IMG/VR virus record: IMGVR_UViG_3300023174_005338
Coordinates: 62,001 to 126,000 of that record
DNA: 64,000 nt
Strand: one strand, 5' to 3'
In this document: one piece after another, positions 1 through 64,000 of the stretch
Position numbering within the stretch: position 1 is the stretch's first letter
How the letters are laid out: each line of letters starts with the position of its first letter
Notes under the pieces: generated by a model
The model's input: the letters and a program-made list of their open reading frames with translations, nothing else
Database searches by the model: none
What the model was told of the DNA's origin: nothing
Position numbers and translations under genes: made by a program

Positions 1-694
1 GCTCCAGCACATGTTCTGGTCGCCAAACAGGATTATGAAAGTTATAGTCAGAGTAGTGTATATCTGTGTCGGAATCCACAGGGTTACAGTGGGTCAGGCA
101 TTGATCAACCAGTTGATGCGTGATCAGTAGATCCGTAAATTTCAGTCTATATTCTCTGGTGCCGGTCCAGGCGCGATTGTATATTAAAAATTTCTTTTTG
201 CTATTTTTCTTAAAAACTTCGTGTTGCGCATATCTAAACCAATCTCTAGCTATGATTGCATGACTCCAGTAGTAGACCGACAACAATTGACTTTGATGAT
301 TGGCCGGAGGCTCGAGATATTTTTCTAAATTTTTTGACCTGCGTTCACTGTGCAGTAACAGGCTTTTACCAAATAAATTTTTTCGAAAATTTATGTTAAA
401 GGCAGGTTTGGCCAAGTTCAGATCATTTAAAATTTGCACCAGTTTTGCGGGTAAAATATCGTCTGATTTTTGTTGTTGATTCAATCGTTCATAATCTAGT
501 GCTTCTTGGTCGTGGCAAAAAACAATTGGCCATAAAAAATTTGCCAAAAAAGATTCATGTTCTCTCAATGGCAACAATTGATCAATATTTTTTGCACCAT
601 CTGGATAAAAACGATAAATTAATACACGCCCATCATAGCTGTGACAGGCAATATTGTCAATAAAATGATACAGACTATCTAATGGAACACTCAT
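1..694 (-). CDS. Partial ORF running off the window edge, conserved phage hypothetical protein
   Basis: Manual minus-strand translation from ATG at 694: MSVPLDSLYHFIDNIACHSYDGRVLIYRFYPDG...KKFLIYNRAWTGTREYRLKFTDLL..., open to position 1; missing from the ORF track because it has no stop in the window. Confidence 0.8.
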   Translation of the reverse strand, partial: MSVPLDSLYHFIDNIACHSYDGRVLIYRFYPDGAKNIDQLLPLREHESFLANFLWPIVFCHDQEALDYERLNQQQKSDDILPAKLVQILNDLNLAKPAFNINFRKNLFGKSLLLHSERRSKNLEKYLEPPANHQSQLLSVYYWSHAIIARDWFRYAQHEVFKKNSKKKFLIYNRAWTGTREYRLKFTDLLITHQLVDQCLTHCNPVDSDTDIHYSDYNFHNPVWRPEHVLE

Positions 695-723
695 AGCAGA
701 TTATATATTTACTTGAATGATCA

Positions 724-1254
724 ATGTCAAATAAAAATTACTACCTACACAAGTACCAATTGTATCCTTTTTGGGATGATGAATACCAACGACTGAACTA
801 TGTGAATGAATCATTCAACGATGCCGATCAACTACAGGACTGGCAACAGCTGGGTTACGGTTGCAAGTTTACCGGAGACATGTGTGACATGCGTGATCCG
901 CAACCGATCTGGAATCAGAGATTTATTGACATATTTTCCGGACAAGGATGGCATGATGTTGGTACCAGCTACTACCGAATGGGCACAGGTACAGTGTTGC
1001 CCACACATCAGGATCGTTATGTCAAATACATTTCCTTGTTTGGTCTGCAGGGTCGAGAACACACCATACGTAGAGCCATTGTATTCCTGGAAGACTGGCA
1101 ACAGGGGCACTATGCTGAATATAAAGGTCGGCCCTATGTAAATTGGCGTGCCGGAGCTGTCATAGAATGGACCTATGACACACCACACATGGCGGCTAAT
1201 CTAGGGCCAACTCCAAGATACACCTTGCAAATAACTGGACATGTACCTGATTAA
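724..1254 (+). CDS. 2OG-Fe(II) oxygenase / cupin-fold protein
   Basis: HxD (PTHQD) plus distal His (HMAANLG) facial triad and terminal RYTLQITG strand. Confidence 0.65.
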   Translation: MSNKNYYLHKYQLYPFWDDEYQRLNYVNESFNDADQLQDWQQLGYGCKFTGDMCDMRDPQPIWNQRFIDIFSGQGWHDVGTSYYRMGTGTVLPTHQDRYVKYISLFGLQGREHTIRRAIVFLEDWQQGHYAEYKGRPYVNWRAGAVIEWTYDTPHMAANLGPTPRYTLQITGHVPD

Positions 1255-2170
1255 TACCTGTAACGAATGGGACCCACTGGAAACTGTAGTAGTGGGTTCG
1301 GCCACCGCGGCCAATTGGCCCTCATCTGATCCGGTATTTGCCGAAGAAGGTCAAAAAACAACCTGGACTGAAACACCTGTGCCACAAGGTCCAGTGCCCA
1401 AATTCATTGTTGATCAAGCCAACAGAGAATTAGACACACTGAGTGAGACCTTGTTACGATATGGCGCCACTGTACATAGACCTCGTCCCATGGACTTTGT
1501 AGAAGAAAAAGGCCTGTACAACTATTGCCCCAGAGACCGACTTTTGGTTTGGGGCAACACCGTGGTTGATGTCAACATGATGTATCCTTGTCGCAATCAA
1601 GAAATTACAAATTATTATCGTGTGTTATCACAGGCTCGAACTATACTGACTATGCCTAGAGATAGTGGCATGGTCCTGGATGCAGCCAATGTGTGTAGAT
1701 TGGGCGATACTTGGTTGTTCCTGGAATCGGCTTCGGGCAATCGTGCAGCCTATGAGTGGCTGTGCGAAAAATTTCCTCAAGTGAACATTGAACTGTGCAA
1801 CTTTTATTCGGGAGTTCATATTGACTCAACCATAGTGCCGTTGCGCGAAGGTTTGGTCATGCTCAACGCCAGTCGTGTCAACAAAGACAACTGTCCTCGA
1901 GCATTTGACTATTGGGAAAAGATCTGGGTCACCGACGACATGATAGTAGCGCACGATTTTTACCAATATCCCTATGCAAGCAAATGGATAGCCATGAACA
2001 TGCTGGTATTGGACCCAGAAACTGTTATTTTAGATGCGGCACAATCCCAACTAATTACATTACTAAAGCGGCACGGAATTGACAGCATACCTTTGACTTT
2101 GAGTCATAGCAGGACTCTAGGCGGTGGCTTTCATTGTGTGACTTTGGACACACGGAGACGTCATGACTGA
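1241..2170 (+). CDS. Amidinotransferase (glycine / inosamine-phosphate amidinotransferase family)
   Basis: NEWDPLETVVVG, CPRD, HID and C-terminal GGGFHCVTLD with catalytic Cys. Confidence 0.9.
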   Translation: MYLINTCNEWDPLETVVVGSATAANWPSSDPVFAEEGQKTTWTETPVPQGPVPKFIVDQANRELDTLSETLLRYGATVHRPRPMDFVEEKGLYNYCPRDRLLVWGNTVVDVNMMYPCRNQEITNYYRVLSQARTILTMPRDSGMVLDAANVCRLGDTWLFLESASGNRAAYEWLCEKFPQVNIELCNFYSGVHIDSTIVPLREGLVMLNASRVNKDNCPRAFDYWEKIWVTDDMIVAHDFYQYPYASKWIAMNMLVLDPETVILDAAQSQLITLLKRHGIDSIPLTLSHSRTLGGGFHCVTLDTRRRHD

Positions 2171-3212
2171 CACGGCAATTACAATTGATCCAAACTTGAT
2201 CAGGCAATTGGTTGAACAAGCAATCGAAGACAACATAAATCAATTGCTGTCTCAACTTTGTTCAGATTCATCATGGACGCAGCGAGTAGAAAATCTGATC
2301 AATCAAGCAATTGTACAAGAAACTTTAGCTCGTCTAGGATCAATCGATCTTGGTCCAGTGATCAAACAGCATGTGGATGCCAACATGCACAAGTTCACTG
2401 CTGACATGTTAAAAAACTTTGCCAGCACAGGTATTTCAGACCTGGCCGCACAGTGTGAGCTCACAGTTATGGACGGAGTGGTTGTGGCTGAAAATAGCCT
2501 GACCAGTAAAAATTTACAAATCATTGATTCAGCTGAAATACAACACCTGGTAGTCACCGGCAGCATCAACACCGACAATCTGTCCTGGTCTGCGCTGTCG
2601 GCTGATATCAGTCAGCGTACATTGGATCAGTTGACTGCAAGCTGGAAAACTACCTTGGTTGAGCAAGTAACCAAACATGTCCAACAACAGGGCATAGAAT
2701 TTGAAAACGTACACATGGGTGGAGAAAAATTACTAGATGCCGGCAAACTGTCTCGCGCCATCACTGAATCCAATATCCAGACCCTGGGCACACTTCGAAC
2801 CTTGCAGGTCCAAGGAGAAGCACGCTTCAACAACAACACTGTCAATGTGATGAACAAGCGCTTGGGCATCAACACCGACACTCCAGAAAAGGCACTCAGC
2901 ATCTGGGATGAAGAAGTCAGCATAGTGATTGGCAAACACAAGGTCAATCAGGCCTATGTGGGCACCAACAGAGATCAGGGCATGGCTATAGGAGTGAATC
3001 GCGAACCACAGATTGAAATTTCAGCAGATGGCATGACCAGCATAAAACGCCTGCAAGTAGGTGCCTACAAGATCGGGCATGCCACACAGGTGCCCGGTTG
3101 GTCTGGCACCCGCGGCGATTTGATTTTCAATTCCAATCCAGGACAGGATCGGGTTTTTGCCTGGCAGTGCCTGGGCGGTCTTCGCTGGCAAGCTCTCAAA
3201 GGTTCAGAATGA
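2163..3212 (+). CDS. Hypothetical protein, possibly virion-associated
   Basis: 349-aa ORF overlapping its neighbours; C-terminal RGDLIFNSNP...FAWQC resembles tail-protein ends. Confidence 0.5.
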   Translation: MTDTAITIDPNLIRQLVEQAIEDNINQLLSQLCSDSSWTQRVENLINQAIVQETLARLGSIDLGPVIKQHVDANMHKFTADMLKNFASTGISDLAAQCELTVMDGVVVAENSLTSKNLQIIDSAEIQHLVVTGSINTDNLSWSALSADISQRTLDQLTASWKTTLVEQVTKHVQQQGIEFENVHMGGEKLLDAGKLSRAITESNIQTLGTLRTLQVQGEARFNNNTVNVMNKRLGINTDTPEKALSIWDEEVSIVIGKHKVNQAYVGTNRDQGMAIGVNREPQIEISADGMTSIKRLQVGAYKIGHATQVPGWSGTRGDLIFNSNPGQDRVFAWQCLGGLRWQALKGSE

Positions 3213-3766
3213 AAATCAGTTGGGTGTTGTCGGATTCGGTGCAATTGGATCCCATGCAAAACGTGGATGATCTCAAACAACTGGGTGTGTTCTGGGGTTC
3301 TTGGCTGACCTGGCGTGCCTGTGCCACTGACAACGTGATTTGTCATGACATGACACAGGCCGCAGAACTGATCAAACGAGATTTCCATCGTTGTTGTAAC
3401 TTTTACATACCCAATGATATCTATGTGAGTCTAGATCGTCCTGCCGGAGTAAATCTGTATGAAGGTAAATTTGTGCATGATGTGATACATCAAGAAGAAA
3501 TAGTGGCCATGCACCTTGCAGCCACAACCAGTGACATAGTGCTGTTGTTGGGATTTGATTTAAGCGAATTGTCTCCAGATACAGATCGTTTAACAACTCA
3601 TCAGGCGCATCATCATCGAAACATGATACGCCAAGTCATAAAAGATTCTGAAAACAAACAATGGGTGATCGTTGATCATGCGCAAGCACTGGACCCAATT
3701 TTGATGTCGTTGCCCAACGTGGGCACAGACTCGTTGTCGGCTGTGCTGAATCTCAGCAATAGCTAA
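3209..3766 (+). CDS. Hypothetical protein
   Basis: ATG at 3209 overlaps the upstream stop (ATGA); MKISWVLSDSV... Confidence 0.7.
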   Translation: MKISWVLSDSVQLDPMQNVDDLKQLGVFWGSWLTWRACATDNVICHDMTQAAELIKRDFHRCCNFYIPNDIYVSLDRPAGVNLYEGKFVHDVIHQEEIVAMHLAATTSDIVLLLGFDLSELSPDTDRLTTHQAHHHRNMIRQVIKDSENKQWVIVDHAQALDPILMSLPNVGTDSLSAVLNLSNS

Positions 3767-3773
3767 GATTTTT

Positions 3774-4046
3774 CTATGCTATCACGGCCTGATACAATTC
3801 TGTAGCACCAACTTGTGCGGCAGTTGGTGTAACTACGGTATCCAACCAATTTTGTGCCAACTCGACAGTGGTCCATGTGCGTTGAACTTCGTATTGATTT
3901 TCTGGAATTGTTTCGGTAGGACCATATATGATAGTGGTAATACCGTCGGTATTACCTGCAGCCACATAGGGTTGAATTGCTGATTCAAAAGCATTTACCA
4001 GCAACGGGCCACTTGACGTATTCCAGCGTGTGATTGATTTTGCCAT
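3774..4046 (-). CDS. Hypothetical protein
   Basis: 90-aa ORF with AGAGGAG-like RBS. Confidence 0.65.
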   Translation of the reverse strand: MAKSITRWNTSSGPLLVNAFESAIQPYVAAGNTDGITTIIYGPTETIPENQYEVQRTWTTVELAQNWLDTVVTPTAAQVGATELYQAVIA

Positions 4047-4092
4047 ACATTAACTCCTCTAATAAGTTATTAACCTTATTTAGCACATCTGT

Positions 4093-4121
4093 TTGACAAA
4101 TACATCTTAATTGTGTATACT
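4093..4121 (+). promoter_or_regulatory. Sigma70-type promoter for uvsE, probably leaderless
   Basis: TTGACA-N17-TATACT; ATG 8 nt downstream. Confidence 0.75.
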
Positions 4122-4129
4122 AAAGCTCT

Positions 4130-5161
4130 ATGAATACACTAAAGCGTATTGGTTTCTGTTGCAAATGGCTCAATGATCCTAGCGAATGCGGGGGTATGAA
4201 GGTCAATGCCAAAGACCGTGATCTCAACGGACGAAGCACCACCATGCGTTGGTTGCGTGAGCATCCGGCCGAAGCTGAACAGCGCCAGTGGGACATCATG
4301 AATCACAACACCTCAGCCGCGGTCAAGTTGATTGAGCGTGTGGCCACACTACCAGCCAACCGTAGAATGGTTCGTTTGGGTTCGGAAATGTTACAGGGCT
4401 ACACAGAGAAAGATTGGAAAGCCTGGTGGCAACGTCAGGAAATACAAGATCATTGTGAACGTATTTTTGCACCTATTGGAGAAACAGCCCGCAGACTGGA
4501 TGTGCGACTCAGCTTCCACCCTGGACAGTTCTGTGTGTTGGGTTCAGAGTCAGAAGAAATAGTAAATAGAAGCATAGAGGAGTTTGAATATCATGCGGAT
4601 ATGGCCAGATGGATGGGTTATGGGAAATCCTTCCAGGATTTTAAAATCAACGTACACATATCAGGTAAAGCCGGTGCCGCCGGTGCGCGACGTTCGTATG
4701 GACGACTCAGCCCCACAGCCCGCAGTTGTATTACATTTGAAAACGAAGAAATAACACATGGCCTGGATCGTTGTCTTGAACTTGCTGATATTGTGCCTAC
4801 TGTGCTTGATGTTCACCATCACTGGATCAAGACTGGAGAATATATTTCGCCCACAGATGATCGTGTTGCGAGGGTTGTGGACAGTTGGCGTGGTGTTCGT
4901 CCTGCTATGCACTACAGCGTTAGCCGTGAAGACGTACTTGTTGACCATGCCGTTCACCATAAACCAGATCATGCAGTTTTGCTAGAGTCTGGTCACAAGA
5001 AACAAAAACTGCGAGCACATTCAGATTTTTATTGGAACCCGGCAGTCACCGACTGGGCCCTGAGTTTTTGGTCCAAGTTTGACATACAGTGCGAGGCCAA
5101 AGGCAAGAACCTGGCCAGTGAGCAAGTTTACCGTCGTGCGGTAGAACTGGGGTTGGTATGA
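4130..5161 (+). CDS. uvsE: UV damage endonuclease
   Basis: IGFCCK, RLSFHPGQF, INVHISG, ITFENEE, LDVHHHW, RAHSD motifs. Confidence 0.93.
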   Translation: MNTLKRIGFCCKWLNDPSECGGMKVNAKDRDLNGRSTTMRWLREHPAEAEQRQWDIMNHNTSAAVKLIERVATLPANRRMVRLGSEMLQGYTEKDWKAWWQRQEIQDHCERIFAPIGETARRLDVRLSFHPGQFCVLGSESEEIVNRSIEEFEYHADMARWMGYGKSFQDFKINVHISGKAGAAGARRSYGRLSPTARSCITFENEEITHGLDRCLELADIVPTVLDVHHHWIKTGEYISPTDDRVARVVDSWRGVRPAMHYSVSREDVLVDHAVHHKPDHAVLLESGHKKQKLRAHSDFYWNPAVTDWALSFWSKFDIQCEAKGKNLASEQVYRRAVELGLV

Positions 5162-5337
5162 GCATGGGATTTGGTGTCTTTTTACTTGTGGTGATATTTG
5201 GTGCATTTGTTGTCACTCACATGATCAAGATGGACGGCGATGTCGACAGCATAGAACTGGCCGCAACACTAGCCTTGATCCTGTTCTCGGGATTTGTGAT
5301 CTATTGTGCCATGTATTTCTTGCGTGGCCTGTTATGA
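5158..5337 (+). CDS. Small two-TM membrane protein
   Basis: Manual translation MSMGFGVFLLVVIFGAFVV...MYFLRGLL; ATGA coupling at both ends. Confidence 0.6.
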   Translation: MSMGFGVFLLVVIFGAFVVTHMIKMDGDVDSIELAATLALILFSGFVIYCAMYFLRGLL

Positions 5338-5627
5338 AGAAGATCGTTCAGGATGTTGTACAATATGTGCGACACGATTGGCACAGCAATCGCTTGAGAT
5401 TCTGTGCTGAAGTGTTTGCCTGGGCGTGCAGTGTAGTATCGGCTGTGATATTTGCCGCCACAGTTCCTCACATACCAGTGGTGCCCTTGTACACAATCTT
5501 TATCGCGGGCTGTGTCAGCAGTGCCTGGGCCTGTTACACCCGAAGGAGTTTTGGCTTGATGGCCAATTCGGTGTTCTTGGTCATCATCGACGGAATAGGC
5601 CTGGTCAGATATTTCTTGGTTAATTAG
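5334..5627 (+). CDS. Membrane protein
   Basis: MKKIVQDVVQ...; three hydrophobic segments. Confidence 0.7.
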   Translation: MKKIVQDVVQYVRHDWHSNRLRFCAEVFAWACSVVSAVIFAATVPHIPVVPLYTIFIAGCVSSAWACYTRRSFGLMANSVFLVIIDGIGLVRYFLVN

Positions 5628-5818
5628 GCTTTTGGAGTCTTAGGGGCACGTGGCTTTTTGACTGCAGGCTTTTTGACTGCAGGCTTTTTGGCCGCTGGTT
5701 TCTTTTCTTCTGCCACAGTTTTGGGGAATGGAAAATGTTCAGAACCTTCGACCTTGTAAGGTGCCTCAGTAGGTTCGGCAGGTTTTGCTCCAAAAATTCG
5801 CTTTAATAATGATAGCAT
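5624..5818 (-). CDS. Small basic protein with KKPA repeats
   Basis: AGGAG RBS; MLSLLKRIFG...KKPAAKKPAVKKPAVKK encoded by a 15-bp tandem repeat. Confidence 0.7.
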   Translation of the reverse strand: MLSLLKRIFGAKPAEPTEAPYKVEGSEHFPFPKTVAEEKKPAAKKPAVKKPAVKKPRAPKTPKA

Positions 5819-5969
5819 GGTAGTTCTCCTTGTAGAATATTTATTTTCTGTTGGATCATTATGTTTTGTTATTATGTGGCACTGCACAATATAAATACAA
5901 AGTCAGTGTTTTCACTGAGAGATTTTGATCACGAGTCAAAATCAAAATACAACCCAAAAGGAAAAAACA

Positions 5970-6089
5970 ATGAAATCAATCTTATCAACAGTATGGCAAT
6001 TCATGTGCGATCTTGGTCATGCCAGTTATGCTGCACACTTGGCACGCAATGGACAGGTGCAACGAGCACAGTCCATGTATAAAAAATAA
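5970..6089 (+). CDS. 39-aa small protein
   Basis: AAGGA RBS; MKSILSTVWQFMCDLGHASYAAHLARNGQVQRAQSMYKK; stop overlaps the GNAT start. Confidence 0.6.
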   Translation: MKSILSTVWQFMCDLGHASYAAHLARNGQVQRAQSMYKK

Positions 6090-6643
6090 TGTACACCACC
6101 CAGTTTCTAGACTCTGACAAATACTACCGCTACGGCGAATGGTTACAGGAGCAAGATTCTGATACCCTACAGATTTATTTTGGCAGCGCAGGTCCTGGTA
6201 TCGTAGAAAGCCTCATGCTACGCATAGAAGCTGAGCCAGATCGGCATGCTTTCCTGGTGGCCGCCAACTGCGCGGGCTGGCTGGGCACCTTGCACATAGC
6301 AGAAGTCACTCCAGCACAGGTAGAATTTGGCTTAATAGTCCATAAAAACTATCGTGGACTGGGCATTGGAGATGATCTGCTGACACAAGGCATAACTTGG
6401 GCACGCAATCGTGGCTATAGCGAACTGTTCATGCACTGTTTGACCCACAATGCAACCATAAGGCACCTGTGTTACAAGCACGGACTAGAACCACGAGATC
6501 TGGGCGGCGACAGTGAAACCAAGATTGCACTAGCACCTGCTACCTGGATCACGGTCAATCAAGAACTGGTCACACGTCAACGCAACCTGTTCTATATGGC
6601 TCTGCAACAAACTTGGCGGCCGTTCCAGGAAAATTTGGGCTAA
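6089..6643 (+). CDS. GNAT family N-acetyltransferase
   Basis: Motif A VHKNYRGLGIG and HCLTHN. Confidence 0.85.
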   Translation: MYTTQFLDSDKYYRYGEWLQEQDSDTLQIYFGSAGPGIVESLMLRIEAEPDRHAFLVAANCAGWLGTLHIAEVTPAQVEFGLIVHKNYRGLGIGDDLLTQGITWARNRGYSELFMHCLTHNATIRHLCYKHGLEPRDLGGDSETKIALAPATWITVNQELVTRQRNLFYMALQQTWRPFQENLG

Positions 6644-6650
6644 GTAAAAC

Positions 6651-7367
6651 ATGGGCCTACTCATCTACATCCTGGTGATGACACACATCACCATAGCCTG
6701 TGTCACACTTTACTTGCACCGCAGTCAAGCACATAGAGGGGTATCATTTGACCCACGTGTGACACACTTCATGAGATTCTGGCTGTGGCTGACCACAGGC
6801 ATGGTCACCAAGCAGTGGGTGGCCACACATAGAAAACATCACAGATTCACCGACAAAGAAGGTGACCCGCACAGCCCACAAAATGAAGGAATCTGGCAGA
6901 TCTTGCTGGGCGGTGCTTTCTACTATGCCTGGGCAGCCCAAGACAAAAAAATGGTCGAACAGTATGGCGTGGGCACACCTGATGACTGGATGGAACGCAA
7001 CATCTATACTCCATTCAATTGGCTGGGTATTGTGATCATGTTCTTTATTAATTGCATGATATTTGGCTGGGCCTGGGGGTGGTTGGCCTGGGGGTGGCAG
7101 ATGATCTGGATACCCTTATGGGCCGCTGGAGTCATCAACGGCTTAGGTCACTGGTGGGGATATCGTAACACAGCCACCAACGACTATTCAACCAACATTG
7201 TGCCTTGGGCATTTTTCATCGGCGGCGAAGAATTACACAACAATCATCACGCTGATCCGGCTAGCCCTAAATTAAGCCAAAAACCCTGGGAATGGGATCT
7301 GGGTTGGACCTACATCCGACTGCTGGAACGCTACAATCTGGCCACACTTCGCGAAAGGTCAGTTTAG
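6651..7367 (+). CDS. Membrane fatty-acid (acyl-CoA delta-9 type) desaturase
   Basis: Three His boxes HRSQAH, HRKHH, HNNHH plus TM segments. Confidence 0.92.
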   Translation: MGLLIYILVMTHITIACVTLYLHRSQAHRGVSFDPRVTHFMRFWLWLTTGMVTKQWVATHRKHHRFTDKEGDPHSPQNEGIWQILLGGAFYYAWAAQDKKMVEQYGVGTPDDWMERNIYTPFNWLGIVIMFFINCMIFGWAWGWLAWGWQMIWIPLWAAGVINGLGHWWGYRNTATNDYSTNIVPWAFFIGGEELHNNHHADPASPKLSQKPWEWDLGWTYIRLLERYNLATLRERSV

Positions 7368-7409
7368 CCAAAATCTTCTGAAACGAGTAATATAGGTATA
7401 TAATAATTG

Positions 7410-7438
7410 TTGCACTGCAATAAATATTCTTGTATAAT
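7410..7438 (+). promoter_or_regulatory. Promoter overlapped by a TTGCA-C-TGCAA inverted repeat
   Basis: TTGCAC-N17-TATAAT upstream of the phasin-like gene. Confidence 0.6.
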
Positions 7439-7476
7439 ACTAGAGTAGTAAACCATTTCAACATAGGAGAAACCAA

Positions 7477-7743
7477 ATGGAATTCAACAAAATCGACTTC
7501 GCAAAATTATTTGATGTAACTGTTGCCATTGACAACATGCACAAAGGTGTCACAAACATGATCACTTACATGCCCGAGCAAGTTCGCTCCAGTGCCCACA
7601 CTGTGGTAGATGCACAGTTCGGTTTGATCCGCACAACCAACAAGGCCGTGAAAGAGTTTGCTGAAACTGTAGAATCTGTAGCCAAAGAAGCACAAAAAGA
7701 AATCACCAAAACCATCGAAAAGGCCACCAAAGTATCTGCCTAA
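7477..7743 (+). CDS. Phasin-like helical protein
   Basis: 88 aa, predicted all-helical and amphipathic, Ala/Thr/Glu/Lys-rich; strong AGGAG RBS; family assignment by composition only. Confidence 0.5.
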   Translation: MEFNKIDFAKLFDVTVAIDNMHKGVTNMITYMPEQVRSSAHTVVDAQFGLIRTTNKAVKEFAETVESVAKEAQKEITKTIEKATKVSA

Positions 7744-7761
7744 TTTGTCGTTTTACAACAT

Positions 7762-7785
7762 AAAAAGCCCCCATGGGGGCTTTTT
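7762..7785. terminator. Bidirectional intrinsic terminator
   Basis: AAAAA-GCCCC-CATG-GGGGC-TTTTT. Confidence 0.85.
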
Positions 7786-7871
7786 ATTTGAATAAATTGT
7801 TTGGACAAAATCGTCATAAGTAGTTGAGTGGCCCAGAATCTTGTGCTATAATATACGTAGAGAATTCCAAA

Positions 7872-8450
7872 ATGCCAATCATTCAAGATCAGGACAATTC
7901 CGAAAAAGAACCATCACGCCTGTTGCAGGAAGCCGGCATGTATGTGTTCATGGGCGAAGTCAACGATGACACCATCAAGCCCATCATCGAGTGGATCTTG
8001 GTAGAAAATCATGTAGTAAAAAAGAAGAAAAAAGAGTTGTTGCTCATGGTCTGTAGCGAAGGCGGCAGCGTAGAAGATGCCTTTGCCTTGATCGACGTGA
8101 TGAAAGCATCGAGCATAGCAATCAAGACCGTGGGTCTGGGCGTGATAGCCAGTGCCGGACTCATGATATTCCTAGCTGGACATGCAGGACGCAGGGTGCT
8201 GACACCCAACACTTCAATACTGAGCCATCAGTATAGCAACAGTCACGAAGGCAAACATCACGAACTGTTTGCCATAGCCAAAGAACACAATCTCATACAG
8301 TGGCGCATGCTGGAACATTATCGTGCGGCCACGGGCTTGGACACTGACACTATCCTGGAAAAATTGTTGCCACCCAGTGATATCTACCTGTCAGCAGAAG
8401 AAGCACTAGAATTAAAAATCTGCGACTACGTCAGCGACTTGAAAAAATAA
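7872..8450 (+). CDS. ClpP-family protease (divergent copy)
   Basis: CSEGGSV, catalytic Ser in IASAG, His in LSHQY, Asp in SDIYLSAEEA. Confidence 0.85.
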   Translation: MPIIQDQDNSEKEPSRLLQEAGMYVFMGEVNDDTIKPIIEWILVENHVVKKKKKELLLMVCSEGGSVEDAFALIDVMKASSIAIKTVGLGVIASAGLMIFLAGHAGRRVLTPNTSILSHQYSNSHEGKHHELFAIAKEHNLIQWRMLEHYRAATGLDTDTILEKLLPPSDIYLSAEEALELKICDYVSDLKK

Positions 8451-10022
8451 TTACCGTTGTCTTTTACGGCCCAGGGTTTTTTCTGTGCCGTATTTTTTTG
8501 GCAGTTCAGGAGCAGCCTTGACAGCACTGCGTTTTTGTGTGACCAGGTCAAGATCTTTTGTTTTTGTTTTGACTTTTTTCTCTGTGCCTGTGTCAACTTC
8601 TGGGCCCATGTCATCGTTACTTTTTCCTGGGCTGACCTCAACTGAAATTTTACCTTTGGTAGGGTCTGAGGCAGATCCTTTGGTTTTAAGGCGTACTTCT
8701 CCAGAGATAGTAGCGGGCCAAAATGCTTCCGTGACCAATTTGTTGCCTTTGACATTGGTGTAAAGTTGTATAAAATTGTAGCCAAGACTTTGGATAATAG
8801 CTGGACGGAATCCTTCAATGACTTCTTGATTGTTGACCATGTCTATGACGTCTTTGGTCACTGCATACCAAACTTTTCCGCCGTCGGTATTGGTGCTTTC
8901 TTGTACCTTGGGCGATAGACGTTTATTGAATACCGACATTATGCCTCGTGGCATTGGCTTGCCGGTCTTGTAAGAATTCAAGGCAACCGCAATCAAGGCG
9001 TCATCAAATGGCAAGAGTTTTTTGTAGGCCGCCGGAACCTTGTCGGGGACATTTTTGTTCATCCAGTTCATTATTACAAATGGCTGGGTAAATGCACTGT
9101 TACTAGGATCCGTGGCTTCTTTGTAAAAACTGTAGGCTTCGGGATATTTCTTTTGCACATTGGCCGGTATCTTGATACTGCTCAAGGCAGGTGGTGCTCC
9201 CTTTCCTGCAGCCTTGCTAGAAATTTTGACAGCATGTCCAGTATCATCATTAACCACGCTGAAACTGTCGGCCAATGGATTGTCGCTGGCCTTGGGAAAA
9301 TACATGATCATGTCATTGAGATTGGCTCCTACAAACTTGTCAAATTCTTCTCGACTGCCGCGCTTGAACCGAGTAGCTCCTGACAACAGGCCTAACACTC
9401 CAATGTACTCGCTGGCGTACAGTTCGATGGCTTTAATTTCGGCCGGAGTTAAATTTTTAGGAAATTCTGGAACATTGCCTTGTGATGCCTGTCTGGACAT
9501 GTAAATCACTGCATCGCCTATACGTCCCAATTTTTGCATTTGTGGACTGTTGGAAATTTTTTCATACATTTCACCAGCAGGGAATCCACCGGCTTGCAAT
9601 AATTGGTCTACGCTGTTACCAAAGTCTGCAACTTCTTGATCTGTGGTGTCAAAAATATCACTGCCTTTGAGCTTGATGGTTTCTGACTCTTTGCTACCAA
9701 ACTCGACTGTTTTTAATAATTCAGTGTTTTTGACTTCGCCGCCGTCGGTCGTTTTGAGACTGATACTGCCTTTGGGGCCTTTGGGACCACTTTTTAACCA
9801 TTCAGCCACTCGGTTGGCTTCTGATGGATCAATCACAACATCGCCGCCAGTGACCAGAGTAAATGGAGTGCCGTTTTGTACCTTGTATAAGAAAAGTGCT
9901 GGACGACTCATAGGCTCGCCAGTGATCGGATCTTTGACTGCACTGGCTTTGTTGGCAGGGATTTCTGGTGCACCTAAGTTGGCTTCCATTAGATTGTCTA
10001 GTAGATTGAGAATATCACGCAT
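8451..10022 (-). CDS. Hypothetical 523-aa protein, possible PD-(D/E)xK-like nuclease fold
   Basis: Long ORF; YFPKASDNPLADS...VKISSK weakly resembles a restriction-endonuclease core. Confidence 0.6.
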   Translation of the reverse strand: MRDILNLLDNLMEANLGAPEIPANKASAVKDPITGEPMSRPALFLYKVQNGTPFTLVTGGDVVIDPSEANRVAEWLKSGPKGPKGSISLKTTDGGEVKNTELLKTVEFGSKESETIKLKGSDIFDTTDQEVADFGNSVDQLLQAGGFPAGEMYEKISNSPQMQKLGRIGDAVIYMSRQASQGNVPEFPKNLTPAEIKAIELYASEYIGVLGLLSGATRFKRGSREEFDKFVGANLNDMIMYFPKASDNPLADSFSVVNDDTGHAVKISSKAAGKGAPPALSSIKIPANVQKKYPEAYSFYKEATDPSNSAFTQPFVIMNWMNKNVPDKVPAAYKKLLPFDDALIAVALNSYKTGKPMPRGIMSVFNKRLSPKVQESTNTDGGKVWYAVTKDVIDMVNNQEVIEGFRPAIIQSLGYNFIQLYTNVKGNKLVTEAFWPATISGEVRLKTKGSASDPTKGKISVEVSPGKSNDDMGPEVDTGTEKKVKTKTKDLDLVTQKRSAVKAAPELPKKYGTEKTLGRKRQR

Positions 10023-10055
10023 TTGCTTTTTTTCACAGTTAATGTTATACTTATC

Positions 10056-10772
10056 TTATATTTCGAGATATTGTCTGACATATTTTTTATCTTGTTCAAT
10101 GATCTCAGTTGGATCAACATCGAGTAGTGTTTTGAGTAGATAAGATATGACTTCATAATTATTACGAACCGAAGAAGCAGATATTTTCTTGTTGTTGATG
10201 ATCACATGATCGTTTTTGTCTCTATTGAACTTGGCCGAAACTGCTTGTAAATTCTGTCTACTATCAAGAAATTTATACAAGGGTCTTTCCTTCACCCAGT
10301 CATTGTGTTGTTTTTTTGATGATTTAACAATAGATAATGGAATGATATGGTCATAATGAATATGCCATTTTTTCTTGGCAGTTCTAGCAGGACAACCGTG
10401 CGAGTTAAGGTGTTGATAAGGACTTTGCCAGAATTCACCAAATTCTGGATCAATGATACAAACTTTGCTATCGCAATCTGTGTAAATAACTTTTGAATAG
10501 TCATAAAGATCACCGTGTTTTTTCCTAGCCCGAGCTATAAATTCATCCAATGGTTGGCGCCTTGCTTGTGCTGCTTTTTGCTTACCTCTAGCAGGGTGTC
10601 CTTGTTTTTGTAAGTGACCCATTGGTGCTTGCCAGAATTCGCCAAACTCGGGATCGATAATTTTGACTTTGTCATGCATTTTAGTGTAAACTGTCTGTGA
10701 GTAGTCGTAAAAATAATTGTGTATTTTGTTTGCTCTTGCAACGAATTCTTGAGTGGTAATTTGTTTAGGCAT
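10056..10772 (-). mobile_element. HNH homing endonuclease with two DUF723-like repeats
   Basis: Two (F)xxRA.K.HxxxYDYS.V.Y...KV.IIDPEFGEFWQ.P..HL...G.P repeats, then YDHIIPLS...NLQAVSAKFNRDK. Confidence 0.8.
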
Positions 10773-10821
10773 ACGGAGGTCCAATGTATAATATGTTTAT
10801 TTATATAAGAAAGATAGAAAA

Positions 10822-11415
10822 ATGAATTTAGTTCCAATGGTCATTGAGACAACCTCCAAGGGCGAAAGAGCCATGGACATACAATCTAGGCTACTAAGAG
10901 ACAGAATTATATTGCTCATGGATGATGTAAATGATCATACAGCAAGTCTTGTAGTTGCCCAAATGTTGTTTTTAGAAGCTGAAGATCCAGACCGCGACAT
11001 ACTTCTCTATATAAATTCTAGAGGCGGCAGCGTTACCGCTGGCATGAGCATATATGATACCATGCAGTACATAAAATGCGATGTCAGCACCATAGTCATG
11101 GGCCAGGCATGCAGTATGGGTAGTTTGTTGGCCACAGCCGGAGCCGCAGGCAAGCGTTTTATGTTGCCACACAGCCGTAACATGATACATCAACCGTCAG
11201 GTGGTGCAGAAGGTCAGGCCACCGACATTGAAATACAGGCCCGAGAAATACTAAAGATGAAACGATATTTGACAGAAATCTATGTCGCACACAACAGCGC
11301 AGGCAAGGCCTACGATGATTTTGCACGTGACATGGAACGTGATTTCTTCATGAGTGCCGAAGAGGCCGTGGCCTATGGTCTAGCAGATCAGGTAATATCC
11401 AAGCGTGACATTTAA
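10822..11415 (+). CDS. clpP: ATP-dependent Clp protease proteolytic subunit
   Basis: LVPMVIE...[53 protein letters not shown]. Confidence 0.96.
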
Positions 11416-12706
11416 GCATACCTTTTGTCCTAGTCCGTGGTTCCACATGCGAATCACCAACTCAGGCTCCTATGAACCTTGCAGATGGATGAACAAAAAT
11501 GTTAGCACTCGAGTAAATTTTGACCGTAACATAAAGACCTTGTCTCCTCTGAAGTATTTTCAAACCAACATGGCCAAGCTACGCACAGAATTGTTGCAAG
11601 GGCATGCTCCTGAAATGTGCGCAGACTGTCACGTCATGGAAGATCATGGCAAACCCAGTGGTCGGCAACGACAACTACTCAAGGTCGGCGTTCTTGGTGA
11701 ACATTTTGAAAAAAGTCTGGCCAGCTCGCCCATGCGTGCAGCGTTTGATCATAGCAATCAAAACCAAGGCGTCACAGATCGAACTGTGACAGACTGGCAG
11801 ATAGATCTAGGCAACTACTGCAATGGTGCCTGTGTGTTTTGTGTCCCTGAAAGTTCCAGTACCTTGGCCACTGAATTCTACCAACTGGGGCTCATTGATA
11901 CCATGCCACCTAGATCCTGGTGCGATGATCCGGATCTTCTGGAACAATTCATAGCAGACCTGACAGCCAGCCCTGACCTGCAATACCTGCATTTCCTTGG
12001 TGGCGAAACAGTGATCACTCCAGGATTTCAAAAAATATTGTCAGCCTTGATTGCGGCCGGCTTATCCCAACAGATCACCATTGGGTTTACCACCAATCTC
12101 ACGGTTTGGTCCGACACAGTAGTTGATCTATTGACTCAGTTCCGACAGGTGAATTTAGGCATGAGTGTGGAAACCTTGACTGCTGTCAATGACTATGTGA
12201 GATATCCCAGTCGGCAGGCCCGCACCCGACAATTATTGGATCAATGGCAGGACTTGGCCACCCGCCAGGCCTGGTTGACACAACTCAGAATCACTCCTAC
12301 TTGCCTGACCATGCACGATCTGACCACGGTATATGATTATGCCTGGCAACACAATTTGGCAGTGGAAAGTTGTAGTTTTTTTGATCGGCCTGAATTTCTC
12401 AGGATCAGTGTGCTTCCAACACAACAAAGACAAATTGCCATACACAGATTACAACAGTGGATCGAATCACATGTTGCAAATCCTTGTTCTCATCAAATCA
12501 TCAACACCAGAGATCCAAATCTAGCTCGTCAACAGATTGTGCAAGACGCTCGAAGCTATCTGCACTATCTACAATCTGCAGCAGATGAAAGTCACAGACT
12601 GCCGGATCTTGTGGCATATCTCAAACTGCTGGAAAGCCGTCGTGGCAACAGCATCTTAGACTATCTACCCCAATATGAAGACCTATTCAGATCTGCAGGC
12701 TATTGA
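11405..12706 (+). CDS. Radical SAM protein with N-terminal Cys-rich domain
   Basis: CNGACVFC (CX3CX2C), LGGET, FTTN; N-terminal CPSPW...PC. Confidence 0.9.
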
Positions 12707-13097
12707 TCAGCGGTTGCACTGCCACGTGGAACTGGAACCCGTGGGCAATCCCGAAGTGTCGGTGATCATTGCCGGTGTGTATGGAGGCGGAAAACTTTTC
12801 AAGTCCGTTGAGTTCAATATCAACGTTGACTTATTGAAGCCTTTCACTATTGAAATTGAACTTCGAAATAAAACATACTCCACTGATCATGAAACTGCTG
12901 TGATCGTCAAACAGTTACAAATTGACGATATTGATCTTGTGCCCAGATTTGACTATCTAGCTGTGTACAACAACGATCACAACAACACCAACCCTACCAG
13001 CTACCTGGGTTTTAATGGTAAGTGGACACTAACTATTGATAGGCCTTTTTATCAATGGTTGCATCAGACCACAGCACAAGGCTGGCTTATAAGTTAG
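12675..13097 (+). CDS. Hypothetical protein
   Basis: 140-aa ORF coupled to the radical SAM gene. Confidence 0.65.
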   Translation: MKTYSDLQAIDQRLHCHVELEPVGNPEVSVIIAGVYGGGKLFKSVEFNINVDLLKPFTIEIELRNKTYSTDHETAVIVKQLQIDDIDLVPRFDYLAVYNNDHNNTNPTSYLGFNGKWTLTIDRPFYQWLHQTTAQGWLIS

Positions 13098-13155
13098 TGC
13101 GCACTAACCCTTTGATTTTGCTACGGTTGACCAAAAATGCCCGATTTGCTATACT
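13093..13155 (+). promoter_or_regulatory. 16-bp palindrome plus early promoter
   Basis: GTTAGTGCGCACTAAC (13093-13108), then TTGACC-N17-TATACT (13127-13155). Confidence 0.75.
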
Positions 13156-13184
13156 AGTTCTATAGTAAACAAAAAGGAGCAACC

Positions 13185-13598
13185 GTGAGCAAACAAATCC
13201 AATACGCAGGTTACAGCATCGTGAAAGACGGCACCTGGAAATTCCGTACTGCCACCGATGAAAAACGCATCGCCCAACTAGAAGCATTTGGTGAATCGGT
13301 GTACATGGTCAGTATCAAACCCGTGGCCACCAAGGGTGCGGCTGCCAAAGAACTCTTGGCCATGGATTACATGGGCAAAGATCCCGAGTGTGTGGCGTTC
13401 TTTGTGAAACATGCAAAAGACGAGAATCCGTTCAAGCCCAAAAAGGTTCGCACTGTAAAAGTCAAGGTCTCCAAGTCTAATCCAGTGGAGGCCTATTTCT
13501 TGGCAGTGGAGGCTGATCAACCCGTGAGTCGTAAAGAAGCGGCCCGTTTGCGTGCCGAGTTCAACGAGCGTGTCAGAATTGCTTACGAAGCCAACTAA
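13185..13598 (+). CDS. Hypothetical early protein
   Basis: AAGGAG RBS, GTG start. Confidence 0.75.
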   Translation: MSKQIQYAGYSIVKDGTWKFRTATDEKRIAQLEAFGESVYMVSIKPVATKGAAAKELLAMDYMGKDPECVAFFVKHAKDENPFKPKKVRTVKVKVSKSNPVEAYFLAVEADQPVSRKEAARLRAEFNERVRIAYEAN

Positions 13599-13608
13599 GG
13601 AGACCCAC

Positions 13609-13788
13609 ATGGCCAAATTCCGAGTACTAGCCAGCGAAACTGTTTTTTACGAGTTCTTTGTAGAAGCCGAAACCGAAGCCGAAGTCCATAGACGCATCGA
13701 CATCGGCGACTACGACACAGGTCCAGCCTACGATGGCGACAATTTTGAAATCGACAGCATTGAACAGGAGACAGAACATGTCAGTTAA
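13609..13788 (+). CDS. Small acidic hypothetical protein
   Basis: AAGGAG RBS; MAKFRVLASE... Confidence 0.7.
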   Translation: MAKFRVLASETVFYEFFVEAETEAEVHRRIDIGDYDTGPAYDGDNFEIDSIEQETEHVS

Positions 13789-14050
13789 TCACATCGTAAC
13801 AGAACTCATGAGCGGCACCTTGACCAACGATGACATCGAGAAGGTGGCCCAGGCTCTCAAATACGCCCGTGCCCAAGTTGGTCGAGAAGTCAAGCGTCAA
13901 CTGGCTCCGGGAGCAAGCGTGAGGTTTTATCATCCCAAACAGAATTTTTACATCGCCGGCACTGTGAACCGCATCAAACAGAAATATGTCCTGGTCGACA
14001 CACCCAGGGGACGATACAATGTGCCGGCTAACTTGTTGGAAGTGGCATGA
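13778..14050 (+). CDS. Hypothetical protein (SH3-like C-terminus)
   Basis: CAGGAG RBS; GASVRF...GTVNRIKQKYVLV...RYNVPANLL. Confidence 0.7.
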   Translation: MSVNHIVTELMSGTLTNDDIEKVAQALKYARAQVGREVKRQLAPGASVRFYHPKQNFYIAGTVNRIKQKYVLVDTPRGRYNVPANLLEVA

Positions 14051-14286
14051 AACACCTGCCGGTAGAAACTTTTATCGCAGGCTTTGCGGAGTTTCACATG
14101 TTGTTGAAGGACTATCCAGGTCTGCGTATGGTGCCTATCCAGCATTACGACACAGTGAAATCTGGTTTGACCAACCTGGGCTACAGATTCCGTATCCGAT
14201 ATCGTGGTCCACACAGACCCGAACACGATACACTCAAGCAAGATGCCCGAGCATTCACAGTTTACCTACAAGAGGAAATCATATGA
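14047..14286 (+). CDS. Hypothetical protein
   Basis: ATGA-coupled 79-aa ORF. Confidence 0.65.
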   Translation: MKHLPVETFIAGFAEFHMLLKDYPGLRMVPIQHYDTVKSGLTNLGYRFRIRYRGPHRPEHDTLKQDARAFTVYLQEEII

Positions 14287-14447
14287 TCAACATCAGCGAT
14301 TTTGTACAAGTCAAAAATCAACCTGGAATAACCGGGCAAATCATTGAACTACACGGCAACAAGGCTGTGATCATTGACGATGCCAGTGAATATGAATACC
14401 CAGAAAACTGCCTGGAATTTAAAATTTCGGACTTGCAACCCTTGTAA
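14283..14447 (+). CDS. Small hypothetical protein
   Basis: GAGG RBS; MINISDFVQVK... Confidence 0.6.
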   Translation: MINISDFVQVKNQPGITGQIIELHGNKAVIIDDASEYEYPENCLEFKISDLQPL

Positions 14448-14456
14448 ACACAAGGA

Positions 14457-14526
14457 AAAAAGTCTTTAAAAATCAATGACTTACAGCGCCTAAAAAGTTC
14501 TTAAAAATCAATGACTTACACGACCT
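14457..14526. repeat. Tandem 2 x 35-bp intergenic repeat
   Basis: Identical 20-bp core TTAAAAATCAATGACTTACA at 14466 and 14501. Confidence 0.9.
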
Positions 14527-14548
14527 AAAAAAGCTGGATATTTTTTGG

Positions 14549-14577
14549 TTGACCAAAAACACCATTTAGGGTATAAT
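14549..14577 (+). promoter_or_regulatory. Early promoter
   Basis: TTGACC-N17-TATAAT. Confidence 0.8.
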
Positions 14578-14608
14578 GTATGTATAGTGATTAATAAGGA
14601 GCTGAAAA

Positions 14609-14872
14609 ATGGTTGGACTAACAATAGTAGATGGTGACGTAATCCGTGCATATGACTTCAAGCCCATGGCGGGCCGTGAAGACTGCTTCATCGAAGGTGA
14701 GGTTTTGGATTCTGGTGATACTAGTCAAGGTTACCAAGCATACCGGATCCGTGTGACCCGTGACAGCTGGTCAGATAGTGAAGACAAGGGTCGTGTTGGT
14801 ATTGAGATGTTTGTGCCTTGGAGAGTGAGTTTTAACGAGTTCCAAGGTCGTGTAATGAACCTGAGCAGATAA
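14609..14872 (+). CDS. Hypothetical early protein
   Basis: TAAGGAG RBS. Confidence 0.7.
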   Translation: MVGLTIVDGDVIRAYDFKPMAGREDCFIEGEVLDSGDTSQGYQAYRIRVTRDSWSDSEDKGRVGIEMFVPWRVSFNEFQGRVMNLSR

Positions 14873-14873
14873 C

Positions 14874-15245
14874 GTGAAGGCCTTTCAAGAGATCACAGAA
14901 TGGGACAGCGACTTCGCTGTCCCAAACCACGTTTATTTTTTGTCAGACGCAAAGGACAAGATGTACGGCTATGTTCAAGCTGGCACTGGCCTTGTGCAGA
15001 CCATGCGCTCACCATATAGATTTCATGTGCGTGGTCGTAAGTTCCGAGAGGTCAAAAATGTCTGGAACTTTGGTGTGGATGATACTCCAGAACCTTCCAA
15101 CGGAAAAGAATATCGAGTGTTAGGTAGCCGGAACAACGTCTACACAGTGACCAATGACCGCGGAAGTTGGTCTTGCACTTGCCCTGCCGCAAAATGGCAA
15201 AAGGGCGAATGCAAGCATATTGTAAAATTAAAGTCCGAATCTTGA
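14874..15245 (+). CDS. SWIM zinc-finger protein
   Basis: WSCTCPAAKWQKGECKHI (CxC...CxH). Confidence 0.8.
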   Translation: MKAFQEITEWDSDFAVPNHVYFLSDAKDKMYGYVQAGTGLVQTMRSPYRFHVRGRKFREVKNVWNFGVDDTPEPSNGKEYRVLGSRNNVYTVTNDRGSWSCTCPAAKWQKGECKHIVKLKSES

Positions 15246-15959
15246 CCGGTAGTAGTTGAAGTTTTGAGCAACCTCTGTACCAGTTAGTGCTGAGTTGTAG
15301 ACATTAACAATGGCCAATCGGCCGCCCCATAACCCACCCGGATCCCAGCGAGTCATCAAACCATATCCAATTCCAGGGTTGGCAGCAGCACCGGGCGGTG
15401 CAACAGCAGTTTGCACCAGGGTGTTGTTTACATACAAGTTGAGAGTGGTGCCGTCAAATGTGCCCACAATCTGATACCATGCTCCGGGTGTTAGTGAATA
15501 CCCCGACGGAGTAGTTTGAAATCCCGCACTATAATACCATACCTGTAGATCAGTATCAGCGGCGTTGGCACCCAGACCAAGATTTATGGTACCGCCACCA
15601 TATTGATATTCTGTGAATATGTTGGGTCCAGAGGATGTGTTGGTTCCGTCATAGTAGTGCCAGGCTTCGATTGACCAGTTGGCCAATGTGCCCAAGTTTG
15701 GTGTTGTGCTATAGCCAAACTGTCCAGCGTTGGGATTGAACTGTAGATATCCACCGTTGGCACTGTTATAGGTGGGACCGTTTACCAGCGTAAATGACAT
15801 GGATCCTACTGTGTCGGTCCATGTGCTACCTGACCCAGGATAGCTGGCAGGATTGCCAGCGTCAAGACTCAAGACTTGATTAGTCAACGGAGATGCCGAT
15901 GAGGAACTAATCTCTACACCAGCTCCAACGGTGATTCCGGGTCCTATTGTTATGGCCAT
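15228..15959 (-). CDS. LamG / ConA-like lectin domain virion protein
   Basis: SLDAGNPASYPGSGSTWTD, GAWYQIVGTFDG, VYNSALTGTEVAQNFNY. Confidence 0.85.
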   Translation of the reverse strand: MAITIGPGITVGAGVEISSSSASPLTNQVLSLDAGNPASYPGSGSTWTDTVGSMSFTLVNGPTYNSANGGYLQFNPNAGQFGYSTTPNLGTLANWSIEAWHYYDGTNTSSGPNIFTEYQYGGGTINLGLGANAADTDLQVWYYSAGFQTTPSGYSLTPGAWYQIVGTFDGTTLNLYVNNTLVQTAVAPPGAAANPGIGYGLMTRWDPGGLWGGRLAIVNVYNSALTGTEVAQNFNYYRSRFGL

Positions 15960-15972
15960 ATTAGTATCCCGT

Positions 15973-18900
15973 TCAACTTATTTGCGCCCAACCGTAACGC
16001 ACAGTTACAGCATTGCCGCTGGCGTTGTTGATGCCAAAGTCAAATCTATTGGTAGTTGCAGTAGGAGCCGTACTGGATCGCACAATGGTATTTGATGTTC
16101 CCACGAACTGATTAGGTATGCTGGTAAAGTCAATGGGTGTTCCACCACCTGTGTAGACCCAGGCATACTGAGCACCCACAACAGGTACGTTGGTGTTGGT
16201 AATGGTAGCCGTGGCATTCCAAGTCAAGATACCATTGGGGATATTACAATCCACCCACATGTAGTAGGTGTTGCTGGGAGTCACTGTGAAACTCTGAGTG
16301 CTGTTGCCGGTAGGCACAGTCCAAGTGCTTTCAAATGTTGTAGTAACATTGGATAATGTTGCGCCATTGCCAACAAAACTGTTAGCTGTAACAACATTGG
16401 CACCTGTAATGTTGCCGCCTGTCATGGTAATGTTGCCGGCCGAGCCTGAGGTGATCAAATTGCCACCTGTAACGTTGCTTGTAGCAACCACATTGCCAGA
16501 GGCACTTAAAGTTATGGCCGATACGCTGTCAAATCCTGACAGATAAGGTGCTGGACTTGCATTCGAGCCCACAATACCACCAGAAGATACAATTAAATTT
16601 CCACCCGCTGGCAGAGTCAAATTACCAGCAGTGTCAAATGTCCATTGAGCTGTGTTGCCAGCGGTGTTGACTATAATATTACCTGTGTTGGCCAATTTGA
16701 CATAAAAGTCATCATTGCCCAAATACAATTCGGTATTGAGTAAGTTGCCCGTGGTAAGATGTAAATGGTTACCTTCGACAATATTGCCAGTTGGGTATAC
16801 CAACAGTTGTTGGTCGGCGTCAGATCCGCCCGACGGTGTTATAGCAATGGTATTTCCAAGACCCGTTGGTGCTGCACCTTCTGATACAACGCCACCCGAT
16901 GGTAGTGTCAAATTACCGTTTTCATCGAATGTCCAACGAAGTGCTATACCGTCACTTGCTTTCTGATTTTCAATGTATACTTGAGGTTTGTTTATTAGAT
17001 TATCTTTGAATGTTACATCTATCCAAGACCATGCATCATTAGGTCCAGTAGCAACATCTTCTACGTATACATCCCAAACACCTGCTGTTTGATACTCTAC
17101 TGTTCTATAATTTCCAAATGTTGTTGTGAGTTGCAATGATATATCAGAAGTTATGTTACCTGTAGGGAATGTTGTAGACCCATCTGCGGCAAAGGTCCAG
17201 GTATTACCGCCAGTTTCAATATTGACATGACCTTCATTTGCTTGACCGTTGCCCGAAGCACCGCCCCAGATATTGACATTACCGCCCGTTGCTGTACCAT
17301 AGCCGCCATACATCTTTACATCACCGCCTACAGTAGCACCTTGCCCGCCAGTAATTTCAACGTAGCCGCCTGTGGTATTGCCACCTTGACCGCCGGTGAT
17401 TTCAATAAAGCCAGGGGCACCATTGGCCTGTGAGGCACCACCATCTATGCGGATATAACCGCCGGTGCCGTCTGCTGGAGCATAACCACCACGGATCTTG
17501 ACGTCACCACCGGAACCGTTGTTGTTGCCACCACGACCGGCCCATAAGTAGATGTCGCCACCTTCTCCGCCGTTGCTGTCTTCACCTTTGCCAGGATTGA
17601 TAACTAATCGTTGGCTATTAATACCATCTGCATTACTACCATCTGGAGTGGAGATAATGGCTTCTTGTGTGGCATCTCCAAACAACAGGGTTTGACCAGT
17701 AATAGTACCGCTCGAGATATCACCACGCTGTGTGGTCAGGGTTGGGAATATTGTGCCGCCATCAGGAGCAAAGGTCCAGGTATGTGGTGTTCCGTTGCTG
17801 GCCTGTATAGATACATTGCCATCAACATTAACAGTGACATTGGCAAAGTCGTCAGTTCCAAGAATAACAGTTTCACCGTTGCCAGCAATGTGAATATCTG
17901 GACCTGTGGTCAGATAGATGTTCAAGTATGCGTCAGCATTAGCAGGATCTGGCTGTAAATATAAGTTACCATCACCGATTATGTTGACATCATTGAATGT
18001 GACATTGCCGGTGTTGGCAGTTGAAATTCCAGTGAGTTGACTCCCGTCGCCAAGGAAAAAGTTGGCAGATACATTGCCCGTGGTATTGATGTTGCCATTG
18101 GTAGCAAACGTACCATCAAGGCCAAATTGCCAAACAAATGCATTTGCTGTGCCGTAACCTGCGCCAATCTCAATAAACAAATCATCGTTTACCTGTATGT
18201 ATTGCTGACCGTCTTGGCTGGAAATACCACCAGTACCGTTGCCGGGTGTTACAAACCAACTGTTGTTGGCACCTGTGAGGCCTGGATAATTTGATATTAG
18301 GCCACCAGTTGGGAATGTGGTAGTACCAGTGTTGTCAAAGGTCCATTGATGACTGTTACCAGTTTCATTGTATTGTGTGGCGATGTAAGCACCGTTGGCA
18401 TCAACCCACATCCAGGAGTTTTCACCATCGTTGGTAGTGAGTCCGGCATAGCCGCCGGCCACTGCTCGCAGGGTGGATCCATTGATGATACTTTGATCTG
18501 GCAAGATGACCACACCATTGGTGTCTACTTGCAACGCATAGTGCTGTGCAGGATTTGAGATATTGGTATTGTATAGGCTACTGGTACTAACTTGATTGCT
18601 GGCATTTAATGAGAATCCGTTGCCCAGAGCAACTACACCCGGTGTAGAGTTGGTGGCCACGGGCAAATTGGCCACGGGCAAATTGGAAAGTTGACTGCCA
18701 TCGCCGATGAAGTAGTCAGCAGTGATGTTGCCTGTTGTAGAGATTGAAGTGTTGCTATCGTTGCTCAATAATGCTTCGCCGTTGACTGTGAGCACATTGC
18801 CTGCACTTAAACTAATAGGCACATTGTTCATGAAGATGGTGGCATTGCTCACATACAAATCATTCCACTGATTTGTAGCATTACCTAAACTGTAAACTGC

Positions 18901-19491
18901 ATTGCCACTGGGAATGATATTGCCAGTGACATTGAGGCCAATGTTGGTGTTCCAAGCATTGTTGGCGCTGTTAAACAAGAATGTGGCTATGGCATCGTTG
19001 GCACCCACGGTCATGCCCGACCCGTTGGCTGCATTAGCCGAAGCCGCTGTGTTGGCCAACTGTATGGTCTTGGCATCTGTGACAAGATTACCAATTTGGA
19101 TGGTATTTCCGGTCACTGTCAGATTGCCGGTCACTGTCAAATCGCCCACATTGAATGTGCCGGCAAGATCTATGTTGCCCGAAATGTTGGCATACTGAAT
19201 GTAAAGTTCGCTCCATCTGCGTGTGGACGACCCTAGATTTCTTATATTTGCGAGATTTGGTAATATGCTAACATTACTCTGCACCACTCCTATGCCGTTG
19301 GGGGCCAGGATCAAGTTGCCATTGGTGTTGGTGGTTAAAATTTTGTTGTTGGCGATTTGGATGTTGCTGAGCACTGGACCCGCGGCAAAAACCTGATCAA
19401 AATTCAAGTTGGTTTCGTTGAAAGCGGTTCTCAGCGGATCGCCGGTGCCATCATTAGGTATAGCGCCGATGTTGATTACATATTGGGTCAT
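15973..19491 (-). CDS. Tail fibre protein
   Basis: N-terminal INIGAIPNDGTGDPLRTAF, repeated WTFxxDGxxxFP modules, Gly-rich segment, GN/ANN-rich low complexity. Confidence 0.85.
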   Translation of the reverse strand: MTQYVINIGAIPNDGTGDPLRTAFNETNLNFDQVFAAGPVLSNIQIANNKILTTNTNGNLILAPNGIGVVQSNVSILPNLANIRNLGSSTRRWSELYIQYANISGNIDLAGTFNVGDLTVTGNLTVTGNTIQIGNLVTDAKTIQLANTAASANAANGSGMTVGANDAIATFLFNSANNAWNTNIGLNVTGNIIPSGNAVYSLGNATNQWNDLYVSNATIFMNNVPISLSAGNVLTVNGEALLSNDSNTSISTTGNITADYFIGDGSQLSNLPVANLPVATNSTPGVVALGNGFSLNASNQVSTSSLYNTNISNPAQHYALQVDTNGVVILPDQSIINGSTLRAVAGGYAGLTTNDGENSWMWVDANGAYIATQYNETGNSHQWTFDNTGTTTFPTGGLISNYPGLTGANNSWFVTPGNGTGGISSQDGQQYIQVNDDLFIEIGAGYGTANAFVWQFGLDGTFATNGNINTTGNVSANFFLGDGSQLTGISTANTGNVTFNDVNIIGDGNLYLQPDPANADAYLNIYLTTGPDIHIAGNGETVILGTDDFANVTVNVDGNVSIQASNGTPHTWTFAPDGGTIFPTLTTQRGDISSGTITGQTLLFGDATQEAIISTPDGSNADGINSQRLVINPGKGEDSNGGEGGDIYLWAGRGGNNNGSGGDVKIRGGYAPADGTGGYIRIDGGASQANGAPGFIEITGGQGGNTTGGYVEITGGQGATVGGDVKMYGGYGTATGGNVNIWGGASGNGQANEGHVNIETGGNTWTFAADGSTTFPTGNITSDISLQLTTTFGNYRTVEYQTAGVWDVYVEDVATGPNDAWSWIDVTFKDNLINKPQVYIENQKASDGIALRWTFDENGNLTLPSGGVVSEGAAPTGLGNTIAITPSGGSDADQQLLVYPTGNIVEGNHLHLTTGNLLNTELYLGNDDFYVKLANTGNIIVNTAGNTAQWTFDTAGNLTLPAGGNLIVSSGGIVGSNASPAPYLSGFDSVSAITLSASGNVVATSNVTGGNLITSGSAGNITMTGGNITGANVVTANSFVGNGATLSNVTTTFESTWTVPTGNSTQSFTVTPSNTYYMWVDCNIPNGILTWNATATITNTNVPVVGAQYAWVYTGGGTPIDFTSIPNQFVGTSNTIVRSSTAPTATTNRFDFGINNASGNAVTVRYGWAQIS

Positions 19492-19621
19492 AGGTGGATT
19501 CAGCCTTTTTCATTATTTATGGCTAAATGCTGATCCAAACTGTGTTGCGCATTGTGCAATAGCATGCTATACTAGTCCTACGCTGTGTAAAAGCAGTGAA
19601 CTATTTAGAAAGGTAACACAA

Positions 19622-19885
19622 ATGAAGTTTATCAATCCAGAAACAAAAACGTTTCGTGTATTCCAAGCACTACAAAGTGGTAAAGCCTTGACAGCCAGCC
19701 AAGCCAAGAAAATGGGCATTGGCAACTTGGGCGCAGAAGTACACCGCATTCGCCAACATGGATTCGCAGTATATACGAATTCACGCAAAGCCGGCAATGG
19801 TGTAAATGTAACCGAGTATGTGATCGGAAAACCCAGCCGTAACTTGGTAGCCGCTGGCTATCGTGCTCTCGCTTTAGGTATCTAA
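19622..19885 (+). CDS. Small winged-helix-like DNA-binding protein
   Basis: VFQALQSGKALTASQA...LGAEVHRIRQHGFAVY; RBS AAGGT. Confidence 0.65.
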   Translation: MKFINPETKTFRVFQALQSGKALTASQAKKMGIGNLGAEVHRIRQHGFAVYTNSRKAGNGVNVTEYVIGKPSRNLVAAGYRALALGI

Positions 19886-19926
19886 TACCCATCCGCTGTC
19901 CGATTCAGACCGGACACCGAGCACCC

Positions 19927-19954
19927 AAGCCCTAGTGCAATACTAGGGCTTTTT
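19927..19954 (+). terminator. Intrinsic terminator
   Basis: AAGCCCTAGT-GCAAT-ACTAGGGCTTTTT. Confidence 0.85.
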
Positions 19955-19961
19955 CTTTAGC

Positions 19962-19990
19962 TTGACCATAAATGCAGGATCTTGTATAAT
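19962..19990 (+). promoter_or_regulatory. Early promoter
   Basis: TTGACC-N17-TATAAT. Confidence 0.8.
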
Positions 19991-20018
19991 ATAGTTTTAC
20001 AAGTAAATAGAGGATATC

Positions 20019-20534
20019 ATGCCAAACTGGGTATCAAATCGTGCAACCATTTCAGGACCTGCTCCGGTTATAAAGGAAATCACAGATATACTCAACAATG
20101 AAGATGGTAACCTGTTAGCTTGGATGGTTCCAGAACCCCGGTATGAGGGTGATCAGGATTGGTATATGTGGCGTGTGAACAACTGGGGAACAAAATGGCC
20201 GATCAGTGATATCTATTTTGAACATCAGGCCGACGAAGACGAAATCCAGTTCTCGTTTAGCACGGCCTGGGGACCACCAGTAGAAGCATTCAGTCGTTGG
20301 GCCCAGGCCGATGGACGTGTCGAGTTCACCCTGGAATACTGGGAACCTGGCATGGCCTTTGCCGGGCGTGTGACCTGGGATGGAGAGTACCTGGATGACG
20401 ATCACAGAGACATGAGTTCAGATCGTGAGGGGTATTTTGAGTTGGCCGAAGAAGTGTTTGGTTATGTGGAAGAAGATGAAGAGCCGCTCACTGAGTGGTA
20501 CACACAAGGTGTCAAAGACAAAGGACTGAAATAA
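20019..20534 (+). CDS. YubB/Api92-like ferredoxin-fold phage protein
   Basis: MPNWVSN...WRVNNWGTKW...FSTAWGPP...YWEPGMAF. Confidence 0.8.
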   Translation: MPNWVSNRATISGPAPVIKEITDILNNEDGNLLAWMVPEPRYEGDQDWYMWRVNNWGTKWPISDIYFEHQADEDEIQFSFSTAWGPPVEAFSRWAQADGRVEFTLEYWEPGMAFAGRVTWDGEYLDDDHRDMSSDREGYFELAEEVFGYVEEDEEPLTEWYTQGVKDKGLK

Positions 20535-20926
20535 TGGAATATGATATAACAACCATAGTAGCAAACATCCTGATCGGCCTGGGCCTGGGCATTGGCCTGG
20601 TGGTGTTCTGGGTCTGGCACACAGTAAGAAAATTTGAAGATGAACTACGTGGCTTGGTGCGTGAAACCATCCGGGAAGTTGAAGCCGACATGGTGGGCAT
20701 AGTGGTTGAAGAAGATGCCGGACAACTGTATTTTTATCGTGAGTCTGATCGCCAGTTCCTGTGTCAAGGCACCACATTGGCCGAGATCAGGAAAAAGTTC
20801 AACGACATGTATCCCGAAAAGATCGCTTTCTTGGCCGGCGGTGACCCAGCCCTGATCGAGCGATTAAAGGCCGAACTAAAAACCTTAAAAGAACAGGAAA
20901 AGAATGAAGGTAGCATTAGCGTCTGA
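20534..20926 (+). CDS. Membrane-anchored hypothetical protein
   Basis: N-terminal TM helix; TAATG coupling. Confidence 0.7.
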   Translation: MEYDITTIVANILIGLGLGIGLVVFWVWHTVRKFEDELRGLVRETIREVEADMVGIVVEEDAGQLYFYRESDRQFLCQGTTLAEIRKKFNDMYPEKIAFLAGGDPALIERLKAELKTLKEQEKNEGSISV

Positions 20927-21719
20927 CATCCACTTAGAGTTCGGTGCCATTGAACTTGAAAACACAGAATCAGCCGATGTGCTGATTCTTGCTGGCGACA
21001 TCTGCCAGGCCGTGGATGCACTGAGTCAGAACAAGCATGGCGAAGTTGTGAGAAATTTTTTTCAGCAGGTCAGTGCTCGTTTTCCACGAGTGATCTATGT
21101 GCTTGGAAATCACGAGCACTATCAAGGGGACTATGCCCGCAGCCGCGAACGCCTGCAGGCCATGTTAGATGATCTTGATTGTAAAAACGTTCATTTGTTG
21201 GAAAAAGATACCATGGTCATAGATGATGTGACTTTTGTGGGTGGCACCTTGTGGACTGACTTCAACCGCGAGGACAGCCTGACCATGTGGAATGCCAGCC
21301 GGAGCATGAATGATTACAGAGTGTGTAAAAACAGTGGTCGTGGTATCAGTGGTGGTGGATATGCCAGCCGACTACAGCCAGAAGACACCTTGGCTGATCA
21401 TAGAGCCATGCTGGACTACGTGCGGATGGTTACCGAAGGACAAGCAGATCGGAAGTTTGTGGTGGCAGTGCATCATGCGCCCAGCAGTGCCAGCGTGGCT
21501 GCGTGCTACAAGGGCGACTTGTTGATGAATGGCAACTTCTACACAGACCTCAGTGAGTTTATCCTGGATCGACCACAGATTAAACTATGGGTTCATGGTC
21601 ACATGCACAATGTAAGTGATTATGAAATTGGCACCACTAGAGTGGTCTGCAATCCTAGAGGATATGTGGGTCACGAGCGTCGTGCCGAAATGTTTGAACT
21701 TAAATACCTGGAGGTTTAA
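20904..21719 (+). CDS. Calcineurin-like metallophosphoesterase
   Basis: SDIH, AGDI, GNHEHY, HHAP, HGHMH. Confidence 0.92.
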   Translation: MKVALASDIHLEFGAIELENTESADVLILAGDICQAVDALSQNKHGEVVRNFFQQVSARFPRVIYVLGNHEHYQGDYARSRERLQAMLDDLDCKNVHLLEKDTMVIDDVTFVGGTLWTDFNREDSLTMWNASRSMNDYRVCKNSGRGISGGGYASRLQPEDTLADHRAMLDYVRMVTEGQADRKFVVAVHHAPSSASVAACYKGDLLMNGNFYTDLSEFILDRPQIKLWVHGHMHNVSDYEIGTTRVVCNPRGYVGHERRAEMFELKYLEV

Positions 21720-22090
21720 TGAGTGATTACACACCAGACCGTTGGACCATCATACGCATACACGCACCAGGCGAGGTCATATACAAGGTGTTTGCCTCCT
21801 GGTCGGCGGGCTATGCTGGGTCGGATAGCTGGAAGTTGAATTCGGGCATTGTCCGTGCCACCTGGGCAGACCCTTATTGGGAGTTTGACGGAAGTTCAGG
21901 ATCGGTATATCGTTGCCACCGGGATGCATATGGCACCAACGGTTATGGCGGCACGGTCTTGAGCAACTTGATCGACCGTGCTGAAAAGCAAGGCACGCAG
22001 ATTGATGTGCTGGGTGGCGAAACTGATTGGGGTCGATTGCAGTATGAGCCCTTGGCACAATGGATGGAAAGTGGGGTAAGAGATGTTTAA
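21719..22090 (+). CDS. Conserved phage hypothetical protein
   Basis: YTPDRW...YKVFASWSAGY...WKLNSGI. Confidence 0.75.
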   Translation: MSDYTPDRWTIIRIHAPGEVIYKVFASWSAGYAGSDSWKLNSGIVRATWADPYWEFDGSSGSVYRCHRDAYGTNGYGGTVLSNLIDRAEKQGTQIDVLGGETDWGRLQYEPLAQWMESGVRDV

Positions 22091-22265
22091 ATGGTTGCGG
22101 TACAGCGGAGCCTGTGTTATAATAACGGTGAATCCGGCCCACTGGCGGTGGGTTCCTTGGGCAAACCGTTTTCAAGACGAGTGGGCTGGACCCAGGGAGC
22201 GCACAGTGAGCCTGGGTTGGCTATTCTTGACCGTAAGACTATGGAAGGATGATGGGAGTTGGTGA
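22083..22265 (+). CDS. Hypothetical protein
   Basis: Overlap-coupled 60-aa ORF. Confidence 0.6.
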   Translation: MFKWLRYSGACVIITVNPAHWRWVPWANRFQDEWAGPRERTVSLGWLFLTVRLWKDDGSW

Positions 22266-22486
22266 TGACAAGTAAAACTGCAAATGGTGTGGTGGGAGAT
22301 CTGATCTACTGCCAAGCTACCAAAAATTACATGTTTAGAGTCTATGATCAAGACCATGATTTCACGGACTATGACATACGTCACTGTGACATGCGCATCA
22401 AGATCATAGATGCTGACGCACATTTTTATGAAGACAACGGCCAACTGACTCTGGATCATAGTCCAGCTACCTTGGGCATAAAATAA
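22259..22486 (+). CDS. Hypothetical protein
   Basis: Overlap-coupled 75-aa ORF. Confidence 0.6.
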   Translation: MVMTSKTANGVVGDLIYCQATKNYMFRVYDQDHDFTDYDIRHCDMRIKIIDADAHFYEDNGQLTLDHSPATLGIK

Positions 22487-22869
22487 TGGGCATGTTTGAC
22501 TGGGTAGAGTTTGAGGGTCAGCAGTATCAGACCAAAGATACTCCTAATCAGCTGTGTGATAACTATCGCATAGACGAACTTGGCAGATTGTGGGAAGAGC
22601 AGTATGATGCCGAGTGGCAAACAGACAGTCAAAGCCTGTTTGGTGGACACATACATCAGAGCAACCAACGTTGGGTAGAATGTCAGGATTTCACCGGCGC
22701 CATGCGTTTTTATCGTGAAGATGCTGAACGTGGTGGGCACAAAAAGGATGCCTGGGTAGAGTGGCAGGCCGAGTTCAAATGCGGACAGATGATTGGATTG
22801 AAGATGATGGACGGGGATAGGTTTTTGACCTGGTATCATGAAGCCATAGAAAAAAGAGGATTGGAATGA
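22486..22869 (+). CDS. Hypothetical protein
   Basis: MGMFD...YQTKD motif typical of phage ORFs. Confidence 0.7.
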   Translation: MGMFDWVEFEGQQYQTKDTPNQLCDNYRIDELGRLWEEQYDAEWQTDSQSLFGGHIHQSNQRWVECQDFTGAMRFYREDAERGGHKKDAWVEWQAEFKCGQMIGLKMMDGDRFLTWYHEAIEKRGLE

Positions 22870-23543
22870 AAATATACAAAAGCAACTACAGAAATCACTG
22901 GATCAGCCCATATACTGTTTTGGAATACGTATTCTTTTGGACTGCGTGGAGCAAATGTGGCCGCAACCGAGGAGTAATAGAGGATAAGGACTATGTGGAC
23001 CATCCGGCCTGGGTTGAGAGTGCCACAAACTATATCGAGCCTGCATGCCGAGCCATCAAGTGGGTGCTGGATCTTGTGCATCCACAGATCAACTACATCC
23101 GGATTGATCGCTATGATACCTGGAGCTTGGATCATACCTTAGCTGATATCATCTTGCCCATGCTCAAACAATTACAGGACACCAAGCATGGTGCTCCACA
23201 TGTGGACGATGAAGATGTGCCCGAATACTTGCGTAGCCACATGGCCCAACCCAAGGAATACGAGTGGGACACTGACAGCCTGCACTTCCAGCGTTGGGAC
23301 TGGATCTTGGACGAAATGATCTGGGCCTTTGAGCAAAAGGTCGTAGATGATGCCGAAGGCCAGTTCTTTGATCACAGCGCCTATGACACAGGCGATACTC
23401 TCAATGTCAAACAATGGTGCGAAGATGTAAACAATCGAGTCAGCAAAATCAAATACGACGAAGCCGGACATCGTGCCTGGCAGGCCCGCAAGGCCAATGG
23501 TTTGCGATTGTTTGGCAAATACTACGAAGCACTCTGGGATTAA
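22866..23543 (+). CDS. Hypothetical protein
   Basis: DTWSLDHTL...WDWILDEMIWAF...GLRLFGKYYEALWD. Confidence 0.75.
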   Translation: MKIYKSNYRNHWISPYTVLEYVFFWTAWSKCGRNRGVIEDKDYVDHPAWVESATNYIEPACRAIKWVLDLVHPQINYIRIDRYDTWSLDHTLADIILPMLKQLQDTKHGAPHVDDEDVPEYLRSHMAQPKEYEWDTDSLHFQRWDWILDEMIWAFEQKVVDDAEGQFFDHSAYDTGDTLNVKQWCEDVNNRVSKIKYDEAGHRAWQARKANGLRLFGKYYEALWD

Positions 23544-23546
23544 AAT

Positions 23547-24215
23547 ATGAAAGTTCAATTACTAAGTTACAGTCAACCCACCGCAGAATTTGAAAACATG
23601 GGCATCGCAGATGCCCAGGAACTTATTGCGTATTGTGCCCGGGTCAGCAATCCTGACAACCAACTCAATAAAGACACATCAGAGAAGCTGATCAGATACT
23701 TGGTCAAGCACCAACACTGGAGCCCACTTGAAATGGTCTCGGCCTGTATTGAAATAACCACCACCCGAGACATCGCCCGACAAATCCTGCGACATAGAAG
23801 CTTCAGCTTCCAAGAGTTTTCTCAACGCTATGCTGACCCAATCAAAGATCTCAATTTTGTTACAAGAGATGCACGACTTCAAGACACAAAAAATAGACAG
23901 AACAGTATAGCCACCAATGACGAACGCTTGCAAACAGATTGGGAACAACATCAACGCCAGGTTATTGCCTATGCAAAAATCGCCTACAATTGGGCTATTG
24001 CCCGAGGCATAGCCAAAGAACAAGCTCGAGCTGTTTTGCCCGAAGGACTTACCGAAAGCCGATTATACATGAATGGCACCCTGCGCAGCTGGATACACTT
24101 TATTGAATTACGTTCAGCGAATGGCACACAACTTGAACATCAACAAGTGGCCAGAGCCTGTGCTGAGGTCATTGCCAGAGTGTTTCCATTGGCCACAGAG
24201 TTCATTGGTGACTAA
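23547..24215 (+). CDS. thyX: Flavin-dependent thymidylate synthase
   Basis: HWSPLE, RQILRHRSFSFQEFSQRY, EQARAVLP, LRSWIHFIELR. Confidence 0.96.
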   Translation: MKVQLLSYSQPTAEFENMGIADAQELIAYCARVSNPDNQLNKDTSEKLIRYLVKHQHWSPLEMVSACIEITTTRDIARQILRHRSFSFQEFSQRYADPIKDLNFVTRDARLQDTKNRQNSIATNDERLQTDWEQHQRQVIAYAKIAYNWAIARGIAKEQARAVLPEGLTESRLYMNGTLRSWIHFIELRSANGTQLEHQQVARACAEVIARVFPLATEFIGD

Positions 24216-24699
24216 AAAGAAAACCAACGTCGCAGACGGTCGAAACAGTGCGGACATGGAAGTGGGTGGTGATCTTGTGGCATTCATCAACCGTAATGTC
24301 ACACCATATCCCACCGAAGTTGGTGGCCCTGCGTTTGATCTCATACCCATCGAGAAGCAAAAAGACATCATGGTCAATGTGGCCCGCATGCACGGCCAAC
24401 AGGAATACGACCGAATTATGGCACTTGTGGCAGTGTTGCAACAGCAGGCCGAAGCAGTAAAACGCAGGTTAGAAATAACGGATTGGGTGCATGCGGCCAA
24501 GTACGGTTTCCAAATCTATCACGGACAGTGCTATTGGTTGGCACATGATCTACGCCATGGTGGAACCTTGTTGACCCAAACCGGACCTGAGGATTGGACC
24601 ACGGGCCAACCGGTTGATTGGGAATATATCTGCCGGGTAAAATGGTTGGGAGATTATACCTGGGTAGAAGTTGACACAAATGGCCGTCATATAGTATAA
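24208..24699 (+). CDS. DUF2452-like protein
   Basis: PYPTEVGGPAF...EYDRI...YGFQIYHGQCYWL. Confidence 0.65.
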   Translation: MTKKKTNVADGRNSADMEVGGDLVAFINRNVTPYPTEVGGPAFDLIPIEKQKDIMVNVARMHGQQEYDRIMALVAVLQQQAEAVKRRLEITDWVHAAKYGFQIYHGQCYWLAHDLRHGGTLLTQTGPEDWTTGQPVDWEYICRVKWLGDYTWVEVDTNGRHIV

Positions 24700-24706
24700 T
24701 AAAAAG

Positions 24707-24934
24707 ATGAAGAATATATCCGCTGTAGAAACAATGAAATGGATCAGCACAGCAATCATGTTGCTGGCGGCTTTGGCCATAGTGGAAGGCCTACACCCTA
24801 CCAGCATTTACCTGCTAAACCTGGGTAGCCTGGCCTGGCTGATCACGTCCATCATGTGGCGTGAGTGGAGTCTGATCGTGGTCAATGCTAGCCTGTTGTT
24901 GGTGTATGTTTATGGGTTAACCAAGGTCATATAA
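24707..24934 (+). CDS. Small membrane protein
   Basis: Three hydrophobic segments; preceded by TTGACA-N18-TATAAT (24671-24700). Confidence 0.7.
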   Translation: MKNISAVETMKWISTAIMLLAALAIVEGLHPTSIYLLNLGSLAWLITSIMWREWSLIVVNASLLLVYVYGLTKVI

Positions 24935-25185
24935 TGACAGGACAACAAGTGTTTGAACAAGTGGTTGCTTTTGCCGATCAGTCGAGTCAAATCAACCGAG
25001 CTATAGCCATCACCCAGGAAGATTACGAACAGTGGCGACACGACTACATCTGGGAAGCCTTGCATGGCATCCGTTATGGTCAAAGTTTTTGCAATCACTT
25101 CGGAATCACCGACAATCATTTGTATTATGCACCTGGAGACATAGTCTGGTGTGACCGATATATCAAGAAGACCTATCTTGCGTGA
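24934..25185 (+). CDS. Hypothetical protein
   Basis: TAATG-coupled ORF. Confidence 0.65.
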   Translation: MTGQQVFEQVVAFADQSSQINRAIAITQEDYEQWRHDYIWEALHGIRYGQSFCNHFGITDNHLYYAPGDIVWCDRYIKKTYLA

Positions 25186-25399
25186 ACCTGGCTACATACA
25201 TCATTGCACTGTGCCTTGGACTGAAAGAAAGAATCCCATGTTCTACTGGGACAACCTGTGTGCCAGTGCGGTAGAACTGTTTGGCTTGCCTGGCGACAGA
25301 TACATCACTGACATCAGTGAAAAGTCAATGACCTGGAGTTTTCGCAGTGATCAGGACGCTGTGTTGTTTAGATTAAAGTTTGCCGAGGCCCTGACATGA
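25151..25399 (+). CDS. Hypothetical protein
   Basis: ORF in operon; start uncertain. Confidence 0.6.
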   Translation: MTDISRRPILREPGYIHHCTVPWTERKNPMFYWDNLCASAVELFGLPGDRYITDISEKSMTWSFRSDQDAVLFRLKFAEALT

Positions 25400-25800
25400 T
25401 GGAAAATTTGTATTTTGCTTATGGTGCCAACATGCACCCAGGACAAATGCACTGGCGTTGCCCCAACGCACAGGCCCAGGGAGCATTCATATTGCGTGAC
25501 TGGGAACTGAAATTCTACTGCCATGCCACCATTGAACCAAAGAAAGATGCAGAATGTGCCGGCGTGTTGTGGAGTCTCACCGCCGAGTGTGAACAGGCAC
25601 TGGACAGATTTGAAGGATTTCCCTACTATTATACCAAACGCACCTGGATACAAGACGGCGTGCAGTTTTTCTTTTACGAAATGAATGACCCTAAAACCGG
25701 CACACCAGGTTCGGGCTATGTGCGTGACATAGTGGAAAGCTATGACTTTTGGAACATACCCCGACAGCGCCTGAACCACTTGCTCTATGACCCAGCTTAG
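25396..25800 (+). CDS. Gamma-glutamylcyclotransferase-like protein
   Basis: YFAYGANM, ALDRFEGFP..Y. Confidence 0.85.
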   Translation: MMENLYFAYGANMHPGQMHWRCPNAQAQGAFILRDWELKFYCHATIEPKKDAECAGVLWSLTAECEQALDRFEGFPYYYTKRTWIQDGVQFFFYEMNDPKTGTPGSGYVRDIVESYDFWNIPRQRLNHLLYDPA

Positions 25801-26053
25801 ACGCAAAGCCGTATCATGTAAACAGTTACCACCCATGGACTGGATGCGTGACAAGGATAGTTTTGACCATGCTCACGAGATCGTCAAGCCCTTTGGTGTG
25901 ATCGAACATGTGTTAAACTGGTGCAAGGTCGAACTGCGTGGCGAATGGCGCTGGCAACTTTTGGAGATGAGTAGTGACATCAAACCTGGACGTTATATAT
26001 TTTATTTTGATGACGAGCGTGATTACTTGGCATTCCTGATGAAATGGTCCTAG
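25787..26053 (+). CDS. Hypothetical protein
   Basis: Overlap-coupled 88-aa ORF. Confidence 0.65.
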   Translation: MTQLRRKAVSCKQLPPMDWMRDKDSFDHAHEIVKPFGVIEHVLNWCKVELRGEWRWQLLEMSSDIKPGRYIFYFDDERDYLAFLMKWS

Positions 26054-26054
26054 C

Positions 26055-26804
26055 ATGAGCATAGACAATTTTGTGGTCCTAGACAGTGTTTATGGAAAAT
26101 TTATTGTGGCACGCACTTGTTTGTTCCAGGCCGAGGCCTTGGTCAAAACGGGTCGTACTCACATTGAGTCGGAATTAAACAATATTTTCGCGCTGGTTGA
26201 CACCTTGCCCGATGATGCTGTTATCGTTGATGGCGGCGCCAACATTGGATTTTTTACTGTGCCTGTGGCCCATAGAACACAAGGTCGCAATAATAGAATT
26301 ATCGCATTTGAACCACAACGACAATTGTTTCAGGCACTGGGTGGTAGTTTGGCCATCAACGGATATGATCATGTGTATCTACACAACTGTGGACTCGGTG
26401 CTGAACCTGGTAAGGCACAACTACCTGCCGTAGACTACAGCATAGCGCAAGACTTTGGCACAGTTTCATTAAATGACAAAACCACGGTTGACGAACATGG
26501 GTGGATGACAGATCGCGTAGTCGATGTGACCAGCGTAGATGCCATGGCGTTGCCTAGACTAGATTTTTTCAAGCTGGATGTAGAAGGTTATGAAGTTCCG
26601 GCACTGACTGGTGCCCTTAACACCATACAAAAATACCGACCTTGGATCTGGGTAGAATATTTTATCACCGGAGCGGAACCAATCAAACAAGCTCTGTGCT
26701 CTGTTGCAGATTATGATTATTACATAGCGGATTACCAAAACATGCTGTGCATGCCCCGAGAACAGGCCAATCGGGTCAATGTGTCTGGATTACAAAAGGT
26801 CTGA
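26055..26804 (+). CDS. FkbM family methyltransferase
   Basis: VDGGANIG, IAFEPQ, FFKLDVEGYE. Confidence 0.9.
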   Translation: MSIDNFVVLDSVYGKFIVARTCLFQAEALVKTGRTHIESELNNIFALVDTLPDDAVIVDGGANIGFFTVPVAHRTQGRNNRIIAFEPQRQLFQALGGSLAINGYDHVYLHNCGLGAEPGKAQLPAVDYSIAQDFGTVSLNDKTTVDEHGWMTDRVVDVTSVDAMALPRLDFFKLDVEGYEVPALTGALNTIQKYRPWIWVEYFITGAEPIKQALCSVADYDYYIADYQNMLCMPREQANRVNVSGLQKV

Positions 26805-26839
26805 TTGACCACTAATCTCTTTTATGATATAATACTACA

Positions 26840-27259
26840 ATGATCAATATTTTTGCTAAAAACCGCACCGTTGAATTTGTACCCATGCACACGGATCTAC
26901 GTAACTGGAGGTTCCTGGGCATGGAGATGGAGGCCCTGGGGACCAGGCTGGATGCGGCTCGAGAAGCCTTGAGTCGTGCTCGAACAGATTGGGCTCGTTG
27001 GTATTGGACTGAAACTTTGGAACGGCTCATGTTGCAGTGGCGTAGCATGCCAGCCATGCATGATGGTGATGCTACCATGACCTTGATGCCACGTTGGGTG
27101 GTGGATTATAATTATTACCAGCTCAGTGAGGAAGTGGGATATACAGGCTTGGAAGGCCTAACAGACAGCTTGTTCAACAAGGTATTCCGCGGAGAAAATT
27201 TAGACGAGGTATGGCGACGTCATAGAGATGAAAGGTTGATGCGATGCAACTGCCATTAG
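26840..27259 (+). CDS. Hypothetical protein
   Basis: Preceded by TTGACC-N17-TATAAT (26805-26833); ATG 6 nt downstream. Confidence 0.7.
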   Translation: MINIFAKNRTVEFVPMHTDLRNWRFLGMEMEALGTRLDAAREALSRARTDWARWYWTETLERLMLQWRSMPAMHDGDATMTLMPRWVVDYNYYQLSEEVGYTGLEGLTDSLFNKVFRGENLDEVWRRHRDERLMRCNCH

Positions 27260-27420
27260 GAAGTTTATGGACAGACACACAAGGTCGTGAATTTGTGATT
27301 GATGCAGTTGGTGACAACGGTGCCGAAACCTGGGTGACCTATACCCGAATAGGTGATCGGACCAGTTATAGATGTTTTGCTGAAGCTTTTACATACAGAT
27401 TTAAGGAAAAAATACAATGA
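27244..27420 (+). CDS. Small hypothetical protein
   Basis: Manual translation MQLPLGSLWTDTQGREFVIDAV...FKEKIQ; fills the gap and couples to the next ORF. Confidence 0.55.
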   Translation: MQLPLGSLWTDTQGREFVIDAVGDNGAETWVTYTRIGDRTSYRCFAEAFTYRFKEKIQ

Positions 27421-27611
27421 CACCCGAACGTGAAATGATTGTGTGGGCAGTGTTGGAGGGCAAATTGCCTGAACAAATGTTGACACAAGAAGAAGTAGAC
27501 GAAGTTCTTGTGCTGGTGCAAGAAGCCATCATGGACAAGCGCCTGCAAGAGGCCGAAGCCGCAGGTAATCCCAGCGTGTTCTGGGGCTTTGATGAGGATA
27601 CTTTGCATTGA
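27417..27611 (+). CDS. Hypothetical protein
   Basis: AAGGA RBS, ATGA coupling. Confidence 0.6.
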   Translation: MTPEREMIVWAVLEGKLPEQMLTQEEVDEVLVLVQEAIMDKRLQEAEAAGNPSVFWGFDEDTLH

Positions 27612-27925
27612 GCCAGATCTTGGCCATGTGGTGTAGCGAAGGCCTGGAGTGCGTGATCGACATCACCGAGGAGCAAAAAAAGTGCATGTGGGCCGAACTC
27701 CGTGGCAAGAAATACACACCAGGGTTCAGCGTTGACATGTTGAAACTACGAGCACAGTTCAACAGCCAACGGCACTACGAGATCTACACTTTTGACTCGG
27801 GCGACCATGGGCTGATAGAAGTGCGTGGAATGTTTGAAACCACACCGCAAACCATGGTGGATTTCGTCAGAGAGCATGGCACAAAGATTTACAGTGATCG
27901 AGTCACCGACTCGATCATAGTATGA
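27608..27925 (+). CDS. Hypothetical protein
   Basis: 105-aa coupled ORF. Confidence 0.65.
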   Translation: MSQILAMWCSEGLECVIDITEEQKKCMWAELRGKKYTPGFSVDMLKLRAQFNSQRHYEIYTFDSGDHGLIEVRGMFETTPQTMVDFVREHGTKIYSDRVTDSIIV

Positions 27926-27929
27926 CAGT

Positions 27930-28160
27930 AACGTGTTCTGTAGCAGGAACTAGTCTGACCCGGACGATTGAACTGGAGTAGCTACCAGGGGTGGCAGTCT
28001 CCCAACCTAGAGGCCGCTGGCAATGCGAAAACGGTCCCCGCGTGGAGCGGATGGTGAGGTAGAGATTGTGGTCTTGCTGAGTCCTATCGGGCAACCAAGA
28101 TGTGCTGTCATTGGATTATGGCACGGATTTCTACTATAGTAACCGCCGGGGGACGCAGAG
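27930..28160 (+). ncRNA. Putative structured non-coding RNA, family unassigned
   Basis: GC-rich gap with no convincing ORF and nested helices GTCCCC/GGGGAC, GCGG/CCGC, GTAGAGATT/GATTTCTAC closing two hairpins (TCTTG/CAAGA; GTGCTGT/ATGGCAC); strand assumed from the flanking operon. Confidence 0.55.
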
Positions 28161-28166
28161 CATTAT

Positions 28167-28219
28167 GTTAGTGAACACTAACATCAGTAGTTGACAAAGT
28201 CCAGCATTTGTAGTATAAT
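28167..28219 (+). promoter_or_regulatory. 16-bp palindrome plus promoter
   Basis: GTTAGTGAACACTAAC (28167-28182), 8 bp, then TTGACA-N17-TATAAT. Confidence 0.75.
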
Positions 28220-28305
28220 TACTAATAGCTAGCCAATTTAAACTTGAAGAAGTTGGCGGCTGTTTATTAACCGACAGTCTCAGGACTGCTATGAAAGGAT
28301 GTAAA

Positions 28306-29367
28306 ATGGCACAGCGCCTTACCCGCAAACTTACCGATGTGGCCGCGGAAGTTGAAAAGCAAATCAAGGCCCACTACAACATCACGCAACGAGAACTTGA
28401 TTCTTTCCGTGAACGAGCTCAAGCAAAACATAAATTGGGTTTAGATTTTCCTGAATCAAAAATGGTTCCTATTGATGATCTTTGGATTGACTACGAAGTC
28501 CAACGAGATGTCTTGCACAAACACATCATCAGTATCATGAAAAATTGGGATCCAAGAATTTGTAGTCCTGTGTCGGCTTGCCGTTTGCAAGATCGCGATC
28601 GCAACGATACATATGATGGTCAGCACAGAACCATCTCGGCTACTATTTTAGGCTATAAAGAAATTCCCGGAGCAGTGGTTCATACCGATGATCCAAACTT
28701 TGCTAGCCTGGCCTTTGAAATGCTCAATGACACTGGTGTAAAACGTTTAGGTCCAGGAGACTTGCATCGTAACGCCTTGGTTCGTTACAAAAATGGCAGC
28801 CGAGAAAGCCGGAATGTGTGTGCTCGCACTTTGCAAGATCAATTTGATAATTTACAAATCGACCTGCAAGACAAAGGTTCCCGGTCCAGCGATAATTTAC
28901 GTGGCGATCATGATTACTTCTTTAGTCATTTCAAGTACGCATACAAAGGCATTGAGATTGACGAATCCGGCAAGGTATTGTATGCCATACTGGAGGCTAT
29001 AAAAACAGTGTTTCCTTTGCAAGAAGAAATCGATCAAGGTGTGTTTATTGGGTTGTGCGAATTGCAACGCCTAAACAGCACAAACTCACGCAACAAATTG
29101 CCCGACGGTTGGATGAAAATTTTATTGGAATCTGCCAAGACTACTTTTAAAAGTAGTCACTTGATACATGCCAAGGCAAAAATCCAATGGGAACACAGTC
29201 ATCCAGGTGCAGGCTGGGTGGCACCCACTGCCATGAGCAACTTCCTGCGTGAGATGCACTTACGCAACGGTGGTCAGTTAAATCTCCCCTATCACGGCGA
29301 AGGTGCCAAGGTTGGTATTGTGGATGGTAATGTTGCTCCAGGACTGTTTCCACAAGGAGGCGAATAA
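28306..29367 (+). CDS. ParB/Srx-superfamily protein with DGQHR motif
   Basis: LWIDYEVQRDV...WDPRI...YDGQHRTISA...AFEMLND; AAAGGA RBS. Confidence 0.8.
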   Translation: MAQRLTRKLTDVAAEVEKQIKAHYNITQRELDSFRERAQAKHKLGLDFPESKMVPIDDLWIDYEVQRDVLHKHIISIMKNWDPRICSPVSACRLQDRDRNDTYDGQHRTISATILGYKEIPGAVVHTDDPNFASLAFEMLNDTGVKRLGPGDLHRNALVRYKNGSRESRNVCARTLQDQFDNLQIDLQDKGSRSSDNLRGDHDYFFSHFKYAYKGIEIDESGKVLYAILEAIKTVFPLQEEIDQGVFIGLCELQRLNSTNSRNKLPDGWMKILLESAKTTFKSSHLIHAKAKIQWEHSHPGAGWVAPTAMSNFLREMHLRNGGQLNLPYHGEGAKVGIVDGNVAPGLFPQGGE

Positions 29368-29368
29368 T

Positions 29369-29848
29369 ATGAAATGCGTGTTAAAAGAAACTGTATTTGG
29401 AGAACGGCTAAATGAACAAATGTCACTGAGTGATGCAATTGATTTGCTAAGTGACCTAGACCTCATTAACATTGGTGAGTTGGGTGAAAAAGCAGTAAGC
29501 ATACAAACTGGAATCAGTCAATGTGCCAAAAATACTCCTAACATTGATCTGCTCAACGGTATTCAAATCAAAACCGCTCAAACAAATCCTGATAATCCAA
29601 CAAACGGATTTCTCAAAGCCTGGTTCACTATCAAGAATTGCACGGCTCCAATTGCTGTTATTGTTACAGAACGTGTTACAAAGAAACAATACTTTTTTTA
29701 TATACCGTACTCAGGATACAAACATATGAATGCCAATGCAGTCAGTATTCCATTTGACGAGCGTGGTAGACCATACACTAAAAATGAATGGTGGTATTAT
29801 AACGTACCAACCTGGGCAGATCTTTGCAAAAAGGCATCGACATGTTAA
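29369..29848 (+). CDS. Putative PD-(D/E)xK nuclease
   Basis: GELGEKAV...PNIDLLNGIQIKTA (E...D...QxK). Confidence 0.55.
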   Translation: MKCVLKETVFGERLNEQMSLSDAIDLLSDLDLINIGELGEKAVSIQTGISQCAKNTPNIDLLNGIQIKTAQTNPDNPTNGFLKAWFTIKNCTAPIAVIVTERVTKKQYFFYIPYSGYKHMNANAVSIPFDERGRPYTKNEWWYYNVPTWADLCKKASTC

Positions 29849-30399
29849 AAGAAAGTCTTGATCAATTTACGGCACCCATCTACGGCAAAACTCAGCGCAC
29901 CCCCGATACCTATCGCACAGTGGCCGCTTACTGTAAGAAGAATCTGGATCGCTTGGTCAACAACTACAATGAAGTAGTAAATGATCAACAGTTATTGCGT
30001 GAAATCCGTAATGATATTGACACATACTTGCGTCGCTATCATGAATACTGCATCCAGCAACGTGATGGCATGCTGGCTCACTATCATGAAATAGGCGCCG
30101 ACACGGATTGTGATTTTGAACATCTGATACCAGCGGCTCGTATTCGTGATTTACTTCTTGCCGGCGCCATTACAGTAGAACAAGCTCTTAATGCTCCTAC
30201 AGTGAGATTGAGTCGGGCCAAACACCGGGCACTCAAAGATGCAGGTTGGTCCGCCAAAACTCCCAACATGTGGTTGCCGTTTGAACGCTATACCAATGTG
30301 TTTGGAGCTACTTACCAAACCCACGACGGAACGGCTGTTGATCCGTTGACATGGACCTTGGAAAAGCATTACAATTACTTTCAACACCTTGTGTTATGA
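29842..30399 (+). CDS. Hypothetical protein with HNH-like EHxxP motif
   Basis: DCDFEHLIP followed by a predicted strand/helix (PTVRLSRAKH). Confidence 0.55.
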   Translation: MLKESLDQFTAPIYGKTQRTPDTYRTVAAYCKKNLDRLVNNYNEVVNDQQLLREIRNDIDTYLRRYHEYCIQQRDGMLAHYHEIGADTDCDFEHLIPAARIRDLLLAGAITVEQALNAPTVRLSRAKHRALKDAGWSAKTPNMWLPFERYTNVFGATYQTHDGTAVDPLTWTLEKHYNYFQHLVL

Positions 30400-31457
30400 A
30401 CAATTACTTAGAAACCATCCGAACCAAGTACGACATCAAGGACTATGTTGAAACGCCTGTGACCATACCTGATTTGCCTACTGAAGGCATTGTGCTGATA
30501 GTAGGAACTTCGGGTTCAGGCAAGAGCACGATCCTGCGCAGACTTGGTCACACCCAAGCCGTGACGTCGAGTCCTTGCAGTACTGTGATAGAAAACTTTT
30601 CTACCCCTGAACGCGGCGAGGAATTACTTCTAGCCGCAGGCTTGCGTAGCATACCCACTTGGTTCCGGCCACCTAATACATTGAGCAATGGTGAATATCA
30701 CAGATTTGAAATGGCCATGGCCATAGATCAAGGTATCCGTTGCATTGACGAATTCACTAGCGTAGTTGACCGCGACACAGCCAAGAGCTTGGCCTACAGT
30801 GTGAGGAAGTATTACAATCAGAATCCTGGTGTGCTATATATTGCCAGTTGCCACAGAGACATAACGGAGTGGTTGGATCCTGACTGGGTCTACGACACAG
30901 ACCTGCAGAAACTTGATAATCGGAGGTCACTTCTTCGACTGGGGACAAGACCAAAACTCACACTCACCATCCGAAGCACAACTCCGGACTATTGGCGATA
31001 TTTCAGTAAATATCATTATCTAGATACCCGGATGAGCCGTAGCGTTCATTGCTATGTGCTGTTGCTAGGTGACAAGCCCATTGGTTTCCATGCTGCAATA
31101 CATTCAACCAATAGAGATATTCACAGTTACTGGCGTGGACACAGGACTGTGATACTGCCTGAGTTTCAAGGCATGGGTATAGGCACTGCGTTCAGTGATG
31201 CCATAGCACAGATCTATGTGGATCGCGGCCTAAGATACTTTAGCAAGACTGCTCATCCAAGTTTTGGTGAACACAGAGAAAAGAGTCCCTTATGGCGGCC
31301 AACCAGTACCAACCGTAAGAGTCGAAAAGGCAGTTATCTGCTCAAGGATGGCTCAATCAGAGCCATGCCCGGCTACGGTGGTAATGCAGAAATCGCTCGA
31401 AGAGATGCAGATCGTGTGTGTTACAGCCACGAATACATTGGCGTCAAGAAGAACTGA
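30396..31457 (+). CDS. ABC-type ATPase fused to GNAT acetyltransferase
   Basis: Walker A GTSGSGKS, signature LSNGE, Walker B IDEFTS, H-loop SCH; C-terminal WRYFSKYHYL...VILPEFQGMGIG. Confidence 0.88.
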   Translation: MNNYLETIRTKYDIKDYVETPVTIPDLPTEGIVLIVGTSGSGKSTILRRLGHTQAVTSSPCSTVIENFSTPERGEELLLAAGLRSIPTWFRPPNTLSNGEYHRFEMAMAIDQGIRCIDEFTSVVDRDTAKSLAYSVRKYYNQNPGVLYIASCHRDITEWLDPDWVYDTDLQKLDNRRSLLRLGTRPKLTLTIRSTTPDYWRYFSKYHYLDTRMSRSVHCYVLLLGDKPIGFHAAIHSTNRDIHSYWRGHRTVILPEFQGMGIGTAFSDAIAQIYVDRGLRYFSKTAHPSFGEHREKSPLWRPTSTNRKSRKGSYLLKDGSIRAMPGYGGNAEIARRDADRVCYSHEYIGVKKN

Positions 31458-31752
31458 GTTCGCATTTTAGAGTTTGATAGTCTTGTATGGTACTGACCGT
31501 TGGTGTGGTCCGAGCATCATAATGGCTTTCCATGGTCTGCCATTCTTCTTCGTCCACAGCTGAAGTCACAATCAATTCATATTCGTGACCATCGGCACTA
31601 TACAATTTTATAGTTTCAAATCCAAATCCGCCTGCGGCAGCGTTTTTGGCCGCTTCAGCAAGACCCTTCAAGGCCTGACGATCTGCTACTATGTAACCGG
31701 TGCCTCGAGGACCGGTGGGTGGATACATGTGTAATCTTCCTGTGGGTTTCAT
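31444..31752 (-). CDS. Hypothetical protein
   Basis: ATGA-coupled to dnaE. Confidence 0.65.
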   Translation of the reverse strand: MKPTGRLHMYPPTGPRGTGYIVADRQALKGLAEAAKNAAAGGFGFETIKLYSADGHEYELIVTSAVDEEEWQTMESHYDARTTPTVSTIQDYQTLKCELSSS

Positions 31753-33422
31753 TGATAGTGTTCTATGTCCTTTAAGTCTAGCTTCTTGTGTTTATACACT
31801 GTAACATATTCTGAATTATTTTTGTACCCCAGTTTGCCCTGACCCCAGAGTATGGGTTGATCATGAAAGCTAGCCGCATGTGGTAGGATTACATCAAGAT
31901 AACGACCATTGCCAGTACCTAGTGTAACAAAGGTTATGTATTTCTTTCGGTCGGATTTGAATACTCTATAGTTGGCTACTAGGCCGCAGAACTCCACAGT
32001 TCCTGGGCCACGTCGTTCTTGACAGGCCGGAATGAATCTTTGACTTGACCAGCGACCGTTGGCACGCAGTTCGGCCACTTCACCACCTTCGGTCACAGCA
32101 GGCACAGCACCAGCCAACTTGGCTTCTTGCCAGTAAACCCAGCGGGCGTAGCTACCTTGGCAGTGCTTGAGAGCCGCACGCCAGAACTGTTCAGGATTGT
32201 GTGCTTTCTGATAGGCCAAGGCCCAGATCAATCGGCCCAGGTTGATGGCATGTGCCCTACACAGTCCGAAATGGCTGAGCTCACGTAGTGCTAAAAATAT
32301 TTCTTCTTTTTTGGGATGGTCTCCTACTAGCACCATGAACTCAAAGATCTTTTCTTCATCCTTTTTGGCAAAGGCTCGCCGCCACATGTCCGCAGTGTAT
32401 TGATCACAACCCAAGATTTCTGAAATCAGCTCTATGGCATCGTCCTCAAACACTATGGTATCTTGCAGTTGATCTGTCGACCAGTCTTGGAACGCTGACG
32501 CACGACGCCGACCCATGGTAGCCACTGGTCTTATAAGTGCTGTGGCCAGCACACAATCACTTCTAGTTCTTGGACGAATGGCCTTGCACAATCGTTTCAT
32601 GGCTGGGCTTTCGGCCTGTGTAACACCCAGCACATTGCCTGAGCTCAACAACTCTGCTGTGGCTTCATCTTCTTCGGGATAGTCCAACAAGTCACGCTGA
32701 TCTATCTCCCACAGTTGACTGAGTCCGCGATTGGCCAAGATATCGATCTTGAAATGTTCAAGATCTTCTATTTCATACTTGTCCAAAAGTATTTGATTGG
32801 TGCCGTTGATTAAACTTTTTGGTACGGCACGATCAAAGATCAGGATACCGCCGCAGTGTTTTGAAATACAACGTTTTTTGCCCATGAGTTTTTGTGTGAG
32901 CCGTTCAGCATCCTCCACATAGTCGGGCACTACTTCTTCAAACCGGAAGTTTCTTTTCAGTGTGCCCTTGGCACCCAGGCGCTTGGCTGCTTCTCTGCGT
33001 GCTGATTTTTCTTTGTACATCACATAGTTGCTTACCCTGGCACTCTGTCCAGGCCAGCGCCGGAATATCCTGTTCATGACTTCTTCCTGTTGCCAGTGCG
33101 GGAAGTCTAGATCGATGTCGGGCAGGTCATCACGTTTGGGATTCATAAAGCGTGACAAGGGTATGCGTTCCTGTATAGGATCCACATCCGAAATGCCCAT
33201 GAGCCAGCATAGCAAACTACTGCCAGCTGATCCTCGAGTGATGTGTGGAATGTCTCGTGTGAGATCCAGGATTTCTCTCACACGCAAAAAATGTCGTGCG
33301 AAATTCAAGTTGGCTATGATTTCTAGTTCTTCTTCAAGCCGTGTTGCGTAAGCTGGATCGTTGGGTAGTTGTCGTGTAAATTTTGAGATTAGTATTTCTA
33401 GTTCGTCATATCTGCTTTTCAT
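31749..33422 (-). CDS. dnaE: Compact DNA polymerase III alpha-like (family C) protein lacking the PHP domain
   Basis: RGSAGSSLL, RFMNPKRDDLPDIDLDF, KHCGGI, FKIDIL, FGLCRAHA, C-terminal OB-like strand set. Confidence 0.9.
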   Translation of the reverse strand: MKSRYDELEILISKFTRQLPNDPAYATRLEEELEIIANLNFARHFLRVREILDLTRDIPHITRGSAGSSLLCWLMGISDVDPIQERIPLSRFMNPKRDDLPDIDLDFPHWQQEEVMNRIFRRWPGQSARVSNYVMYKEKSARREAAKRLGAKGTLKRNFRFEEVVPDYVEDAERLTQKLMGKKRCISKHCGGILIFDRAVPKSLINGTNQILLDKYEIEDLEHFKIDILANRGLSQLWEIDQRDLLDYPEEDEATAELLSSGNVLGVTQAESPAMKRLCKAIRPRTRSDCVLATALIRPVATMGRRRASAFQDWSTDQLQDTIVFEDDAIELISEILGCDQYTADMWRRAFAKKDEEKIFEFMVLVGDHPKKEEIFLALRELSHFGLCRAHAINLGRLIWALAYQKAHNPEQFWRAALKHCQGSYARWVYWQEAKLAGAVPAVTEGGEVAELRANGRWSSQRFIPACQERRGPGTVEFCGLVANYRVFKSDRKKYITFVTLGTGNGRYLDVILPHAASFHDQPILWGQGKLGYKNNSEYVTVYKHKKLDLKDIEHYQ

Positions 33423-33564
33423 GGTTGCCTTACTTGGGTTGCCTTGCCTACATACTTACCGATTCAAATATACCTATAAAAATATATTCGGCAAACTATA
33501 GGCACAATCTATTAAAAAGCACCATATATACTGCTATAATATAGTTTTTTAATAGGAGAATACT

Positions 33565-33696
33565 ATGGAACAATATGTGTGCCAGGTATGTGGTCACGTG
33601 CATGACGAAACCACCGAAGGTGCTTGGGAAGATCTTTCAGACAACTTCATTTGTCCAGAATGTGGTTGTTTCAAAGATGAATATGTTATAATGTAA
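33565..33696 (+). CDS. Rubredoxin
   Basis: Manual translation MEQYVCQVCGHVHD...WEDLSDNFICPECG; AGGAG RBS. Confidence 0.9.
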   Translation: MEQYVCQVCGHVHDETTEGAWEDLSDNFICPECGCFKDEYVIM

Positions 33697-33730
33697 CGTA
33701 GATTTATTTTTTTTTAAAGGAGTAGTAAAA

Positions 33731-34168
33731 ATGGCAAAATCCGTAAAAGGAACCCGTACCGAGAGCAATCTCAAAGAAGCATTTGCTGGTGAGAGCCAAG
33801 CAAACCGTCGTTATTTGTATTTCGCAAACATGGCCGACGTGGCAGGGGCACCAGACGTAGCCGCAGTGTTCCGTAGCACAGCCGAAGGTGAAACAGGACA
33901 TGCCCATGGTCACATGGAATACCTGATCACTGGTGGAGCCGGCGAACCTGGTACCAGCATGCCTGCCAGCACTGTGGCTGAAGCCCTAGAAGCTGCCATC
34001 CACGGCGAAACACATGAGTACAGTGACATGTATCCTGGCATGGCCAAGGAAGCACGTGACGAAGGTTTTGACGAAATCGCTGACTGGTTTGAAACACTAG
34101 CCAAGGCAGAACGCAGCCACGCCAACAAGTTTACCAAGACCTTAGCGGCTCACAAGGCCGAGCAGTAA
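33731..34168 (+). CDS. rbr: Rubrerythrin (ferritin-like domain only)
   Basis: [31 protein letters not shown] di-iron motifs. Confidence 0.93.
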
Positions 34169-34182
34169 TCGGAGGCAGGAGT

Positions 34183-34488
34183 GTGCAAGTAGTCAGCTGG
34201 CACGACTGGTTGGACAGGCACATTCCTTACTACGAGAAGGAACGGCAACAAAATCGTTATTACAACAATCCACCAGCGTCGGTGCTGATAGTCGACCCTG
34301 TGGATCGCAATCGACGTGTAGGCCTGCGTGGTTTTGCCTGGTCAACCTGGGAAGCCATGGATGCGGACATACGAGTTCTGCGCTACAGAGCCGAACCTGT
34401 GTTCCTGGACAATGACACACATCAACGCTGGTATTGGGTGTTCTGGGATGCCAACGAAGCACTAATGGCAGTGATAAGATTGTCATGA
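34183..34488 (+). CDS. Hypothetical protein
   Basis: GGAGG RBS, GTG start. Confidence 0.65.
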   Translation: MQVVSWHDWLDRHIPYYEKERQQNRYYNNPPASVLIVDPVDRNRRVGLRGFAWSTWEAMDADIRVLRYRAEPVFLDNDTHQRWYWVFWDANEALMAVIRLS

Positions 34489-34736
34489 ACATACGATTAC
34501 GATTCGCCTGGTTGCCTACTCAAATGACTAGTGGACAACGCATATGGTTAACACATTACTGGCATCATCAATATCTGTATGATGAAACCACAGGACGGCC
34601 GCCTTTGTGGGGTCGGCACTTTGAGTTTACAGAAACCAAGGCCGAACAAACTTTTCGAGTCTTAAAAGAAAGTGTGTTACATAATCGAAATGTTTGGAAC
34701 GAATACGAACTGACCAAAAAGGATAAAAATGCTTGA
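34485..34736 (+). CDS. Hypothetical protein
   Basis: ATGA-coupled; FAWLPTQM...IWL. Confidence 0.65.
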   Translation: MNIRLRFAWLPTQMTSGQRIWLTHYWHHQYLYDETTGRPPLWGRHFEFTETKAEQTFRVLKESVLHNRNVWNEYELTKKDKNA

Positions 34737-35361
34737 AACAATATGTGAAACACTGGTAGAAGCTTATCGCCGCAACTGGATTACCAGTCGGGATGGCAAC
34801 GTAAGTATTCGTCATCACGATAGAGATCATTTCTACATTACGCCATCCAGTGTACGCAAGCAGACTCTTCAACCAGATCAGTTCAAGAAGATTGGCATCT
34901 TGGACGATGTGTGGAGAGATGGTCCAGAATGGATAGAGTTGCCCTACACTGACATCAGTGCCAATCTAAAACCGTCGGGAGAGATCCCCTTGCATTTTGG
35001 CCTACAGAAACGTATGGGTCAGCACTCGGAAGAAGTGCGTGTAGTGCTCCATGTACATCCTACCTACTCGGTGGCGGCCATGCATGCGGGCATACAGTTA
35101 AATGAGTTGGTGCGAGATTTTCCAGAACTTTCAAGATACACACGAGTGGCCGCCAATGTTCCAGATGTGCCACCAATCAGTCAAGAACTAGCAGATCAAT
35201 GTTTTGAAAAGTTAGAACTGGATGATTTAGGCAACATAGCCTACGACATCGTGGGCATACGAGGACATGGAGTAGTGGCTGTTGATACCAATCCCTGGCG
35301 TGCCTATGAGCATATTGAAAGATTAGAACACATCTGCAAGATAGTGCTGGCCAGCAAATAA
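34729..35361 (+). CDS. Class II aldolase/adducin family protein
   Basis: SRDGNVSIR, PSGEIPLH, VLHVHP, GHGVVAV. Confidence 0.9.
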   Translation: MLETICETLVEAYRRNWITSRDGNVSIRHHDRDHFYITPSSVRKQTLQPDQFKKIGILDDVWRDGPEWIELPYTDISANLKPSGEIPLHFGLQKRMGQHSEEVRVVLHVHPTYSVAAMHAGIQLNELVRDFPELSRYTRVAANVPDVPPISQELADQCFEKLELDDLGNIAYDIVGIRGHGVVAVDTNPWRAYEHIERLEHICKIVLASK

Positions 35362-35382
35362 TTTTAAAACAACTGACCTAGA

Positions 35383-35889
35383 TCACTTGCCTTTGCGAAC
35401 TTCACCGGTTTGGTCGGGCCACCAATCAGGATCTGGATCCAGACGATTTTTATACAAGGCCTTGATTCTGCGTTCGTATTCTTCTTTGCTGCCTTTGACA
35501 CGGCCCGATACCACATCCAACACATAGTTCAAGGTCACTGCATTGGCACTCAGTGTGGCACAACGTGCTGTGACTTCATTTTTCAGCAAATCCAGCAAGA
35601 TGCTTTCAGAGCTGTCTGCCAGCACCCTAACGTATTTTTTGGGCACATGCAGGTCTATGGTGCTGTACACAAAATCATAGTGCGGAGCCGGACAACAGTG
35701 CAGGATGTATTCGTCCTTGACTTCTATGCGTTTGAACCCATCCTTGTTGTACCACACCGCACGATTGTCCGTGAGTTCATCAGGCTCGCCGAATTTCTTG
35801 GTCAAACTCTTTACAAATGCCACAGGCTCCTCGTTTTTCCAGGTAGTCAGTGACGCTCGGCTTTCCAGGATTATCTGATGTATTTTCAT
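35383..35889 (-). CDS. Hypothetical protein
   Basis: MKIHQIILES...; ATAAATA box 8 nt upstream. Confidence 0.7.
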   Translation of the reverse strand: MKIHQIILESRASLTTWKNEEPVAFVKSLTKKFGEPDELTDNRAVWYNKDGFKRIEVKDEYILHCCPAPHYDFVYSTIDLHVPKKYVRVLADSSESILLDLLKNEVTARCATLSANAVTLNYVLDVVSGRVKGSKEEYERRIKALYKNRLDPDPDWWPDQTGEVRKGK

Positions 35890-35896
35890 ATTAGTT

Positions 35897-36508
35897 CTAT
35901 TTATCGCGGGTCCAGAATCCAACACGTTCGTCTGAGGCGCTGGAATACCAACTGTAGCCCGGCGGTGGTGTAGGATCTTGACCCTGCCAAACAGGTATGA
36001 TTTCGTCACTGTTGTGATTGCGGAAATCGTCGTTGTATCTAAGATGTATTTCTATCACACGGTCACCAATGTATTCCACGTTGATCCATTCTTGAGTGCG
36101 TGCCAGCCCCTGTAACCAGGTGGGCAAGGGCAGAAAATCTGCAATGCGTCGCCATAGGCAAAATCTATCCAGACGCTCCCCATCACGAAAACCCTGTACT
36201 GTCAGTTGAGGTTGCCCCCAGTGATAGTCCACACTGATGTGTAGACCCAACAACCACTCACACCAAAAATGTCCGTCGGGCACCAGGTGGTCATCATCGG
36301 CGGTCAACCACAGCCGTTGAGCACCACGGCCCATCATGCGTATGTTGGTTATGGGTCGGACCACGTACCAGGCCGGTTCTGGAACAGTAATTCCTGCTGG
36401 TCCGGCCCGCAGGCCCTGCTGTCGTGCCACTATCAGTTTGTCGTAGATCCATAACCAGTCCTGAGGACATGTTGCCCATACATCACAGTCACTGACAGTT
36501 TCTATCAT
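35897..36508 (-). CDS. Minimal ATP-grasp-like protein
   Basis: VVRPITN...GRG, WCEW...HISVD, INVEYIG..IEIHLRYN. Confidence 0.55.
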   Translation of the reverse strand: MIETVSDCDVWATCPQDWLWIYDKLIVARQQGLRAGPAGITVPEPAWYVVRPITNIRMMGRGAQRLWLTADDDHLVPDGHFWCEWLLGLHISVDYHWGQPQLTVQGFRDGERLDRFCLWRRIADFLPLPTWLQGLARTQEWINVEYIGDRVIEIHLRYNDDFRNHNSDEIIPVWQGQDPTPPPGYSWYSSASDERVGFWTRDK

Positions 36509-36552
36509 GATCTCATTATATATCTGTTAATCTGCCTCAGACAACAGTTCTG

Positions 36553-36570
36553 GTGTCACACTGCTGTAAC
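36553..36570 (+). promoter_or_regulatory. Pho box (PhoB-binding direct repeat)
   Basis: GTGTCAC-ACTG-CTGTAAC: TGTCAC/TGTAAC half-sites exactly 11 bp apart, TAAATA about 11 bp further on. Confidence 0.65.
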
Positions 36571-36591
36571 ACACGGTCCTGTAAATAATGT

Positions 36592-37416
36592 ATGACAGGC
36601 CGCACTTATAGATCAATATTCATTTCAGACGTTCACCTTGGTACCAAGGACTGCAAGGCTGAACAACTCAACAACTTTCTCAAACACCACACCTGTGAAA
36701 CACTTTATCTTGTGGGTGACATCATAGACGCCTGGAAGATACAACAGAACAAATGGCGTTGGAAACAGAGCCATACCAATGTGATCCGTAGAGTGTTGGG
36801 TCATGCCAAACGTGGCACCAGAGTAATCTATGTGGCCGGCAATCATGACGAATTTCTCAGACCACTAATACCCTATGGCATAGGATTTGGCATGGTGGAA
36901 GTGGTCAATCAAACCGAACACATAGGTCTAGACGGACGTCACTACCTGGTCACACACGGGGATCTGTTTGATGGCATCACGAGGATCACACCTTGGCTGA
37001 GTTTCTTGGGTGATAGGCTGTATGATTTTGTGCTGAACCTCAACAGCAGATTCAACTGGCTACGTCATAGGCTGGGCTTTGGTTACTGGAGTTTGAGCAA
37101 GTTCTTGAAATATCGTGTGAAAAAAGCTGTGGACTTTGTGTTCCAGTTTGAACGCAACTTGGCCGCGTACTGCAAGAAGCGTGGGTTTGATGGGGTTATC
37201 TGCGGGCACATACATCATGCAGAAATCCGCGACATAGATGGTGTTGCCTACATGAATGATGGCGACTGGGTGGAATCAATGACTGCCCTGGTTGAACATC
37301 ACGATGGCAGGTGGGAAATAGTTACATGGACCAAGGAGATGGACGATGTGGTTGCTGATGTTGATAGCAGTTCACGTGAACAATCCCCAAGACGTGCCCG
37401 GAAGAGCAAGCATTGA
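36592..37416 (+). CDS. plcP: PlcP-type phospholipase C (LpxH-like metallophosphoesterase)
   Basis: FISDVHLG, VGDIID, GNHDEFLR, HGDLFD, YWSLSKFLKYRVKKAV, GVICGHIH, YMNDGDWVES. Confidence 0.82.
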   Translation: MTGRTYRSIFISDVHLGTKDCKAEQLNNFLKHHTCETLYLVGDIIDAWKIQQNKWRWKQSHTNVIRRVLGHAKRGTRVIYVAGNHDEFLRPLIPYGIGFGMVEVVNQTEHIGLDGRHYLVTHGDLFDGITRITPWLSFLGDRLYDFVLNLNSRFNWLRHRLGFGYWSLSKFLKYRVKKAVDFVFQFERNLAAYCKKRGFDGVICGHIHHAEIRDIDGVAYMNDGDWVESMTALVEHHDGRWEIVTWTKEMDDVVADVDSSSREQSPRRARKSKH

Positions 37417-37519
37417 GTTTGCCACCAAAGCAGAATGCATGCGAGCACAGGCCACAGTGGCCTATTGGCTCAAGTTTGACAGTTTCAAGGTAGTCACACA
37501 ATGCCAAAAACGATCCTGA
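37346..37519 (+). CDS. Small secreted or membrane protein overlapping plcP and the GT4 gene
   Basis: AAGGAG RBS; MWLLMLIAVHVNNPQDVPG...FATKAECMRA. Confidence 0.5.
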   Translation: MWLLMLIAVHVNNPQDVPGRASIEFATKAECMRAQATVAYWLKFDSFKVVTQCQKRS

Positions 37520-38508
37520 TCATAACTGACAATGTGCCCGGTCAAATCAACGGTGTGGTCACAACTTTCAAAAACTTGGAAGATTGCGCTGACCGTGACG
37601 GTTATCGTGTTGTTTATGTTGATCCCAGCCAGTTCCCTAATTTTGCTTGCCCTGGTTATGCTGAAGTTCGCTTGTGCTGGCCGCACGGTATCAGTAAAAA
37701 AATTAAGGCATTACGTCCAGACTTTATACACATCGCTACGGAAGGTCCGGTAGGTTTCTTTGCTCGCTGGTGGTGCGAACGCAATCACGTTCCTTACAAC
37801 ACAAGTTACCACACGGACTTTGCCAAGTTTTTGAAACGCATGTATCATGTTCCGGAGTCTTGGACCTGGTGGTATCTGCGTTGGTTTCATAAAAATAGTC
37901 AACGTGTGTTGGTCACAACTGCCAGCATCGAGCAAGAGTTAACGGCCCGTGGCTTTGAGAATCTTCGAGTCTGGACACGCGGTGTGGATCGAACTTATTT
38001 TTCCAGCAGTCTGCGAACTGGTTCCAATGTTAGACCCGTGTTGCTCAGCGTGGGACGTGTGTCAAAAGAAAAAGGTCTGGATGATTTCTGTCGGCTGGAT
38101 ATGCCGTGGTGTGAAAAAATCGTAGTAGGCGATGGTCCTTATCGAGCCGAACTAGAACGCAGATACCCCACGGTGAAATTTGTGGGCGCACAGCGTGGTC
38201 TGGAACTGGCCAGTTACTATGCACAGGCTGATGTGTTTGTGTTCACCAGCCGGGCCGATACATTTGGCGTGGTCAACATCGAAGCCCTGGCCTGTGGCAC
38301 TCCAGTGGCGGCCTATCCTGTGCCTGGGCCCATAGACATAGTAGAATCTGGTGTAACAGGATACCTGGACTGGAATCTTGCTCATGCCGTGGAACGCTGT
38401 TTGACTCTGGATCGTGATCGGGTGGAACAGGCCAGTCGTCGTTGGACCTGGGACGCATGTTGGCGCATATTCCGTGACAATTTAGTAGACATAAATCGGG
38501 CACAATGA
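37501..38508 (+). CDS. GT4 glycosyltransferase, Agt-like diacylglycerol glycosyltransferase
   Basis: TDNVPGQINGVVTT, HIATEGPVG, SYHT, VGRVSKEK, DTFGVVNIEALACGTPV. Confidence 0.85.
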   Translation: MPKTILIITDNVPGQINGVVTTFKNLEDCADRDGYRVVYVDPSQFPNFACPGYAEVRLCWPHGISKKIKALRPDFIHIATEGPVGFFARWWCERNHVPYNTSYHTDFAKFLKRMYHVPESWTWWYLRWFHKNSQRVLVTTASIEQELTARGFENLRVWTRGVDRTYFSSSLRTGSNVRPVLLSVGRVSKEKGLDDFCRLDMPWCEKIVVGDGPYRAELERRYPTVKFVGAQRGLELASYYAQADVFVFTSRADTFGVVNIEALACGTPVAAYPVPGPIDIVESGVTGYLDWNLAHAVERCLTLDRDRVEQASRRWTWDACWRIFRDNLVDINRAQ

Positions 38509-38568
38509 TTAGGTGCCGCCGGAGCCCGTAACCGGACATAATCTGTTGCGTAAAAACAACACCCAAAC

Positions 38569-38591
38569 GCCCTAGTAAAATAGGGCTTTTT
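38569..38591 (+). terminator. Intrinsic terminator
   Basis: GCCCTA-GTAAAA-TAGGGC-TTTTT; same stem family as 19927. Confidence 0.75.
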
Positions 38592-38609
38592 CTTGGGTTT
38601 ACCAAAAGG

Positions 38610-38638
38610 TTGACCAGAATTTACCGATTTGCTATACT
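38610..38638 (+). promoter_or_regulatory. Early promoter
   Basis: TTGACC-N17-TATACT. Confidence 0.8.
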
Positions 38639-38668
38639 AGTATTATAGTAAACAATAAGGAGCAAAAG

Positions 38669-38941
38669 ATGAGCAAACTTACAGCATACACAGTAGAAAT
38701 TTACAAAGCCGATCGCCGTGTCAAGGCTGGTCGCAGACTGGTTGAGAAGCGTGATTTTGAGCCAGTTACCCAAGATTATATCAACAGCGTGGTTGGAGGT
38801 TTCAAGTCCCGAGGCTTTATTGCAGAAGTTCACGAAACCTTTGTGACCAAGAAAAACCTCATGGGTGGTCGGGAATTCACTGAGCGGTATGATACTCCGC
38901 ACTTTTGCTCACCTGCAAGTGAGAGCTACTGGTCAGCCTAA
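38669..38941 (+). CDS. Hypothetical early protein
   Basis: TAAGGAG RBS. Confidence 0.7.
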   Translation: MSKLTAYTVEIYKADRRVKAGRRLVEKRDFEPVTQDYINSVVGGFKSRGFIAEVHETFVTKKNLMGGREFTERYDTPHFCSPASESYWSA

Positions 38942-38994
38942 GTTAGCGGGCACTAACCTGCCCGGTTGACCAGAATTTACCGATTTGCTATAAT
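38942..38994 (+). promoter_or_regulatory. Imperfect 16-bp palindrome plus early promoter
   Basis: GTTAGCGGGCACTAAC, 8 bp, then TTGACC-N17-TATAAT; promoter nearly identical to the one at 38610. Confidence 0.75.
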
Positions 38995-39024
38995 AGTTGT
39001 ATAGTTAATAAAAAGGAGCAGAAG

Positions 39025-39372
39025 ATGACAGAAATCAACAACATTATCCAAGTGAACACCATCGTAAACGAAGCCAAACAGGCCGCCCGCGAAGCCGCTG
39101 AAAAATTCTTCCAGGACAAGCTGGGTGGCAAGGATCAATACTCGTGTGGTTTTGCCTGGGTCGACATCTATGGTGTCAAAGGCAATACCCGTCTTGGTAA
39201 AGCATTCAAGGCCGCAGGTATCCGTAAAAGTTATACCGGCAGTTACCAGATCTGGAATCCGTCGGAAATGGCTGTGCAAAACATCGACACCCTTGAAGCC
39301 GGTGCCGAAGCGGCCGCAAAGGTGTTTGAGAAATATGGTTTCAGTGCATACGCAGGCAGCCGACTAGATTAA
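39025..39372 (+). CDS. Hypothetical early protein
   Basis: AAGGAG RBS; CGFAWV motif. Confidence 0.75.
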   Translation: MTEINNIIQVNTIVNEAKQAAREAAEKFFQDKLGGKDQYSCGFAWVDIYGVKGNTRLGKAFKAAGIRKSYTGSYQIWNPSEMAVQNIDTLEAGAEAAAKVFEKYGFSAYAGSRLD

Positions 39373-39429
39373 ACAGGCTGTAATGGGTCCGTGCGGTCCT
39401 TGGGGAGCCTTGATACCCCAGAAACTTGC

Positions 39430-39471
39430 AGTCTATTTTTACTGGTTATAGACTCTAAAGAAAAACCAGTA
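39430..39471 (+). promoter_or_regulatory. Predicted H-type RNA pseudoknot
   Basis: S1 AGTCTAT/ATAGACT, S2 TACTGGTT/AACCAGTA, L1 3 nt, L2 0 nt, L3 9 nt. Confidence 0.55.
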
Positions 39472-39491
39472 CTTTTTGAACAAGGAATAAA

Positions 39492-39653
39492 ATGACATTG
39501 GATCAAGCCGTAGAAATCATGAGACTGTATGCCGTAGACCAAGACATGGACGATTTGAGTTCGGTCGAGCACATGGTCCGCAACATGCGTCTGCTGACTC
39601 CAGAACAAAGCCAGGCCTTGGACACATTCATGACCGAGACTCGCAATGGCTAA
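39492..39653 (+). CDS. Small hypothetical protein
   Basis: AAGGA RBS; MTLDQAVEIMRLY...; overlaps the next ORF. Confidence 0.6.
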   Translation: MTLDQAVEIMRLYAVDQDMDDLSSVEHMVRNMRLLTPEQSQALDTFMTETRNG

Positions 39654-40308
39654 ACGTCAACGACCCACTCTAGATCTCACGGCAGATCAGGTCTGGGCCG
39701 CGGCCTCGGCCGCTTACCGAGTCAATGGTGGCTACTTCAAGCAACCCGAAGTCACTGATCAAGGTGTGATAACTCGTCCCACCAATCGCGAGTTGGTACG
39801 GCAGTATCTGGTTGAGCCTGGCACTGTCACTGCCGACGATCTAGAACAAGGACGCCGATGTCGCCAAGATCTGCTGAAACAGGCCACCATGGCGGCTTTG
39901 AAGAATCAAGCTACGGAATGGACCTTGCTCACAGCCGAGATGGCCAGCCTGGACGCCGTAACCACCGACTATCAGATCAGTGTGATCACGTCCATGCCCA
40001 AGAGCCATGCTCAGAATCTCGCACGTGAAACCGTGGACACTAGATTGACCTACTGTGATTCGGATCCTGTGGGTCGGATCAACGAACGTGTGGAAGTTGT
40101 GGGCGAAGTGGTGCGTAGCAACTACAGCAGTCAATATAACACCCACTATGTGACCGTGATCACTGATGTGAATCGTCAGGTATTCTTTGCCTATCGCGAA
40201 CGCATCGATCCTGGTGTCAATGTCAAGATTTGTGGCCGTGTCAAACGACACGCTGACCGTGCCACGCAACTGAGTCGTGTCAAAATTCAAAAACAGGAGT
40301 CAGTATGA
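39646..40308 (+). CDS. Hypothetical protein with C-terminal OB-fold-like domain
   Basis: ERVEVVGEVV...HYVTVITD...VFF...VKICGRVKRH...TQLSRVKI. Confidence 0.65.
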   Translation: MAKRQRPTLDLTADQVWAAASAAYRVNGGYFKQPEVTDQGVITRPTNRELVRQYLVEPGTVTADDLEQGRRCRQDLLKQATMAALKNQATEWTLLTAEMASLDAVTTDYQISVITSMPKSHAQNLARETVDTRLTYCDSDPVGRINERVEVVGEVVRSNYSSQYNTHYVTVITDVNRQVFFAYRERIDPGVNVKICGRVKRHADRATQLSRVKIQKQESV

Positions 40309-40481
40309 AGGATAGAATCATAGCATGGATCAGTCTCAACGGTCCTACCTTGGGCATAGCGACCTTGATCGTGGTCATGTTGATCATGTTGTCTGGTTGC
40401 GGCACCGTGGCTGGTCTGGGCAAGGATGTGACCAGCGCAGCCGAATGGACCAAGGACAAAATGGGTGGAGACAAGAAATGA
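40305..40481 (+). CDS. Entericidin EcnA/B-like lipoprotein
   Basis: Manual translation: hydrophobic signal, LSGC lipobox, GTVAGLGKDVTSAA. Confidence 0.65.
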   Translation: MKDRIIAWISLNGPTLGIATLIVVMLIMLSGCGTVAGLGKDVTSAAEWTKDKMGGDKK

Positions 40482-40609
40482 GAGGATTCATTTTGGGCAT
40501 CATAGTAACTCTAGCAGTGTTGTATCCTGCTGTGACCAAAAATCTTTTGGCCCAAGCTGTGGATGTCACAAACGGTGCGGTCACAGGAATTTTGGATCAA
40601 AACAAATGA
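40478..40609 (+). CDS. Small membrane protein
   Basis: MRGFILGIIVTLAVLYP...; ATGA coupling. Confidence 0.55.
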   Translation: MRGFILGIIVTLAVLYPAVTKNLLAQAVDVTNGAVTGILDQNK

Positions 40610-40732
40610 TTTTGGCCCACCAAATATGGCTATTATGGTTGACATTGGCATCAATATCAAGTATAATGGTTATTGTAGCAAGCGGTAAATTTTTTATTAA
40701 CTCAGTAAGGCAACTTAGAAAGGCAACACAAA

Positions 40733-41062
40733 ATGGCAGCAGAAAAATTATTCACAGTAGCAGGCACAGCAACCAATGCCGATGGCACAGTCAAGGCTCG
40801 TTTTGCCAATGACTTGGTAGCTCGTATCAAGATCCTTAATAAGGCTGGTTGTACTGACATCAACTTGATCGAATTGCCTAAAGCAATGACCAAGTTGGAA
40901 GCTCTCCAGCATTTACAGAGCTTGGGTCAGACCGGTGACGCTGGCTACGCAGTAGCCAACAAGCTGGCAGAAAAGACCAAGATCGCTAAAAAGGGCGAAG
41001 TCCGGGTCAAAGCAACCAAGTCCGCTACCACAGCAAAGTCATCTGCTAAAGTAGCAGTATAA
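40733..41062 (+). CDS. Hypothetical protein with Lys/Ala-rich tail
   Basis: Preceded by TTGACA-N17-TATAAT (40639-40667) and AAAGG RBS. Confidence 0.75.
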   Translation: MAAEKLFTVAGTATNADGTVKARFANDLVARIKILNKAGCTDINLIELPKAMTKLEALQHLQSLGQTGDAGYAVANKLAEKTKIAKKGEVRVKATKSATTAKSSAKVAV

Positions 41063-41200
41063 TTCATCAGGGGCAGGTCTGTACCATAAGTCCCCTGGTA
41101 TTAATTTTGTTGTTTGTAAGCTCAGAGGCTTGATCATGCGTTATGTAACCGAAACAAACATTCCAGTAAACTCGAGTAAAGCTGGTGAGTTAGGCAAACA

Positions 41201-41491
41201 GTGCAGACAACAAAACTAATATTTTTAGTGGTTCCTATCTTGTTGTCGGGTTGTGCGGCCGCTCCTGTGATCGTAACTGGCATGAGCGTAGGCAGTGTGG
41301 CCATTTCAGAAACCACAGGACGAACAGCCACAGACCATGCTGTCAGTGCTGTAGCCCAGCAAGACTGTCGCGTAGGACGGGCGTTCCGTGACGAACCAGT
41401 GTGTCAACCCAAAGGAACCGTGCAAGTTCAAGTAGTGACCACAGGCGTGACGCCATCAACCATTGAAGAAATAGAATCCAAATATCGTTAG
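41201..41491 (+). CDS. Putative lipoprotein
   Basis: LLSGC lipobox. Confidence 0.65.
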   Translation: MQTTKLIFLVVPILLSGCAAAPVIVTGMSVGSVAISETTGRTATDHAVSAVAQQDCRVGRAFRDEPVCQPKGTVQVQVVTTGVTPSTIEEIESKYR

Positions 41492-41505
41492 CATAAGTAC
41501 GTTTT

Positions 41506-41742
41506 ATGCTGGACAATCTCGACATAGACCAGGCTGTGCGTTTGGCTATTTTAAATCTCTGCGTGATTTTACATGATTGTGGCATCACCGAAGTTCATGT
41601 GGGCGGCATCATGCGAATACTGGGTGTGCCTGACAATTTGGCTCAGGAGCATGACGATGAACGGATCATCTTAGATAACGAATTTGTTAAATATGTAGAC
41701 CAGATCAATGAACCCAGACCCGTTGATCAAGCTCTACACTAA
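41506..41742 (+). CDS. Hypothetical protein
   Basis: ATAAGTA box 6 nt upstream. Confidence 0.7.
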   Translation: MLDNLDIDQAVRLAILNLCVILHDCGITEVHVGGIMRILGVPDNLAQEHDDERIILDNEFVKYVDQINEPRPVDQALH

Positions 41743-41985
41743 ATGACCTTACACAGTTATCGCACTTCATACCCTCTTTTTACAGTGATACATCGAGATC
41801 CTGCCGCCAAGGCACGTCTTATTGCCTGGTCGGCCACCAGCCGTAGCATACAGGCACAAGTAGAAGAAAACCGCATGCACATATTCGACCACAACACCTT
41901 GAGCCTGTTTTTATTGACTTGGACACATGGTTGGGACAACTTGGTTATCTGGGATCCGTGGTCAAAACGGCACATCAATATTTGA
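41743..41985 (+). CDS. Hypothetical protein
   Basis: Abutting 80-aa ORF. Confidence 0.6.
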   Translation: MTLHSYRTSYPLFTVIHRDPAAKARLIAWSATSRSIQAQVEENRMHIFDHNTLSLFLLTWTHGWDNLVIWDPWSKRHINI

Positions 41986-42047
41986 CATCCTGGATTTTTA
42001 TAGTATAATTATTAGGTGCCCTGGCACACTAACCTAGAGGAATCAAA

Positions 42048-42233
42048 ATGAGCAACCATGAAGCAATCAAAACAGCATTCGAAACATACATCGCCGAAAA
42101 TGACAAGTTCACAGGCAAAGGCGTTAAAGCATCTGCTGCTCGCGCTAGAAAAGCCCTGCAGGAAATGAGCAAGGCCATCAAAGAGCGACGCAAAGAAATC
42201 ACCGCGGAAAAAGAAGCCCTAGTGGCCAAGTAA
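42048..42233 (+). CDS. Histone H1-like (Hc1-type) nucleoid protein
   Basis: KGVKASAARARKALQEMSKAIKERRKEI helix; own promoter TTGACA-N16-TATAAT (41982-42009). Confidence 0.7.
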   Translation: MSNHEAIKTAFETYIAENDKFTGKGVKASAARARKALQEMSKAIKERRKEITAEKEALVAK

Positions 42234-42234
42234 C

Positions 42235-42696
42235 ATGGGTGACCATGAACAACGGCTAGAAGAGATTCTAGCCGAATGGGATCTAGATCGCGGCAAAGAT
42301 GCGGATACCTACAGCATAGATCTCGGCGGGGTTTACAGCAACGTGAGCCTTACCAGTCCTTATACAATTAGCTCAGGTATAAACTTGCCCAATGCTGTGT
42401 ACACCACAACTGGCACCGCATCTTCGCCCTGGGCCTATAGTTCCAGCACTGGTAGTTCCAAGATCAGTTTAGATGGCAAGGATGCTGACATCGAAATCAA
42501 CGGTGTGAGCCTGTGGAAGACCATGCAGGAGATATCCAACCGTCTCAACATCATGCAGGTCAATCCTGAATTAGAAGTGGAGTGGAAGGAACTGCGTGAC
42601 CTGGGTGATCAGTATAGAAAGCTGGAACAACACATAAAGGACAAGCAGGCCACATGGAACCGCCTAAAGGCTATGCCCGCACCTGACATAGATTGA
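42235..42696 (+). CDS. Hypothetical protein
   Basis: Ser/Thr-rich N-half, coiled-coil C-half. Confidence 0.7.
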   Translation: MGDHEQRLEEILAEWDLDRGKDADTYSIDLGGVYSNVSLTSPYTISSGINLPNAVYTTTGTASSPWAYSSSTGSSKISLDGKDADIEINGVSLWKTMQEISNRLNIMQVNPELEVEWKELRDLGDQYRKLEQHIKDKQATWNRLKAMPAPDID

Positions 42697-43080
42697 CAGC
42701 AACCGATTCACATGCTATAATAGCTGTATATTATGGCAAAAATGAGTGAAAATTTATGGTTATTTGGTCCTGATTCCTGTCAAGAACTAAGTATTTTAGA
42801 GAGTAGAAAACACAACCAGGCTGGCACTGACACGCTCAGCGGAGGATTACAAATCAGATCTACTCCACAACGGATTGACCAGTGCCGTGAAGCTGGTCTT
42901 TTTACAAGAGGACTTCGGAAATCCTCTTCATTGACAAATGGTATGATTTGGTCGGAAACAAAGATCAGATCTGAGAGTATGGCACTGAGGCCCGAGGTCT
43001 ACATCTGTCCTGCGACTTTGTCTATGCGCCCATCCTGGGCACTCCGGTGAACGGCTCACTAAAGCCGATGGGAGAAAACA

Positions 43081-43641
43081 TTGAAGACATCTTCAAAGTC
43101 CAATCTAGGTAGTATAGCAATAAAAGCCGTCAGTTTTGTGGCTGTGGCTCTGGCCGTGGTTTTTGTCACTGACTCAAAGTTAGAAACACTCAAAGCCACC
43201 AATGAAGTGGCACGCCAGGGTTTTGTCAGTGTGGCAGATCGTGCCAAACAGTTGGATTGTTTGACACGCAACATCTACTGGGAAAGTGCCACTGAGCCTT
43301 TTGAAGGCAAGGTAGCCGTGGCCCAGGTCACCATCAACCGTGTGGAATCTGGCAAGTTTGCCTCTGACATCTGCGGCGTGGTCTATCAAAAGAACGTGGT
43401 CTACGACAAGGTAATTTGCCAGTTCTCGTGGTTCTGTGATGGCAGCAGCAAAGTACGGCCCATATATCCAGCGCACTGGAAAGAGTCAGAAGAAGTAGCC
43501 AAAAAAGTCCTCCTAGAAGGATTCCGTTTGCCCAGCGTGAAAAACGCATTGTACTTTCACGCAGACTATGTCAAACCCCAGTGGGGCAAACCACAGGTAG
43601 CTAAATTTGGGAGACACATTTTTTATGCGGACAAAATATGA
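43081..43641 (+). CDS. Cell wall hydrolase, SleB family
   Basis: CLTRNIYWES..EPFEGKVAVAQVTINRV, CQFSW, ALYFHA, GRHIFY; N-terminal TM; TTG start with GGAG RBS. Confidence 0.9.
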   Translation: MKTSSKSNLGSIAIKAVSFVAVALAVVFVTDSKLETLKATNEVARQGFVSVADRAKQLDCLTRNIYWESATEPFEGKVAVAQVTINRVESGKFASDICGVVYQKNVVYDKVICQFSWFCDGSSKVRPIYPAHWKESEEVAKKVLLEGFRLPSVKNALYFHADYVKPQWGKPQVAKFGRHIFYADKI

Positions 43642-43952
43642 TAATCAAATTAGACGAGTTATTGAATTCTTTAAGAACCTGGTTAGATCAACACTTGCCC
43701 AAAGTAAGTGCTGAAACCCTGGGTTGGTTGGCAGTAGTAATCATACACTGTGCCACCATACCCACGCTTCTAGCCTTGCTCACAGGACTGTCTGACACTG
43801 TGCCCAACCTAGACATAGTGCTGTTCATGTGGACTGGTCTGGTGCTGTTGTTTGCTAGAGCCGTAGTGCTCAAAGACATGTTGAACATTGTCACAATTGG
43901 CATGGGTTTTACCATACAAGCCGTGATCATGGCCATGATCTTGTTCAAGTAA
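43638..43952 (+). CDS. Small multi-pass membrane protein
   Basis: Three TM segments; coupled to the SleB gene. Confidence 0.7.
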   Translation: MIIKLDELLNSLRTWLDQHLPKVSAETLGWLAVVIIHCATIPTLLALLTGLSDTVPNLDIVLFMWTGLVLLFARAVVLKDMLNIVTIGMGFTIQAVIMAMILFK

Positions 43953-44017
43953 ACGGTTGACCCAAAACTCCAAATCTGTTATAATAGTAGTATGAATAAA
44001 AGATCTGGAGGCACACA

Positions 44018-44416
44018 ATGGCATTTCATCTAGAAGGTCCTTGGTTAAGCACCACAGGTAAAAAGCGCGGTCCACGCAAATGGGCCAGTGCCGAAGCCAA
44101 AAGAAAGGCCGAGCTGTTACAACAAGAATGGGAACAACGCCTGGGCAACTTCAAAAAAATGGCGCCCAAATTCAGTAGAAACCCCACACCACCTCCAAAG
44201 CCTACAGGTACGTTAAAAAGCGGTCCAAGAATTCCGCCCGGACGTGAAACTCCCTACATTGCCAGCCGTGACACTGGCTGGGTGCCCTGTGTCAAACATC
44301 AAGATACCGAATACACTGGTACCAAAGTCAAAGGCATAGGCACCATGCATAAATCAAATGCTGTACCAATATTCAGCGACGAGGAAGCCAAGGACATAAG
44401 TAAGATGAGGAGATAA
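44018..44416 (+). CDS. Conserved T4-like hypothetical protein
   Basis: YTGTKVKGIGTMHKSNAVP...EAKDISKMRR; promoter TTGACC-N17-TATAAT at 43957-43985. Confidence 0.75.
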   Translation: MAFHLEGPWLSTTGKKRGPRKWASAEAKRKAELLQQEWEQRLGNFKKMAPKFSRNPTPPPKPTGTLKSGPRIPPGRETPYIASRDTGWVPCVKHQDTEYTGTKVKGIGTMHKSNAVPIFSDEEAKDISKMRR

Positions 44417-44425
44417 TCAGCAACT

Positions 44426-44644
44426 TTGGCCAAAGAAGACGTCATCAAAATGGAAGGTGTTATAGAAGAAGTTCTACCCAACACCATGTATCGGGTACGA
44501 ATCGAAAACTTTGACAAACCCGTTCTGGCCAGTCTCAATGGTCGCATGCGCATGAACAACATCAAGGTTCTAGGCGGCGATGTAGTCGAGCTAGAATTCA
44601 GCCCATACGATTTGACCCGAGGTCGCATCACTCGCCGGAGATAA
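44426..44644 (+). CDS. infA: Translation initiation factor IF-1
   Basis: MAKEDVIKMEGVIEEVLPN...RMRMNNIKVLGGD.V..EFSPYDLTRGRIT; TTG start. Confidence 0.95.
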   Translation: MAKEDVIKMEGVIEEVLPNTMYRVRIENFDKPVLASLNGRMRMNNIKVLGGDVVELEFSPYDLTRGRITRRR

Positions 44645-44652
44645 ATATCATT

Positions 44653-45207
44653 ATGCACTCCAGTATTCGTCAAGACCTAGATCTACTAGAAGCCACTACA
44701 CGTCCGGCCAAACTGGAAACCACACCTTTGCCCTATGCAGAAAACGGTCTGGATCCTGTGCTCAGCAAGGACAGCATCAACTATCACTACGAGCACTTGG
44801 CCAAGGGCTATGCCAAAAGATACAACGCCGGCGAAGGCAACGCCGATTTCAATCGTGCAGGCAGTTTCTTGCACAACAAGTTTTTCCCACAGCTGAAACC
44901 GCCCAAGGGTGCCAATCGCCCCCGAGGTGCTGTGCTAGAGCTCATTGAGTCAAACTTCAAAACCTATGAAGATTTCAAAGAAGCCATGAAGAAAGAATTT
45001 ATGTCTATTCAGGGAAGTGGATGGGTTTATCTTTCAACTGGTGGAGACATTAAAAAAATTGCTAACCATGCTGTGCGAACAGATATTGCAGTTTTAATTG
45101 ATGCTTGGGAACATGTATGGTCTACGGATTACCAGTGGAATAAAGAGGCATACTTTGATAACATCTGGAAAATCATCGATTGGGATGTAGTCAACGAACG
45201 TCTCTGA
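44653..45207 (+). CDS. sod: Fe/Mn superoxide dismutase-like protein
   Basis: LPY...LDP, YHY, LHN, GSGWVYL, DAWEH. Confidence 0.88.
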   Translation: MHSSIRQDLDLLEATTRPAKLETTPLPYAENGLDPVLSKDSINYHYEHLAKGYAKRYNAGEGNADFNRAGSFLHNKFFPQLKPPKGANRPRGAVLELIESNFKTYEDFKEAMKKEFMSIQGSGWVYLSTGGDIKKIANHAVRTDIAVLIDAWEHVWSTDYQWNKEAYFDNIWKIIDWDVVNERL

Positions 45208-45237
45208 CATAAATACTTGTGGGAACACACAAGGACT

Positions 45238-45885
45238 ATGTCAAAAAATTACAGAAAACTTTACGAACGCTATCACAAATGTTGTTTATTGCCCGGAACT
45301 GATATACATCATATCGACGGTAACCATGACAATAATGTTATTGCTAATTTACAAGCGGTAACTCTTCAAGAACACTATGACATTCACAAACAGCAAAACA
45401 ATCACTACGCATGTTTCATGATCGCTCAAAGAATGAAAATTAAACCAGAAGATTGGAAACAGATGGCCATAGAAAACGGTCGCAAATCTGCCATTAAAAA
45501 TAGAGATCAGGGAATAGGATTAACTGCTTGGATCAAGAACAATCCTGAGTTGGCTCAACAAATGAGATCTCAAAATGGAAAGAAAAGTGGCAAGATAGCC
45601 AAAGAACAAAAACTTGGTATACATTCTCTAAGTCCGGAAGAAAAAAAACTTATTGCTTCGATGGGTGGTCAAAAAGCATCTGAATTAGGAATGGGATTCA
45701 AATTAGGACATGCTTCTAGAGCAGGATCAGTTGGAGGCAAAAAAGGTGGGGCATACGCAAAAAAACATCGCACAGGGATTTTTGCCTTGACTCCTGAACA
45801 GAATAAACAAAGGCATTTCAATTCTGTGGTAACTAAAATGATAAAGGGTGGTAAGGCAAGTGCCTGGCCAAGAGAGAAAATATGA
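45238..45885 (+). mobile_element. HNH homing endonuclease
   Basis: IHHIDGNHDNN..ANL..V...EH..IH; C-terminal Gly/Lys-rich repeats; AT-rich. Confidence 0.85.
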
Positions 45886-46208
45886 TCACAGTAACTGAAT
45901 CAGCTGCGGCAAAAATCCAAGACATCTTGGCCGAAGAAAACAACGCCAATCTCAAACTGCGTGTATTTGTACAAGGTGGAGGTTGTAGCGGAATGACCTA
46001 TGGATTTACCTTGGATGAAACTCAAAACGAAGACGACTGGGATCTTGAAATCGCTGGTGTAAAAGTCCTGGTTGACTCCATGAGCGGTGGCTATCTGCAA
46101 GGTGCCAAAATTGACTACCGAGACGATGTCATGGGTGCCAGTTTTATCATCAACAATCCCCAAGCCCAGACCACCTGCGGTTGCGGCAGCAGTTTTAGCC
46201 CCTACTAA
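45882..46208 (+). CDS. erpA: Fe-S cluster A-type carrier (HesB/IscA/ErpA)
   Basis: [26 protein letters not shown]. Confidence 0.92.
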
Positions 46209-46268
46209 AATACCCCCAACACCCAAGAGTTTGCCTGCTGGTAAATACAAGCCAGAGGACGATTATCT

Positions 46269-48308
46269 ATGACTCAACTTACGATTGTTACCACACCCAC
46301 AAATTCTGGCGACGGTACCCCATTAGCAACTGCATTTAACTATTGCAACAGCAATTTTAACGAGTTGTATGCTCGATTTCAAGTTGATCCACCTGCGTCT
46401 TTGATAGGAACAACCGGTGATGTTCCTGGAATGTATGCTGTAGATTCTACTTATTTTTATTACTGTTTTGACGCCTATGATGGTGTCAGTACTATTTGGA
46501 GTCAAGTAACCCAAGTTGGCAACATAACCGTTAGCTCAATCAGCAGTGGCACCAGCAACGTAGCAATCGTTAACATCAGCGGTAACGTGGTTACCCGCAT
46601 AGGTGGTACTGAACTGTTGAACGTATCTCCCACTGGGATGTTTGTGAATGGGGGAATCAATGCCGCTGCAAACATCAGAGCCGAATATTTTGTCGGCAAT
46701 GGTAGCAGACTTACCGGACTTGCTGCTACCTATAGCAATGCCAATGTGGTCAGTTTATTGTCCGCTTTTGGATCCAACGTTATTTCGACCACGGGCACAG
46801 TGACAGCAGGCAATATCACTGGCGGTAATTTGCTCACCAACAACCGTATCAGTGCCACTGGTAACATTACAACCAGTGGCTTCTTTGTGGGTAACTTTGC
46901 TGGAAACATCACTGGTACCATCACCAATGTACCAGGGCCAGGCGGCGCTGTGTTATACAATGACGGCACTGGCAATGTGGCTGCTACGGCTGGATTAGTA
47001 TTTAACAACAGTGGTCCTAACGTATTAACTGTTCAAGGATCATACAGTGCCACTGGTGGTGTCATTGCTGCTGGCAACATCACAGGCGGCAACCTAAGCG
47101 GTACTAACATCACAGGTACCTTGACCACAGCCGCCCAGACCAACATTACTTCGTTAGGAACCCTGACCAGTTTGAGCGTGTCAGGCAACGTACAGGGTGG
47201 TAATTTAAGGACCGCTGGACAGATATCAGCCACAGGCAACATAAGAACTGCTGCTTATCTTTTTGCAGGTCAAGACGTCAACGTAAGTGGCGACGTCACT
47301 GCCACGTCCTACACAGGCACAAGTTCCAGCCTGTCGGGCAATGTCACTGGTGGTAACATACGCACCAGTGGGCACGTAAGTGCCACGGGCAATGTCACAG
47401 GCAACTATTTCATTGGCAATGGCAGCCAACTTACCAATTTAATTACCAACACCATACAAAACGGCAATTCAAATGTGTTGATTGGTTCCAGCGCAGGCAA
47501 TGTGTCGATCAATGTCAATGGTATAAGTCCTGTTGTTACTATCAGCCCACTTGGGATGGCCTTGGTTGGCAATCTATCTGCTACAACATCTATCACCGGC
47601 GGTAATTTGTTTACTGGTGGAGAAATAAGTGCCACTGGAGACATACGTGGAGGCAATATTAGAACCAATGGTGTGTCGTCAGCCACTGGCAATGTCACGG
47701 CTGGTAACGTGATCACAGGTGGACAAGTTAGTGCCACTGGCAATATCACTGGTGGTAACATCTTTTCCAGTGGATTGATTTCAGCCACAGGCAACATCAC
47801 CGGCGGCAATGTCACAGTTTCTACGGGCACTATCACAGTTGGAAACATTGTCAACGGCAATGGAAATACTGTGGGCAACATTGGAACGTCTACAAATTAT
47901 TTTAACACAGTATTTGCCCAAGCCACTTCAGCACAGTACGCTGACCTAGCAGAAAATTACAAATCTGATTCCATGTATGCCCCGGGTACTGTGGTTGTGT
48001 TTGGTGGTGATCAGGAAATAACCATCAGCCGCGAAGCAGCCGACGAACGTGTGGCTGGTGTGATCAGTACCAATCCCGCTCACCTGATGAATGCGGGGCA
48101 ACCAGGACTGCCAGTGGCCCTGCGTGGACGTGTGCCGGTCATGGTCATGGGACCTGTGTTCAAAGGTGACAGTTTGGTTACCAGTGACACTTCTGGGCAT
48201 GCTCAAAGTGTGGGTCGTGATCGATCCTATGGCCAGGCTGTGTTTGCCAAGGCTATTGAAACCAATACCAGCCCGGGCGAAAAAATTATTCAAGCTGTAA
48301 TCTTGTAA
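46269..48308 (+). CDS. Tail fibre/baseplate-associated structural protein with repeats and C-terminal chaperone-like domain
   Basis: NSGDGTPLATAF N-terminus, SATGNITGGN repeats, YADLAENY...VAGVISTNP...VALRGRVP. Confidence 0.8.
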   Translation: MTQLTIVTTPTNSGDGTPLATAFNYCNSNFNELYARFQVDPPASLIGTTGDVPGMYAVDSTYFYYCFDAYDGVSTIWSQVTQVGNITVSSISSGTSNVAIVNISGNVVTRIGGTELLNVSPTGMFVNGGINAAANIRAEYFVGNGSRLTGLAATYSNANVVSLLSAFGSNVISTTGTVTAGNITGGNLLTNNRISATGNITTSGFFVGNFAGNITGTITNVPGPGGAVLYNDGTGNVAATAGLVFNNSGPNVLTVQGSYSATGGVIAAGNITGGNLSGTNITGTLTTAAQTNITSLGTLTSLSVSGNVQGGNLRTAGQISATGNIRTAAYLFAGQDVNVSGDVTATSYTGTSSSLSGNVTGGNIRTSGHVSATGNVTGNYFIGNGSQLTNLITNTIQNGNSNVLIGSSAGNVSINVNGISPVVTISPLGMALVGNLSATTSITGGNLFTGGEISATGDIRGGNIRTNGVSSATGNVTAGNVITGGQVSATGNITGGNIFSSGLISATGNITGGNVTVSTGTITVGNIVNGNGNTVGNIGTSTNYFNTVFAQATSAQYADLAENYKSDSMYAPGTVVVFGGDQEITISREAADERVAGVISTNPAHLMNAGQPGLPVALRGRVPVMVMGPVFKGDSLVTSDTSGHAQSVGRDRSYGQAVFAKAIETNTSPGEKIIQAVIL

Positions 48309-48309
48309 T

Positions 48310-50685
48310 ATGTCCACTCAACCAACATGGGTCACTCCTCCAGGAACACTAGGAACCATACCCGAAGGTGTGTTCTATAGCACTCCCTTGGTGGCAACGG
48401 CCAGCAACACAGTTTTTTATTCGGTCATAGCCGGTAGATTGCCACCCGGTATCCAGATAGACCAAACTGGTATTCTGAGTGGAAACCCCTTGGCCACTAG
48501 TGATGCACAAGGTGTGCCCGCAGATGTGATCAATGATACCACCAGCCAGTTTGCTGTGCGTGCTTATACCAAGACCACGATCAACGGTGTAACTGTGATC
48601 ACAGGCCTGGCAGATCGCACATTTACCATAACAGTCACTGGCCAAAGCACAGTGACCTGGGTCACACCGGCCGGCAACATAGCTACATTTTTTGATGGTG
48701 AACAGATTGATCCTGTTACCTTGCAGTACACGGATCCCGACATCTATTCCACCAATACAGTCACGGTCATTGCCGGCGCATTGCCCACTGGATTGACTGT
48801 GTCCACAGCCGGAGTGATCACAGGATATATTACTCCCAATCCCGATGCCACAGTCACAGAAACCACATATTCATTCACGCTGAGAGTGACCAATGGGTTG
48901 ACCAGCGACGTGAGAACCTTTAATATACTGGTGTATGCTCGCAGTCTTATGACTGCGGACAATACCTTTGTCACAGCCGACAATACCTTTATCACAGCCG
49001 ACATCAGTCCTGTGCAATCACCCATCATAATCACGCCCACCGGCAGCATCGGTTCCACACGCAGTGACAATTTTTATGCATTTCAGTTTTTGGGTCTGGA
49101 TTTTGGAGGCAATGCCATTGAATTTGTTGCTACCACTGCACTGCCGCCAGGCCTGACTCTTGACCCGGTGTCGGGATGGATGTATGGATACATTCCATTT
49201 GGTGGAGTGTTGAGCGATCAATATGATTTCAGTCTAGTGGTCAGACAAATAGACAATCCCGCAGTGGTCAGTGGCAACTATGATTTTAGCCTGACCATCA
49301 CTGGTCCTGTAAATTCAGATGTGATCTGGCTGACACCTGCTGATCCGGTAGAACTGGCTCGCACTCCCAGCAGTCTGGGTTTTATTGACAACGGAGCCAC
49401 CAGTACTTTTTATGTAGCCGCTGAAAATGTGTCAGGCATACCTTTGTTGTACAGACTGTTGAGTGGCAGCGATAGTCAATTACCGCAAGGTCTACAACTG
49501 TTGCCATCGGGTCACATAGCAGGACGTGTCAGCTTCAATACTTTTTGTTTAGACAGCGGTGCCACTGTGTTTGATGTGGGTCTCAACACCGTGGATCAAC
49601 CCACTACTTTTGACATGGTGGCCACGTTCACTGTCAATGCCTACAGCATCAACGGCATTGTCAGTGTAAACAAGACATTTAGTATCACTGTGGTCAGACG
49701 CTATGACCAACCTTTTGACAATCTTTACATACAGGCCATGCCACCACAACAAGATCGAGATATCTTGGCCAGCCTGTTGCAAAGTCCTAATATATTTGTA
49801 CCTGACTTGATTTATCGCGCAGATGACCCCAATTTTGGTGTGGCGCGACGTGTAATCTACAATCATGCTTATGGACTCACAGCTGCCACGTTGGACGAGT
49901 ATGTGGCCAGTCTTGACCTCAACCACTATTGGAAAAATCTAGTGTTGGGCGAGATACGCACAGCCCAGGCCCTGGACGATGCTGGCAACGTGATCTATGA
50001 AGTGGTTTACAGCACTGTTGTTGACAATTTGGTCAACAATGACGGCGAGAGTGTGGGCAAACAAGTGGTGTTGCCGTTTCCTATCAATGCAGATGATTCC
50101 ACACAGATTGACAGCGTGTATCCCAACAGTTTACAAAACATGCGTGATCAGGTCATAGACACGGTAGGTCAAGTCAGCCGTGTGTTGCCCAGATGGATGC
50201 TGAGTCGTCAGGCCAATGGCACTGTGCTGGGTTTTACTCCTGCCTGGGTCATAGCCTATGTCAAACCCGGACAAAGTGGACAAATAGCCTACAACATCCA
50301 GACTTTGTTTCAGTCACAGCTTAATCTAATAGACTTCAAGGTGGATCGCTATGAGCTGGACAACTTCTTGACCAAGCACTGGGATCGCCAAGATCAACAT
50401 TGGACTCCACAACCTCCCACATTGACCACTTTTGATCAGAGCCGCGCATTGGCCACCTGGATCAACAATGCCAACGTGATCTGTACCTGGGAGGACAATT
50501 TCAGCACTCTGGCCACTTGGACCTACGGTACTCCAGGTGCCAACAATCTTGGTACCATATTTGATGGCGGCAGTCTGCAATTCATAACACCTGTGGACAT
50601 GTATAGTGGTGACAACAGTACTACTACCAACACCACAGAATTTGATAAATATCTGGTATTTCCAAAAATAAACATTTTACAATAG
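48310..50685 (+). CDS. Ig-like-domain structural protein (baseplate/neck region)
   Basis: PTWVTPPG.LG, LPPGIQI..TGILSG repeats, TADNTF repeats. Confidence 0.75.
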   Translation: MSTQPTWVTPPGTLGTIPEGVFYSTPLVATASNTVFYSVIAGRLPPGIQIDQTGILSGNPLATSDAQGVPADVINDTTSQFAVRAYTKTTINGVTVITGLADRTFTITVTGQSTVTWVTPAGNIATFFDGEQIDPVTLQYTDPDIYSTNTVTVIAGALPTGLTVSTAGVITGYITPNPDATVTETTYSFTLRVTNGLTSDVRTFNILVYARSLMTADNTFVTADNTFITADISPVQSPIIITPTGSIGSTRSDNFYAFQFLGLDFGGNAIEFVATTALPPGLTLDPVSGWMYGYIPFGGVLSDQYDFSLVVRQIDNPAVVSGNYDFSLTITGPVNSDVIWLTPADPVELARTPSSLGFIDNGATSTFYVAAENVSGIPLLYRLLSGSDSQLPQGLQLLPSGHIAGRVSFNTFCLDSGATVFDVGLNTVDQPTTFDMVATFTVNAYSINGIVSVNKTFSITVVRRYDQPFDNLYIQAMPPQQDRDILASLLQSPNIFVPDLIYRADDPNFGVARRVIYNHAYGLTAATLDEYVASLDLNHYWKNLVLGEIRTAQALDDAGNVIYEVVYSTVVDNLVNNDGESVGKQVVLPFPINADDSTQIDSVYPNSLQNMRDQVIDTVGQVSRVLPRWMLSRQANGTVLGFTPAWVIAYVKPGQSGQIAYNIQTLFQSQLNLIDFKVDRYELDNFLTKHWDRQDQHWTPQPPTLTTFDQSRALATWINNANVICTWEDNFSTLATWTYGTPGANNLGTIFDGGSLQFITPVDMYSGDNSTTTNTTEFDKYLVFPKINILQ

Positions 50686-50692
50686 GTTTTTT

Positions 50693-51679
50693 ATGACGAC
50701 AGTTCCATACACATTTGGCAATGAAGAAAGTCCAATTCCGCTGAGTCAGCTGGATGCCAACTTTGCGGTAACTCCGCAGTTTGCCAACGCCGCTGGCAAT
50801 GTGACCAATGCTGTACAAGCCAATATTACCAGTGTGGGCACCTTGACTTCGTTGTCTGTGAGTGGCAACGTCAACGCAGGAAATTACCGCACTGCAGGTT
50901 CGATCAGTGCCACCGGGAACATTGACACAGGAAATGTCCGCACAGGTGGTGTGGTCAGTGCATTTGGTACAATAACCGGCGGTAGTTTCGCCACAGCAGG
51001 AACAGCCAGTGCTACCGGCACTGTCACAGCCGGAAATGTGTTAACCGGAGGACTTGTCAGTGCCACAGGTAACATCACTGGTGGTAACATCACCACTGCT
51101 GGACGAATAAGTGCTCAAGGAAATATTACAGCTCAAGGTATAGTGTCAGCTATTGGTAATATTGTAACCGCTGCAAATTTTGTTGGAAATTTTTTAGGAA
51201 ACATCACTGGTAATCTCAGTGTTGGCGGCGCCAATACTCAGGTGTTGTTCAACAGCAACGGAAACGTTGGTGCAGCAGGCGGACTGACTTATGACTCTGG
51301 ATCTAACACTCTTGGTATTTTAGGGACAGTTAGTGCTCAAGGAAATATATTTGGTGGAAATCTTGTGATTGCTGGAATTACTCAATTGGTCGGTGTGGCC
51401 ACAGCACCTACAGCACCCAATGCCACTTCCAACAATCAAGTAGCCTCTACAGCATTTGTGCAGAATCAGATCAATCAAAATGCCAATGCAGTCAACATCA
51501 CCGGTGGCAACATCACTGTTACCAGCCTTAACGCTGCAGGTTTTAACACCACCAACTGGACCGTGCGCGAATTTGGCGGCAATTTGTTTTTCCAATACCT
51601 AGGAGCCAACAAAGCCAAATTAGACAGCAACGGTAACTTTACTACCACTGGCAACGTGACAGGATTTGGAACCTTGTGA
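50693..51679 (+). CDS. Tail fibre-like structural protein
   Basis: IPLSQLDANF N-terminus, SATGN repeats. Confidence 0.75.
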   Translation: MTTVPYTFGNEESPIPLSQLDANFAVTPQFANAAGNVTNAVQANITSVGTLTSLSVSGNVNAGNYRTAGSISATGNIDTGNVRTGGVVSAFGTITGGSFATAGTASATGTVTAGNVLTGGLVSATGNITGGNITTAGRISAQGNITAQGIVSAIGNIVTAANFVGNFLGNITGNLSVGGANTQVLFNSNGNVGAAGGLTYDSGSNTLGILGTVSAQGNIFGGNLVIAGITQLVGVATAPTAPNATSNNQVASTAFVQNQINQNANAVNITGGNITVTSLNAAGFNTTNWTVREFGGNLFFQYLGANKAKLDSNGNFTTTGNVTGFGTL

Positions 51680-52614
51680 TGGCCTTGCCCGAGAGTGGAC
51701 CATTATCCTTGTCAGACATACAGGCCGAATTTGGCGGTACAAATCCCATCAGCCTCAACGAATACTACAAAGGTGGCGCATTCGTGCTCAACACAGACTA
51801 TGCTCCCAATGTGCCTACGTCTGGCACTATCAATATCAGCGATTTTTACGGTGCTAGAAAAACCACTCTGACCACACTGACATTTAACGCGGTTGGCGAT
51901 AATTTCTTTACTTTACCAGCCACTGTTGTGGGCAATTTGGTTGTTACCATGACCGGTGCTGGTGGTGGCGGTGGTGGACCAGATTCACAACCTGGCGCCA
52001 GTGGATATGGCGGACTGATTGTTACCAATGCTCAAATACCAGTCAGTGCAGGTGACATTGTTAATGCCTATGTAGGTGGCGGCGGTGGCGCCGGCGGCAG
52101 TGGTGGTGGAGGTGGTGGTGGTGGCGGTAAAATTATTTGTACTAAACTGTATGAACTTGGTTTAATGAGCAAAGAAATATATCTAGCAGATCAAGCATTT
52201 GGTGCAGAGTTAGTTCAAGTGCGTCCAGATGTTTATAATGGATATCGTGCTTGGGCAGAGATTGTGGTAGATTGGATGGATGGTGCTGGTCCCAAGATGA
52301 TGCCGTGGATGACGGCCGAAGAATTTAGCGCAGCGGCCAAACTTTGGTCTACCGCCTGGGCCGTAGATATCGCTACACCATGGGCAGAAGAAATGGCCTA
52401 CAAGATGGGCAAAAAAGAATCAGGCAGTTTAACAGGACGTATGATTACAGCCACAGGCATTCCAATTTGCAAAGTGGTTGGAGTTTGGCAACGGGTGTTT
52501 GGGCCCAGCAAGAAGCCTGCAGGATTTGTCAAGGGTGCCATGTTGATTCCGGTGTTTGTATTGTTTAAATTAGTGGCTGAACTGGGTCGATTGATTGAAA
52601 GTAAAAAATCATGA
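51676..52614 (+). CDS. Gly-rich tail protein N-part fused to a KIICT-type C-terminal domain
   Basis: MALPESGPLSLSDIQAEFGG...PISLNEYY; GAGGGGGG; GGGGKIICTKLYELG...GYRAWA. Confidence 0.75.
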   Translation: MMALPESGPLSLSDIQAEFGGTNPISLNEYYKGGAFVLNTDYAPNVPTSGTINISDFYGARKTTLTTLTFNAVGDNFFTLPATVVGNLVVTMTGAGGGGGGPDSQPGASGYGGLIVTNAQIPVSAGDIVNAYVGGGGGAGGSGGGGGGGGGKIICTKLYELGLMSKEIYLADQAFGAELVQVRPDVYNGYRAWAEIVVDWMDGAGPKMMPWMTAEEFSAAAKLWSTAWAVDIATPWAEEMAYKMGKKESGSLTGRMITATGIPICKVVGVWQRVFGPSKKPAGFVKGAMLIPVFVLFKLVAELGRLIESKKS

Positions 52615-52811
52615 TAGATATAATAAATCACAACATACAAAATCTAACAGCCAGTGAACAAGATCAACTGTTCCGGATGCTGACGGATCATGCTAGAATT
52701 TTAATCAAACTGGTGCCCGACGCAGCGTTGTTGAAATACATCGTGAGTGGATATACCACCAACAATGATCCGGTTATCCAGGCCTATACCGCTTGGAAAC
52801 TCTCAAACTAA
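52611..52811 (+). CDS. Hypothetical protein
   Basis: ATGA-coupled 66-aa ORF. Confidence 0.6.
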   Translation: MIDIINHNIQNLTASEQDQLFRMLTDHARILIKLVPDAALLKYIVSGYTTNNDPVIQAYTAWKLSN

Positions 52812-52823
52812 TCAGGAACACAC

Positions 52824-53276
52824 ATGCCAGGATCAGATTATGCAGGTGGACTAGGTGGCAGTTTTGGTGGTGCTGGCTTCAGCGGTGGTGGTGGTGGTGG
52901 CGGGTCAGCTTCGGTAATATTCGTCAATGGTGTGGCCAAAGCTGTAGCCGGTGGTGGCGGTGGTGGGGGCGGTGGTGGGCAGTTTAGTGCTGGTAGACCC
53001 AATCAAGGCACTCCTGGAACAGCCGGAACCACACAAGGAGCTCCGGGCCAGGGCAAGGGCAGCGGCGATGGTGCCGGTGGCGGTGGCGGTGGCGGTGGCC
53101 AAAATGGTGGTGCTGGTGGATCTACTTTAGGTGGCGACGATGGTGCTTTTTCAGGTGAAAACGGCAACTGTTTGGCACCCGGTGGGGGTGTTATAACCGG
53201 GGGTGTTGCAGGCGGGGGCGGAGCCCCTGACACGGTCGGGCCGGCTGGCACTATAACCATAAGCTATTATTCTTAA
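52824..53276 (+). CDS. Gly-rich tail domain, C-terminal part
   Basis: GGGGGGGSASVI...AVAGGGGGGGGG...GTITISY; CAGGA RBS. Confidence 0.75.
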   Translation: MPGSDYAGGLGGSFGGAGFSGGGGGGGSASVIFVNGVAKAVAGGGGGGGGGGQFSAGRPNQGTPGTAGTTQGAPGQGKGSGDGAGGGGGGGGQNGGAGGSTLGGDDGAFSGENGNCLAPGGGVITGGVAGGGGAPDTVGPAGTITISYYS

Positions 53277-53337
53277 CAAAAGTTTTAAACTCTGAATAAA
53301 TCTTTCATAAATATTAGAAAATAACCTAGGAACATTT

Positions 53338-54222
53338 ATGACCAGTAATATCAACCCAAACAACATAGACGGCGCTTATCCAGTGGCTGGCCAAGACAAC
53401 AACAGTCAAGGTTTCCGAGATAATTTTACCAATACTGCTACAAATTTTCAGTATGCTGCCGACGAAATCACTGACCTGCAGAACAACGCAGTATTGAAAT
53501 CAGCATTGGTCGGAACCACTCTGGACAACAACATGCAAGGATCTGTGTTGAGCAATGCACAATTGCAGGACATGAGCGAAACAGTGGTGCCATTGGGCAC
53601 GGTCAGCGGTACTACCACTATCAATTATGCTTTGGGCAGTTTTCAAACTTTGACCACCAATGGTGCAGTGGCCCTGGCCTTTAGCAATTTTCCTGCAGCG
53701 GGAGCACGCGGTTCTGTCACAGTGCAAGTCACCGTGGCCAATGTGATTCATACCTTGGTATTACCGTCATCTGTTTCGGTCAATGCTCTCGGAGTACAAG
53801 GACTTAACACATCCACTGGAGTCATAAGTTTTTCTTCTACCGGCGTATACAGTTTTACATTTTCCACATCCAACGGTGGAACCACGGTTTCACTTGTTGA
53901 AGTCAACAAACAAATACAACCATTCAACAACAGCTCTGAAAATCTAACTGACACGTCGGCTGCTAATTTGGCACTCACCACCAGCTATTTCAGCACTGTT
54001 ACTGCCAGCACAGCCACCTTGGCAGCCGGAGTCAACGGACAGATAAAAACTTTTGCTATGTATGCACAGTCTGGTAACATGGTAATCACCGTGGCCAATG
54101 CAGGTTGGAAAACATCCGGATCTGGTACCATTACATTCAATGCCATTGGTGAGGGTGTCATCTTGCAATACATCAACAGCAAATGGTTCTGTATCGGCAA
54201 CAATGGGGCTACGTTTGCCTAA
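53338..54222 (+). CDS. Putative virion structural protein
   Basis: IDGAYPVAGQDNNSQGFRDNF; ATAAATA box at 53307. Confidence 0.75.
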   Translation: MTSNINPNNIDGAYPVAGQDNNSQGFRDNFTNTATNFQYAADEITDLQNNAVLKSALVGTTLDNNMQGSVLSNAQLQDMSETVVPLGTVSGTTTINYALGSFQTLTTNGAVALAFSNFPAAGARGSVTVQVTVANVIHTLVLPSSVSVNALGVQGLNTSTGVISFSSTGVYSFTFSTSNGGTTVSLVEVNKQIQPFNNSSENLTDTSAANLALTTSYFSTVTASTATLAAGVNGQIKTFAMYAQSGNMVITVANAGWKTSGSGTITFNAIGEGVILQYINSKWFCIGNNGATFA

Positions 54223-54266
54223 TCAAAATCATTGACTTGGCTCAATGAATCATGTACAATTAAAGC

Positions 54267-54488
54267 ATGGAACATCCTTTAATTGGCAGTTTGGACGACT
54301 GTACCGCTGAACAACTGCTGGACAAGATCACCGAACTCAATAAAAAATTAGGCATAGCCATGCGCATGGGCAACCATTATTTGTGCAATCAACTGCGCAT
54401 GGCCATAGAAAGTCATCAGACCAAATATCAAGAAAAGATTCGATCTGGTCCCAACAACAACTTTGATGATGTGATCGACATATCATGA
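54267..54488 (+). CDS. Hypothetical protein
   Basis: Promoter TTGACT-N17-TACAAT (54232-54260), ATG 6 nt downstream. Confidence 0.7.
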   Translation: MEHPLIGSLDDCTAEQLLDKITELNKKLGIAMRMGNHYLCNQLRMAIESHQTKYQEKIRSGPNNNFDDVIDIS

Positions 54489-55099
54489 ACGTGCGACTCA
54501 AATACGATCTTGTGTTCACAGCCGGGGTATATCACGACAGCCGCCTGCGCATGAACAACTACAATCTCAGACTGTGGATGATCACCAACTCTGAAGATTA
54601 CACCGATCAAAACACATCATTTGAACGCATCAAGTACTTCATGTACAATCAAATTGACAGTGGTATTTTTATCAACACAGAACACGCCGAGCAGTGTAAA
54701 AAATTTGTAGTCGCTGGACTGAACATCACGACCATGCCAGGAGATCCTACAGACCAATTGGTGGGCATAATGTTATATCACAAACTCAATGCCATCATGG
54801 AAAATCGCATGATCATAGTGGAAACTGAACTGTCCAGTGTCTATGGCGAAAACATGACTTACTTGCACAACGAAAGCGAAAACACCTGGGGCATTGAATC
54901 ACCAGCCTGGTGGAACACTGTTGATCTTGTTCACAGCGACTTTGTGTCCAAAGATTCTGACAACATAGTGTCCATGACCTCTGGTACTACCTGGCGAGAT
55001 TTAGACATGGCCTGGGTCAATAACCCTGATACTAATACTGATGTTGCCACTGGCAACGTCGTATTTGCTGATTTCAAAGCGGATCATGAAGCAAAATAA
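54485..55099 (+). CDS. Hypothetical protein
   Basis: ATGA-coupled 204-aa ORF. Confidence 0.7.
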   Translation: MNVRLKYDLVFTAGVYHDSRLRMNNYNLRLWMITNSEDYTDQNTSFERIKYFMYNQIDSGIFINTEHAEQCKKFVVAGLNITTMPGDPTDQLVGIMLYHKLNAIMENRMIIVETELSSVYGENMTYLHNESENTWGIESPAWWNTVDLVHSDFVSKDSDNIVSMTSGTTWRDLDMAWVNNPDTNTDVATGNVVFADFKADHEAK

Positions 55100-55598
55100 A
55101 TTTGGCGAACTAGTATTCAACCAAACTGATGTGATTGATCTGATCATGCAAGGACAAGATTTGACTGTGCTGGATGGCATGATCGTGGACGATTCTGTGG
55201 ACCTGCATCACTGGCCAGAATTTTTATCAACTGTGCCTAAATTACAGCAACAACAGTCTCGCACCTGTTCAGTCGAAGAATTCCACACACAGCAACAACA
55301 AAATTGGCACATGCCCGAATCATACAAGCACATGGACATAGCCGCACATGTATTGGGTCTGTGTACCGGCGAGGCCGAATTGCAACGCTGTGGTCAAGAA
55401 TTATTGCTGTACCAAGAACGTGACCTGTTTGATCTGTTGAAGTATCTCAAGTATCTAGTAGATGTCATGCAAGAGCATGCAATCATATGGGGAGTTGGCC
55501 GCGGCAGCAGCGTGGCCAGTCATGTGTTGTACAAGCTGGGAGTGCATAGGATCGACAGTTTGTATTATAATTTAGACATCAGCGAATTCTTGCGTTAA
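55086..55598 (+). CDS. N-terminal fragment of a split DNA polymerase III alpha subunit
   Basis: RCGQELLLY...YLVDVM...WGVGRGSSVASHVLYKLGVHRID..YNLDISEFLR; ends just before the PDxD catalytic motif. Confidence 0.85.
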   Translation: MKQNKFGELVFNQTDVIDLIMQGQDLTVLDGMIVDDSVDLHHWPEFLSTVPKLQQQQSRTCSVEEFHTQQQQNWHMPESYKHMDIAAHVLGLCTGEAELQRCGQELLLYQERDLFDLLKYLKYLVDVMQEHAIIWGVGRGSSVASHVLYKLGVHRIDSLYYNLDISEFLR

Positions 55599-55624
55599 AT
55601 AGCAACAACTACAAGGAACCAATT

Positions 55625-56110
55625 ATGACCAGCAAAGTTTACAAATCAGCACAGGGCAAGTCAGTTGATCTAGGAACTATAATTCTACAAAACGAACATG
55701 TGCGGGCCGTGGGCAACATGAATGTCAATGCTCGCGGCGATCTGTTGGACAATGAGAATCGTGTGATTGAAACTAAGCCGCGCCAGATACAACGGCAGAA
55801 TGCTCGCACTACCAATGTGTCTACTACTCCAGTCCAGACCAGTGTGATCCGAGCACGCAAAGAAAGAAAAAATCCAGTTGAATCCGATTCGGTAAATGTG
55901 CCCGATTCGGTAAATGTGCCCGATTTGGTTCCTTTGCCCGAATCATCACCGGCGGTGCTCGCAGAGCCGCCAGCTCAAGATGAAGTGGCGGCTGGAAAAA
56001 TACCCGCTGGCGGCCTGGCAGCTGCCATAGCCCGCAGTCGAGAAGTCAAACAAGAGCTGGAAAAAACTCGGCGCCAGCAACAACAGGCCCAGGGCGTAAG
56101 AAAAATCTAA
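55625..56110 (+). CDS. Hypothetical protein
   Basis: YKSAQGKSVDL...AVGNMNVNARGD; 18-bp tandem repeat (DSVNVP x2). Confidence 0.75.
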   Translation: MTSKVYKSAQGKSVDLGTIILQNEHVRAVGNMNVNARGDLLDNENRVIETKPRQIQRQNARTTNVSTTPVQTSVIRARKERKNPVESDSVNVPDSVNVPDLVPLPESSPAVLAEPPAQDEVAAGKIPAGGLAAAIARSREVKQELEKTRRQQQQAQGVRKI

Positions 56111-56118
56111 GAGGACTT

Positions 56119-56517
56119 ATGAAATCAGCATTTGCACCACATCAAATCACTCAACAACAAATCAAGGCTTTGCACGACAACGTCATAGTGTCAGATATGG
56201 AGTTTGACACACGCATCACACAAAGCGGTCTTATACTGCCCAACGACAACGGTACTACCTTGGGCATACGTCCCAGATGGGGTCGTGTGTATGCAGTAGG
56301 CCGGGATCAACAGGATGTCAAAGTAGGACAGTGGATCTTGGTGGCACACGGTCGTTGGACTCGTGGCATCGACATCGAAGACGGACAACAGGACCACAAG
56401 CGCACCATACGAAAAATTGATCCCGATGATATTCTGCTGATTGCCGACGGTGATCAACGTCCACAAGATGATACCATGAGCACAGCGATACATGTGCAGA
56501 AACAGACAAGAGAATAA
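56119..56517 (+). CDS. groES: Co-chaperonin GroES-like protein
   Basis: IKALHDNVIV...TQSGLILP...GRVYAVG...VKVGQWIL. Confidence 0.88.
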   Translation: MKSAFAPHQITQQQIKALHDNVIVSDMEFDTRITQSGLILPNDNGTTLGIRPRWGRVYAVGRDQQDVKVGQWILVAHGRWTRGIDIEDGQQDHKRTIRKIDPDDILLIADGDQRPQDDTMSTAIHVQKQTRE

Positions 56518-56519
56518 TC

Positions 56520-56669
56520 ATGCCCATGTATGAAACTACAGTGCGCACACCCGAAGGTGAACGGAAAGATCGAGTGTATGCCAAAGACTTGCAAGAAGCC
56601 CGAGTGCTGTTTGAACAACGCCACGGCCCCAGAAACGTTCCTTACATTCCACATATCATACCAAGTTAA
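56520..56669 (+). CDS. Small hypothetical protein
   Basis: Manual translation MPMYETTVRTPEG...; TAATG coupling. Confidence 0.55.
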   Translation: MPMYETTVRTPEGERKDRVYAKDLQEARVLFEQRHGPRNVPYIPHIIPS

Positions 56670-56890
56670 TGGGATTCCGAAAACCCAATCTCGACGATGC
56701 CCGATCTGCCATACAAACCAGTTTGATCGAAATACATAGTCCCTACAACGATGGTTGGACAAGTAGCAGTTGCAAACAAGAACTTTATCAGTTAAAATGT
56801 TGGTTAGAAGATGAGTATCGGCATTTACCAACATTTTCAGGAGAAGAAACATGGGAACAGGAACGACTGGTAGAAATACTCAAGCGGTAA
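56669..56890 (+). CDS. Hypothetical protein
   Basis: Coupled 73-aa ORF. Confidence 0.65.
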   Translation: MGFRKPNLDDARSAIQTSLIEIHSPYNDGWTSSSCKQELYQLKCWLEDEYRHLPTFSGEETWEQERLVEILKR

Positions 56891-57026
56891 AGCTGGCCAA
56901 ATGCAGTATTTGTTACCGGGTCCCTACTCCTGATTGCGATTGGCGTCAAGGACGTTGCCCACATCGCGAGCCCAGCGTGACAGAAACGGCAATGCGTAAT
57001 TTTTTTAATCTTTTCTGGCGCAGATA

Positions 57027-57383
57027 ATGCAAGACCTATTTCGAATTCATGCATGGTATCAAGAATTACCTAGATGGCAACAGTGGCTGACTTTGATCGG
57101 TTTGGGTGTTTGGATCTCGGCCATGGGCTTGTGGATCACACACGAACCCAGAGAACGCAAGAACAAACCGCCTTATATCTTGAAAAACTGTGACACCTGT
57201 GGTGTGGATCCAGCACGACAGATCAGTGCTCAAGAATACAACACCACAAAAAAACAGGCCTGGCGTTCCAGCTACGAACAAGAACAACAACGCCTACGCC
57301 AAGAAAAATGGGATCGTCAAGGTCGTGAACGCTGGTGTCGTAATAATCCTCGAGACCCAAATTGCAAAAAATTTCAACAATAA
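57027..57383 (+). CDS. Membrane-anchored hypothetical protein
   Basis: N-terminal TM segment. Confidence 0.6.
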   Translation: MQDLFRIHAWYQELPRWQQWLTLIGLGVWISAMGLWITHEPRERKNKPPYILKNCDTCGVDPARQISAQEYNTTKKQAWRSSYEQEQQRLRQEKWDRQGRERWCRNNPRDPNCKKFQQ

Positions 57384-57446
57384 ACGTCTTGACTCAAGAT
57401 TGTAATCATGTTATAATGTTTAATCTAAATTCCAAAGGAGAAGTAT

Positions 57447-57629
57447 ATGGCACTAACCAAACCAACCCGAACACAACTACCACAATCGCGACTGCGCAAA
57501 GTTGCTGCATTCAGTAAAAACGCCATCAGGCTTGTGGCCTTTGGCTTCCTGGCCTATTATGAAATACAAGCAGCCGCGGTATTGTTGGTCGTGGCCGAAC
57601 TGATTGCTGTTGCGGAACAGGCTTCATGA
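57447..57629 (+). CDS. Small membrane protein
   Basis: AAGGAG RBS; promoter TTGACT-N17-TATAAT (57389-57417). Confidence 0.65.
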   Translation: MALTKPTRTQLPQSRLRKVAAFSKNAIRLVAFGFLAYYEIQAAAVLLVVAELIAVAEQAS

Positions 57630-58546
57630 AAGAACTTTGGGTAGAAAAATATCGGCCCACCACAGTGGATGGTTATGTGTTTGTGGACGTTGCTCAACGC
57701 GAACAGGTTCAGAGCTGGATACGGGATAAAAGCATACCACACCTGTTGTTTTCGGGCAGTCCCGGCACCGGCAAGACCACCTTGGCCAAGATGCTGATCA
57801 ACGAGCTGGGCATTGATGAATACGATGTGATGTGGGCCAATGGATCTAAAGAAGCCAGAAAAATCGAGTGGGTGGACAAACTGATCAGCTTTTGTCAGAC
57901 CATGCCATTTGGTGCATTCAAGGTTGTCCTGATTGACGAGGCCGACTACATGAATCCACAAAGTGTGCAACCGGCCCTGCGTAATCTCATGGAAGACTAC
58001 AGTGATCATGTGAGATTCATCCTGACCTGTAACTATCCCAACAAAATCATTCCGCCCATACACAGTCGTTGCCAACAACTGCACATAGTCAAAACAGATC
58101 AAGTGGAATTCACTGCCCGAGTGGCCACTGTGCTGGTCACAGAACAAGTGCAATTTGACATTGATACTCTTGACAGTTATGTGCGAGCCACTTATCCAGA
58201 TCTGCGCAAGTGCTTGAACCTAGTTCAACAAAACAGCACCACAGGGCAACTGCTGGCACCCAGCTCGGCAGACAAAGCCGCAGGAGACTGGAAACTGGAC
58301 TGTGTGCAACTGTTCAAAGATGGCCGTATTCGTGAAGCTAGAACATTGATTTGTCAATCAAGCACTCCAGAAGAAGCTGACGACGTATTCCGTTGGATGT
58401 ACGACAACTTGGATTTATGGGCCCAGGATCCAGAACGGCAGGATCAGGCCATCATAATCATACGCAACGGTCTGGTCAATGTGCCCATGGTGGCAGATCA
58501 GGAAATCAATCTCAGCGCAACTCTTTGTGAGCTATGTCAACTGTAA
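57626..58546 (+). CDS. Sliding-clamp loader subunit (T4 gp44 / RFC small subunit-like)
   Basis: WVEKYRP, GSPGTGKTT, IDEAD, FILTCNY, SRC motif. Confidence 0.93.
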   Translation: MKELWVEKYRPTTVDGYVFVDVAQREQVQSWIRDKSIPHLLFSGSPGTGKTTLAKMLINELGIDEYDVMWANGSKEARKIEWVDKLISFCQTMPFGAFKVVLIDEADYMNPQSVQPALRNLMEDYSDHVRFILTCNYPNKIIPPIHSRCQQLHIVKTDQVEFTARVATVLVTEQVQFDIDTLDSYVRATYPDLRKCLNLVQQNSTTGQLLAPSSADKAAGDWKLDCVQLFKDGRIREARTLICQSSTPEEADDVFRWMYDNLDLWAQDPERQDQAIIIIRNGLVNVPMVADQEINLSATLCELCQL

Positions 58547-59673
58547 CAACATCACAATTTGATACCCTAGAACCTGCTATAGATCCCAACAACCGGATCA
58601 CATTCCTGCTGGATTGGGAACTGACCATGAAATGCAATTTAGATTGCAGTTATTGTGGAACAGGTATCTATTTCGGACATGACAATACTACTCGGCACCC
58701 ATCTTTGGACAAATGTTTGGATGCCTTGGATTTTATGTTTCTCTACGTGGATTTGTATATGCGTACAAAACCTCCGGGTCTGCGCTATGTTGTATTAAAT
58801 GTGTATGGTGGCGAAAGTCTACATCATCCAGACATTGTTGAAATTTTACGTCAGGTTAGACATCGACATCAGCACTATGCTGATCGTTGGAGACTGACAG
58901 TAACCACCACCACCAATGCTATAGTATCCAACAAAAAACTTCGGCAAATCATACCCTTGATTGATGAATTTAGTGTGAGTTATCACACTGAAAATACAGC
59001 CAAACAAAAACAACAATTCAAAGACAATCTACTGACCATTGCCGGCTCTGGCGTACAACAAAAATGTGTGGTACTCATGCATCAACAACCGGAGCTTTTT
59101 CAAGATGCTGTGGACATGATTGACTGGTTGACTCATAACAATATCCGAGTATTACCAAGACAATTAGATGCTAATGAAGGTTTAGATGGTCTTAGAATTT
59201 ACAAACAAAATCAGGTGAAATGGTTCAGTAAACTCTACAAAAACAAAACATTTGGTGAGTCGATGGAGTTGTTGGATGGCAACACCGACTCCAACTTGAC
59301 CGATGTGGGCCGAGCCTGCTGTGGAGGACGGCAAATCTGTGCCGATCAAAATTACAAACAAAGACACTTTTATGTGGGAAACAAATTTCCCGACTGGTAT
59401 TGCAGCGTGAATCATTTTTTTCTTTATGTCAAACAGGTCAACGGAGAAGTTTTTGTCAACAAAGATTGTAAAATGAATTTTGATGGCAAGGTTGGCCCCA
59501 TTGGCAATCTCAGCGACACTCAACAGATTTTGTCTACGCTTCGTGACCAACTTGACACAGATTCCATGCCCGTAATACAATGTAAAAAATACAACTGTTT
59601 TTGTGGTCTGTGCGCTCCCAAAGCCAAAGATTTATCAACTTATCATTCTATCATGGAAAAATATCACATATGA
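58534..59673 (+). CDS. Radical SAM protein
   Basis: CNLDCSYC, YGGESL, TTNA, SYHTE; C-terminal Cys cluster CKKYNCFCGLC. Confidence 0.9.
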   Translation: MSTVTTSQFDTLEPAIDPNNRITFLLDWELTMKCNLDCSYCGTGIYFGHDNTTRHPSLDKCLDALDFMFLYVDLYMRTKPPGLRYVVLNVYGGESLHHPDIVEILRQVRHRHQHYADRWRLTVTTTTNAIVSNKKLRQIIPLIDEFSVSYHTENTAKQKQQFKDNLLTIAGSGVQQKCVVLMHQQPELFQDAVDMIDWLTHNNIRVLPRQLDANEGLDGLRIYKQNQVKWFSKLYKNKTFGESMELLDGNTDSNLTDVGRACCGGRQICADQNYKQRHFYVGNKFPDWYCSVNHFFLYVKQVNGEVFVNKDCKMNFDGKVGPIGNLSDTQQILSTLRDQLDTDSMPVIQCKKYNCFCGLCAPKAKDLSTYHSIMEKYHI

Positions 59674-59954
59674 GATACCTATTATTGACCTACTATACCA
59701 GGCCGTCGGGCAAAATTGACGAAGTTATGACCATCTCAAAAAGACTCAAGACTAGAGATTGGCAAATGACCAATGTGATCTTGGATTTCAAAGAGTGCCG
59801 GGTACTGACCTGTAGTGTGGCCGGTGTAACTGCCAACAAAGACTGGGACACCATAGTCGGATACTATTACAAACACTATGCTGCCACCATTGAACGCCTG
59901 TTCCAAGAAAACGGACACGAACTACCAAAGGCTGAGCCAGAGACTGCTGCTTGA
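59670..59954 (+). CDS. Hypothetical protein
   Basis: ATGA-coupled; MRYLLLTYY... Confidence 0.7.
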   Translation: MRYLLLTYYTRPSGKIDEVMTISKRLKTRDWQMTNVILDFKECRVLTCSVAGVTANKDWDTIVGYYYKHYAATIERLFQENGHELPKAEPETAA

Positions 59955-59985
59955 CACAAAATGCATTTGGTAGTATAATAAAGTT

Positions 59986-60591
59986 ATGAAATGGAAAAAT
60001 CTGGATCGCTTGATACTCACAGACTGTGATGGCGTGTGCCTGGACTGGGAATGGGCATTCAATGTATGGATGCAGGAACATGGCTTTGAAGAAGTTCCTG
60101 GCAGCAAACTACAGTATGACATGAGCCTGCGATATGGAGTCAGCAAGGATCAGATCCGTAAGTTGATCAAGGTGTTCAACGAGAGTGCCGCCATTGGCTT
60201 TTTGCCTGCCATGCGTGATGCCATGTACTATGTCAAGCGACTGCACGAGGAACATGGATTCAGATTCCATGCCATAACCAGTCTTAGTCTGGATCCCAAT
60301 GCGCAGAAACTGCGTGAGATGAACATACACAAGTTATTTGGGCCCACGGCCTTTGAGCGAATTGTATGCCTAGACACCGGAGCTCACAAAGACGAAGCCC
60401 TGGAAGAATATGAAGGCACCGGTTGTTACTGGATCGAGGACAAGCCTGACAATGCCGAGGCCGGGTATCGAGCAGGATTGAAATGTTTGCTGTTAGAGCA
60501 CGGCCATAACATGCATCACTACCATGAAGATATAAACCTGGTAAAAAACTGGAAGGAGATTTACCAGGTCATCACAGGTCAATACGTGTAG
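59986..60591 (+). CDS. HAD-superfamily hydrolase (5'-deoxyribonucleotidase-like)
   Basis: LTDCDGV (DxD), WIEDKPDN; promoter TTGACA-N17-TATAAT (59951-59979). Confidence 0.88.
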   Translation: MKWKNLDRLILTDCDGVCLDWEWAFNVWMQEHGFEEVPGSKLQYDMSLRYGVSKDQIRKLIKVFNESAAIGFLPAMRDAMYYVKRLHEEHGFRFHAITSLSLDPNAQKLREMNIHKLFGPTAFERIVCLDTGAHKDEALEEYEGTGCYWIEDKPDNAEAGYRAGLKCLLLEHGHNMHHYHEDINLVKNWKEIYQVITGQYV

Positions 60592-61316
60592 AGTCGTAAT
60601 ACACTGCCAATAATGGCATGTCGCTGTACATCGCGAGCTTGTAACTCGCACACAGCTATTCCGTCAACACCCCCTTTCCCCAGCCGTTGACTCAGGTCCA
60701 TGAGACCATTGTCGCCGTGACTGCGATCGGCTTGTTCAATGTCACCCGTTATAATGATTTTTGAATCCACACCTATGCGTGTCATCAACATCTTACATTG
60801 GGCTGGCGTGGCATTTTGCATTTCATCTGCAATGATCCAGCTACGCTTGAACGTTCGACCCCGCATGAAAGCCAAGGGGGCTATTTCTATGACCTGATCC
60901 TCAATCATCGCACTGATGTCTTGAGGGCGGTAACTCTCGCGCAGTACGTCTAACAAGGGGCGAGTCCATGGTTCCATTTTTGCCACAAGATTGCCCGGCA
61001 GGAATCCGTGCCGTTCATTTTCTACTCCCACTGCAGGTCGTGTCATTACTATGCGTTCTGTGGTTCCTTCTTGAAGAGCTCGTACAGCGGCCTGCATGGC
61101 CAAGTAAGTTTTACCTGTGCCAGCGGGTCCTACTGTGACAACAATGTGTTGAGAACTATCCTGCAAGGCCAAGACCAGGCGTTCTTGATTTCTTGTGCGT
61201 GGCACAAGTTCAATGGCGCGAGGGCGGTACTGCTTGGGTTGGGCTTGGCTAAACTGGATGGTGTTCTCGACTTGTTGCATACGCTTTTGTGCTTTTTGTG
61301 CGCGATTTCTACTCAA
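60579..61316 (-). CDS. phoH: PhoH-like ATPase
   Basis: GPAGTGKTYLA, TRPAV, GFLPG, LAFMRGRTF, DEMQN, GDIEQAD; TTG start at 61316 with GGAG RBS. Confidence 0.95.
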   Translation of the reverse strand: MSRNRAQKAQKRMQQVENTIQFSQAQPKQYRPRAIELVPRTRNQERLVLALQDSSQHIVVTVGPAGTGKTYLAMQAAVRALQEGTTERIVMTRPAVGVENERHGFLPGNLVAKMEPWTRPLLDVLRESYRPQDISAMIEDQVIEIAPLAFMRGRTFKRSWIIADEMQNATPAQCKMLMTRIGVDSKIIITGDIEQADRSHGDNGLMDLSQRLGKGGVDGIAVCELQARDVQRHAIIGSVLRLYTY

Positions 61317-61493
61317 GTGCGATTCTCCGTTTTGGTTAAATTGTACTTCAACAGTGATTACTGTCACAGGTATTTAGGTTGTAATTTTAAAAAATAGTAT
61401 GGGTACTGATATTTGAAAAAATTATGCTAAGTATTAAGCTACACTCAAAATCCTTCAAATCTGCCGCACAACAAAATCACCATAAATAAAAAC

Positions 61494-62075
61494 ATGAGTA
61501 AAACTATTGATCAAGCCATATTCCGCGACGGAGAAGATTATTGGCAGGTGGCTGAAAATATCAAAGATATCTATCTTAGCGAAGGCAGCCTGCTGACCTT
61601 GTTAGACTTCGAGCGTGTGCTGGACGAGCTGGATTTGTATGCTTTCCGAAACTGGCAGATTGGGGAACTAGTAAGTGGACCCAACATTGGCAAATATCGT
61701 GTGACCTGCATATTCATGTGGCCCGAGAAACTCATGCCCGACCCACGTGGTGCCCGTAGATTATTGCCCTTTGACTGCGAAGTAAAATTCAAAAAAACTG
61801 CCATGAAAGTGCCCATGAAAATCACGGATCCGTCGGACTATCGTCCTGGCACAAAAAAAGCAAGGCTCATAGAAAAGAAAATCTGGCTGGTGCAGATCAC
61901 CATGCCCAAGGCTCTCATGAGCGACATACGCACAGGTTCAGTGGAATTAGAAGATCAAGACATTGATTTAGAAGATCTAGATGATGCTTATGAACAGGAT
62001 CTGGATCAAGAAAGTTATCAAAGCGACCAACAGGCACAAAATGCACAACAAACACTCCAACAACCAGCTATTTGA
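61494..62075 (+). CDS. Conserved hypothetical late protein
   Basis: ATAAATA box 5 nt upstream; LDFERVLDELD...MPDPRGARRLL. Confidence 0.75.
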   Translation: MSKTIDQAIFRDGEDYWQVAENIKDIYLSEGSLLTLLDFERVLDELDLYAFRNWQIGELVSGPNIGKYRVTCIFMWPEKLMPDPRGARRLLPFDCEVKFKKTAMKVPMKITDPSDYRPGTKKARLIEKKIWLVQITMPKALMSDIRTGSVELEDQDIDLEDLDDAYEQDLDQESYQSDQQAQNAQQTLQQPAI

Positions 62076-62601
62076 AAGCCTGAGCTTCAAGGACCTTGAT
62101 GGCTTGCTCAAGCCCACCATCCACGTGGATGAATTTAGTAGTAAAATGGGCGATGACGATGACATCATAGTGATCAGTTTTTTTGTGCGTGATCAACAAG
62201 CCGCCAAGGACCTCATGATGTGGTTTGAAAAAGGCTATGACTTTGTACTAGATGCCGATCGCAGTCCAGGAGAAATTCGACCCGGACGTTACTTGGTTTA
62301 TGTGGAAATACGACGTAGAAGCACAGCTGGTGGCAATGTAGAACAGTTGCTCAACGATCTCAATACTTTGACTGAGTTTGAATCAGCCGATCAATGGCTC
62401 ATGCATTACAAGGGCAAAGAAATCCCGTTTAGCCGCGACACATTTGACAGCACAGTGCCCTTGACTCCCAAGGCCTATCGCGACCGCTATGAAAAAGATC
62501 TAAATGAAGTACGTGTGGCAGCCGGTATTCCTGTGATCACCAGCTACGACAAACGAGATCGCGCACTGCAAACCATACAAAGCGCTGCTGGAATTATCTA
62601 A
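62041..62601 (+). CDS. Conserved hypothetical protein
   Basis: IHVDEFSSKMGDDDD...FEKGYDFVLDAD.SPGE. Confidence 0.75.
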   Translation: MHNKHSNNQLFESLSFKDLDGLLKPTIHVDEFSSKMGDDDDIIVISFFVRDQQAAKDLMMWFEKGYDFVLDADRSPGEIRPGRYLVYVEIRRRSTAGGNVEQLLNDLNTLTEFESADQWLMHYKGKEIPFSRDTFDSTVPLTPKAYRDRYEKDLNEVRVAAGIPVITSYDKRDRALQTIQSAAGII

Positions 62602-62634
62602 AGCTCTATTCTAAAAGTAGGTATATATGTACCT

Positions 62635-63315
62635 ATGAAATTAAAAAGTTTTGGTTGCAGTTTTACCTACGGAAGCGATCTTGCTGACTGTACCGATCAA
62701 CGTCACAGTTGTTTGACCTGGCCGGCCCTGATAGCACAAAAACTTGATCTAGCCTATGAATGTCATGCCTGGCCCGGCATAGGAAATTTACAAATCATGC
62801 ACAGGGTACTGGAACAAATCTCAGACTCAGAACCCAATGTATTTGTTATAAATTGGACCTGGTTGGACAGGTTTGACTACATGCATCCGGTCAACGAATC
62901 TTTTTTGACCCTACGGCCGGATGGAGATCTTGAGGAACATCAGTTGTATTACAAACACTTTTACAATCAGTATCATACTGTGTTGACCAATGCGGCCTGG
63001 ATTATGGCCGTGATTTTACTCTTAAAAGCAAGAAATGTTAAATTTCTAATGACCTGTATGGATCCGATACTGATGGAGATCATCAATCCCAATTGGCAAG
63101 ATCCTAGATCTGTCACACTGTTACAAAATCAGATTGGTCCGTATCTGAGCTGGTTTGATGATAAGTCATTTCTAGAGTGGAGTCGTAGCAAAGGATACCC
63201 AGAATCCGATGCCTGGCATCCATTGCAACAGGCACACGAAGCAGCAGCAGCTTATATGATCACAGTTTTTGATAAACAAAAAACAAGCGACCCAGCTCTG
63301 CAGGTTCGCGTTTGA
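62635..63315 (+). CDS. SGNH/GDSL hydrolase-like protein
   Basis: FGCSFTYG block I, G-N block, DAWHP terminal motif. Confidence 0.7.
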   Translation: MKLKSFGCSFTYGSDLADCTDQRHSCLTWPALIAQKLDLAYECHAWPGIGNLQIMHRVLEQISDSEPNVFVINWTWLDRFDYMHPVNESFLTLRPDGDLEEHQLYYKHFYNQYHTVLTNAAWIMAVILLLKARNVKFLMTCMDPILMEIINPNWQDPRSVTLLQNQIGPYLSWFDDKSFLEWSRSKGYPESDAWHPLQQAHEAAAAYMITVFDKQKTSDPALQVRV

Positions 63316-64000
63316 ATTCCAATAGTTTTAAATTGTAACGTTCAGCAAACTCATTTACTATTTCAAAGGTCCAAGGAAATATATCTACATAAGGACCAGC
63401 CTTGTGCGGAATACCTGGATTGGCACGCAGATAGAATCGACCACCTGGTGCCAACAAGTTTATGCAATGGGCAAATCTTTCTTCGATTTCATCCTGGCTG
63501 TTGAAATTGATTGATCCCAGGGCAATGATATGATCATGTGTACCTGCACGCACTCGGTAATCCAGGATGTCAACTTCGTAGTCTGCGCAATCGTTGTAAG
63601 GGTCAATTCCGATCAAGTTTGGAATACGACCTTTAAACGGATGATATCCGCAACCCACGTCTAATACATTTTGGGGATTTTGTTTGGCAATGGTTTCGGC
63701 CAAGGCCCAGCCCGAGTGATCATATTCACCAGTCCTGGGCTTCCATATTTCGGCAAAAAATCTATGGGTGTAACGCTCACTGAGATCATCTACGATATGT
63801 TTTAGGGTGCCACGGTATTCACAAGGCAAGCCCAGTTCAGCTTCCACAGCATCTTTGAACTTGCGATAGCGTGCCGGAGTCCAAGGCAGGTCCTCTACTA
63901 TGGTGTCAGTGCCAACATTGGCACGTACACTTTCGTATTTGGGCAAGGCAAAAGCTGTGTCCAAATTTTTCTTGATTAAGGCAAAAATTTTGGTATTCAT
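63260..64000 (-). CDS. Class I SAM-dependent methyltransferase with helical N-terminal extension; start at the window edge
   Basis: VLDVGCG, IGIDP, LAPGG. Confidence 0.85.
   Translation of the reverse strand: MNTKIFALIKKNLDTAFALPKYESVRANVGTDTIVEDLPWTPARYRKFKDAVEAELGLPCEYRGTLKHIVDDLSERYTHRFFAEIWKPRTGEYDHSGWALAETIAKQNPQNVLDVGCGYHPFKGRIPNLIGIDPYNDCADYEVDILDYRVRAGTHDHIIALGSINFNSQDEIEERFAHCINLLAPGGRFYLRANPGIPHKAGPYVDIFPWTFEIVNEFAERYNLKLLEFKREPAELGRLFFVYQKL

Follow-up and report, generated by a model that had tools for sequence, protein, structure and literature searches.

Bacteriophages can carry metabolic genes, and the locus described here raises the question of whether a phage can also tie such genes to the carbon-storage state of its host. 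The locus lies in a 337-kb freshwater jumbo phage genome (IMG/VR record IMGVR_UViG_3300023174_005338). The window analyzed is a 64,000-nucleotide stretch covering positions 62,001 to 126,000 of that record, and all coordinates refer to it. An initial annotation, made from the sequence alone, described a coupled run of a 39-residue ORF, a GNAT, and a delta-9-type desaturase, followed by a separately promoted phasin-like gene, with a shared motif upstream of both units. It proposed that these motifs are sites for PhaR, which represses phasin genes and senses polyhydroxyalkanoate granules, and that the phage carries a PhaR-responsive module linking poly-hydroxybutyrate (PHB) granule status to membrane fluidity or granule mobilization. 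The ORFs, both motif copies, and their coordinates are as that annotation described, and the observation is confirmed. Its interpretation is supported in part: the enzyme calls, the two-unit architecture, and the reading of the motif as a PhaR-type box hold, while the phasin call is not confirmed and the physiological link is inference. The phage probably couples these genes to host carbon storage, although PhaR binding was not assayed.

Gene content of the locus

The first unit begins with a conserved 39-residue peptide gene (5970-6089, plus strand), whose stop overlaps the GNAT start (TAATG). The peptide shows 50-95% identity in 13 loci, and its alignment contains invariant W, C, G, YAA, and LAR positions, but family searches returned no hit. 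The 5′ UTR of the operon contains a conserved stem-loop (5921-5943, plus strand; GATTTTGA-TCACGAG-TCAAAATC), and RNAalifold analysis of 10 loci shows compensatory changes in 5 of 7 pairs. A search of Rfam gave only a sub-threshold freshwater-2 hit in the window, which is not reproduced in relatives.

The GNAT N-acetyltransferase (6089-6643, plus strand) matches PF00583 (E 3.5e-10; 40.6 bits against a cut-off of 20.7), PF13508, PF13302, and phrog_1249, and its translation contains the acetyl-CoA binding motif RGLGIG. Its substrate is unknown, and a homolog search returned only the same phage clade and gave no substrate clue.

The third gene (6651-7367, plus strand) encodes a DesA-type membrane fatty-acid (Delta-9, phospholipid) desaturase that consists of the catalytic core only (238 residues) and carries the three histidine boxes HRSQAH, HRKHH, and HNNHH. 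It matches PF00487 (E 1e-16; 61.8 bits against a cut-off of 29.7) and the NCBIfam DesA family NF049918 (E 2e-111; 372.8 bits; profile positions 10-241 of 385). The latter score falls just under the equivalog cut-off of 400 because the C-terminal third is absent. The protein is 58% identical to Rivibacter DesA over 233 residues, and its nearest bacterial homologs are in Burkholderiales and Xanthomonadales.

The second unit consists of an 88-residue ORF (7477-7743, plus strand) with a strong AGGAG ribosome-binding site at 7465-7469. It is closed by a palindromic, G+C-rich intrinsic-terminator-like hairpin with a T-run at 7762-7785 (AAAAAGCCCCC-AT-GGGGGCTTTTT), which was recovered as a 28-nt self-complementary match. 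The synteny of small ORF, GNAT, desaturase, and 88-residue gene holds even at the level of the family member P0122. Transcribed divergently from the first unit is a 64-residue lysine-rich ORF (5627-5818, minus strand; pI 10.2) with a KKPAAKKPAVKKPAVKKP tail. It is conserved in relatives, has no Pfam hit, is preceded by an ATAAATA promoter element at 5844-5838 on the minus strand, and is a possible third target of the same control site. No alternative genetic code was used. Searches of GenBank phages gave no DNA or protein match, and the neighboring genes of relatives had no Pfam hits.

PhaR-type sites at the two promoters

The motif copies are TGTGGCACTGCACAAT at 5875-5890 and TTGCACTGCAA at 7410-7420, and they fall within two larger sites, O1 and O2. 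O2 (7406-7424; ATTGTTGCACTGCAATAAA; core TGCACTGCA at 7411-7419) covers the -35 box (TTGCAC, 7410-7415) of a TTGCAC-17-TATAAT promoter whose -10 box is at 7433-7438, and it lies just downstream of a second TATAAT at 7399-7404. O1 (5873-5891; TATGTGGCACTGCACAATA) is weaker, with one perfect GCA half-site and one GGC half-site, and lies between the divergent promoters immediately upstream of TATAAATA (5890-5897). Both sites thus overlap or abut core promoter elements, which are predicted rather than mapped.

Occurrence alone is not beyond chance. The shared 8-mer core GCACTGCA occurs 4 times in the window against 4.5 expected, TGC-N3-GCA occurs 21 times against 29 expected, and the published PhaR patterns occur 3 times against 1.1-1.4 expected. 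These plain motif counts are rejected as evidence on their own, and even a site of at least 22 bits is expected about 0.25 times per simulated genome.

What is beyond chance is position and conservation, and the comparative evidence is strong. TGC-N3-GCA is the most common gapped word in 34 Burkholderiales phasin promoters (33 of 34), where it usually occurs as two sites 54-61 bp apart. A weight matrix built from those bacterial sites alone gives its best hit in the whole 337-kb phage genome at O2, with 22.3 and 20.9 bits on the two strands against a training median of 21.2, and scores O1 at 16.2 bits. O2 at 7408-7420 is an exact match to the footprinted Herbaspirillum seropedicae PhbF/PhaR motif TG[N]TGC[N]3GCAA (PMC3206438). 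It is one mismatch from the 17-mer Ralstonia eutropha PhaR palindrome YTKNTGCRNYGCANMAR, for which BS1 lies next to the -35 box and BS2 at the transcription start (PMC12849132). By hand count, O1 has three mismatches to the same palindrome. The matrix found no strong hit upstream of the phaR genes of five Burkholderiales genomes, run as a positive control, and it therefore captures phasin-promoter sites rather than the whole PhaR regulon.

Absence of the motif upstream of orthologs had been set out in advance as grounds for discarding the PhaR reading, and a scan of related loci (numbered with the prefix L) found it conserved. Upstream of the 88-residue gene, orthologous and remote loci score 21.7-22.3 bits in six loci, 15.3 in L007, 20.3 in L141, 15.9 in L140, 17.6 in L148, and 19.5 in L150. 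Upstream of the small-ORF unit, 7 of 9 loci score 12.6-16.2 bits and L141 scores 12.8, against a null for 130-nt windows with a 99th percentile of 9.6 and a 99.9th of 17.6. O1 is imperfect in every ortholog, and because the loci are related, the conservation counts are not independent events. The site type is kept at both promoters across diverged orthologous loci while the center and flanks change; centers vary (ACT, AGT, GTT, GGT) but obey the published R-N-Y rule. In 77.6 kb from nine related phage loci, 14 of 15 matrix hits of at least 12 bits fall in the two 135-nt promoter windows. Some orthologs (L012, L015, L003) have N4- or N6-spaced palindromes that the N3 model does not score, and in L012 and L015 one site is at the -35 box and one just after the -10 box. 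The bacterial two-site spacing of about 57 bp is not reproduced.

The phage genome has no PHB_acc_N or PHB_acc hit, and host PhaR is thus the likely binder. Desaturase relatives point to Burkholderiales, and all 5 such genomes tested, which carry the nearest desA homologs, have PhaR and phasins. The host itself is only inferred, so these genomes leave undecided whether the infected cell contains PhaR. Only 1 of 43 bacterial desA genes carries the box, indicating that the phage site was not simply imported with desA.

The 88-residue protein

The 88-residue protein is the most conserved gene product of the module, with 186 homologs at 76% identity or more, and belongs to a narrow family confined to phage-like contigs, with only 16 representatives among 1.84 billion proteins. 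Metatranscriptome contigs cover 7465-7745, although such contigs cannot prove transcription. The protein is small, all-helical by prediction, and amphipathic: its AF2 model is a helical hairpin with helices at residues 8-30 and 34-87 (pLDDT 80), and its hydrophobic moment of 0.6 is reached by 0.6% of shuffles. These features are not specific to phasins.

The initial annotation called the protein phasin-like on composition only, and named comparison with Phasin_2 (PF09361) and the predicted fold as the checks on that call. The protein gives no Pfam Phasin_2 hit at E up to 1, and a six-frame search of the genome gives none; the best family member, P0124, scores 19.2 bits against a gathering threshold of 24.9. 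Profile-profile alignment with hhalign gives a probability of 12%, P 0.0024, and a score of 23.8, which exceeds 120 shuffled nulls, but the reversed alignment scores 20.2. Likewise, median scores against a phasin HMM are 11.2 bits for real, 8.4 for reversed, and 0.9 for shuffled sequences, indicating that the similarity is mainly compositional; these comparisons do not settle homology in either direction. Foldseek against PDB, a shape search of the ESM Atlas, and a wide VIA-align search returned only generic helical hairpins, which is uninformative rather than evidence against a phasin. PDB sequence searches gave nothing significant, and no similarity of the family to PhaR was found. Other PHB genes (depolymerases, Phasin PF05597, and Phasin_2) were sought in the phage and not found. 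No protein complex was modeled, as no protein-protein binding is claimed.

Interpretation of the module

The explanation favored here, with moderate confidence, is that the region is a conserved two-promoter module whose promoters both carry operators of the PhaR/PhbF type and which is repressed by PhaR in a PHB-storing Burkholderiales host. The first unit is driven from the region around O1, and the second carries O2 over its -35 box. In this view, host PhaR binds O1 and O2 and blocks RNA polymerase, as it does at phaP1. When the host is making PHB, PhaR would be drawn onto nascent granules and the phage genes released, coupling expression of the desaturase operon and the small protein to carbon storage. 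O2 is near-consensus while O1 is consistently one half-site short, which suggests graded control. The 88-residue protein most likely acts at a hydrophobic surface, either PHB granules or membrane/lipid, but is not a demonstrable member of the phasin family. The gene identities, the motif match and its genome-wide rank, its conservation, and the absence of a phage PhaR come directly from the analysis, whereas PhaR binding, host identity, the derepression logic, and granule binding are inferred; neither relief of repression by PHB nor granule association was measured.

Alternative explanations were considered. It is unlikely, though possible, that the palindromes are operators for a different regulator, phage-encoded or another host factor, and resemble PhaR boxes by convergence. 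The motif is short, its core is not enriched in the window, N4 and N6 spacing variants occur in some orthologs, and spacing relative to the promoter differs from the bacterial BS1/BS2 layout. However, a matrix trained only on bacterial phasin promoters selects O2 as the best site in 337 kb, the TG-N-TGC...GCAA flanks and R-N-Y center match the published Burkholderiales consensus, and no PhaR-like gene is found in the phage. Still less likely is the absence of any repressor, with the conserved sequence forming part of a strong promoter or a DNA/RNA hairpin that affects transcription or mRNA stability. O2 does contain the -35 hexamer, other TGTTGCA-17-TATAAT promoters exist in the genome, and the (G/A)TAAATA element next to both sites is a genome-wide promoter-like motif (12 seen against 1.0 expected) that is not part of the specific signal. 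Yet the composite TGT[TG]GC...GCA...TAAATA pattern occurs only at these two places in the genome (2 seen against 0.25 expected), both half-sites are conserved rather than the -35 half alone, the O1 palindrome sits between the -35 and -10 positions rather than forming a -35 box, and a stem of 3-5 bp is too weak for a structural role.

A more plausible but still tentative alternative accepts regulation by PhaR, used only as a sensor of a carbon-rich host, and holds that the 88-residue protein has nothing to do with PHB granules. The protein could instead be a membrane- or lipid-surface partner of the desaturase, a structural or scaffolding protein, or an inhibitor of a host protein. The lack of a Phasin_2 hit, the score retained on reversal, the low hhalign probability, the generic fold, and the tight linkage to a membrane desaturase favor this view, and chance-level hits go to apolipoprotein and perilipin families as well. 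On the other hand, 3 of 10 family members give Phasin_2 as a top sub-threshold hit, two of them in the same register, and the nearest named language-model clusters are all PHA-related (Phasin_2, PHB_acc, PHA_synth_III_E). In bacteria the strongest PhaR boxes sit in front of phasin genes, and the remote family members at L148 and L150 keep the box even without a desaturase neighbor. A bolder and doubtful possibility is that a clade of freshwater jumbo phages plugs into the PHB-granule circuit at both ends, using host PhaR as a sensor and making a minimal phasin mimic, a new 88-residue family, that coats granules. This would retitrate PhaR and host phasins and so redirect stored carbon and acetyl-CoA, together with membrane-lipid remodeling, toward phage production.

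PHB is a major carbon and energy store of abundant freshwater and soil Burkholderiales. If phages read the PhaR/granule signal, infection outcome and auxiliary-gene expression would depend on host storage status, a link between viral lysis and carbon storage that has not been described in the literature searched. The locus also offers a compact natural promoter pair that is putatively PhaR-responsive, a new and very conserved 88-residue amphipathic protein family that is a candidate minimal granule- or lipid-binding tag, and a minimal DesA-type desaturase core.

Comparison with known systems

The desaturase belongs to the same NCBIfam family as Pseudomonas aeruginosa DesA (PMC10634369), which aerobically desaturates acyl chains of existing membrane phospholipids, and shares its three His boxes. 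The phage protein lacks the C-terminal 145 residues or so of bacterial DesA (profile positions 242-385). Cyanophage-encoded lipid desaturases (PMC5776448) are likewise membrane fatty-acid desaturases carried as auxiliary metabolic genes, presumably to adjust host membrane lipids during infection. They differ in desaturase lineage, host group, and habitat, whereas the present gene is DesA-type with nearest relatives in Burkholderiales, is coupled to a GNAT and a 39-residue peptide, and sits behind a host-repressor-type box.

Like phasins (PhaP1, Phasin_2), the 88-residue protein is small, predicted to be all-helical, and strongly amphipathic, lies behind a PhaR-type box promoter, and shows weak sub-threshold sequence similarity. 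It is half the length of the Burkholderiales phasins found here (172-194 residues).

The sites themselves most closely resemble the PhaR operators at the phaP1 promoter of R. eutropha/Cupriavidus necator (PMC12849132) and those of the PhbF regulon of H. seropedicae (PMC3206438). The palindrome is of the same type (TG-N-TGC-RNY-GCA-A with conserved TGC/GCA triplets), the sites overlap or abut the -35/-10 region in a manner that fits repression by occlusion, and the downstream gene encodes a small amphipathic helical protein. They differ in lying in a lytic-type jumbo phage rather than a bacterial chromosome, in usually numbering one per promoter instead of two about 57 bp apart, and in that one promoter drives a GNAT-desaturase operon, which is not a known PhaR target.

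In concept, the module resembles cyanophage auxiliary genes under host regulators, such as PhoB boxes before pstS/phoA and NtcA sites, in which phage genes carry binding sites for a host nutrient-status regulator so that expression follows host physiology. No earlier report of a phage module of the present type was found in the literature searched. The module differs from the cyanophage cases in its proposed regulator, PhaR, a granule-titrated repressor, and in its signal, a carbon-storage polymer.

Genomic context and gene order

The window (bases 62001-126000) belongs to a 337,119-bp virus record with direct terminal repeats that is rated complete and has 46% G+C. The virus is a jumbo phage, and close copies of the region occur in freshwater and lake metagenomes from 11 studies. 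Neither the DNA nor the two key proteins have a match among 50,697 GenBank phage records.

The region consists of a run of three genes followed by a separate small gene. A 39-aa ORF (5970-6089) ends in TAATG, which overlaps the start of a 184-aa GNAT gene (6089-6643; PF00583, E 3.5e-10). Seven bases later, a 238-aa desaturase gene begins (6651-7367; PF00487, E 1e-16; NCBIfam DesA family NF049918, E 2e-111, 372.8 bits over profile positions 10-241 of 385). After a 109-nt spacer comes an 88-aa ORF (7477-7743) with an AGGAG ribosome-binding site and a palindromic G+C-rich hairpin with T-runs (7762-7785). TGTGGCACTGCACAAT lies at 5875-5890 and TTGCACTGCAA at 7410-7420, and the latter supplies the TTGCAC hexamer 17 nt upstream of a perfect TATAAT (7433-7438). 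Every sequence statement of the initial annotation, which described these genes and the two motif copies, is correct.

Thirteen related loci from long phage contigs (up to 320 kb) keep the same order of small ORF, GNAT, desaturase, and 88-aa gene, as does a much more diverged member (P0122, at locus L141). There are occasional changes: locus L012 lacks the GNAT and has about 570 bp between a neighboring 64-aa gene and the small ORF (L012 1994-2561), while loci L003 and L006 carry an extra 326-aa gene without family hits between the desaturase and the 88-aa gene (4914-5894). The 88-aa protein is 76-93% identical across loci, where the GNAT is mostly 41-47% and the desaturase mostly 63-67% identical (84% and 95%, respectively, in L013, the nearest relative).

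The flanking genes encode a UvdE-type UV endonuclease (4130-5161; PF03851, phrog_8420 E 7e-74) and a ClpP-like protease (7872-8450) with its own TTGAGT-17-TATAAT promoter; in relatives the ClpP gene lies several genes further away. The 523-aa minus-strand gene next to the module (8451-10022) starts MRDILNLL. A promoter very like that of the 88-aa gene (TGTTGCAGAATCTAAATAAACCCCGTATAAT plus AAGGAGA) lies at genome position 165591, outside the window, and precedes a gene starting MRDHLLDL; the two genes may be paralogues.

PhaR-type sites in the two promoters

Counted on their own, the motifs are not unusual. GCACTGCA occurs 4 times against 4.5 expected, TGC-N3-GCA occurs 21 times against 29 expected, and the published PhaR patterns occur 3 times against 1.1-1.4 expected. 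The case therefore had to rest on independent comparative evidence.

Conservation of the motif upstream of orthologues had been named in the initial annotation as a point on which its reading could fail. Upstream of the 88-aa gene, and upstream of the small ORF, every locus keeps a palindrome of the form TGT[TG]GC-N3-GCA[AC][AC]A, although some orthologues have N4- or N6-spaced palindromes (TGCGATCGCA, TGCGGCCGCA). The centre and the surrounding sequence differ between loci. The composite pattern occurs only at these two places in the 337-kb genome (2 seen against 0.25 in shuffles). In contrast, the adjacent (G/A)TAAATA is the most enriched 7-mer upstream of genes genome-wide (12 seen against 1.0 expected) and is therefore a general promoter element of this phage that is not specific to the module. 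As (G/A)TAAATA(C/T), it is found for example at window positions 5838-5844 (minus strand), 7420-7426, 20003, and 53307, often lies 3-6 nt after a TATAAT, and is a phage-wide promoter or transcript-start element reminiscent of T4 late TATAAATA.

The nearest bacterial homologues of the desaturase (55-62% identity) are in Burkholderiales (Rubrivivax, Rhizobacter, Piscinibacter, Ideonella, Aquabacterium) and Xanthomonadales. The best ‘bacterial’ hit (62% identity) sits on a very short contig (L016, 2.7 kb, binned as a Bacteroidetes MAG) and is probably a mis-binned phage fragment. Phasin_2 genes were retrieved from five of these genomes and from a sample of 61 Burkholderiales genomes. In 34 phasin upstream regions, the commonest gapped word found without any prior is TGC-N3-GCA (33 of 34), which typically occurs as two sites 54-61 bp apart that flank a TTGACA/TATACT-type promoter. 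This is the arrangement published for R. eutropha phaP1, in which BS1 is next to the -35 box and BS2 is at the transcription start; the published palindrome is YTKNTGCRNYGCANMAR (PMC12849132). The footprinted H. seropedicae PhbF motif is TG[N]TGC[N]3GCAA (PMC3206438).

A 19-nt matrix built from the 60 bacterial sites alone was scanned over both strands of the phage genome. Its best hit anywhere is 7406-7424 (operator O2; 22.3 and 20.9 bits on the two strands, training median 21.2), while 5873-5891 (operator O1) scores 16.2 bits, and the other high hits lie inside coding DNA. A single hit of at least 22 bits is expected 0.25 times per simulated genome, so the rank alone is only suggestive. Site 7408-7420 matches the PhbF motif exactly and is one mismatch from the R. 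eutropha 17-mer. O1 has three mismatches, is one half-site short in every orthologue, and is a consistently weaker site.

In orthologues, the best score within 130 nt upstream of the 88-aa gene is 21.7-22.3 bits in six loci and 15.3 in locus L007, and upstream of the small ORF it is 12.6-16.2 bits in seven of nine loci; null 130-nt windows have a 99th percentile of 9.6 and a 99.9th of 17.6. Remote family members also carry the site, with 20.3 and 12.8 bits in L141, 15.9 in L140, 17.6 in L148, and 19.5 in L150. Across nine related loci (77.6 kb), 14 of 15 hits of at least 12 bits fall in the two promoter windows, which make up 3% of the bases, although the loci are related and the counts are not independent events. 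The bacterial 57-bp two-site spacing is not reproduced. The variable centres (ACT, AGT, GTT, GGT) all obey the published R-N-Y rule.

The phage has no PHB_acc_N or PHB_acc domain, so a host PhaR is the candidate binder. All five Burkholderiales genomes tested encode PhaR, although the phaR genes of those five genomes show no strong hit with this matrix. Bacterial desA genes do not carry the box (1 of 43; 0 of 86 control windows), and the phage site was therefore not dragged in with the desaturase.

Untranslated regions and the divergent gene

A conserved stem-loop lies in the 5′ UTR of the small-ORF/GNAT/desaturase operon (5921-5943, and at the same place in L003-L015 and L141). It has a conserved loop ((A/T)C(C)AYGAG) and covarying stems, with compensatory changes in 5 of 7 pairs, and no function is known for it. 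Most relatives also have a covarying hairpin followed by TCGCTTAA ahead of the ribosome-binding site of the 88-aa gene (L003 5925-5995, L007, L012, L141, L140, L139, L149), whereas the window’s own subgroup (window, L011, L013) has a shorter UTR without it. A sub-threshold match to Rfam RF02980, freshwater-2 RNA, at 7408-7479 (23.8 bits against a gathering score of 49.9) is driven largely by the ribosome-binding-site/ATG end and by the palindrome aligning to the first hairpin, and it is not found in relatives.

A 64-aa ORF on the minus strand (5627-5818), divergent from O1, has an N-terminal MLSLLKRIFG segment and a KKPAAKKPAVKKPAVKKP tail (pI 10.2) and is conserved in relatives. Such lysine/proline/alanine repeat tails occur in the granule-nucleoid tethers PhaM and PhaF and in H1-like proteins. 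Its ATAAATA promoter element lies about 30-45 nt from O1, which suggests that it may share the operator.

The 88-aa protein

The 88-aa protein belongs to a family that is large but tight, with 186 clusters at 76% identity or more. An exhaustive profile search of 1.84 billion representatives finds only 16 proteins, all about 70-91 aa apart from fragments and one repeat protein. Pfam, PHROGs, and NCBIfam give only chance-level hits, and a six-frame Phasin_2 search of the genome finds nothing. Three of ten remote members give Phasin_2 as a top sub-threshold hit; the best scores 19.2 bits against a cut-off of 24.9, and two hits share the same register. The nearest named language-model clusters are Phasin_2, PHB_acc, and PHA_synth_III_E, at 0.81-0.83, which is a lead only.

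Alignment by hhalign against 34 phasins gives probability 12%, P 0.0024, and score 23.8; this is above 120 shuffled nulls, but a reversed alignment scores 20.2, and the comparison leaves homology to phasins undecided. With a phasin HMM, the family scores a median of 11.2 bits, its reversed sequences 8.4, and shuffled sequences 0.9. Most of the likeness is amphipathic periodicity, as suspected in the initial annotation, which had based its phasin call on composition. BLASTP against one phasin gives 31% identity over 52 residues (E 0.055).

AlphaFold predicts a helical hairpin (helices 8-30 and 34-87, pLDDT 80), in which the second helix is strongly amphipathic (hydrophobic moment 0.6). A phasin-like fold had also been set in advance as a criterion for the phasin call, and three fold searches return only generic hairpins, which is uninformative and not evidence against it. 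Membership in Phasin_2 is therefore not shown. However, a phasin-like way of working, as a surface-active helix expressed from a PhaR-box promoter, remains plausible.

Contigs of one freshwater metatranscriptome library cover 7465-7745, which is the 88-aa gene. Contigs do not prove transcription or give transcript ends. The same library also has pieces of the GNAT and desaturase genes.

The desaturase, GNAT, and 39-aa peptide

The desaturase keeps the three His boxes and is 58% identical to Rivibacter DesA over 233 residues, but it lacks the C-terminal 145 residues or so of the bacterial protein. In one bacterial DesA (L023 3923-5146), this C-terminal part gives a faint DDE_Tnp_ISL3 (transposase) Pfam hit at E 2e-5. 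DesA desaturates acyl chains of existing membrane phospholipids (PMC10634369). The GNAT has no informative relatives, and the 39-aa peptide is conserved but has no family.

Proposed regulation and comparison with known systems

In the proposed mechanism, host PhaR would occupy O2, which overlaps the -35 box, and O1, which lies just before the -10-like element and between divergent promoters, and would thereby repress both units. During PHB synthesis, PhaR would move to the granules and the units would be expressed. The phage would then make a phospholipid desaturase, an acetyltransferase, and an abundant amphipathic protein specifically in carbon-storing hosts. The gene identities and the identity, rank, and conservation of the motif are results of this analysis, whereas PhaR binding, the host, and the physiological rationale are inferred. 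The initial interpretation, a PhaR-responsive phage module with a phasin-like gene, is thus partly supported, since the PhaR-type motif is conserved in orthologues but the phasin assignment is not shown.

A PhaR-type box in a phage, and this 88-aa family, are not described in the literature that was searched. The broader categories to which the module would belong are already known: phage genes are found under host nutrient regulators, and phage desaturases are known from cyanophages (PMC5776448).

What the first reader, a model, noticed from the sequence alone, without database searches (positions are those of the whole stretch)
13093..38957. Recurrent 16-bp palindrome GTTAG(T/C)GNNCACTAAC in helical phase upstream of three early promoters
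Seen: GTTAGTGCGCACTAAC (13093), GTTAGTGAACACTAAC (28167) and GTTAGCGGGCACTAAC (38942) end 18, 8 and 8 bp before a -35 hexamer, i.e. the same face of the helix (8 versus 8+10). Inference: a binding site for a dimeric activator or repressor co-regulating two early-gene cassettes and the DGQHR/nuclease operon. The small winged-helix protein at 19622 is one candidate. A short terminator hairpin is the alternative, but no U-tract follows directly.
Basis: partly seen in the sequence, partly recalled or inferred. Interest (0 to 1): 0.6.

Follow-up and report, generated by a model that had tools for sequence, protein, structure and literature searches.

The report
Phased palindromic operator before phage promoters
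A 16-20 bp palindrome sits whole helical turns upstream of some strong early promoters in a group of uncultured freshwater jumbo phages, so it is most likely the docking site of a still unidentified dimeric regulator and not a terminator.

Summary
GTTAG(T/C)GNNCACTAAC stands at window 13093, 28167 and 38942, ending 18, 8 and 8 bp before near-consensus sigma-70-type promoters. None is expected by chance.

The window belongs to a 337-kb jumbo phage with terminal repeats. The genome holds two more good copies and one degenerate copy. In four motif-bearing genomes, 15 of 18 copies lie 5-40 bp upstream of a promoter-like site, against about 1% expected.

Across 31 non-identical sites the gap to the -35 falls into classes of 7.6, 18.1, 27 and 38 bp. 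The best-fit period is 10.3 bp (R = 0.87). Classic terminators in the same position show no such period.

The arms never vary, the centre does, and the variable positions show no base-pair covariation. The RNA hairpin is weak and has no U-tract. Classic terminators occur beside the palindrome.

A face-of-helix DNA operator is therefore the best reading, embedded in PeSL-like promoter cassettes that shuffle between phages. The binder is not identified. The winged-helix candidate and the adjacent ParB/KorB-like DGQHR protein also occur in relatives that have no sites. Two co-occurrence leads failed an independent test.

The parts
13093..13108 (.). Palindrome site 1, GTTAGTGCGCACTAAC. The TAG inside it is the stop codon of ORF 12675-13097.
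   Evidence: It ends 18 bp before the -35 at 13127. The orthologous site in relative G001 has the same arms and the same gap, but a different spacer sequence.
13018..13033 (.). Degenerate copy GTAAGTGGACACTAAC (one mismatch) inside ORF 12675-13097, 75 bp upstream of site 1. That distance is about 7 helical turns.
   Evidence: A similar tandem pair 32 bp apart occurs in L448. Cooperative binding is inference only.
13127..13155 (+). Sigma-70-type promoter TTGACC-17-TATACT with a TG extension, followed by a conserved leader, a Shine-Dalgarno sequence and a GTG start at 13185.
   Evidence: The same promoter is present in relative G002 without the palindrome.
13185..13598 (+). First gene of the cassette downstream of site 1 (137 aa, no family match).
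   Evidence: It is variably present among relatives.
28167..28182 (.). Palindrome site 2, GTTAGTGAACACTAAC. This is the most widely conserved location of the motif.
   Evidence: The same motif lies upstream of the orthologous promoter in at least 11 diverged relatives, with gaps of 7-9 or 17-19 bp. Four lake metagenome runs list changes in the spacer (28185, 28189) and none inside the palindrome. This is weak support, because 160 further differences were not shown.
28191..28219 (+). Consensus promoter TTGACA-17-TATAAT (12 of 12) with a 71-nt leader before the ATG at 28291.
28291..29367 (+). The 358-aa DGQHR protein (TYDGQHRT), with a ParB/KorB/Noc-like fold. It is a candidate binder by family analogy only.
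   Evidence: Model pLDDT is 87.8. The top Foldseek hits are KorB 8qa9/8qa8, Noc 7ol9/7nfu and ParB 6t1f, at E about 2e-3 and probability about 1. The protein is present at 68-97% identity in all relatives, including those without any site. No residue tracks the presence of the site.
38942..38957 (.). Palindrome site 3, GTTAGCGGGCACTAAC (one arm mismatch), directly after the TAA stop of ORF 38669-38941.
   Evidence: The identical 16-mer variant is in distant relative G003. It forms the left edge of an 89%-identical 436-bp block shared with G003.
38966..38994 (+). Promoter TTGACC-17-TATAAT with a TG extension.
   Evidence: A near-identical promoter at 38610-38638 is preceded by a classic terminator (38569-38586) instead of the palindrome.
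39025..39372 (+). The 115-aa gene driven by the site-3 promoter (phrog_22149, function unknown).
   Evidence: It is 96% identical in protein to its G003 counterpart, although the genome-wide median identity to G003 is 46%.
19409..19885 (+). Winged-helix protein (PF14090 HTH_39, residues 83-141).
   Evidence: E = 3e-7. It is present in motif-bearing and motif-less genomes alike, so it is neither supported nor excluded.

Best explanation
The palindrome is a DNA operator. Its extended consensus is A-R-GTTAGT-R-NN-Y-ACTAAC-Y-T, about 20 bp. A sequence-specific protein dimer recognises the two invariant half-sites. The site lies upstream of the -35 of a subset of strong sigma-70-type promoters. Assuming a 17-bp spacer and a start 7 nt after the -10, its centre falls near -51.5, -61.5, -70.5 or -81.5, so it always faces the same side of the helix as the promoter-bound polymerase. 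From there the bound factor most likely touches RNA polymerase (the alpha C-terminal domain or sigma region 4) or occupies the UP-element position. That would put a few cassettes under common temporal control. These include the ParB/KorB-like DGQHR operon and some small-gene cassettes. Because the promoters are already near consensus, repression or timed shut-off seems more likely than activation. Shown: the motif, its selection, its tie to promoters and its phasing. Inferred: that a protein binds, what it is, and the sign of regulation. The sites are optional add-ons to PeSL-like promoter cassettes. Orthologous promoters in close relatives lack them, and a unit of palindrome, promoter and gene has moved between distant phages.
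For: (1) Non-random occurrence. There are 0 expected matches in the window. In 1.16 Mb of this genome and relatives' loci there are 22 distinct copies, against about 0.07 expected by my arithmetic. It is the top recurrent palindrome in every motif-bearing genome. (2) Tie to promoters. In G000, G001, G003 and G007, 15 of 18 copies end 5-40 bp before a TTGAC-N16-18-TAnnnT site, while 1.1% of positions qualify (binomial P about 2e-27). (3) Phasing. Across 31 non-identical sites the gap classes are 7.6 +/- 0.95 (n = 15), 18.1 +/- 0.74 (n = 14), 27 and 38 bp. The best period is 10.3 bp with R = 0.87, and 0 of 200,000 uniform-null draws reach it. The spacer sequences are unrelated to each other. GC-rich terminators upstream of the same promoters give classes of 7.3 +/- 1.7 and 21.0 +/- 1.3 bp, with R of 0.30-0.37. 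(4) Selection on sequence, not on pairing. Orthologous sites keep the arms while the centre and spacer change. At the variable positions 7/10, 8/9 and 0/17, Watson-Crick pairs number 18, 10 and 10, against 19.2, 10.9 and 13.0 expected under independence. A-C (6) outnumbers A-T (1) at positions 7/10. (5) Not a terminator. RNA hairpins fold at only -5.3 to -7.2 kcal/mol, with z-scores from +0.7 to -2.1 against shuffles, and at site 3 the minimum-energy fold on the + strand uses a different hairpin. No terminator-like call is made at any site. Classic terminators sit before the palindrome (L011:12057) or between it and the promoter (G003:168324, L223), and even then the gaps are 27 and 38 bp. (6) The flanks are symmetric: A at position -1 in 24 of 31 sites, T at position 18 in 23 of 31.
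Against: No binding protein is identified. The only protein whose presence matches the motif in 10 complete or nearly complete genomes is a 248-aa protein of unknown function. The two obvious DNA-binding candidates, the winged-helix protein and the ParB-like DGQHR protein, are equally present in genomes with zero sites. No bacterial genome is enriched for the 20-bp consensus: 32 hits against about 35 expected by my arithmetic. No expression or transcript-end data exist, because no RNA run holds the phage. The promoters are predicted, not mapped. Many sites are orthologous, so the 31 sites are not 31 independent events; collapsing similar spacers still gives R = 0.72 and p about 6e-7. The left flank A-R may partly reflect the TAA/TAG stop codons of the upstream genes. 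The copy at G000 40702 has no convincing promoter downstream.
Confidence: 0.55

Rival explanations
1. The palindrome is a recombination or shuffling element. It would be the 'stem-loop' part of PeSL-like mobile promoter cassettes. Its sequence would be kept because it serves as the crossover or recognition point for cassette exchange, by homologous recombination or by an unknown site-specific enzyme, and not because a transcription factor binds it.
For: The composite layout (stem-loop, sigma-70 promoter, conserved leader, Shine-Dalgarno sequence, start codon) matches the PeSLs described in T4-type phages (PMC2839356, PMC4122927). The sites sit in regions with many genes that vary between relatives. 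A block of 89% nucleotide identity between G000 and the distant G003 starts 3 nt before palindrome 3 and ends at the end of the 115-aa gene. G003 carries that gene and the upstream gene at two different places, each with its own palindrome. The motif's distribution among relatives is patchy and not clade-like. No dedicated binder gene was found.
Against: Recombination alone does not explain a 10.3-bp periodic distance to the -35 with unrelated spacer sequences. It also does not explain invariant arms beside a freely varying centre and spacer in orthologous sites. Most PeSL-like cassettes in this genome use ordinary terminators instead. The two roles are not mutually exclusive.
Confidence: 0.2
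2. The element acts at the RNA level. The hairpin at the 3' end of the upstream message would act as a factor-dependent terminator, a stabiliser against 3' exonucleases, or a recognition hairpin for a phage RNA-binding protein or nuclease.
For: It lies directly after, or overlaps, the stop codon of the upstream gene at most sites. It occupies the place that classic terminators hold upstream of other promoters. The 6-bp stem with a 4-nt loop can form. Invariant arms could also reflect sequence-specific recognition of an RNA hairpin.
Against: The stem is weak and A/U-rich, at -5.3 to -7.2 kcal/mol, no better than shuffles at site 1 and displaced by another fold at site 3 on the + strand. There is no U-tract and no terminator-like call. 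Variable positions show no covariation, and A-C mismatches are tolerated at positions 7/10. True terminators co-occur on either side. A transcript element has no reason to keep a helical-repeat distance to the next promoter.
Confidence: 0.12
3. The binder is a host protein, for example a global or stress regulator of the unknown freshwater host. Motif-bearing phages would then be those that infect hosts owning that factor. This is a variant of the operator model.
For: Motif presence is patchy among relatives and no phage DNA-binding gene follows it. Unrelated P22-portal-type phage contigs carry arrays of the same palindrome. In several bacteria the same 16-mer overlaps a -10 box like a local repressor operator. 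Cyanophages are known to carry host NtcA and PhoB sites (from my own knowledge).
Against: No bacterial genome among 185,579 species shows enrichment of the strict 20-bp consensus: 32 hits against about 35 expected by my arithmetic. The host is unknown. A 7-nt half-site has only 16,384 possibilities, so identity with operators of unrelated phages or bacteria can be coincidence.
Confidence: 0.2

Closest known systems
PeSL (promoter-early stem-loop) cassettes of T4-type phages (Arbiol et al. 2010, PMC2839356; Comeau et al. 2014, PMC4122927)
   Same: Both are composite repeats: a stem-loop just upstream of a near-consensus sigma-70 early promoter, followed by a conserved leader, a Shine-Dalgarno sequence and a start codon. 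Both lie in variable gene regions and at homology breakpoints between related phages.
   Different: PeSL stem-loops are described as terminator-like, and their stem consensus differs between phage pairs. Here one specific A/T-rich dyad is invariant across phages that share only about 46-54% median protein identity. It has no U-tract, it coexists with true terminators, and it is spaced from the -35 in helical turns. The phages are uncultured freshwater jumbo phages with no cultured relative found for the two proteins searched. They were not shown to be T4-type.
KorB operators (OB) of plasmid RK2, and parS/NBS sites of ParB/Noc
   Same: These are 13-16 bp perfect palindromes scattered a few to a dozen times over a replicon, some directly upstream of promoters. 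They are bound by a ParB-family HTH protein whose gene lies next to a site. The gene after the best-conserved palindrome here has a KorB/Noc/ParB-like fold. The KorB half-site TTTAGC (from memory) resembles GTTAG(T/C).
   Different: The ParB-like protein here is 68-97% identical in all relatives, including genomes with no palindrome at all. No residue covaries with site presence. There is no sequence-level family match, and CTP binding and DNA binding are untested.
Upstream dyad sites of polymerase-contacting phage and bacterial regulators (CRP class I sites near -61.5/-71.5; phi29 p4; P2 Ogr dyad near -55). Positions are recalled from memory.
   Same: In both, a dyad-symmetric site upstream of the -35 must be on the correct helical face, and positions differ by whole turns.
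   Different: The promoters here already have consensus -35 and -10 boxes, so activation is not obviously needed. The commonest position, about -51.5, is not a classical CRP class I position. The sequence matches none of these factors' sites.

Membership tests
Intrinsic (Rho-independent) terminator | G+C-rich stem of at least 5 pairs with several G-C pairs | tested here: not met
   The arms GTTAGT/ACTAAC hold 2 G-C pairs in 6. The scan made no terminator-like call at any of the three sites. Hairpin energy is -5.3 to -7.2 kcal/mol, with z from +0.7 to -2.1 against shuffles.
Intrinsic (Rho-independent) terminator | Run of U directly after the stem | tested here: not met
   The sequences after the stem are CCTTTGAT, ATCAGTAG and CTGCCCGG. 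True terminators with T-runs occur separately beside the palindrome in L011, G003 and L223.
Structured RNA element (conserved hairpin) | Compensatory changes that keep base pairs | tested here: not met
   At the variable positions, observed Watson-Crick pairs do not exceed the number expected under independence (18 against 19.2, 10 against 10.9, 10 against 13.0). A-C occurs 6 times and A-T once at positions 7/10. The arms never vary, so they say nothing either way.
PeSL cassette | Stem-loop immediately upstream of a sigma-70-like early promoter, followed by a conserved Shine-Dalgarno sequence and start codon | tested here: met
   compared with the description in PMC4122927.
PeSL cassette | Association with insertion, deletion and replacement breakpoints between related genomes | tested here: met
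   A homology block with G003 begins at palindrome 3 and ends at the gene's end, and the downstream genes are variably present among relatives. This rests on a few cases only; no genome-wide statistics were made.
PeSL cassette | The stem-loop acts as the terminator of the upstream unit | tested here: inconclusive
   The sequence features argue against an intrinsic terminator. No transcript data are available.
ParB/KorB-type operator (parS/OB) | Short perfect palindrome in a few copies, one of them next to the gene of a ParB-family protein | tested here: met
   There are 5-6 copies per genome. Site 2 is directly upstream of the promoter of a protein with a KorB/Noc/ParB-like fold.
ParB/KorB-type operator (parS/OB) | Site and cognate protein occur together and co-vary | tested here: not met
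   The protein is present at 70-87% identity in four complete genomes that have zero sites. No discriminating residue was found.
ParB/KorB-type operator (parS/OB) | Specific binding of the protein to the site | not testable with these tools
   No protein-DNA prediction or assay is available here.
Operator of a dimeric DNA-binding regulator (generic) | Dyad symmetry with conserved half-sites about one turn apart and a free centre | tested here: met
   The half-site centres are 9-10 bp apart. The arms are invariant, the central 2-4 bp vary, and the flanks are symmetric.
Operator of a dimeric DNA-binding regulator (generic) | Fixed stereo-specific position relative to the promoter | tested here: met
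   Period 10.3 bp, R = 0.87, across 31 sites. The terminator control gives R of 0.30-0.37.
Operator of a dimeric DNA-binding regulator (generic) | An identified cognate protein | tested here: inconclusive
   The profile search leaves one protein of unknown function. The MBD4-like and Gp2-like leads were refuted. The winged-helix and ParB-like proteins are not linked to motif presence.

The most novel reading that the evidence does not exclude
The palindrome is the parS/OB-like site of the phage's own, highly conserved ParB/KorB-like DGQHR protein. From helically phased positions this protein would silence or insulate a set of early promoter cassettes and autoregulate its own operon. That would be a KorB-type global regulatory circuit in a jumbo phage. 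Relatives without the palindrome would then use sites not yet recognised.
Probability: 0.12. Interest if true: 0.7.

Novelty: new variant of a known kind. Interest (0 to 1): 0.45.

Why it matters
Very little is known about how uncultured jumbo phages time their early genes. Here the regulatory site can be read from sequence alone. It is a 20-bp dyad at positions that differ by whole helical turns, attached to movable promoter cassettes, and present in some lineages and absent from close relatives. This gives a concrete, synthesisable probe for fishing out the regulator, whether phage or host. It provides natural promoter pairs with and without the site for reporter tests. It also shows that the 'stem-loop' of PeSL-type cassettes may in some phages be a protein operator and not a terminator. 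The finding is not a new principle of regulation.

Tried and rejected
1. MBD4-like HhH-GPD glycosylase (P0001). It had a perfect presence/absence match with the motif in 8 genomes, and its stop codon lies inside palindrome 173428. It was rejected because 11 further contigs carrying the gene (1.9 Mb, one 99% complete) hold no palindrome.

2. The 49-aa protein (window 56520-56669) with a Gp2-like fold. It matched the motif in 8 genomes. It was rejected as motif-linked because it is present in the motif-less, 99%-complete G016.

3. Winged-helix protein (window 19409-19885) and the ParB-like DGQHR protein. Neither co-occurs or co-varies with the motif.

4. Alternative palindromes in motif-less relatives. 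None recurs four times or more, except one in G006 that occurs four times and was not examined further.

5. Host regulon. A scan of 185,579 bacterial species for the 20-bp consensus gave 32 hits, which is about chance (about 35 by my arithmetic), and no genome was enriched.

6. Host identification through a phage TctC-like gene found no close bacterial relative.

7. Cultured relatives. There was no DNA or protein match for the region or for the DGQHR protein in 50,697 phage records.

8. Rfam gave nothing at the gathering thresholds, or at E <= 1 around site 2. No tRNA genes were found in the window.

9. A literature search for the half-sites returned only chance primer matches.

10. Expression. 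No RNA run holds the phage. Laying lake metagenome contigs on 1,001 bases showed only strain variation.

11. The arrays of the same palindrome in P22-portal-type contigs share no protein with this phage within the stretches held here. They may be coincidental, given only 16,384 possible half-sites.

Full report
OBSERVATION. In 100 dinucleotide-preserving shuffles the mean number of matches was 0.00. Each ends 18, 8 or 8 bp before the -35 hexamer of a near-consensus sigma-70-type promoter. These are TTGACC-17-TATACT at 13127, TTGACA-17-TATAAT at 28191 and TTGACC-17-TATAAT at 38966. A one-mismatch copy lies at 13018, inside ORF 12675-13097.

The window is G000:62001-126000 of a 337,119-bp virus record with direct terminal repeats. 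The rest of the genome holds an exact copy at 40702 and GTTAGTGTATACTAAC at 173428. The latter ends 5 bp before a consensus promoter. The former is followed at 27 bp by a TTGACC that has no credible -10.

CONTEXT. The genome carries dozens of very similar promoter cassettes. Each has a GG-TTGACC box, a conserved spacer, a TATAAT box, a conserved leader, AAGGAG and a start codon. Most are preceded by an ordinary GC-rich hairpin with a T-run. Only a handful have the palindrome instead.

The gene after site 2 (358 aa) carries a DGQHR motif and is 65-97% identical in at least 80 IMG/VR contigs from freshwater metagenomes. No cultured phage matched the site-1 region or this protein. Runs that hold the phage are lake or freshwater DNA metagenomes.

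THE MOTIF IN RELATIVES. In about 13 of the 80 loci, GTTAGT-N4-ACTAAC stands before the orthologous promoter. In 1.16 Mb of this genome plus relatives' loci there are 22 distinct copies, where I calculate about 0.07 by chance.

Whole-record scans give 5, 3, 6, 2, 2, 2 and 1 copies in seven relatives. They give none in eight others, four of which are 89-100% complete. By median protein identity to G000, the motif-bearing genomes (82, 54 and 46%) interleave with the motif-less ones (65, 60, 58 and 45%). Presence is therefore patchy and not a clade. It is the top recurrent palindrome in each motif-bearing genome. Among the motif-less genomes only G006 has any palindrome that recurs four times, and I did not examine it. 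Orthologous promoters in G002 are intact but lack the palindrome.

TIE TO PROMOTERS AND PHASING. In G000, G001, G003 and G007, 15 of 18 copies end 5-40 bp upstream of a promoter-like site, whereas 1.1% of genome positions qualify (P about 2e-27).

For 31 non-identical palindrome-promoter pairs from this phage group, the gaps fall into classes of 7.6 +/- 0.95 (n = 15), 18.1 +/- 0.74 (n = 14), 27 and 38 bp. The best-fitting period is 10.3 bp with R = 0.87, and none of 200,000 uniform-null samples reaches it. The spacer sequences are unrelated, so length is conserved and sequence is not. After collapsing similar spacers, R is 0.72 and p about 6e-7.

As a control I used GC-rich terminators upstream of the same promoter type. 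They show classes of 7.3 +/- 1.7 and 21.0 +/- 1.3 bp, with R of 0.30-0.37. With a 17-bp spacer and the usual numbering, the dyad centres fall near -51.5, -61.5, -70.5 and -81.5. This numbering is my inference; no start sites are mapped.

DNA OR RNA? The arms are fixed in every copy I selected, which is partly by construction. In orthologous sites, however, the arms stay the same while the centre and spacer change. Site 2 has AA in G000 and CG in G001, with different spacers.

The variable positions show no excess of Watson-Crick pairs, and A-C is tolerated at positions 7/10. The flanks are symmetric (A at -1, T at 18), which extends the site to about 20 bp.

As RNA the hairpins are weak, at -5.3 to -7.2 kcal/mol, with z-scores from +0.7 to -2.1 against shuffles. 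At site 3 the best fold on the + strand uses another stem. No site scores as terminator-like.

A classic terminator precedes the palindrome at L011:12057. A terminator lies between the palindrome and the promoter at G003:168324 and in L223, and there the gaps are still 27 and 38 bp. These points together favour a protein-bound DNA operator over a transcript element.

MOBILITY. The layout matches the PeSL cassettes of T4-type phages, in which a stem-loop lies just upstream of a sigma-70-like early promoter, a Shine-Dalgarno sequence and a start codon, and which are implicated in gene shuffling (PMC2839356, PMC4122927).

Here an 89%-identical 436-bp block shared by G000 and the distant G003 starts 3 nt before palindrome 3 and ends with the 115-aa gene. 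G003 holds the upstream and downstream genes at separate places, each with a palindrome. The operator thus travels with its promoter cassette. A recombination role is not excluded, but it does not explain the phasing.

WHO BINDS?

The DGQHR protein folds with confidence (pLDDT 87.8). Its best structural matches are KorB, Noc and ParB over 200-250 columns, at E about 2e-3 and probability about 1. Proteins of that family bind such palindromes, and site 2 is beside its gene. But it is 68-97% identical in all relatives, including genomes with no site, and no residue tracks site presence.

A presence/absence profile over eight genomes pointed to an MBD4-like glycosylase and a 49-aa protein. Both failed on independent contigs. 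A 248-aa protein with a basic C-terminal domain (phrog_7595) keeps a perfect profile in ten genomes, but its function is unknown.

A host factor remains possible. No bacterial genome is enriched for the strict consensus.

VERDICT. The operator reading, including the helical phasing, is supported. The named candidate protein is not. This is a new variant of known things, a phased operator built into PeSL-like mobile promoter cassettes, in an uncultured jumbo-phage group. It is of moderate interest, and clean experiments are now possible.

Noticed in passing
window 27945-28166 (+), directly upstream of site 2: A conserved non-coding element of about 220 nt. It occurs in G001, G002, G003 (partial), G005, G006 and several loci, and in G005 and G006 it lies far from the DGQHR gene. 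RNAalifold on 9 copies predicts 32 pairs, 12 of them with compensatory changes. There is no Rfam match even at E <= 1. In lake metagenome contigs the depth over it is several-fold that of the flanks and drops at the palindrome. It is a candidate new phage non-coding RNA.
   Followed up: partly
window 56520-56669 (+): A 49-aa protein, 88-90% identical in relatives that share only about 50% median protein identity. The predicted beta-beta-alpha-beta fold has T7 Gp2, the host RNA polymerase inhibitor, as its top Foldseek hit (4lk0_M, TM 0.79). VIA gives Z = 5.5 to 2lmc/2wnm, tied with ribosomal proteins. The nearest named Atlas cluster is PF16857, at a score of 0.79. No sequence-level match was found. 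It is a possible host-transcription shut-off factor.
   Followed up: partly
G000 173014-173442 (L351:3014-3442), outside the window: An MBD4-like HhH-GPD glycosylase of 142 aa (Pfam 25.7 bits, just under the cut-off). It lies next to GTP cyclohydrolase I and sugar-nucleotide enzymes. It has relatives in the Xanthomonas phage Xp12, which as I recall carries 5-methylcytosine DNA, and in cyanophage S-TIM54. At least 588 IMG/VR stretches encode a relative. This hints at a DNA hypermodification or repair module.
   Followed up: partly
loci L097, L105, L110, L111, L117, L126, L128, L133, L135, L136, L157 (unrelated viral contigs): Arrays of 5-7 copies of the same palindrome and degenerate variants, spaced 23-34 bp apart. 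They lie just upstream of a 149-aa ORF, a large terminase and a P22-type portal, and some are beside DnaA-box-like TGTGGATAA. They may be packaging or small-terminase sites or iterons. Identity with the jumbo-phage motif may be coincidence.
   Followed up: partly
window 38939-39372 (G000 100939-101372) versus G003 69443-69875: The unit of palindrome, promoter and 115-aa gene is 89% identical in DNA, and the 115-aa protein 96% identical, between genomes whose median protein identity is 46%. This points to recent lateral exchange of a single promoter cassette.
   Followed up: yes
G000 207290-208264 and 160689-161606 (L357, L358): Two phage-encoded TctC/Bug-family periplasmic solute-binding proteins (PF03401). 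They are auxiliary genes that may point to a betaproteobacterial host (from memory of where this family is expanded). No close bacterial relative was found.
   Followed up: partly
relatives' loci, leader of the DGQHR gene (for example L016, L021, L040): A conserved 5'-leader hairpin, CCCGCATTGTGTCGGG, lies just before the Shine-Dalgarno sequence of the DGQHR gene in many relatives. The window's own leader has a different sequence at that place.
   Followed up: no
G000 245116-260094 (-), outside the window: A single open reading frame of 4,992 aa, conserved in all relatives at 34-70% identity. Its function was not examined.
   Followed up: no
window 30351-31457 (+): A 368-aa fusion of a P-loop ATPase and a GNAT acetyltransferase at the end of the DGQHR operon. 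It is present only in G001 and G003 among the relatives, and it gives weak matches to the candidate defence proteins mad3 and mad8.
   Followed up: no

Follow-up and report, generated by a model that had tools for sequence, protein, structure and literature searches.

A new predicted structured RNA of lake jumbo phages that is often encoded within tRNA gene arrays

The genomic locus

The window, by which we refer to the whole 64,000-nucleotide stretch of DNA that was analysed, comprises bases 62001-126000 of a 337,119-bp IMG/VR phage record (IMGVR_UViG_3300023174_005338), which has direct terminal repeats and is rated 100% complete. Within this window, a gap of 380 nt without a convincing ORF is present between the stop of an ORF at 27608-27925 (+) and the likely start, at 28306, of the next gene. 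The upstream ORF encodes a protein of 105 aa for which no match was found in Pfam or PHROG. The downstream gene (28306-29367, +) matches the ParB-like family PHROG 1033 (E 0.0015), and it corresponds to the gene that the original prediction referred to as a DGQHR nuclease. The gap contains no + strand ORF of 40 codons or more, and it is moderately GC-rich (0.51-0.59 in comparison to about 0.40-0.50 nearby). The observation of a GC-rich, structured intergenic element at this position, as made in the original prediction, is confirmed.

A number of other sequence features are found at the borders of this element. At the end of the upstream ORF, a hairpin GATCGAGT-CACCG-ACTCGATC (27896-27916, +) is followed by a -10-like CATAGT/TAGTAT (27916-27923), and these could represent a promoter or a processing site for the RNA, although no canonical -35 precedes the -10-like box. 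Immediately after the element there is another hairpin, ATGTTAGT-GAAC-ACTAACAT (28165-28184, +), which is not followed by a U-run and which could be a 3'-end, stabilising or operator element. Both of these hairpins were read directly from the sequence. Further downstream, a TTGACA-17-TATAAT sequence (28191-28219, +), which matches the sigma-70-type promoter consensus in 12 of 12 positions, separates the element from the ParB-like/DGQHR operon. No tRNA or tmRNA was identified anywhere in the window by ARAGORN.

Searches against the Rfam 15 database (4227 models, including the RNase P A/B/archaeal/type T, tmRNA, SRP, 6S, Y RNA/YrlA, T-box, group I/II intron, GOLLD, ROOL, OLE, raiA, HEARO and self-cleaving ribozyme families) gave no hits at the gathering score for the whole window and no hits at E<=10, with relaxed filters, for the region 27700-28400. 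The predicted folding energy of the element is also unremarkable. The whole element has a value of -83.4 kcal/mol with z = -0.70 (45 of 200 shuffled sequences folded as well), the reverse strand has z = -0.66, and the 3' domain has z = -1.94. Thermodynamic stability therefore does not constitute evidence either way, and the inference that this fold is more than chance rests upon comparative evidence.

Distribution of homologues

To examine whether related elements are present elsewhere, we first identified at least 80 IMG/VR loci containing relatives of the downstream ParB-like protein. Of the 74 of these that were checked, most have only about 60-230 nt upstream of this gene, and only 6 show similarity to the element. 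Alignment of these copies with that from the window revealed long invariant blocks that were separated by visibly compensating stems. Two DNA patterns derived from the invariant blocks were then used to scan public sequence collections. In IMG/VR 35 loci were identified, which increased to 68 with a looser pattern, and at least 120 contigs, nearly all from lakes and other fresh water, were found in the JGI metagenomes. In contrast, only two matches were detected in 185,579 prokaryote species genomes (from a Hyphomicrobiaceae MAG and Shimia litoralis), and as both lie in coding DNA and lack the 3' half of the motif, they are regarded as chance hits.

A covariance model for this family (R1) identified a single copy in the 337-kb genome of the window (referred to below as G000), at 27925-28164 with a score of 168.5 bits. 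One copy each was also found in three related near-complete genomes (G002, G003, and G004), but none in a fourth (G001, a related 374-kb phage). A blastn search against 50,697 GenBank phages yielded no match, and the nearest GenBank record based upon DNA polymerase, the uncultured 484-kb phage LR756508.1, also lacks this RNA. Seven further representatives of the family showed no Rfam match over the element at E<=10. The lengths of the family members range from 183 to 265 nt.

Based upon these comparisons, the predicted mature RNA in the window corresponds to 27929-28164 (+), about 236 nt. Its ends are inferred from relatives that are flush with tRNA genes: the 5' end is placed by analogy with copies that start with GAAC directly after the CCA of an upstream tRNA (UAAC in the window), and the 3' end corresponds to the conserved tail ending in AGAGCAUU.

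Conserved secondary structure

A ten-helix model was constructed on a MAFFT alignment of 53 distinct copies (A3). In this alignment, 94.1% of the cells form standard pairs, in comparison to 37-50% when the 3' partners were slid by 1-3 columns, 30 of 43 pairs show changes on both sides, and none of 500 shuffles reached the observed values. In a second, covariance model-based alignment of 57 rows (A4), 96.4% of the cells pair against 33-49% in slid controls, 33 of 43 pairs show double changes, and the covariation score is 0.552 against 0.05-0.08. Although the latter alignment leans towards the model, the MAFFT-based result does not, and the two are in agreement. The pairing statistics given below for the individual helices are mainly from the A4 alignment.

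The 5' domain consists of five hairpins that are tied by a pseudoknot. The first of these, H1 (27935-27950), has 5 bp, all of which show double compensatory changes, with 95.8% of cells paired. H2 (27953-27965) is preceded by the invariant UAGU, and 100% of its cells pair, with the alignment pair 34-42 occurring as GC (31), CG (14), and AU (12). The loop of H2 (GACCC) donates ACCC (27958-27961) to a pseudoknot, PK1, where it pairs with GGGU (27989-27992), thereby enclosing H3. All cells of PK1 are paired, and its one variable pair switches from C-G (48) to U-A (7) or U-G (1). This pseudoknot, which was first seen by eye, was not noted in the original prediction. H3 (27973-27988; CUGG...CCAG) has a variable loop and 4 of 4 pairs with double changes, with 86.8% of cells paired, although the alignment is imperfect in this region. 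H4 (27997-28014) contains an invariant ..A-CC..AA.. in its loop, and 5 of 5 pairs show double changes with 100% pairing. H5 (28015-28027) is a 3-bp stem (100% paired; closing pair CG in 44, UA in 10, and GC in 2) that closes a near-invariant 7-nt loop UGGCAAU (28018-28024). This loop, which is invariant in A3, contains a UGNNA pentad that is T-loop-like, a reading that is inferred from the signatures described in PMC3664808.

The 3' domain is a long stem, P6-P7, which carries a lineage-variable apex. P6 (28034-28154) consists of P6a (28034-39/28149-54), P6b (28041-42/28147-48), and P6c (28047-50/28143-46). All 6 pairs of P6a show double changes, and the pair 141-301 of P6c occurs as CG (36), UA (13), and AU (7). 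P7 (28058-67/28126-35), in which 6 of 6 pairs show double changes, closes a three-way junction with P8 (28071-76/28096-101), its inner hairpin P8a (28081-84/28089-92), and P9 (28102-08/28118-24). The three apex helices, for which a minimum-energy fold was used, covary among 18 copies of the window type. The element ends in a conserved unpaired 3' tail, GCAGAGCAUU (28155-28164), in which A, G, C, and A are invariant columns in 53 sequences. The unpaired motifs that are nearly or strictly conserved in this family are UAGU, GGGUGGUA, the H5 loop UGGCAAU, GUGGARG, UAUAAUUA, and the tail AGAGCA.

The nested stems and the three-way junction (hairpins TCTTG/CAAGA and GTGCTGT/ATGGCAC) that were put forward for the 3' domain in the original prediction are therefore correct, and every helix in this domain is kept by compensatory changes in relatives. 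Of the four hairpins proposed for the 5' part, GTTC/GAAC (H1) and GTCT/GGAC (H2) are confirmed, whereas GGAG/CTCC and GGCCG/CGGTC are wrong, as they clash with the covariation-supported helices H3, H4, H5, and P6a. The + strand assignment is also supported, as G-U or U-G is the commonest or a frequent pair at seven positions, which would be A-C mismatches on the other strand, and the orientation matches that of the neighbouring tRNAs in relatives.

A mutual-information scan for further tertiary pairs gave top non-helix pairs (e.g., columns 9-23 and 22-67) that track subfamilies and are sterically implausible, and these were treated as phylogenetic noise. The possibilities that the 5' GAAC(C/G) leader is an RNase P CR-V or an HDV-like P1 strand, or that the tail pairs with the H5 loop, were also considered, but no consistent complement or covariation was found by inspection.

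Genomic context of the RNA

Analysis of the related loci with ARAGORN, which called the flanking tRNAs but never the element itself, shows that many copies are embedded in large phage tRNA arrays of 10-29 tRNAs, one of which also holds a tmRNA. These copies lie on the tRNA strand and they exactly fill the space between two tRNAs. In one related locus, L104, tRNA-Asp ends in GCCA at 4179, the RNA starts with GAAC at 4180, and tRNA-Leu starts at 4383 right after AGAGCAUU. Of 103 distinct copies, 15 have a same-strand tRNA within 40 nt on both sides, 23 have one upstream only (mostly with a 0-2 nt gap), and 9 have one downstream only, so that 47 copies are flush with same-strand tRNA genes. Fourteen more have a tRNA within 1.5 kb and 42 have none in the DNA examined.

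The window copy belongs to the last of these groups, and its genome contains only 5-6 tRNAs and a tmRNA, which are located more than 100 kb away. The stand-alone copies of the window type are syntenic, with the order p139-p58-p64-(p105)-RNA-promoter-(ParB-like)-p191-ATPase/GNAT, and the upstream ORF of 105 aa is a syntenic neighbour of stand-alone copies. At the position preceding the RNA, these relatives have a differently spelled small hairpin plus a -10-like box (ATAGT/TACAAT/TATAAA), and within 3-45 nt after the RNA a TTGAC -35 element (most often TTGACA or TTGACC) recurs. Hairpins similar to that at 28165-28184 follow the RNA in the loci L125, L183, L185, and L254. In another stand-alone lineage (L135, L169, and L213), the RNA is followed by a terminator-like hairpin that is flanked by U and A runs. 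The presence of the RNA is uncoupled from the number of phage tRNAs: it is present in G004 with 0 tRNAs, in G000 with 6 tRNAs, and inside the arrays of G002 and G003 with 23 and 31 tRNAs, but it is absent from G001, which has 33 tRNAs, even when the array of this genome was scanned with filters off.

Presence in lake metatranscriptomes

Three freshwater metatranscriptomes each contain about half of the 31-mers of the element, and one of them (run X20) contains only 6% of those from the 2.4 kb around it. When compared with the region 27400-28800 of the window, the contigs from runs X20, X23, and X24 are 187-198 nt long and cover only 27943-28144, with 4-5 differences in X23 and X24 and 14 in X20, whereas the depth is zero over 27400-27916 and 28152-28290. 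On an array copy (locus L127), the summed word depth over the conserved family core reaches 2,483 in X20, 244 in X24, and 142 in a fourth run, X25, while X23 has no depth on the core. The neighbouring tRNAs show up to about 655 in X20 and about 19 in X25, but in X24 one neighbouring tRNA bin is deeper (1,197) than the core. Hence, the core exceeds the tRNAs in two of the four runs. As these data are from assembled contigs without strand information, which sum over relatives, they bear upon the presence and discreteness of the RNA but not upon its ends or copy number.

Interpretation

The interpretation made in the original prediction is partly supported by these results. A novel structured non-coding RNA read from the + strand is supported, and the homologues with abundant compensatory changes that had been named beforehand as a test of it were found. 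However, a functional tie to the DGQHR/ParB-like operon, in the form of a guide, antitoxin or regulator, is not supported. We consider that the window encodes one member of a previously uncatalogued family of roughly 180-265-nt structured RNAs that is specific to a clade of uncultured freshwater jumbo phages. What our analyses show is a conserved, pseudoknotted and strand-specific fold, a single copy per genome in the genomes checked, a distribution limited to phages in the collections searched, and, within the limits of the contig data, accumulation in RNA libraries, whereas the maturation of the RNA, its action in trans, its function and any binding of tRNA or catalysis are inferred. We have good confidence in the identity of this element as a real, expressed, trans-acting structured RNA of a new family, but this does not extend to the mechanism discussed below.

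In nearly half of the copies, the RNA is one cistron of a tRNA array, and it is presumably cut out by the host tRNA-processing nucleases, with RNase P making its 3' end. In the lineage of the window, whose genomes have 0-6 tRNAs, the gene sits alone at a conserved junction between two operons, and it would be made from the weak -10-like element at 27916-27923 or by processing of the upstream transcript. As the RNA persists in genomes with almost no tRNA genes and is missing from one genome with many, it is not essential to arrays and its target is unlikely to be the phage array itself, which looks like a convenient platform for expression and processing. The persistence of this RNA after loss of the tRNA array narrows its possible functions.

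The invariant unpaired motifs argue for a conserved partner, and the inferred function is that of a stable, trans-acting RNA working on a conserved host or phage partner in translation or tRNA metabolism. However, no partner protein was identified, as Ro60, RtcB, and L7Ae were not found in G000. Two of the motifs, GGG-UGGUA and the H5 loop (GC)UGGCA-AU, fit the UGNNA and GNUG signature of T-loops, which build the tRNA-elbow docking module of T-box Stem I, RNase P and the L1 stalk (PMC3664808), and the three conserved UGG triplets could pair with CCA ends. Our preferred but tentative suggestion is therefore that the RNA docks tRNA through T-loop-like UGGNA pentads and UGG-CCA pairing, acting as a sponge, a shield or a processing cofactor. 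This suggestion rests on motif resemblance only, and both candidate pentads start with U, whereas the canonical double T-loop module has one AGNNA and one UGNNA pentad (PMC3664808), the former of which was not found here. Other ribonucleoprotein or ribosome-directed roles, or a ribozyme, are also possible. A bolder form of this view, which is not excluded but appears unlikely, is that the family represents a new class of trans-acting tRNA-binding RNA, possibly catalytic, that jumbo phages express together with, or instead of, their own tRNA sets. It would dock the tRNA elbow and CCA end through T-loop-like UGGNA modules, either to protect or re-route host or phage tRNAs (e.g., against tRNA-targeting defence nucleases) or to assist their maturation, and it would then be a free-standing cousin in mechanism, but not in descent, of the T-box Stem I and the RNase P specificity domain.

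Large and intricately folded RNAs with invariant unpaired nucleotides have almost always turned out to be ribozymes, ligand or RNA sensors, or cores of ribonucleoproteins. The RNA described here is abundant in lake metatranscriptome contigs and widespread in uncultured jumbo phages, and its placement suggests a link to tRNA biology, where the phage-host conflict over anticodon nucleases and tRNA-depleting defences is currently an active field. The alignment of more than 100 natural variants also provides a resource for structure determination and binding studies. No description of this RNA was found in the literature, and a genomic-language-model preprint does not mention phage or tRNA arrays, although the RNA may already be one of the 8,495 unnamed IMG/VR candidates reported by Fremin and colleagues (2023). 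We regard it as a new RNA class.

Alternative explanations

Of the alternatives considered, a ribozyme survives best, although it is unlikely. It could be a new tRNA-processing or self-releasing catalyst that cuts at its own 5' border after the CCA of the upstream tRNA, or a drastically reduced RNase P-like RNA. The complex pseudoknotted fold with invariant unpaired nucleotides is consistent with this, as is the fact that the RNA abuts tRNA 3' ends with 0-2 nt in 38 of 103 copies, and nothing obvious explains cleavage between the CCA and the first G. However, no Rfam ribozyme, including the RNase P, HDV, glmS and hatchet families, is matched at E<=10, no P4-type conserved regions were seen by eye, and the stand-alone copies have no tRNA to process. 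Further, as the tRNAs in these arrays are themselves packed 2-8 nt apart, flush packing needs no special catalyst.

It is also improbable that this is a highly divergent member of a known RNA class that is missed by the Rfam models, such as a T-box, an RNase P specificity domain, a GOLLD or ROOL fragment, a Y RNA or a tmRNA. There are motif-level echoes of tRNA-binding RNAs, viz. a GNUG...UGGNA apical loop, GGGUGGUA, and a K-turn-like GUGAUG/YUGAUG in array copies, and GOLLD and ROOL are also found near phage tRNA islands (PMC12286853). However, cmscan with relaxed filters gave nothing at E<=10 on eight representatives, and each family considered failed on a defining feature. The 5' and 3' ends (GAAC.. 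and ..AGAGCAUU) are unpaired in the covariation-supported structure, in contrast to the paired ends of a Y RNA, RNase P RNA or tmRNA. In place of the P4 pseudoknot that RNase P RNA builds from CR-I and CR-V, the only pseudoknot is that of the H2 loop with GGRU. The YrlA model is silent over the element, and no TROVE (Ro60) or RtcB domain was detected in the 337-kb genome.

Equally improbable is that the element is only the structured 3' end of the upstream operon (a terminator or stabiliser), or a DNA-level site such as an origin, recombination site or operator, with no function as a free RNA. Although it lies at the end of a co-directional gene string, is flanked by hairpins (27896-27916 and 28165-28184), and has no canonical promoter of its own and no U-tract terminator, the same sequence is an independent unit between tRNAs in arrays and has its own terminator-like hairpin in the L135, L169, and L213 lineage. 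Additionally, the RNA-library contigs cover it but not the upstream genes, and the G-U pairs make the structure strand-specific, which argues against a DNA element.

A cis-acting leader, riboswitch or attenuator, or a guide or antitoxin RNA, serving the downstream operon is very unlikely and already largely refuted. The RNA does lie directly upstream of this operon in the window and in about 10 syntenic relatives, but because of the intervening promoter it is not in the 5' UTR of the gene. Only 6 of the 74 checked loci with this gene carry the RNA upstream, many family members lie inside tRNA arrays far from that gene, and in the loci L115, L130, and L131 the ParB-like gene is missing downstream but the RNA is kept.

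Lastly, a small protein encoded on the minus strand, where ORFs of 59 aa and 77 aa overlap the element (27915-28094 and 28134-28367) in the window and where frames are often open over most of the element, with a median longest stop-free run of 64 codons, can be dismissed, as the substitutions in stems are compensatory and not codon-periodic (mean column entropy by phase 0.81, 0.80, and 0.64 in the 5' domain), the copy lengths fall about equally in the three classes modulo 3, tblastx found no conserved frame beyond near-identical copies, and in arrays the element is boxed in by tRNAs on the other strand.

Comparison with known RNAs

In terms of possible working parts, the nearest known systems are the T-box leader RNAs and the double T-loop tRNA-elbow docking module that they share with RNase P and the L1 stalk (PMC3664808). 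The RNA has an apical loop with a GNUG...UGGNA signature (H5), a second invariant UGGUA pentad, several UGG triplets that could pair with CCA, and a K-turn-like internal loop in array copies, and its genomic company is tRNA. In contrast to a T-box, however, the copies lie between tRNAs or upstream of a promoter and not in a 5' leader, no specifier loop, AGNNA bulge or terminator/antiterminator switch was identified, no terminator follows the conserved 3' part in array copies, and the order of the motifs is not collinear. The Rfam T-box and RNase P models also do not match, and any resemblance is limited to possible working parts.

The inferred formation of the 3' end in array copies resembles that of MALAT1/mascRNA, where the 3' end of a non-tRNA transcript is defined by RNase P cleavage at the 5' side of an adjoining tRNA or tRNA-like element. 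That case is eukaryotic and unrelated in sequence, and for the phage RNA the mechanism is inferred from gene spacing only. In its setting, the RNA is close to the stable RNAs C and D (species 1 and 2) of the bacteriophage T4 tRNA cluster, which are small stable non-tRNA RNAs of unknown function that are co-transcribed and co-processed with the tRNAs. The T4 RNAs are shorter (about 120-140 nt) and no relation in sequence is expected.

The nearest known RNAs in setting are ROOL and GOLLD (PMC12286853), which are structured RNAs of unknown function encoded by phages and prophages, often beside or within tRNA islands, that are highly expressed, have elaborate covarying folds with pseudoknots, and have no known protein partner. 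The RNA described here shows no sequence or structure match to their models (cmscan E>10), it is a third or less of their size (GOLLD RNAs often exceed 800 nt and ROOL is also classed as large), and so far it is confined to freshwater jumbo phages and absent from the bacterial genomes searched. It adds a compact and tractable (about 200-nt) third example, beside ROOL and GOLLD, of the unexplained rule that phages place ornate RNAs in tRNA islands.

Sequence Elements Flanking the RNA

Immediately downstream of the RNA, a hairpin consisting of 8 bp with the loop GAAC and lacking a U-run was observed (window 28165–28219, together with the promoter that follows). This hairpin is followed 6 nt later by a perfect sigma-70 promoter (TTGACA-17-TATAAT). 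Similar hairpins, which are mostly conserved rather than covarying, recur in the related loci L125, L183, L185, and L254, and this element could be either an operator or the 3′-end element of the RNA. On the upstream side (window 27896–27923), an 8-bp hairpin is present within the last codons of ORF 27608–27925, where it is followed by CATAGT/TAGTAT. Relatives retain a hairpin of different sequence at the same location before ATAGT, TACAAT, or TATAAA, and in some of them (viz. L115, L131, L181, L190, L246, and L254) a proper TTGATG-18-TACAAT promoter is found at this position.

In the downstream region (window 28291–31457), the ParB-like gene more likely starts at the ATG at 28306, which has AAAGGA 9 nt upstream, than at 28291. 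This gene is followed by the overlapping ORFs 29303–29848 and 29824–30399, and by a P-loop NTPase fused to a GNAT acetyltransferase (30351–31457, PHROG 11143).

Variants of the RNA and its Distribution in Related Loci

In the related locus L134, a 32-nt fragment matching only the H1 and H2 hairpins of the RNA (5841–5872, minus strand; 21 bits) lies about 550 nt upstream of the full copy in the same tRNA array, and it looks like a remnant of a duplication or replacement. Divergent variants of the RNA were also identified in L152 (926–1122), L172 (2545–2741), and L177 (1501–1745). Although these variants keep the 5′ domain, they have a re-spelled P6a helix (for example CCAGAGA/TCTCTGG) and a tail ..GAAGCUU, and the variant in L152 also lacks the GCGG/CCGC helix. 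They scored 116–122 bits, and were not recovered in full by the strict pattern. In the loci L146, L147, L154, and L165, a conserved mini-ORF (GGAG-spacer-ATG AAA CGA GGT AAA CTC TAG, encoding MKRGKL) followed by a hairpin is present about 20–100 nt after the RNA, between it and the next tRNA, and it may be a leader peptide or a second small element in these arrays.

The RNA also occurs on very large metagenome contigs, including L187 and L199 (366–371 kb) and L204 (JACCDG010129944.1; 583,758 bp), the largest of which may be either a mega-phage or a host chromosome carrying a prophage. G001, a complete related jumbo phage of 374 kb, has 33 tRNAs but no copy of the RNA, even when the search was carried out with filters off. 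The array of this phage (in L298) has many gaps of 400–1100 nt.

Other Features of the Phage Genome

In the genome containing the window (G000), the only tRNAs, which were identified as Met, Cys, Trp, Glu, and Thr by ARAGORN (six by Rfam), and a permuted tmRNA (tag ANASNDETFALAA) cluster outside the window, at positions 196326–205977 of contig C1, more than 100 kb from the RNA. Within the window, an FkbM-type methyltransferase (26055–26804) is present just upstream of the syntenic block, and the window also contains two radical-SAM-like proteins (11405–12706 and 58534–59673) and a DnaE-like DNA polymerase (31749–33422, minus strand). The best GenBank match of this polymerase (36.5%) is from LR756508.1, a 484-kb uncultured phage, and no cultured relative was found.
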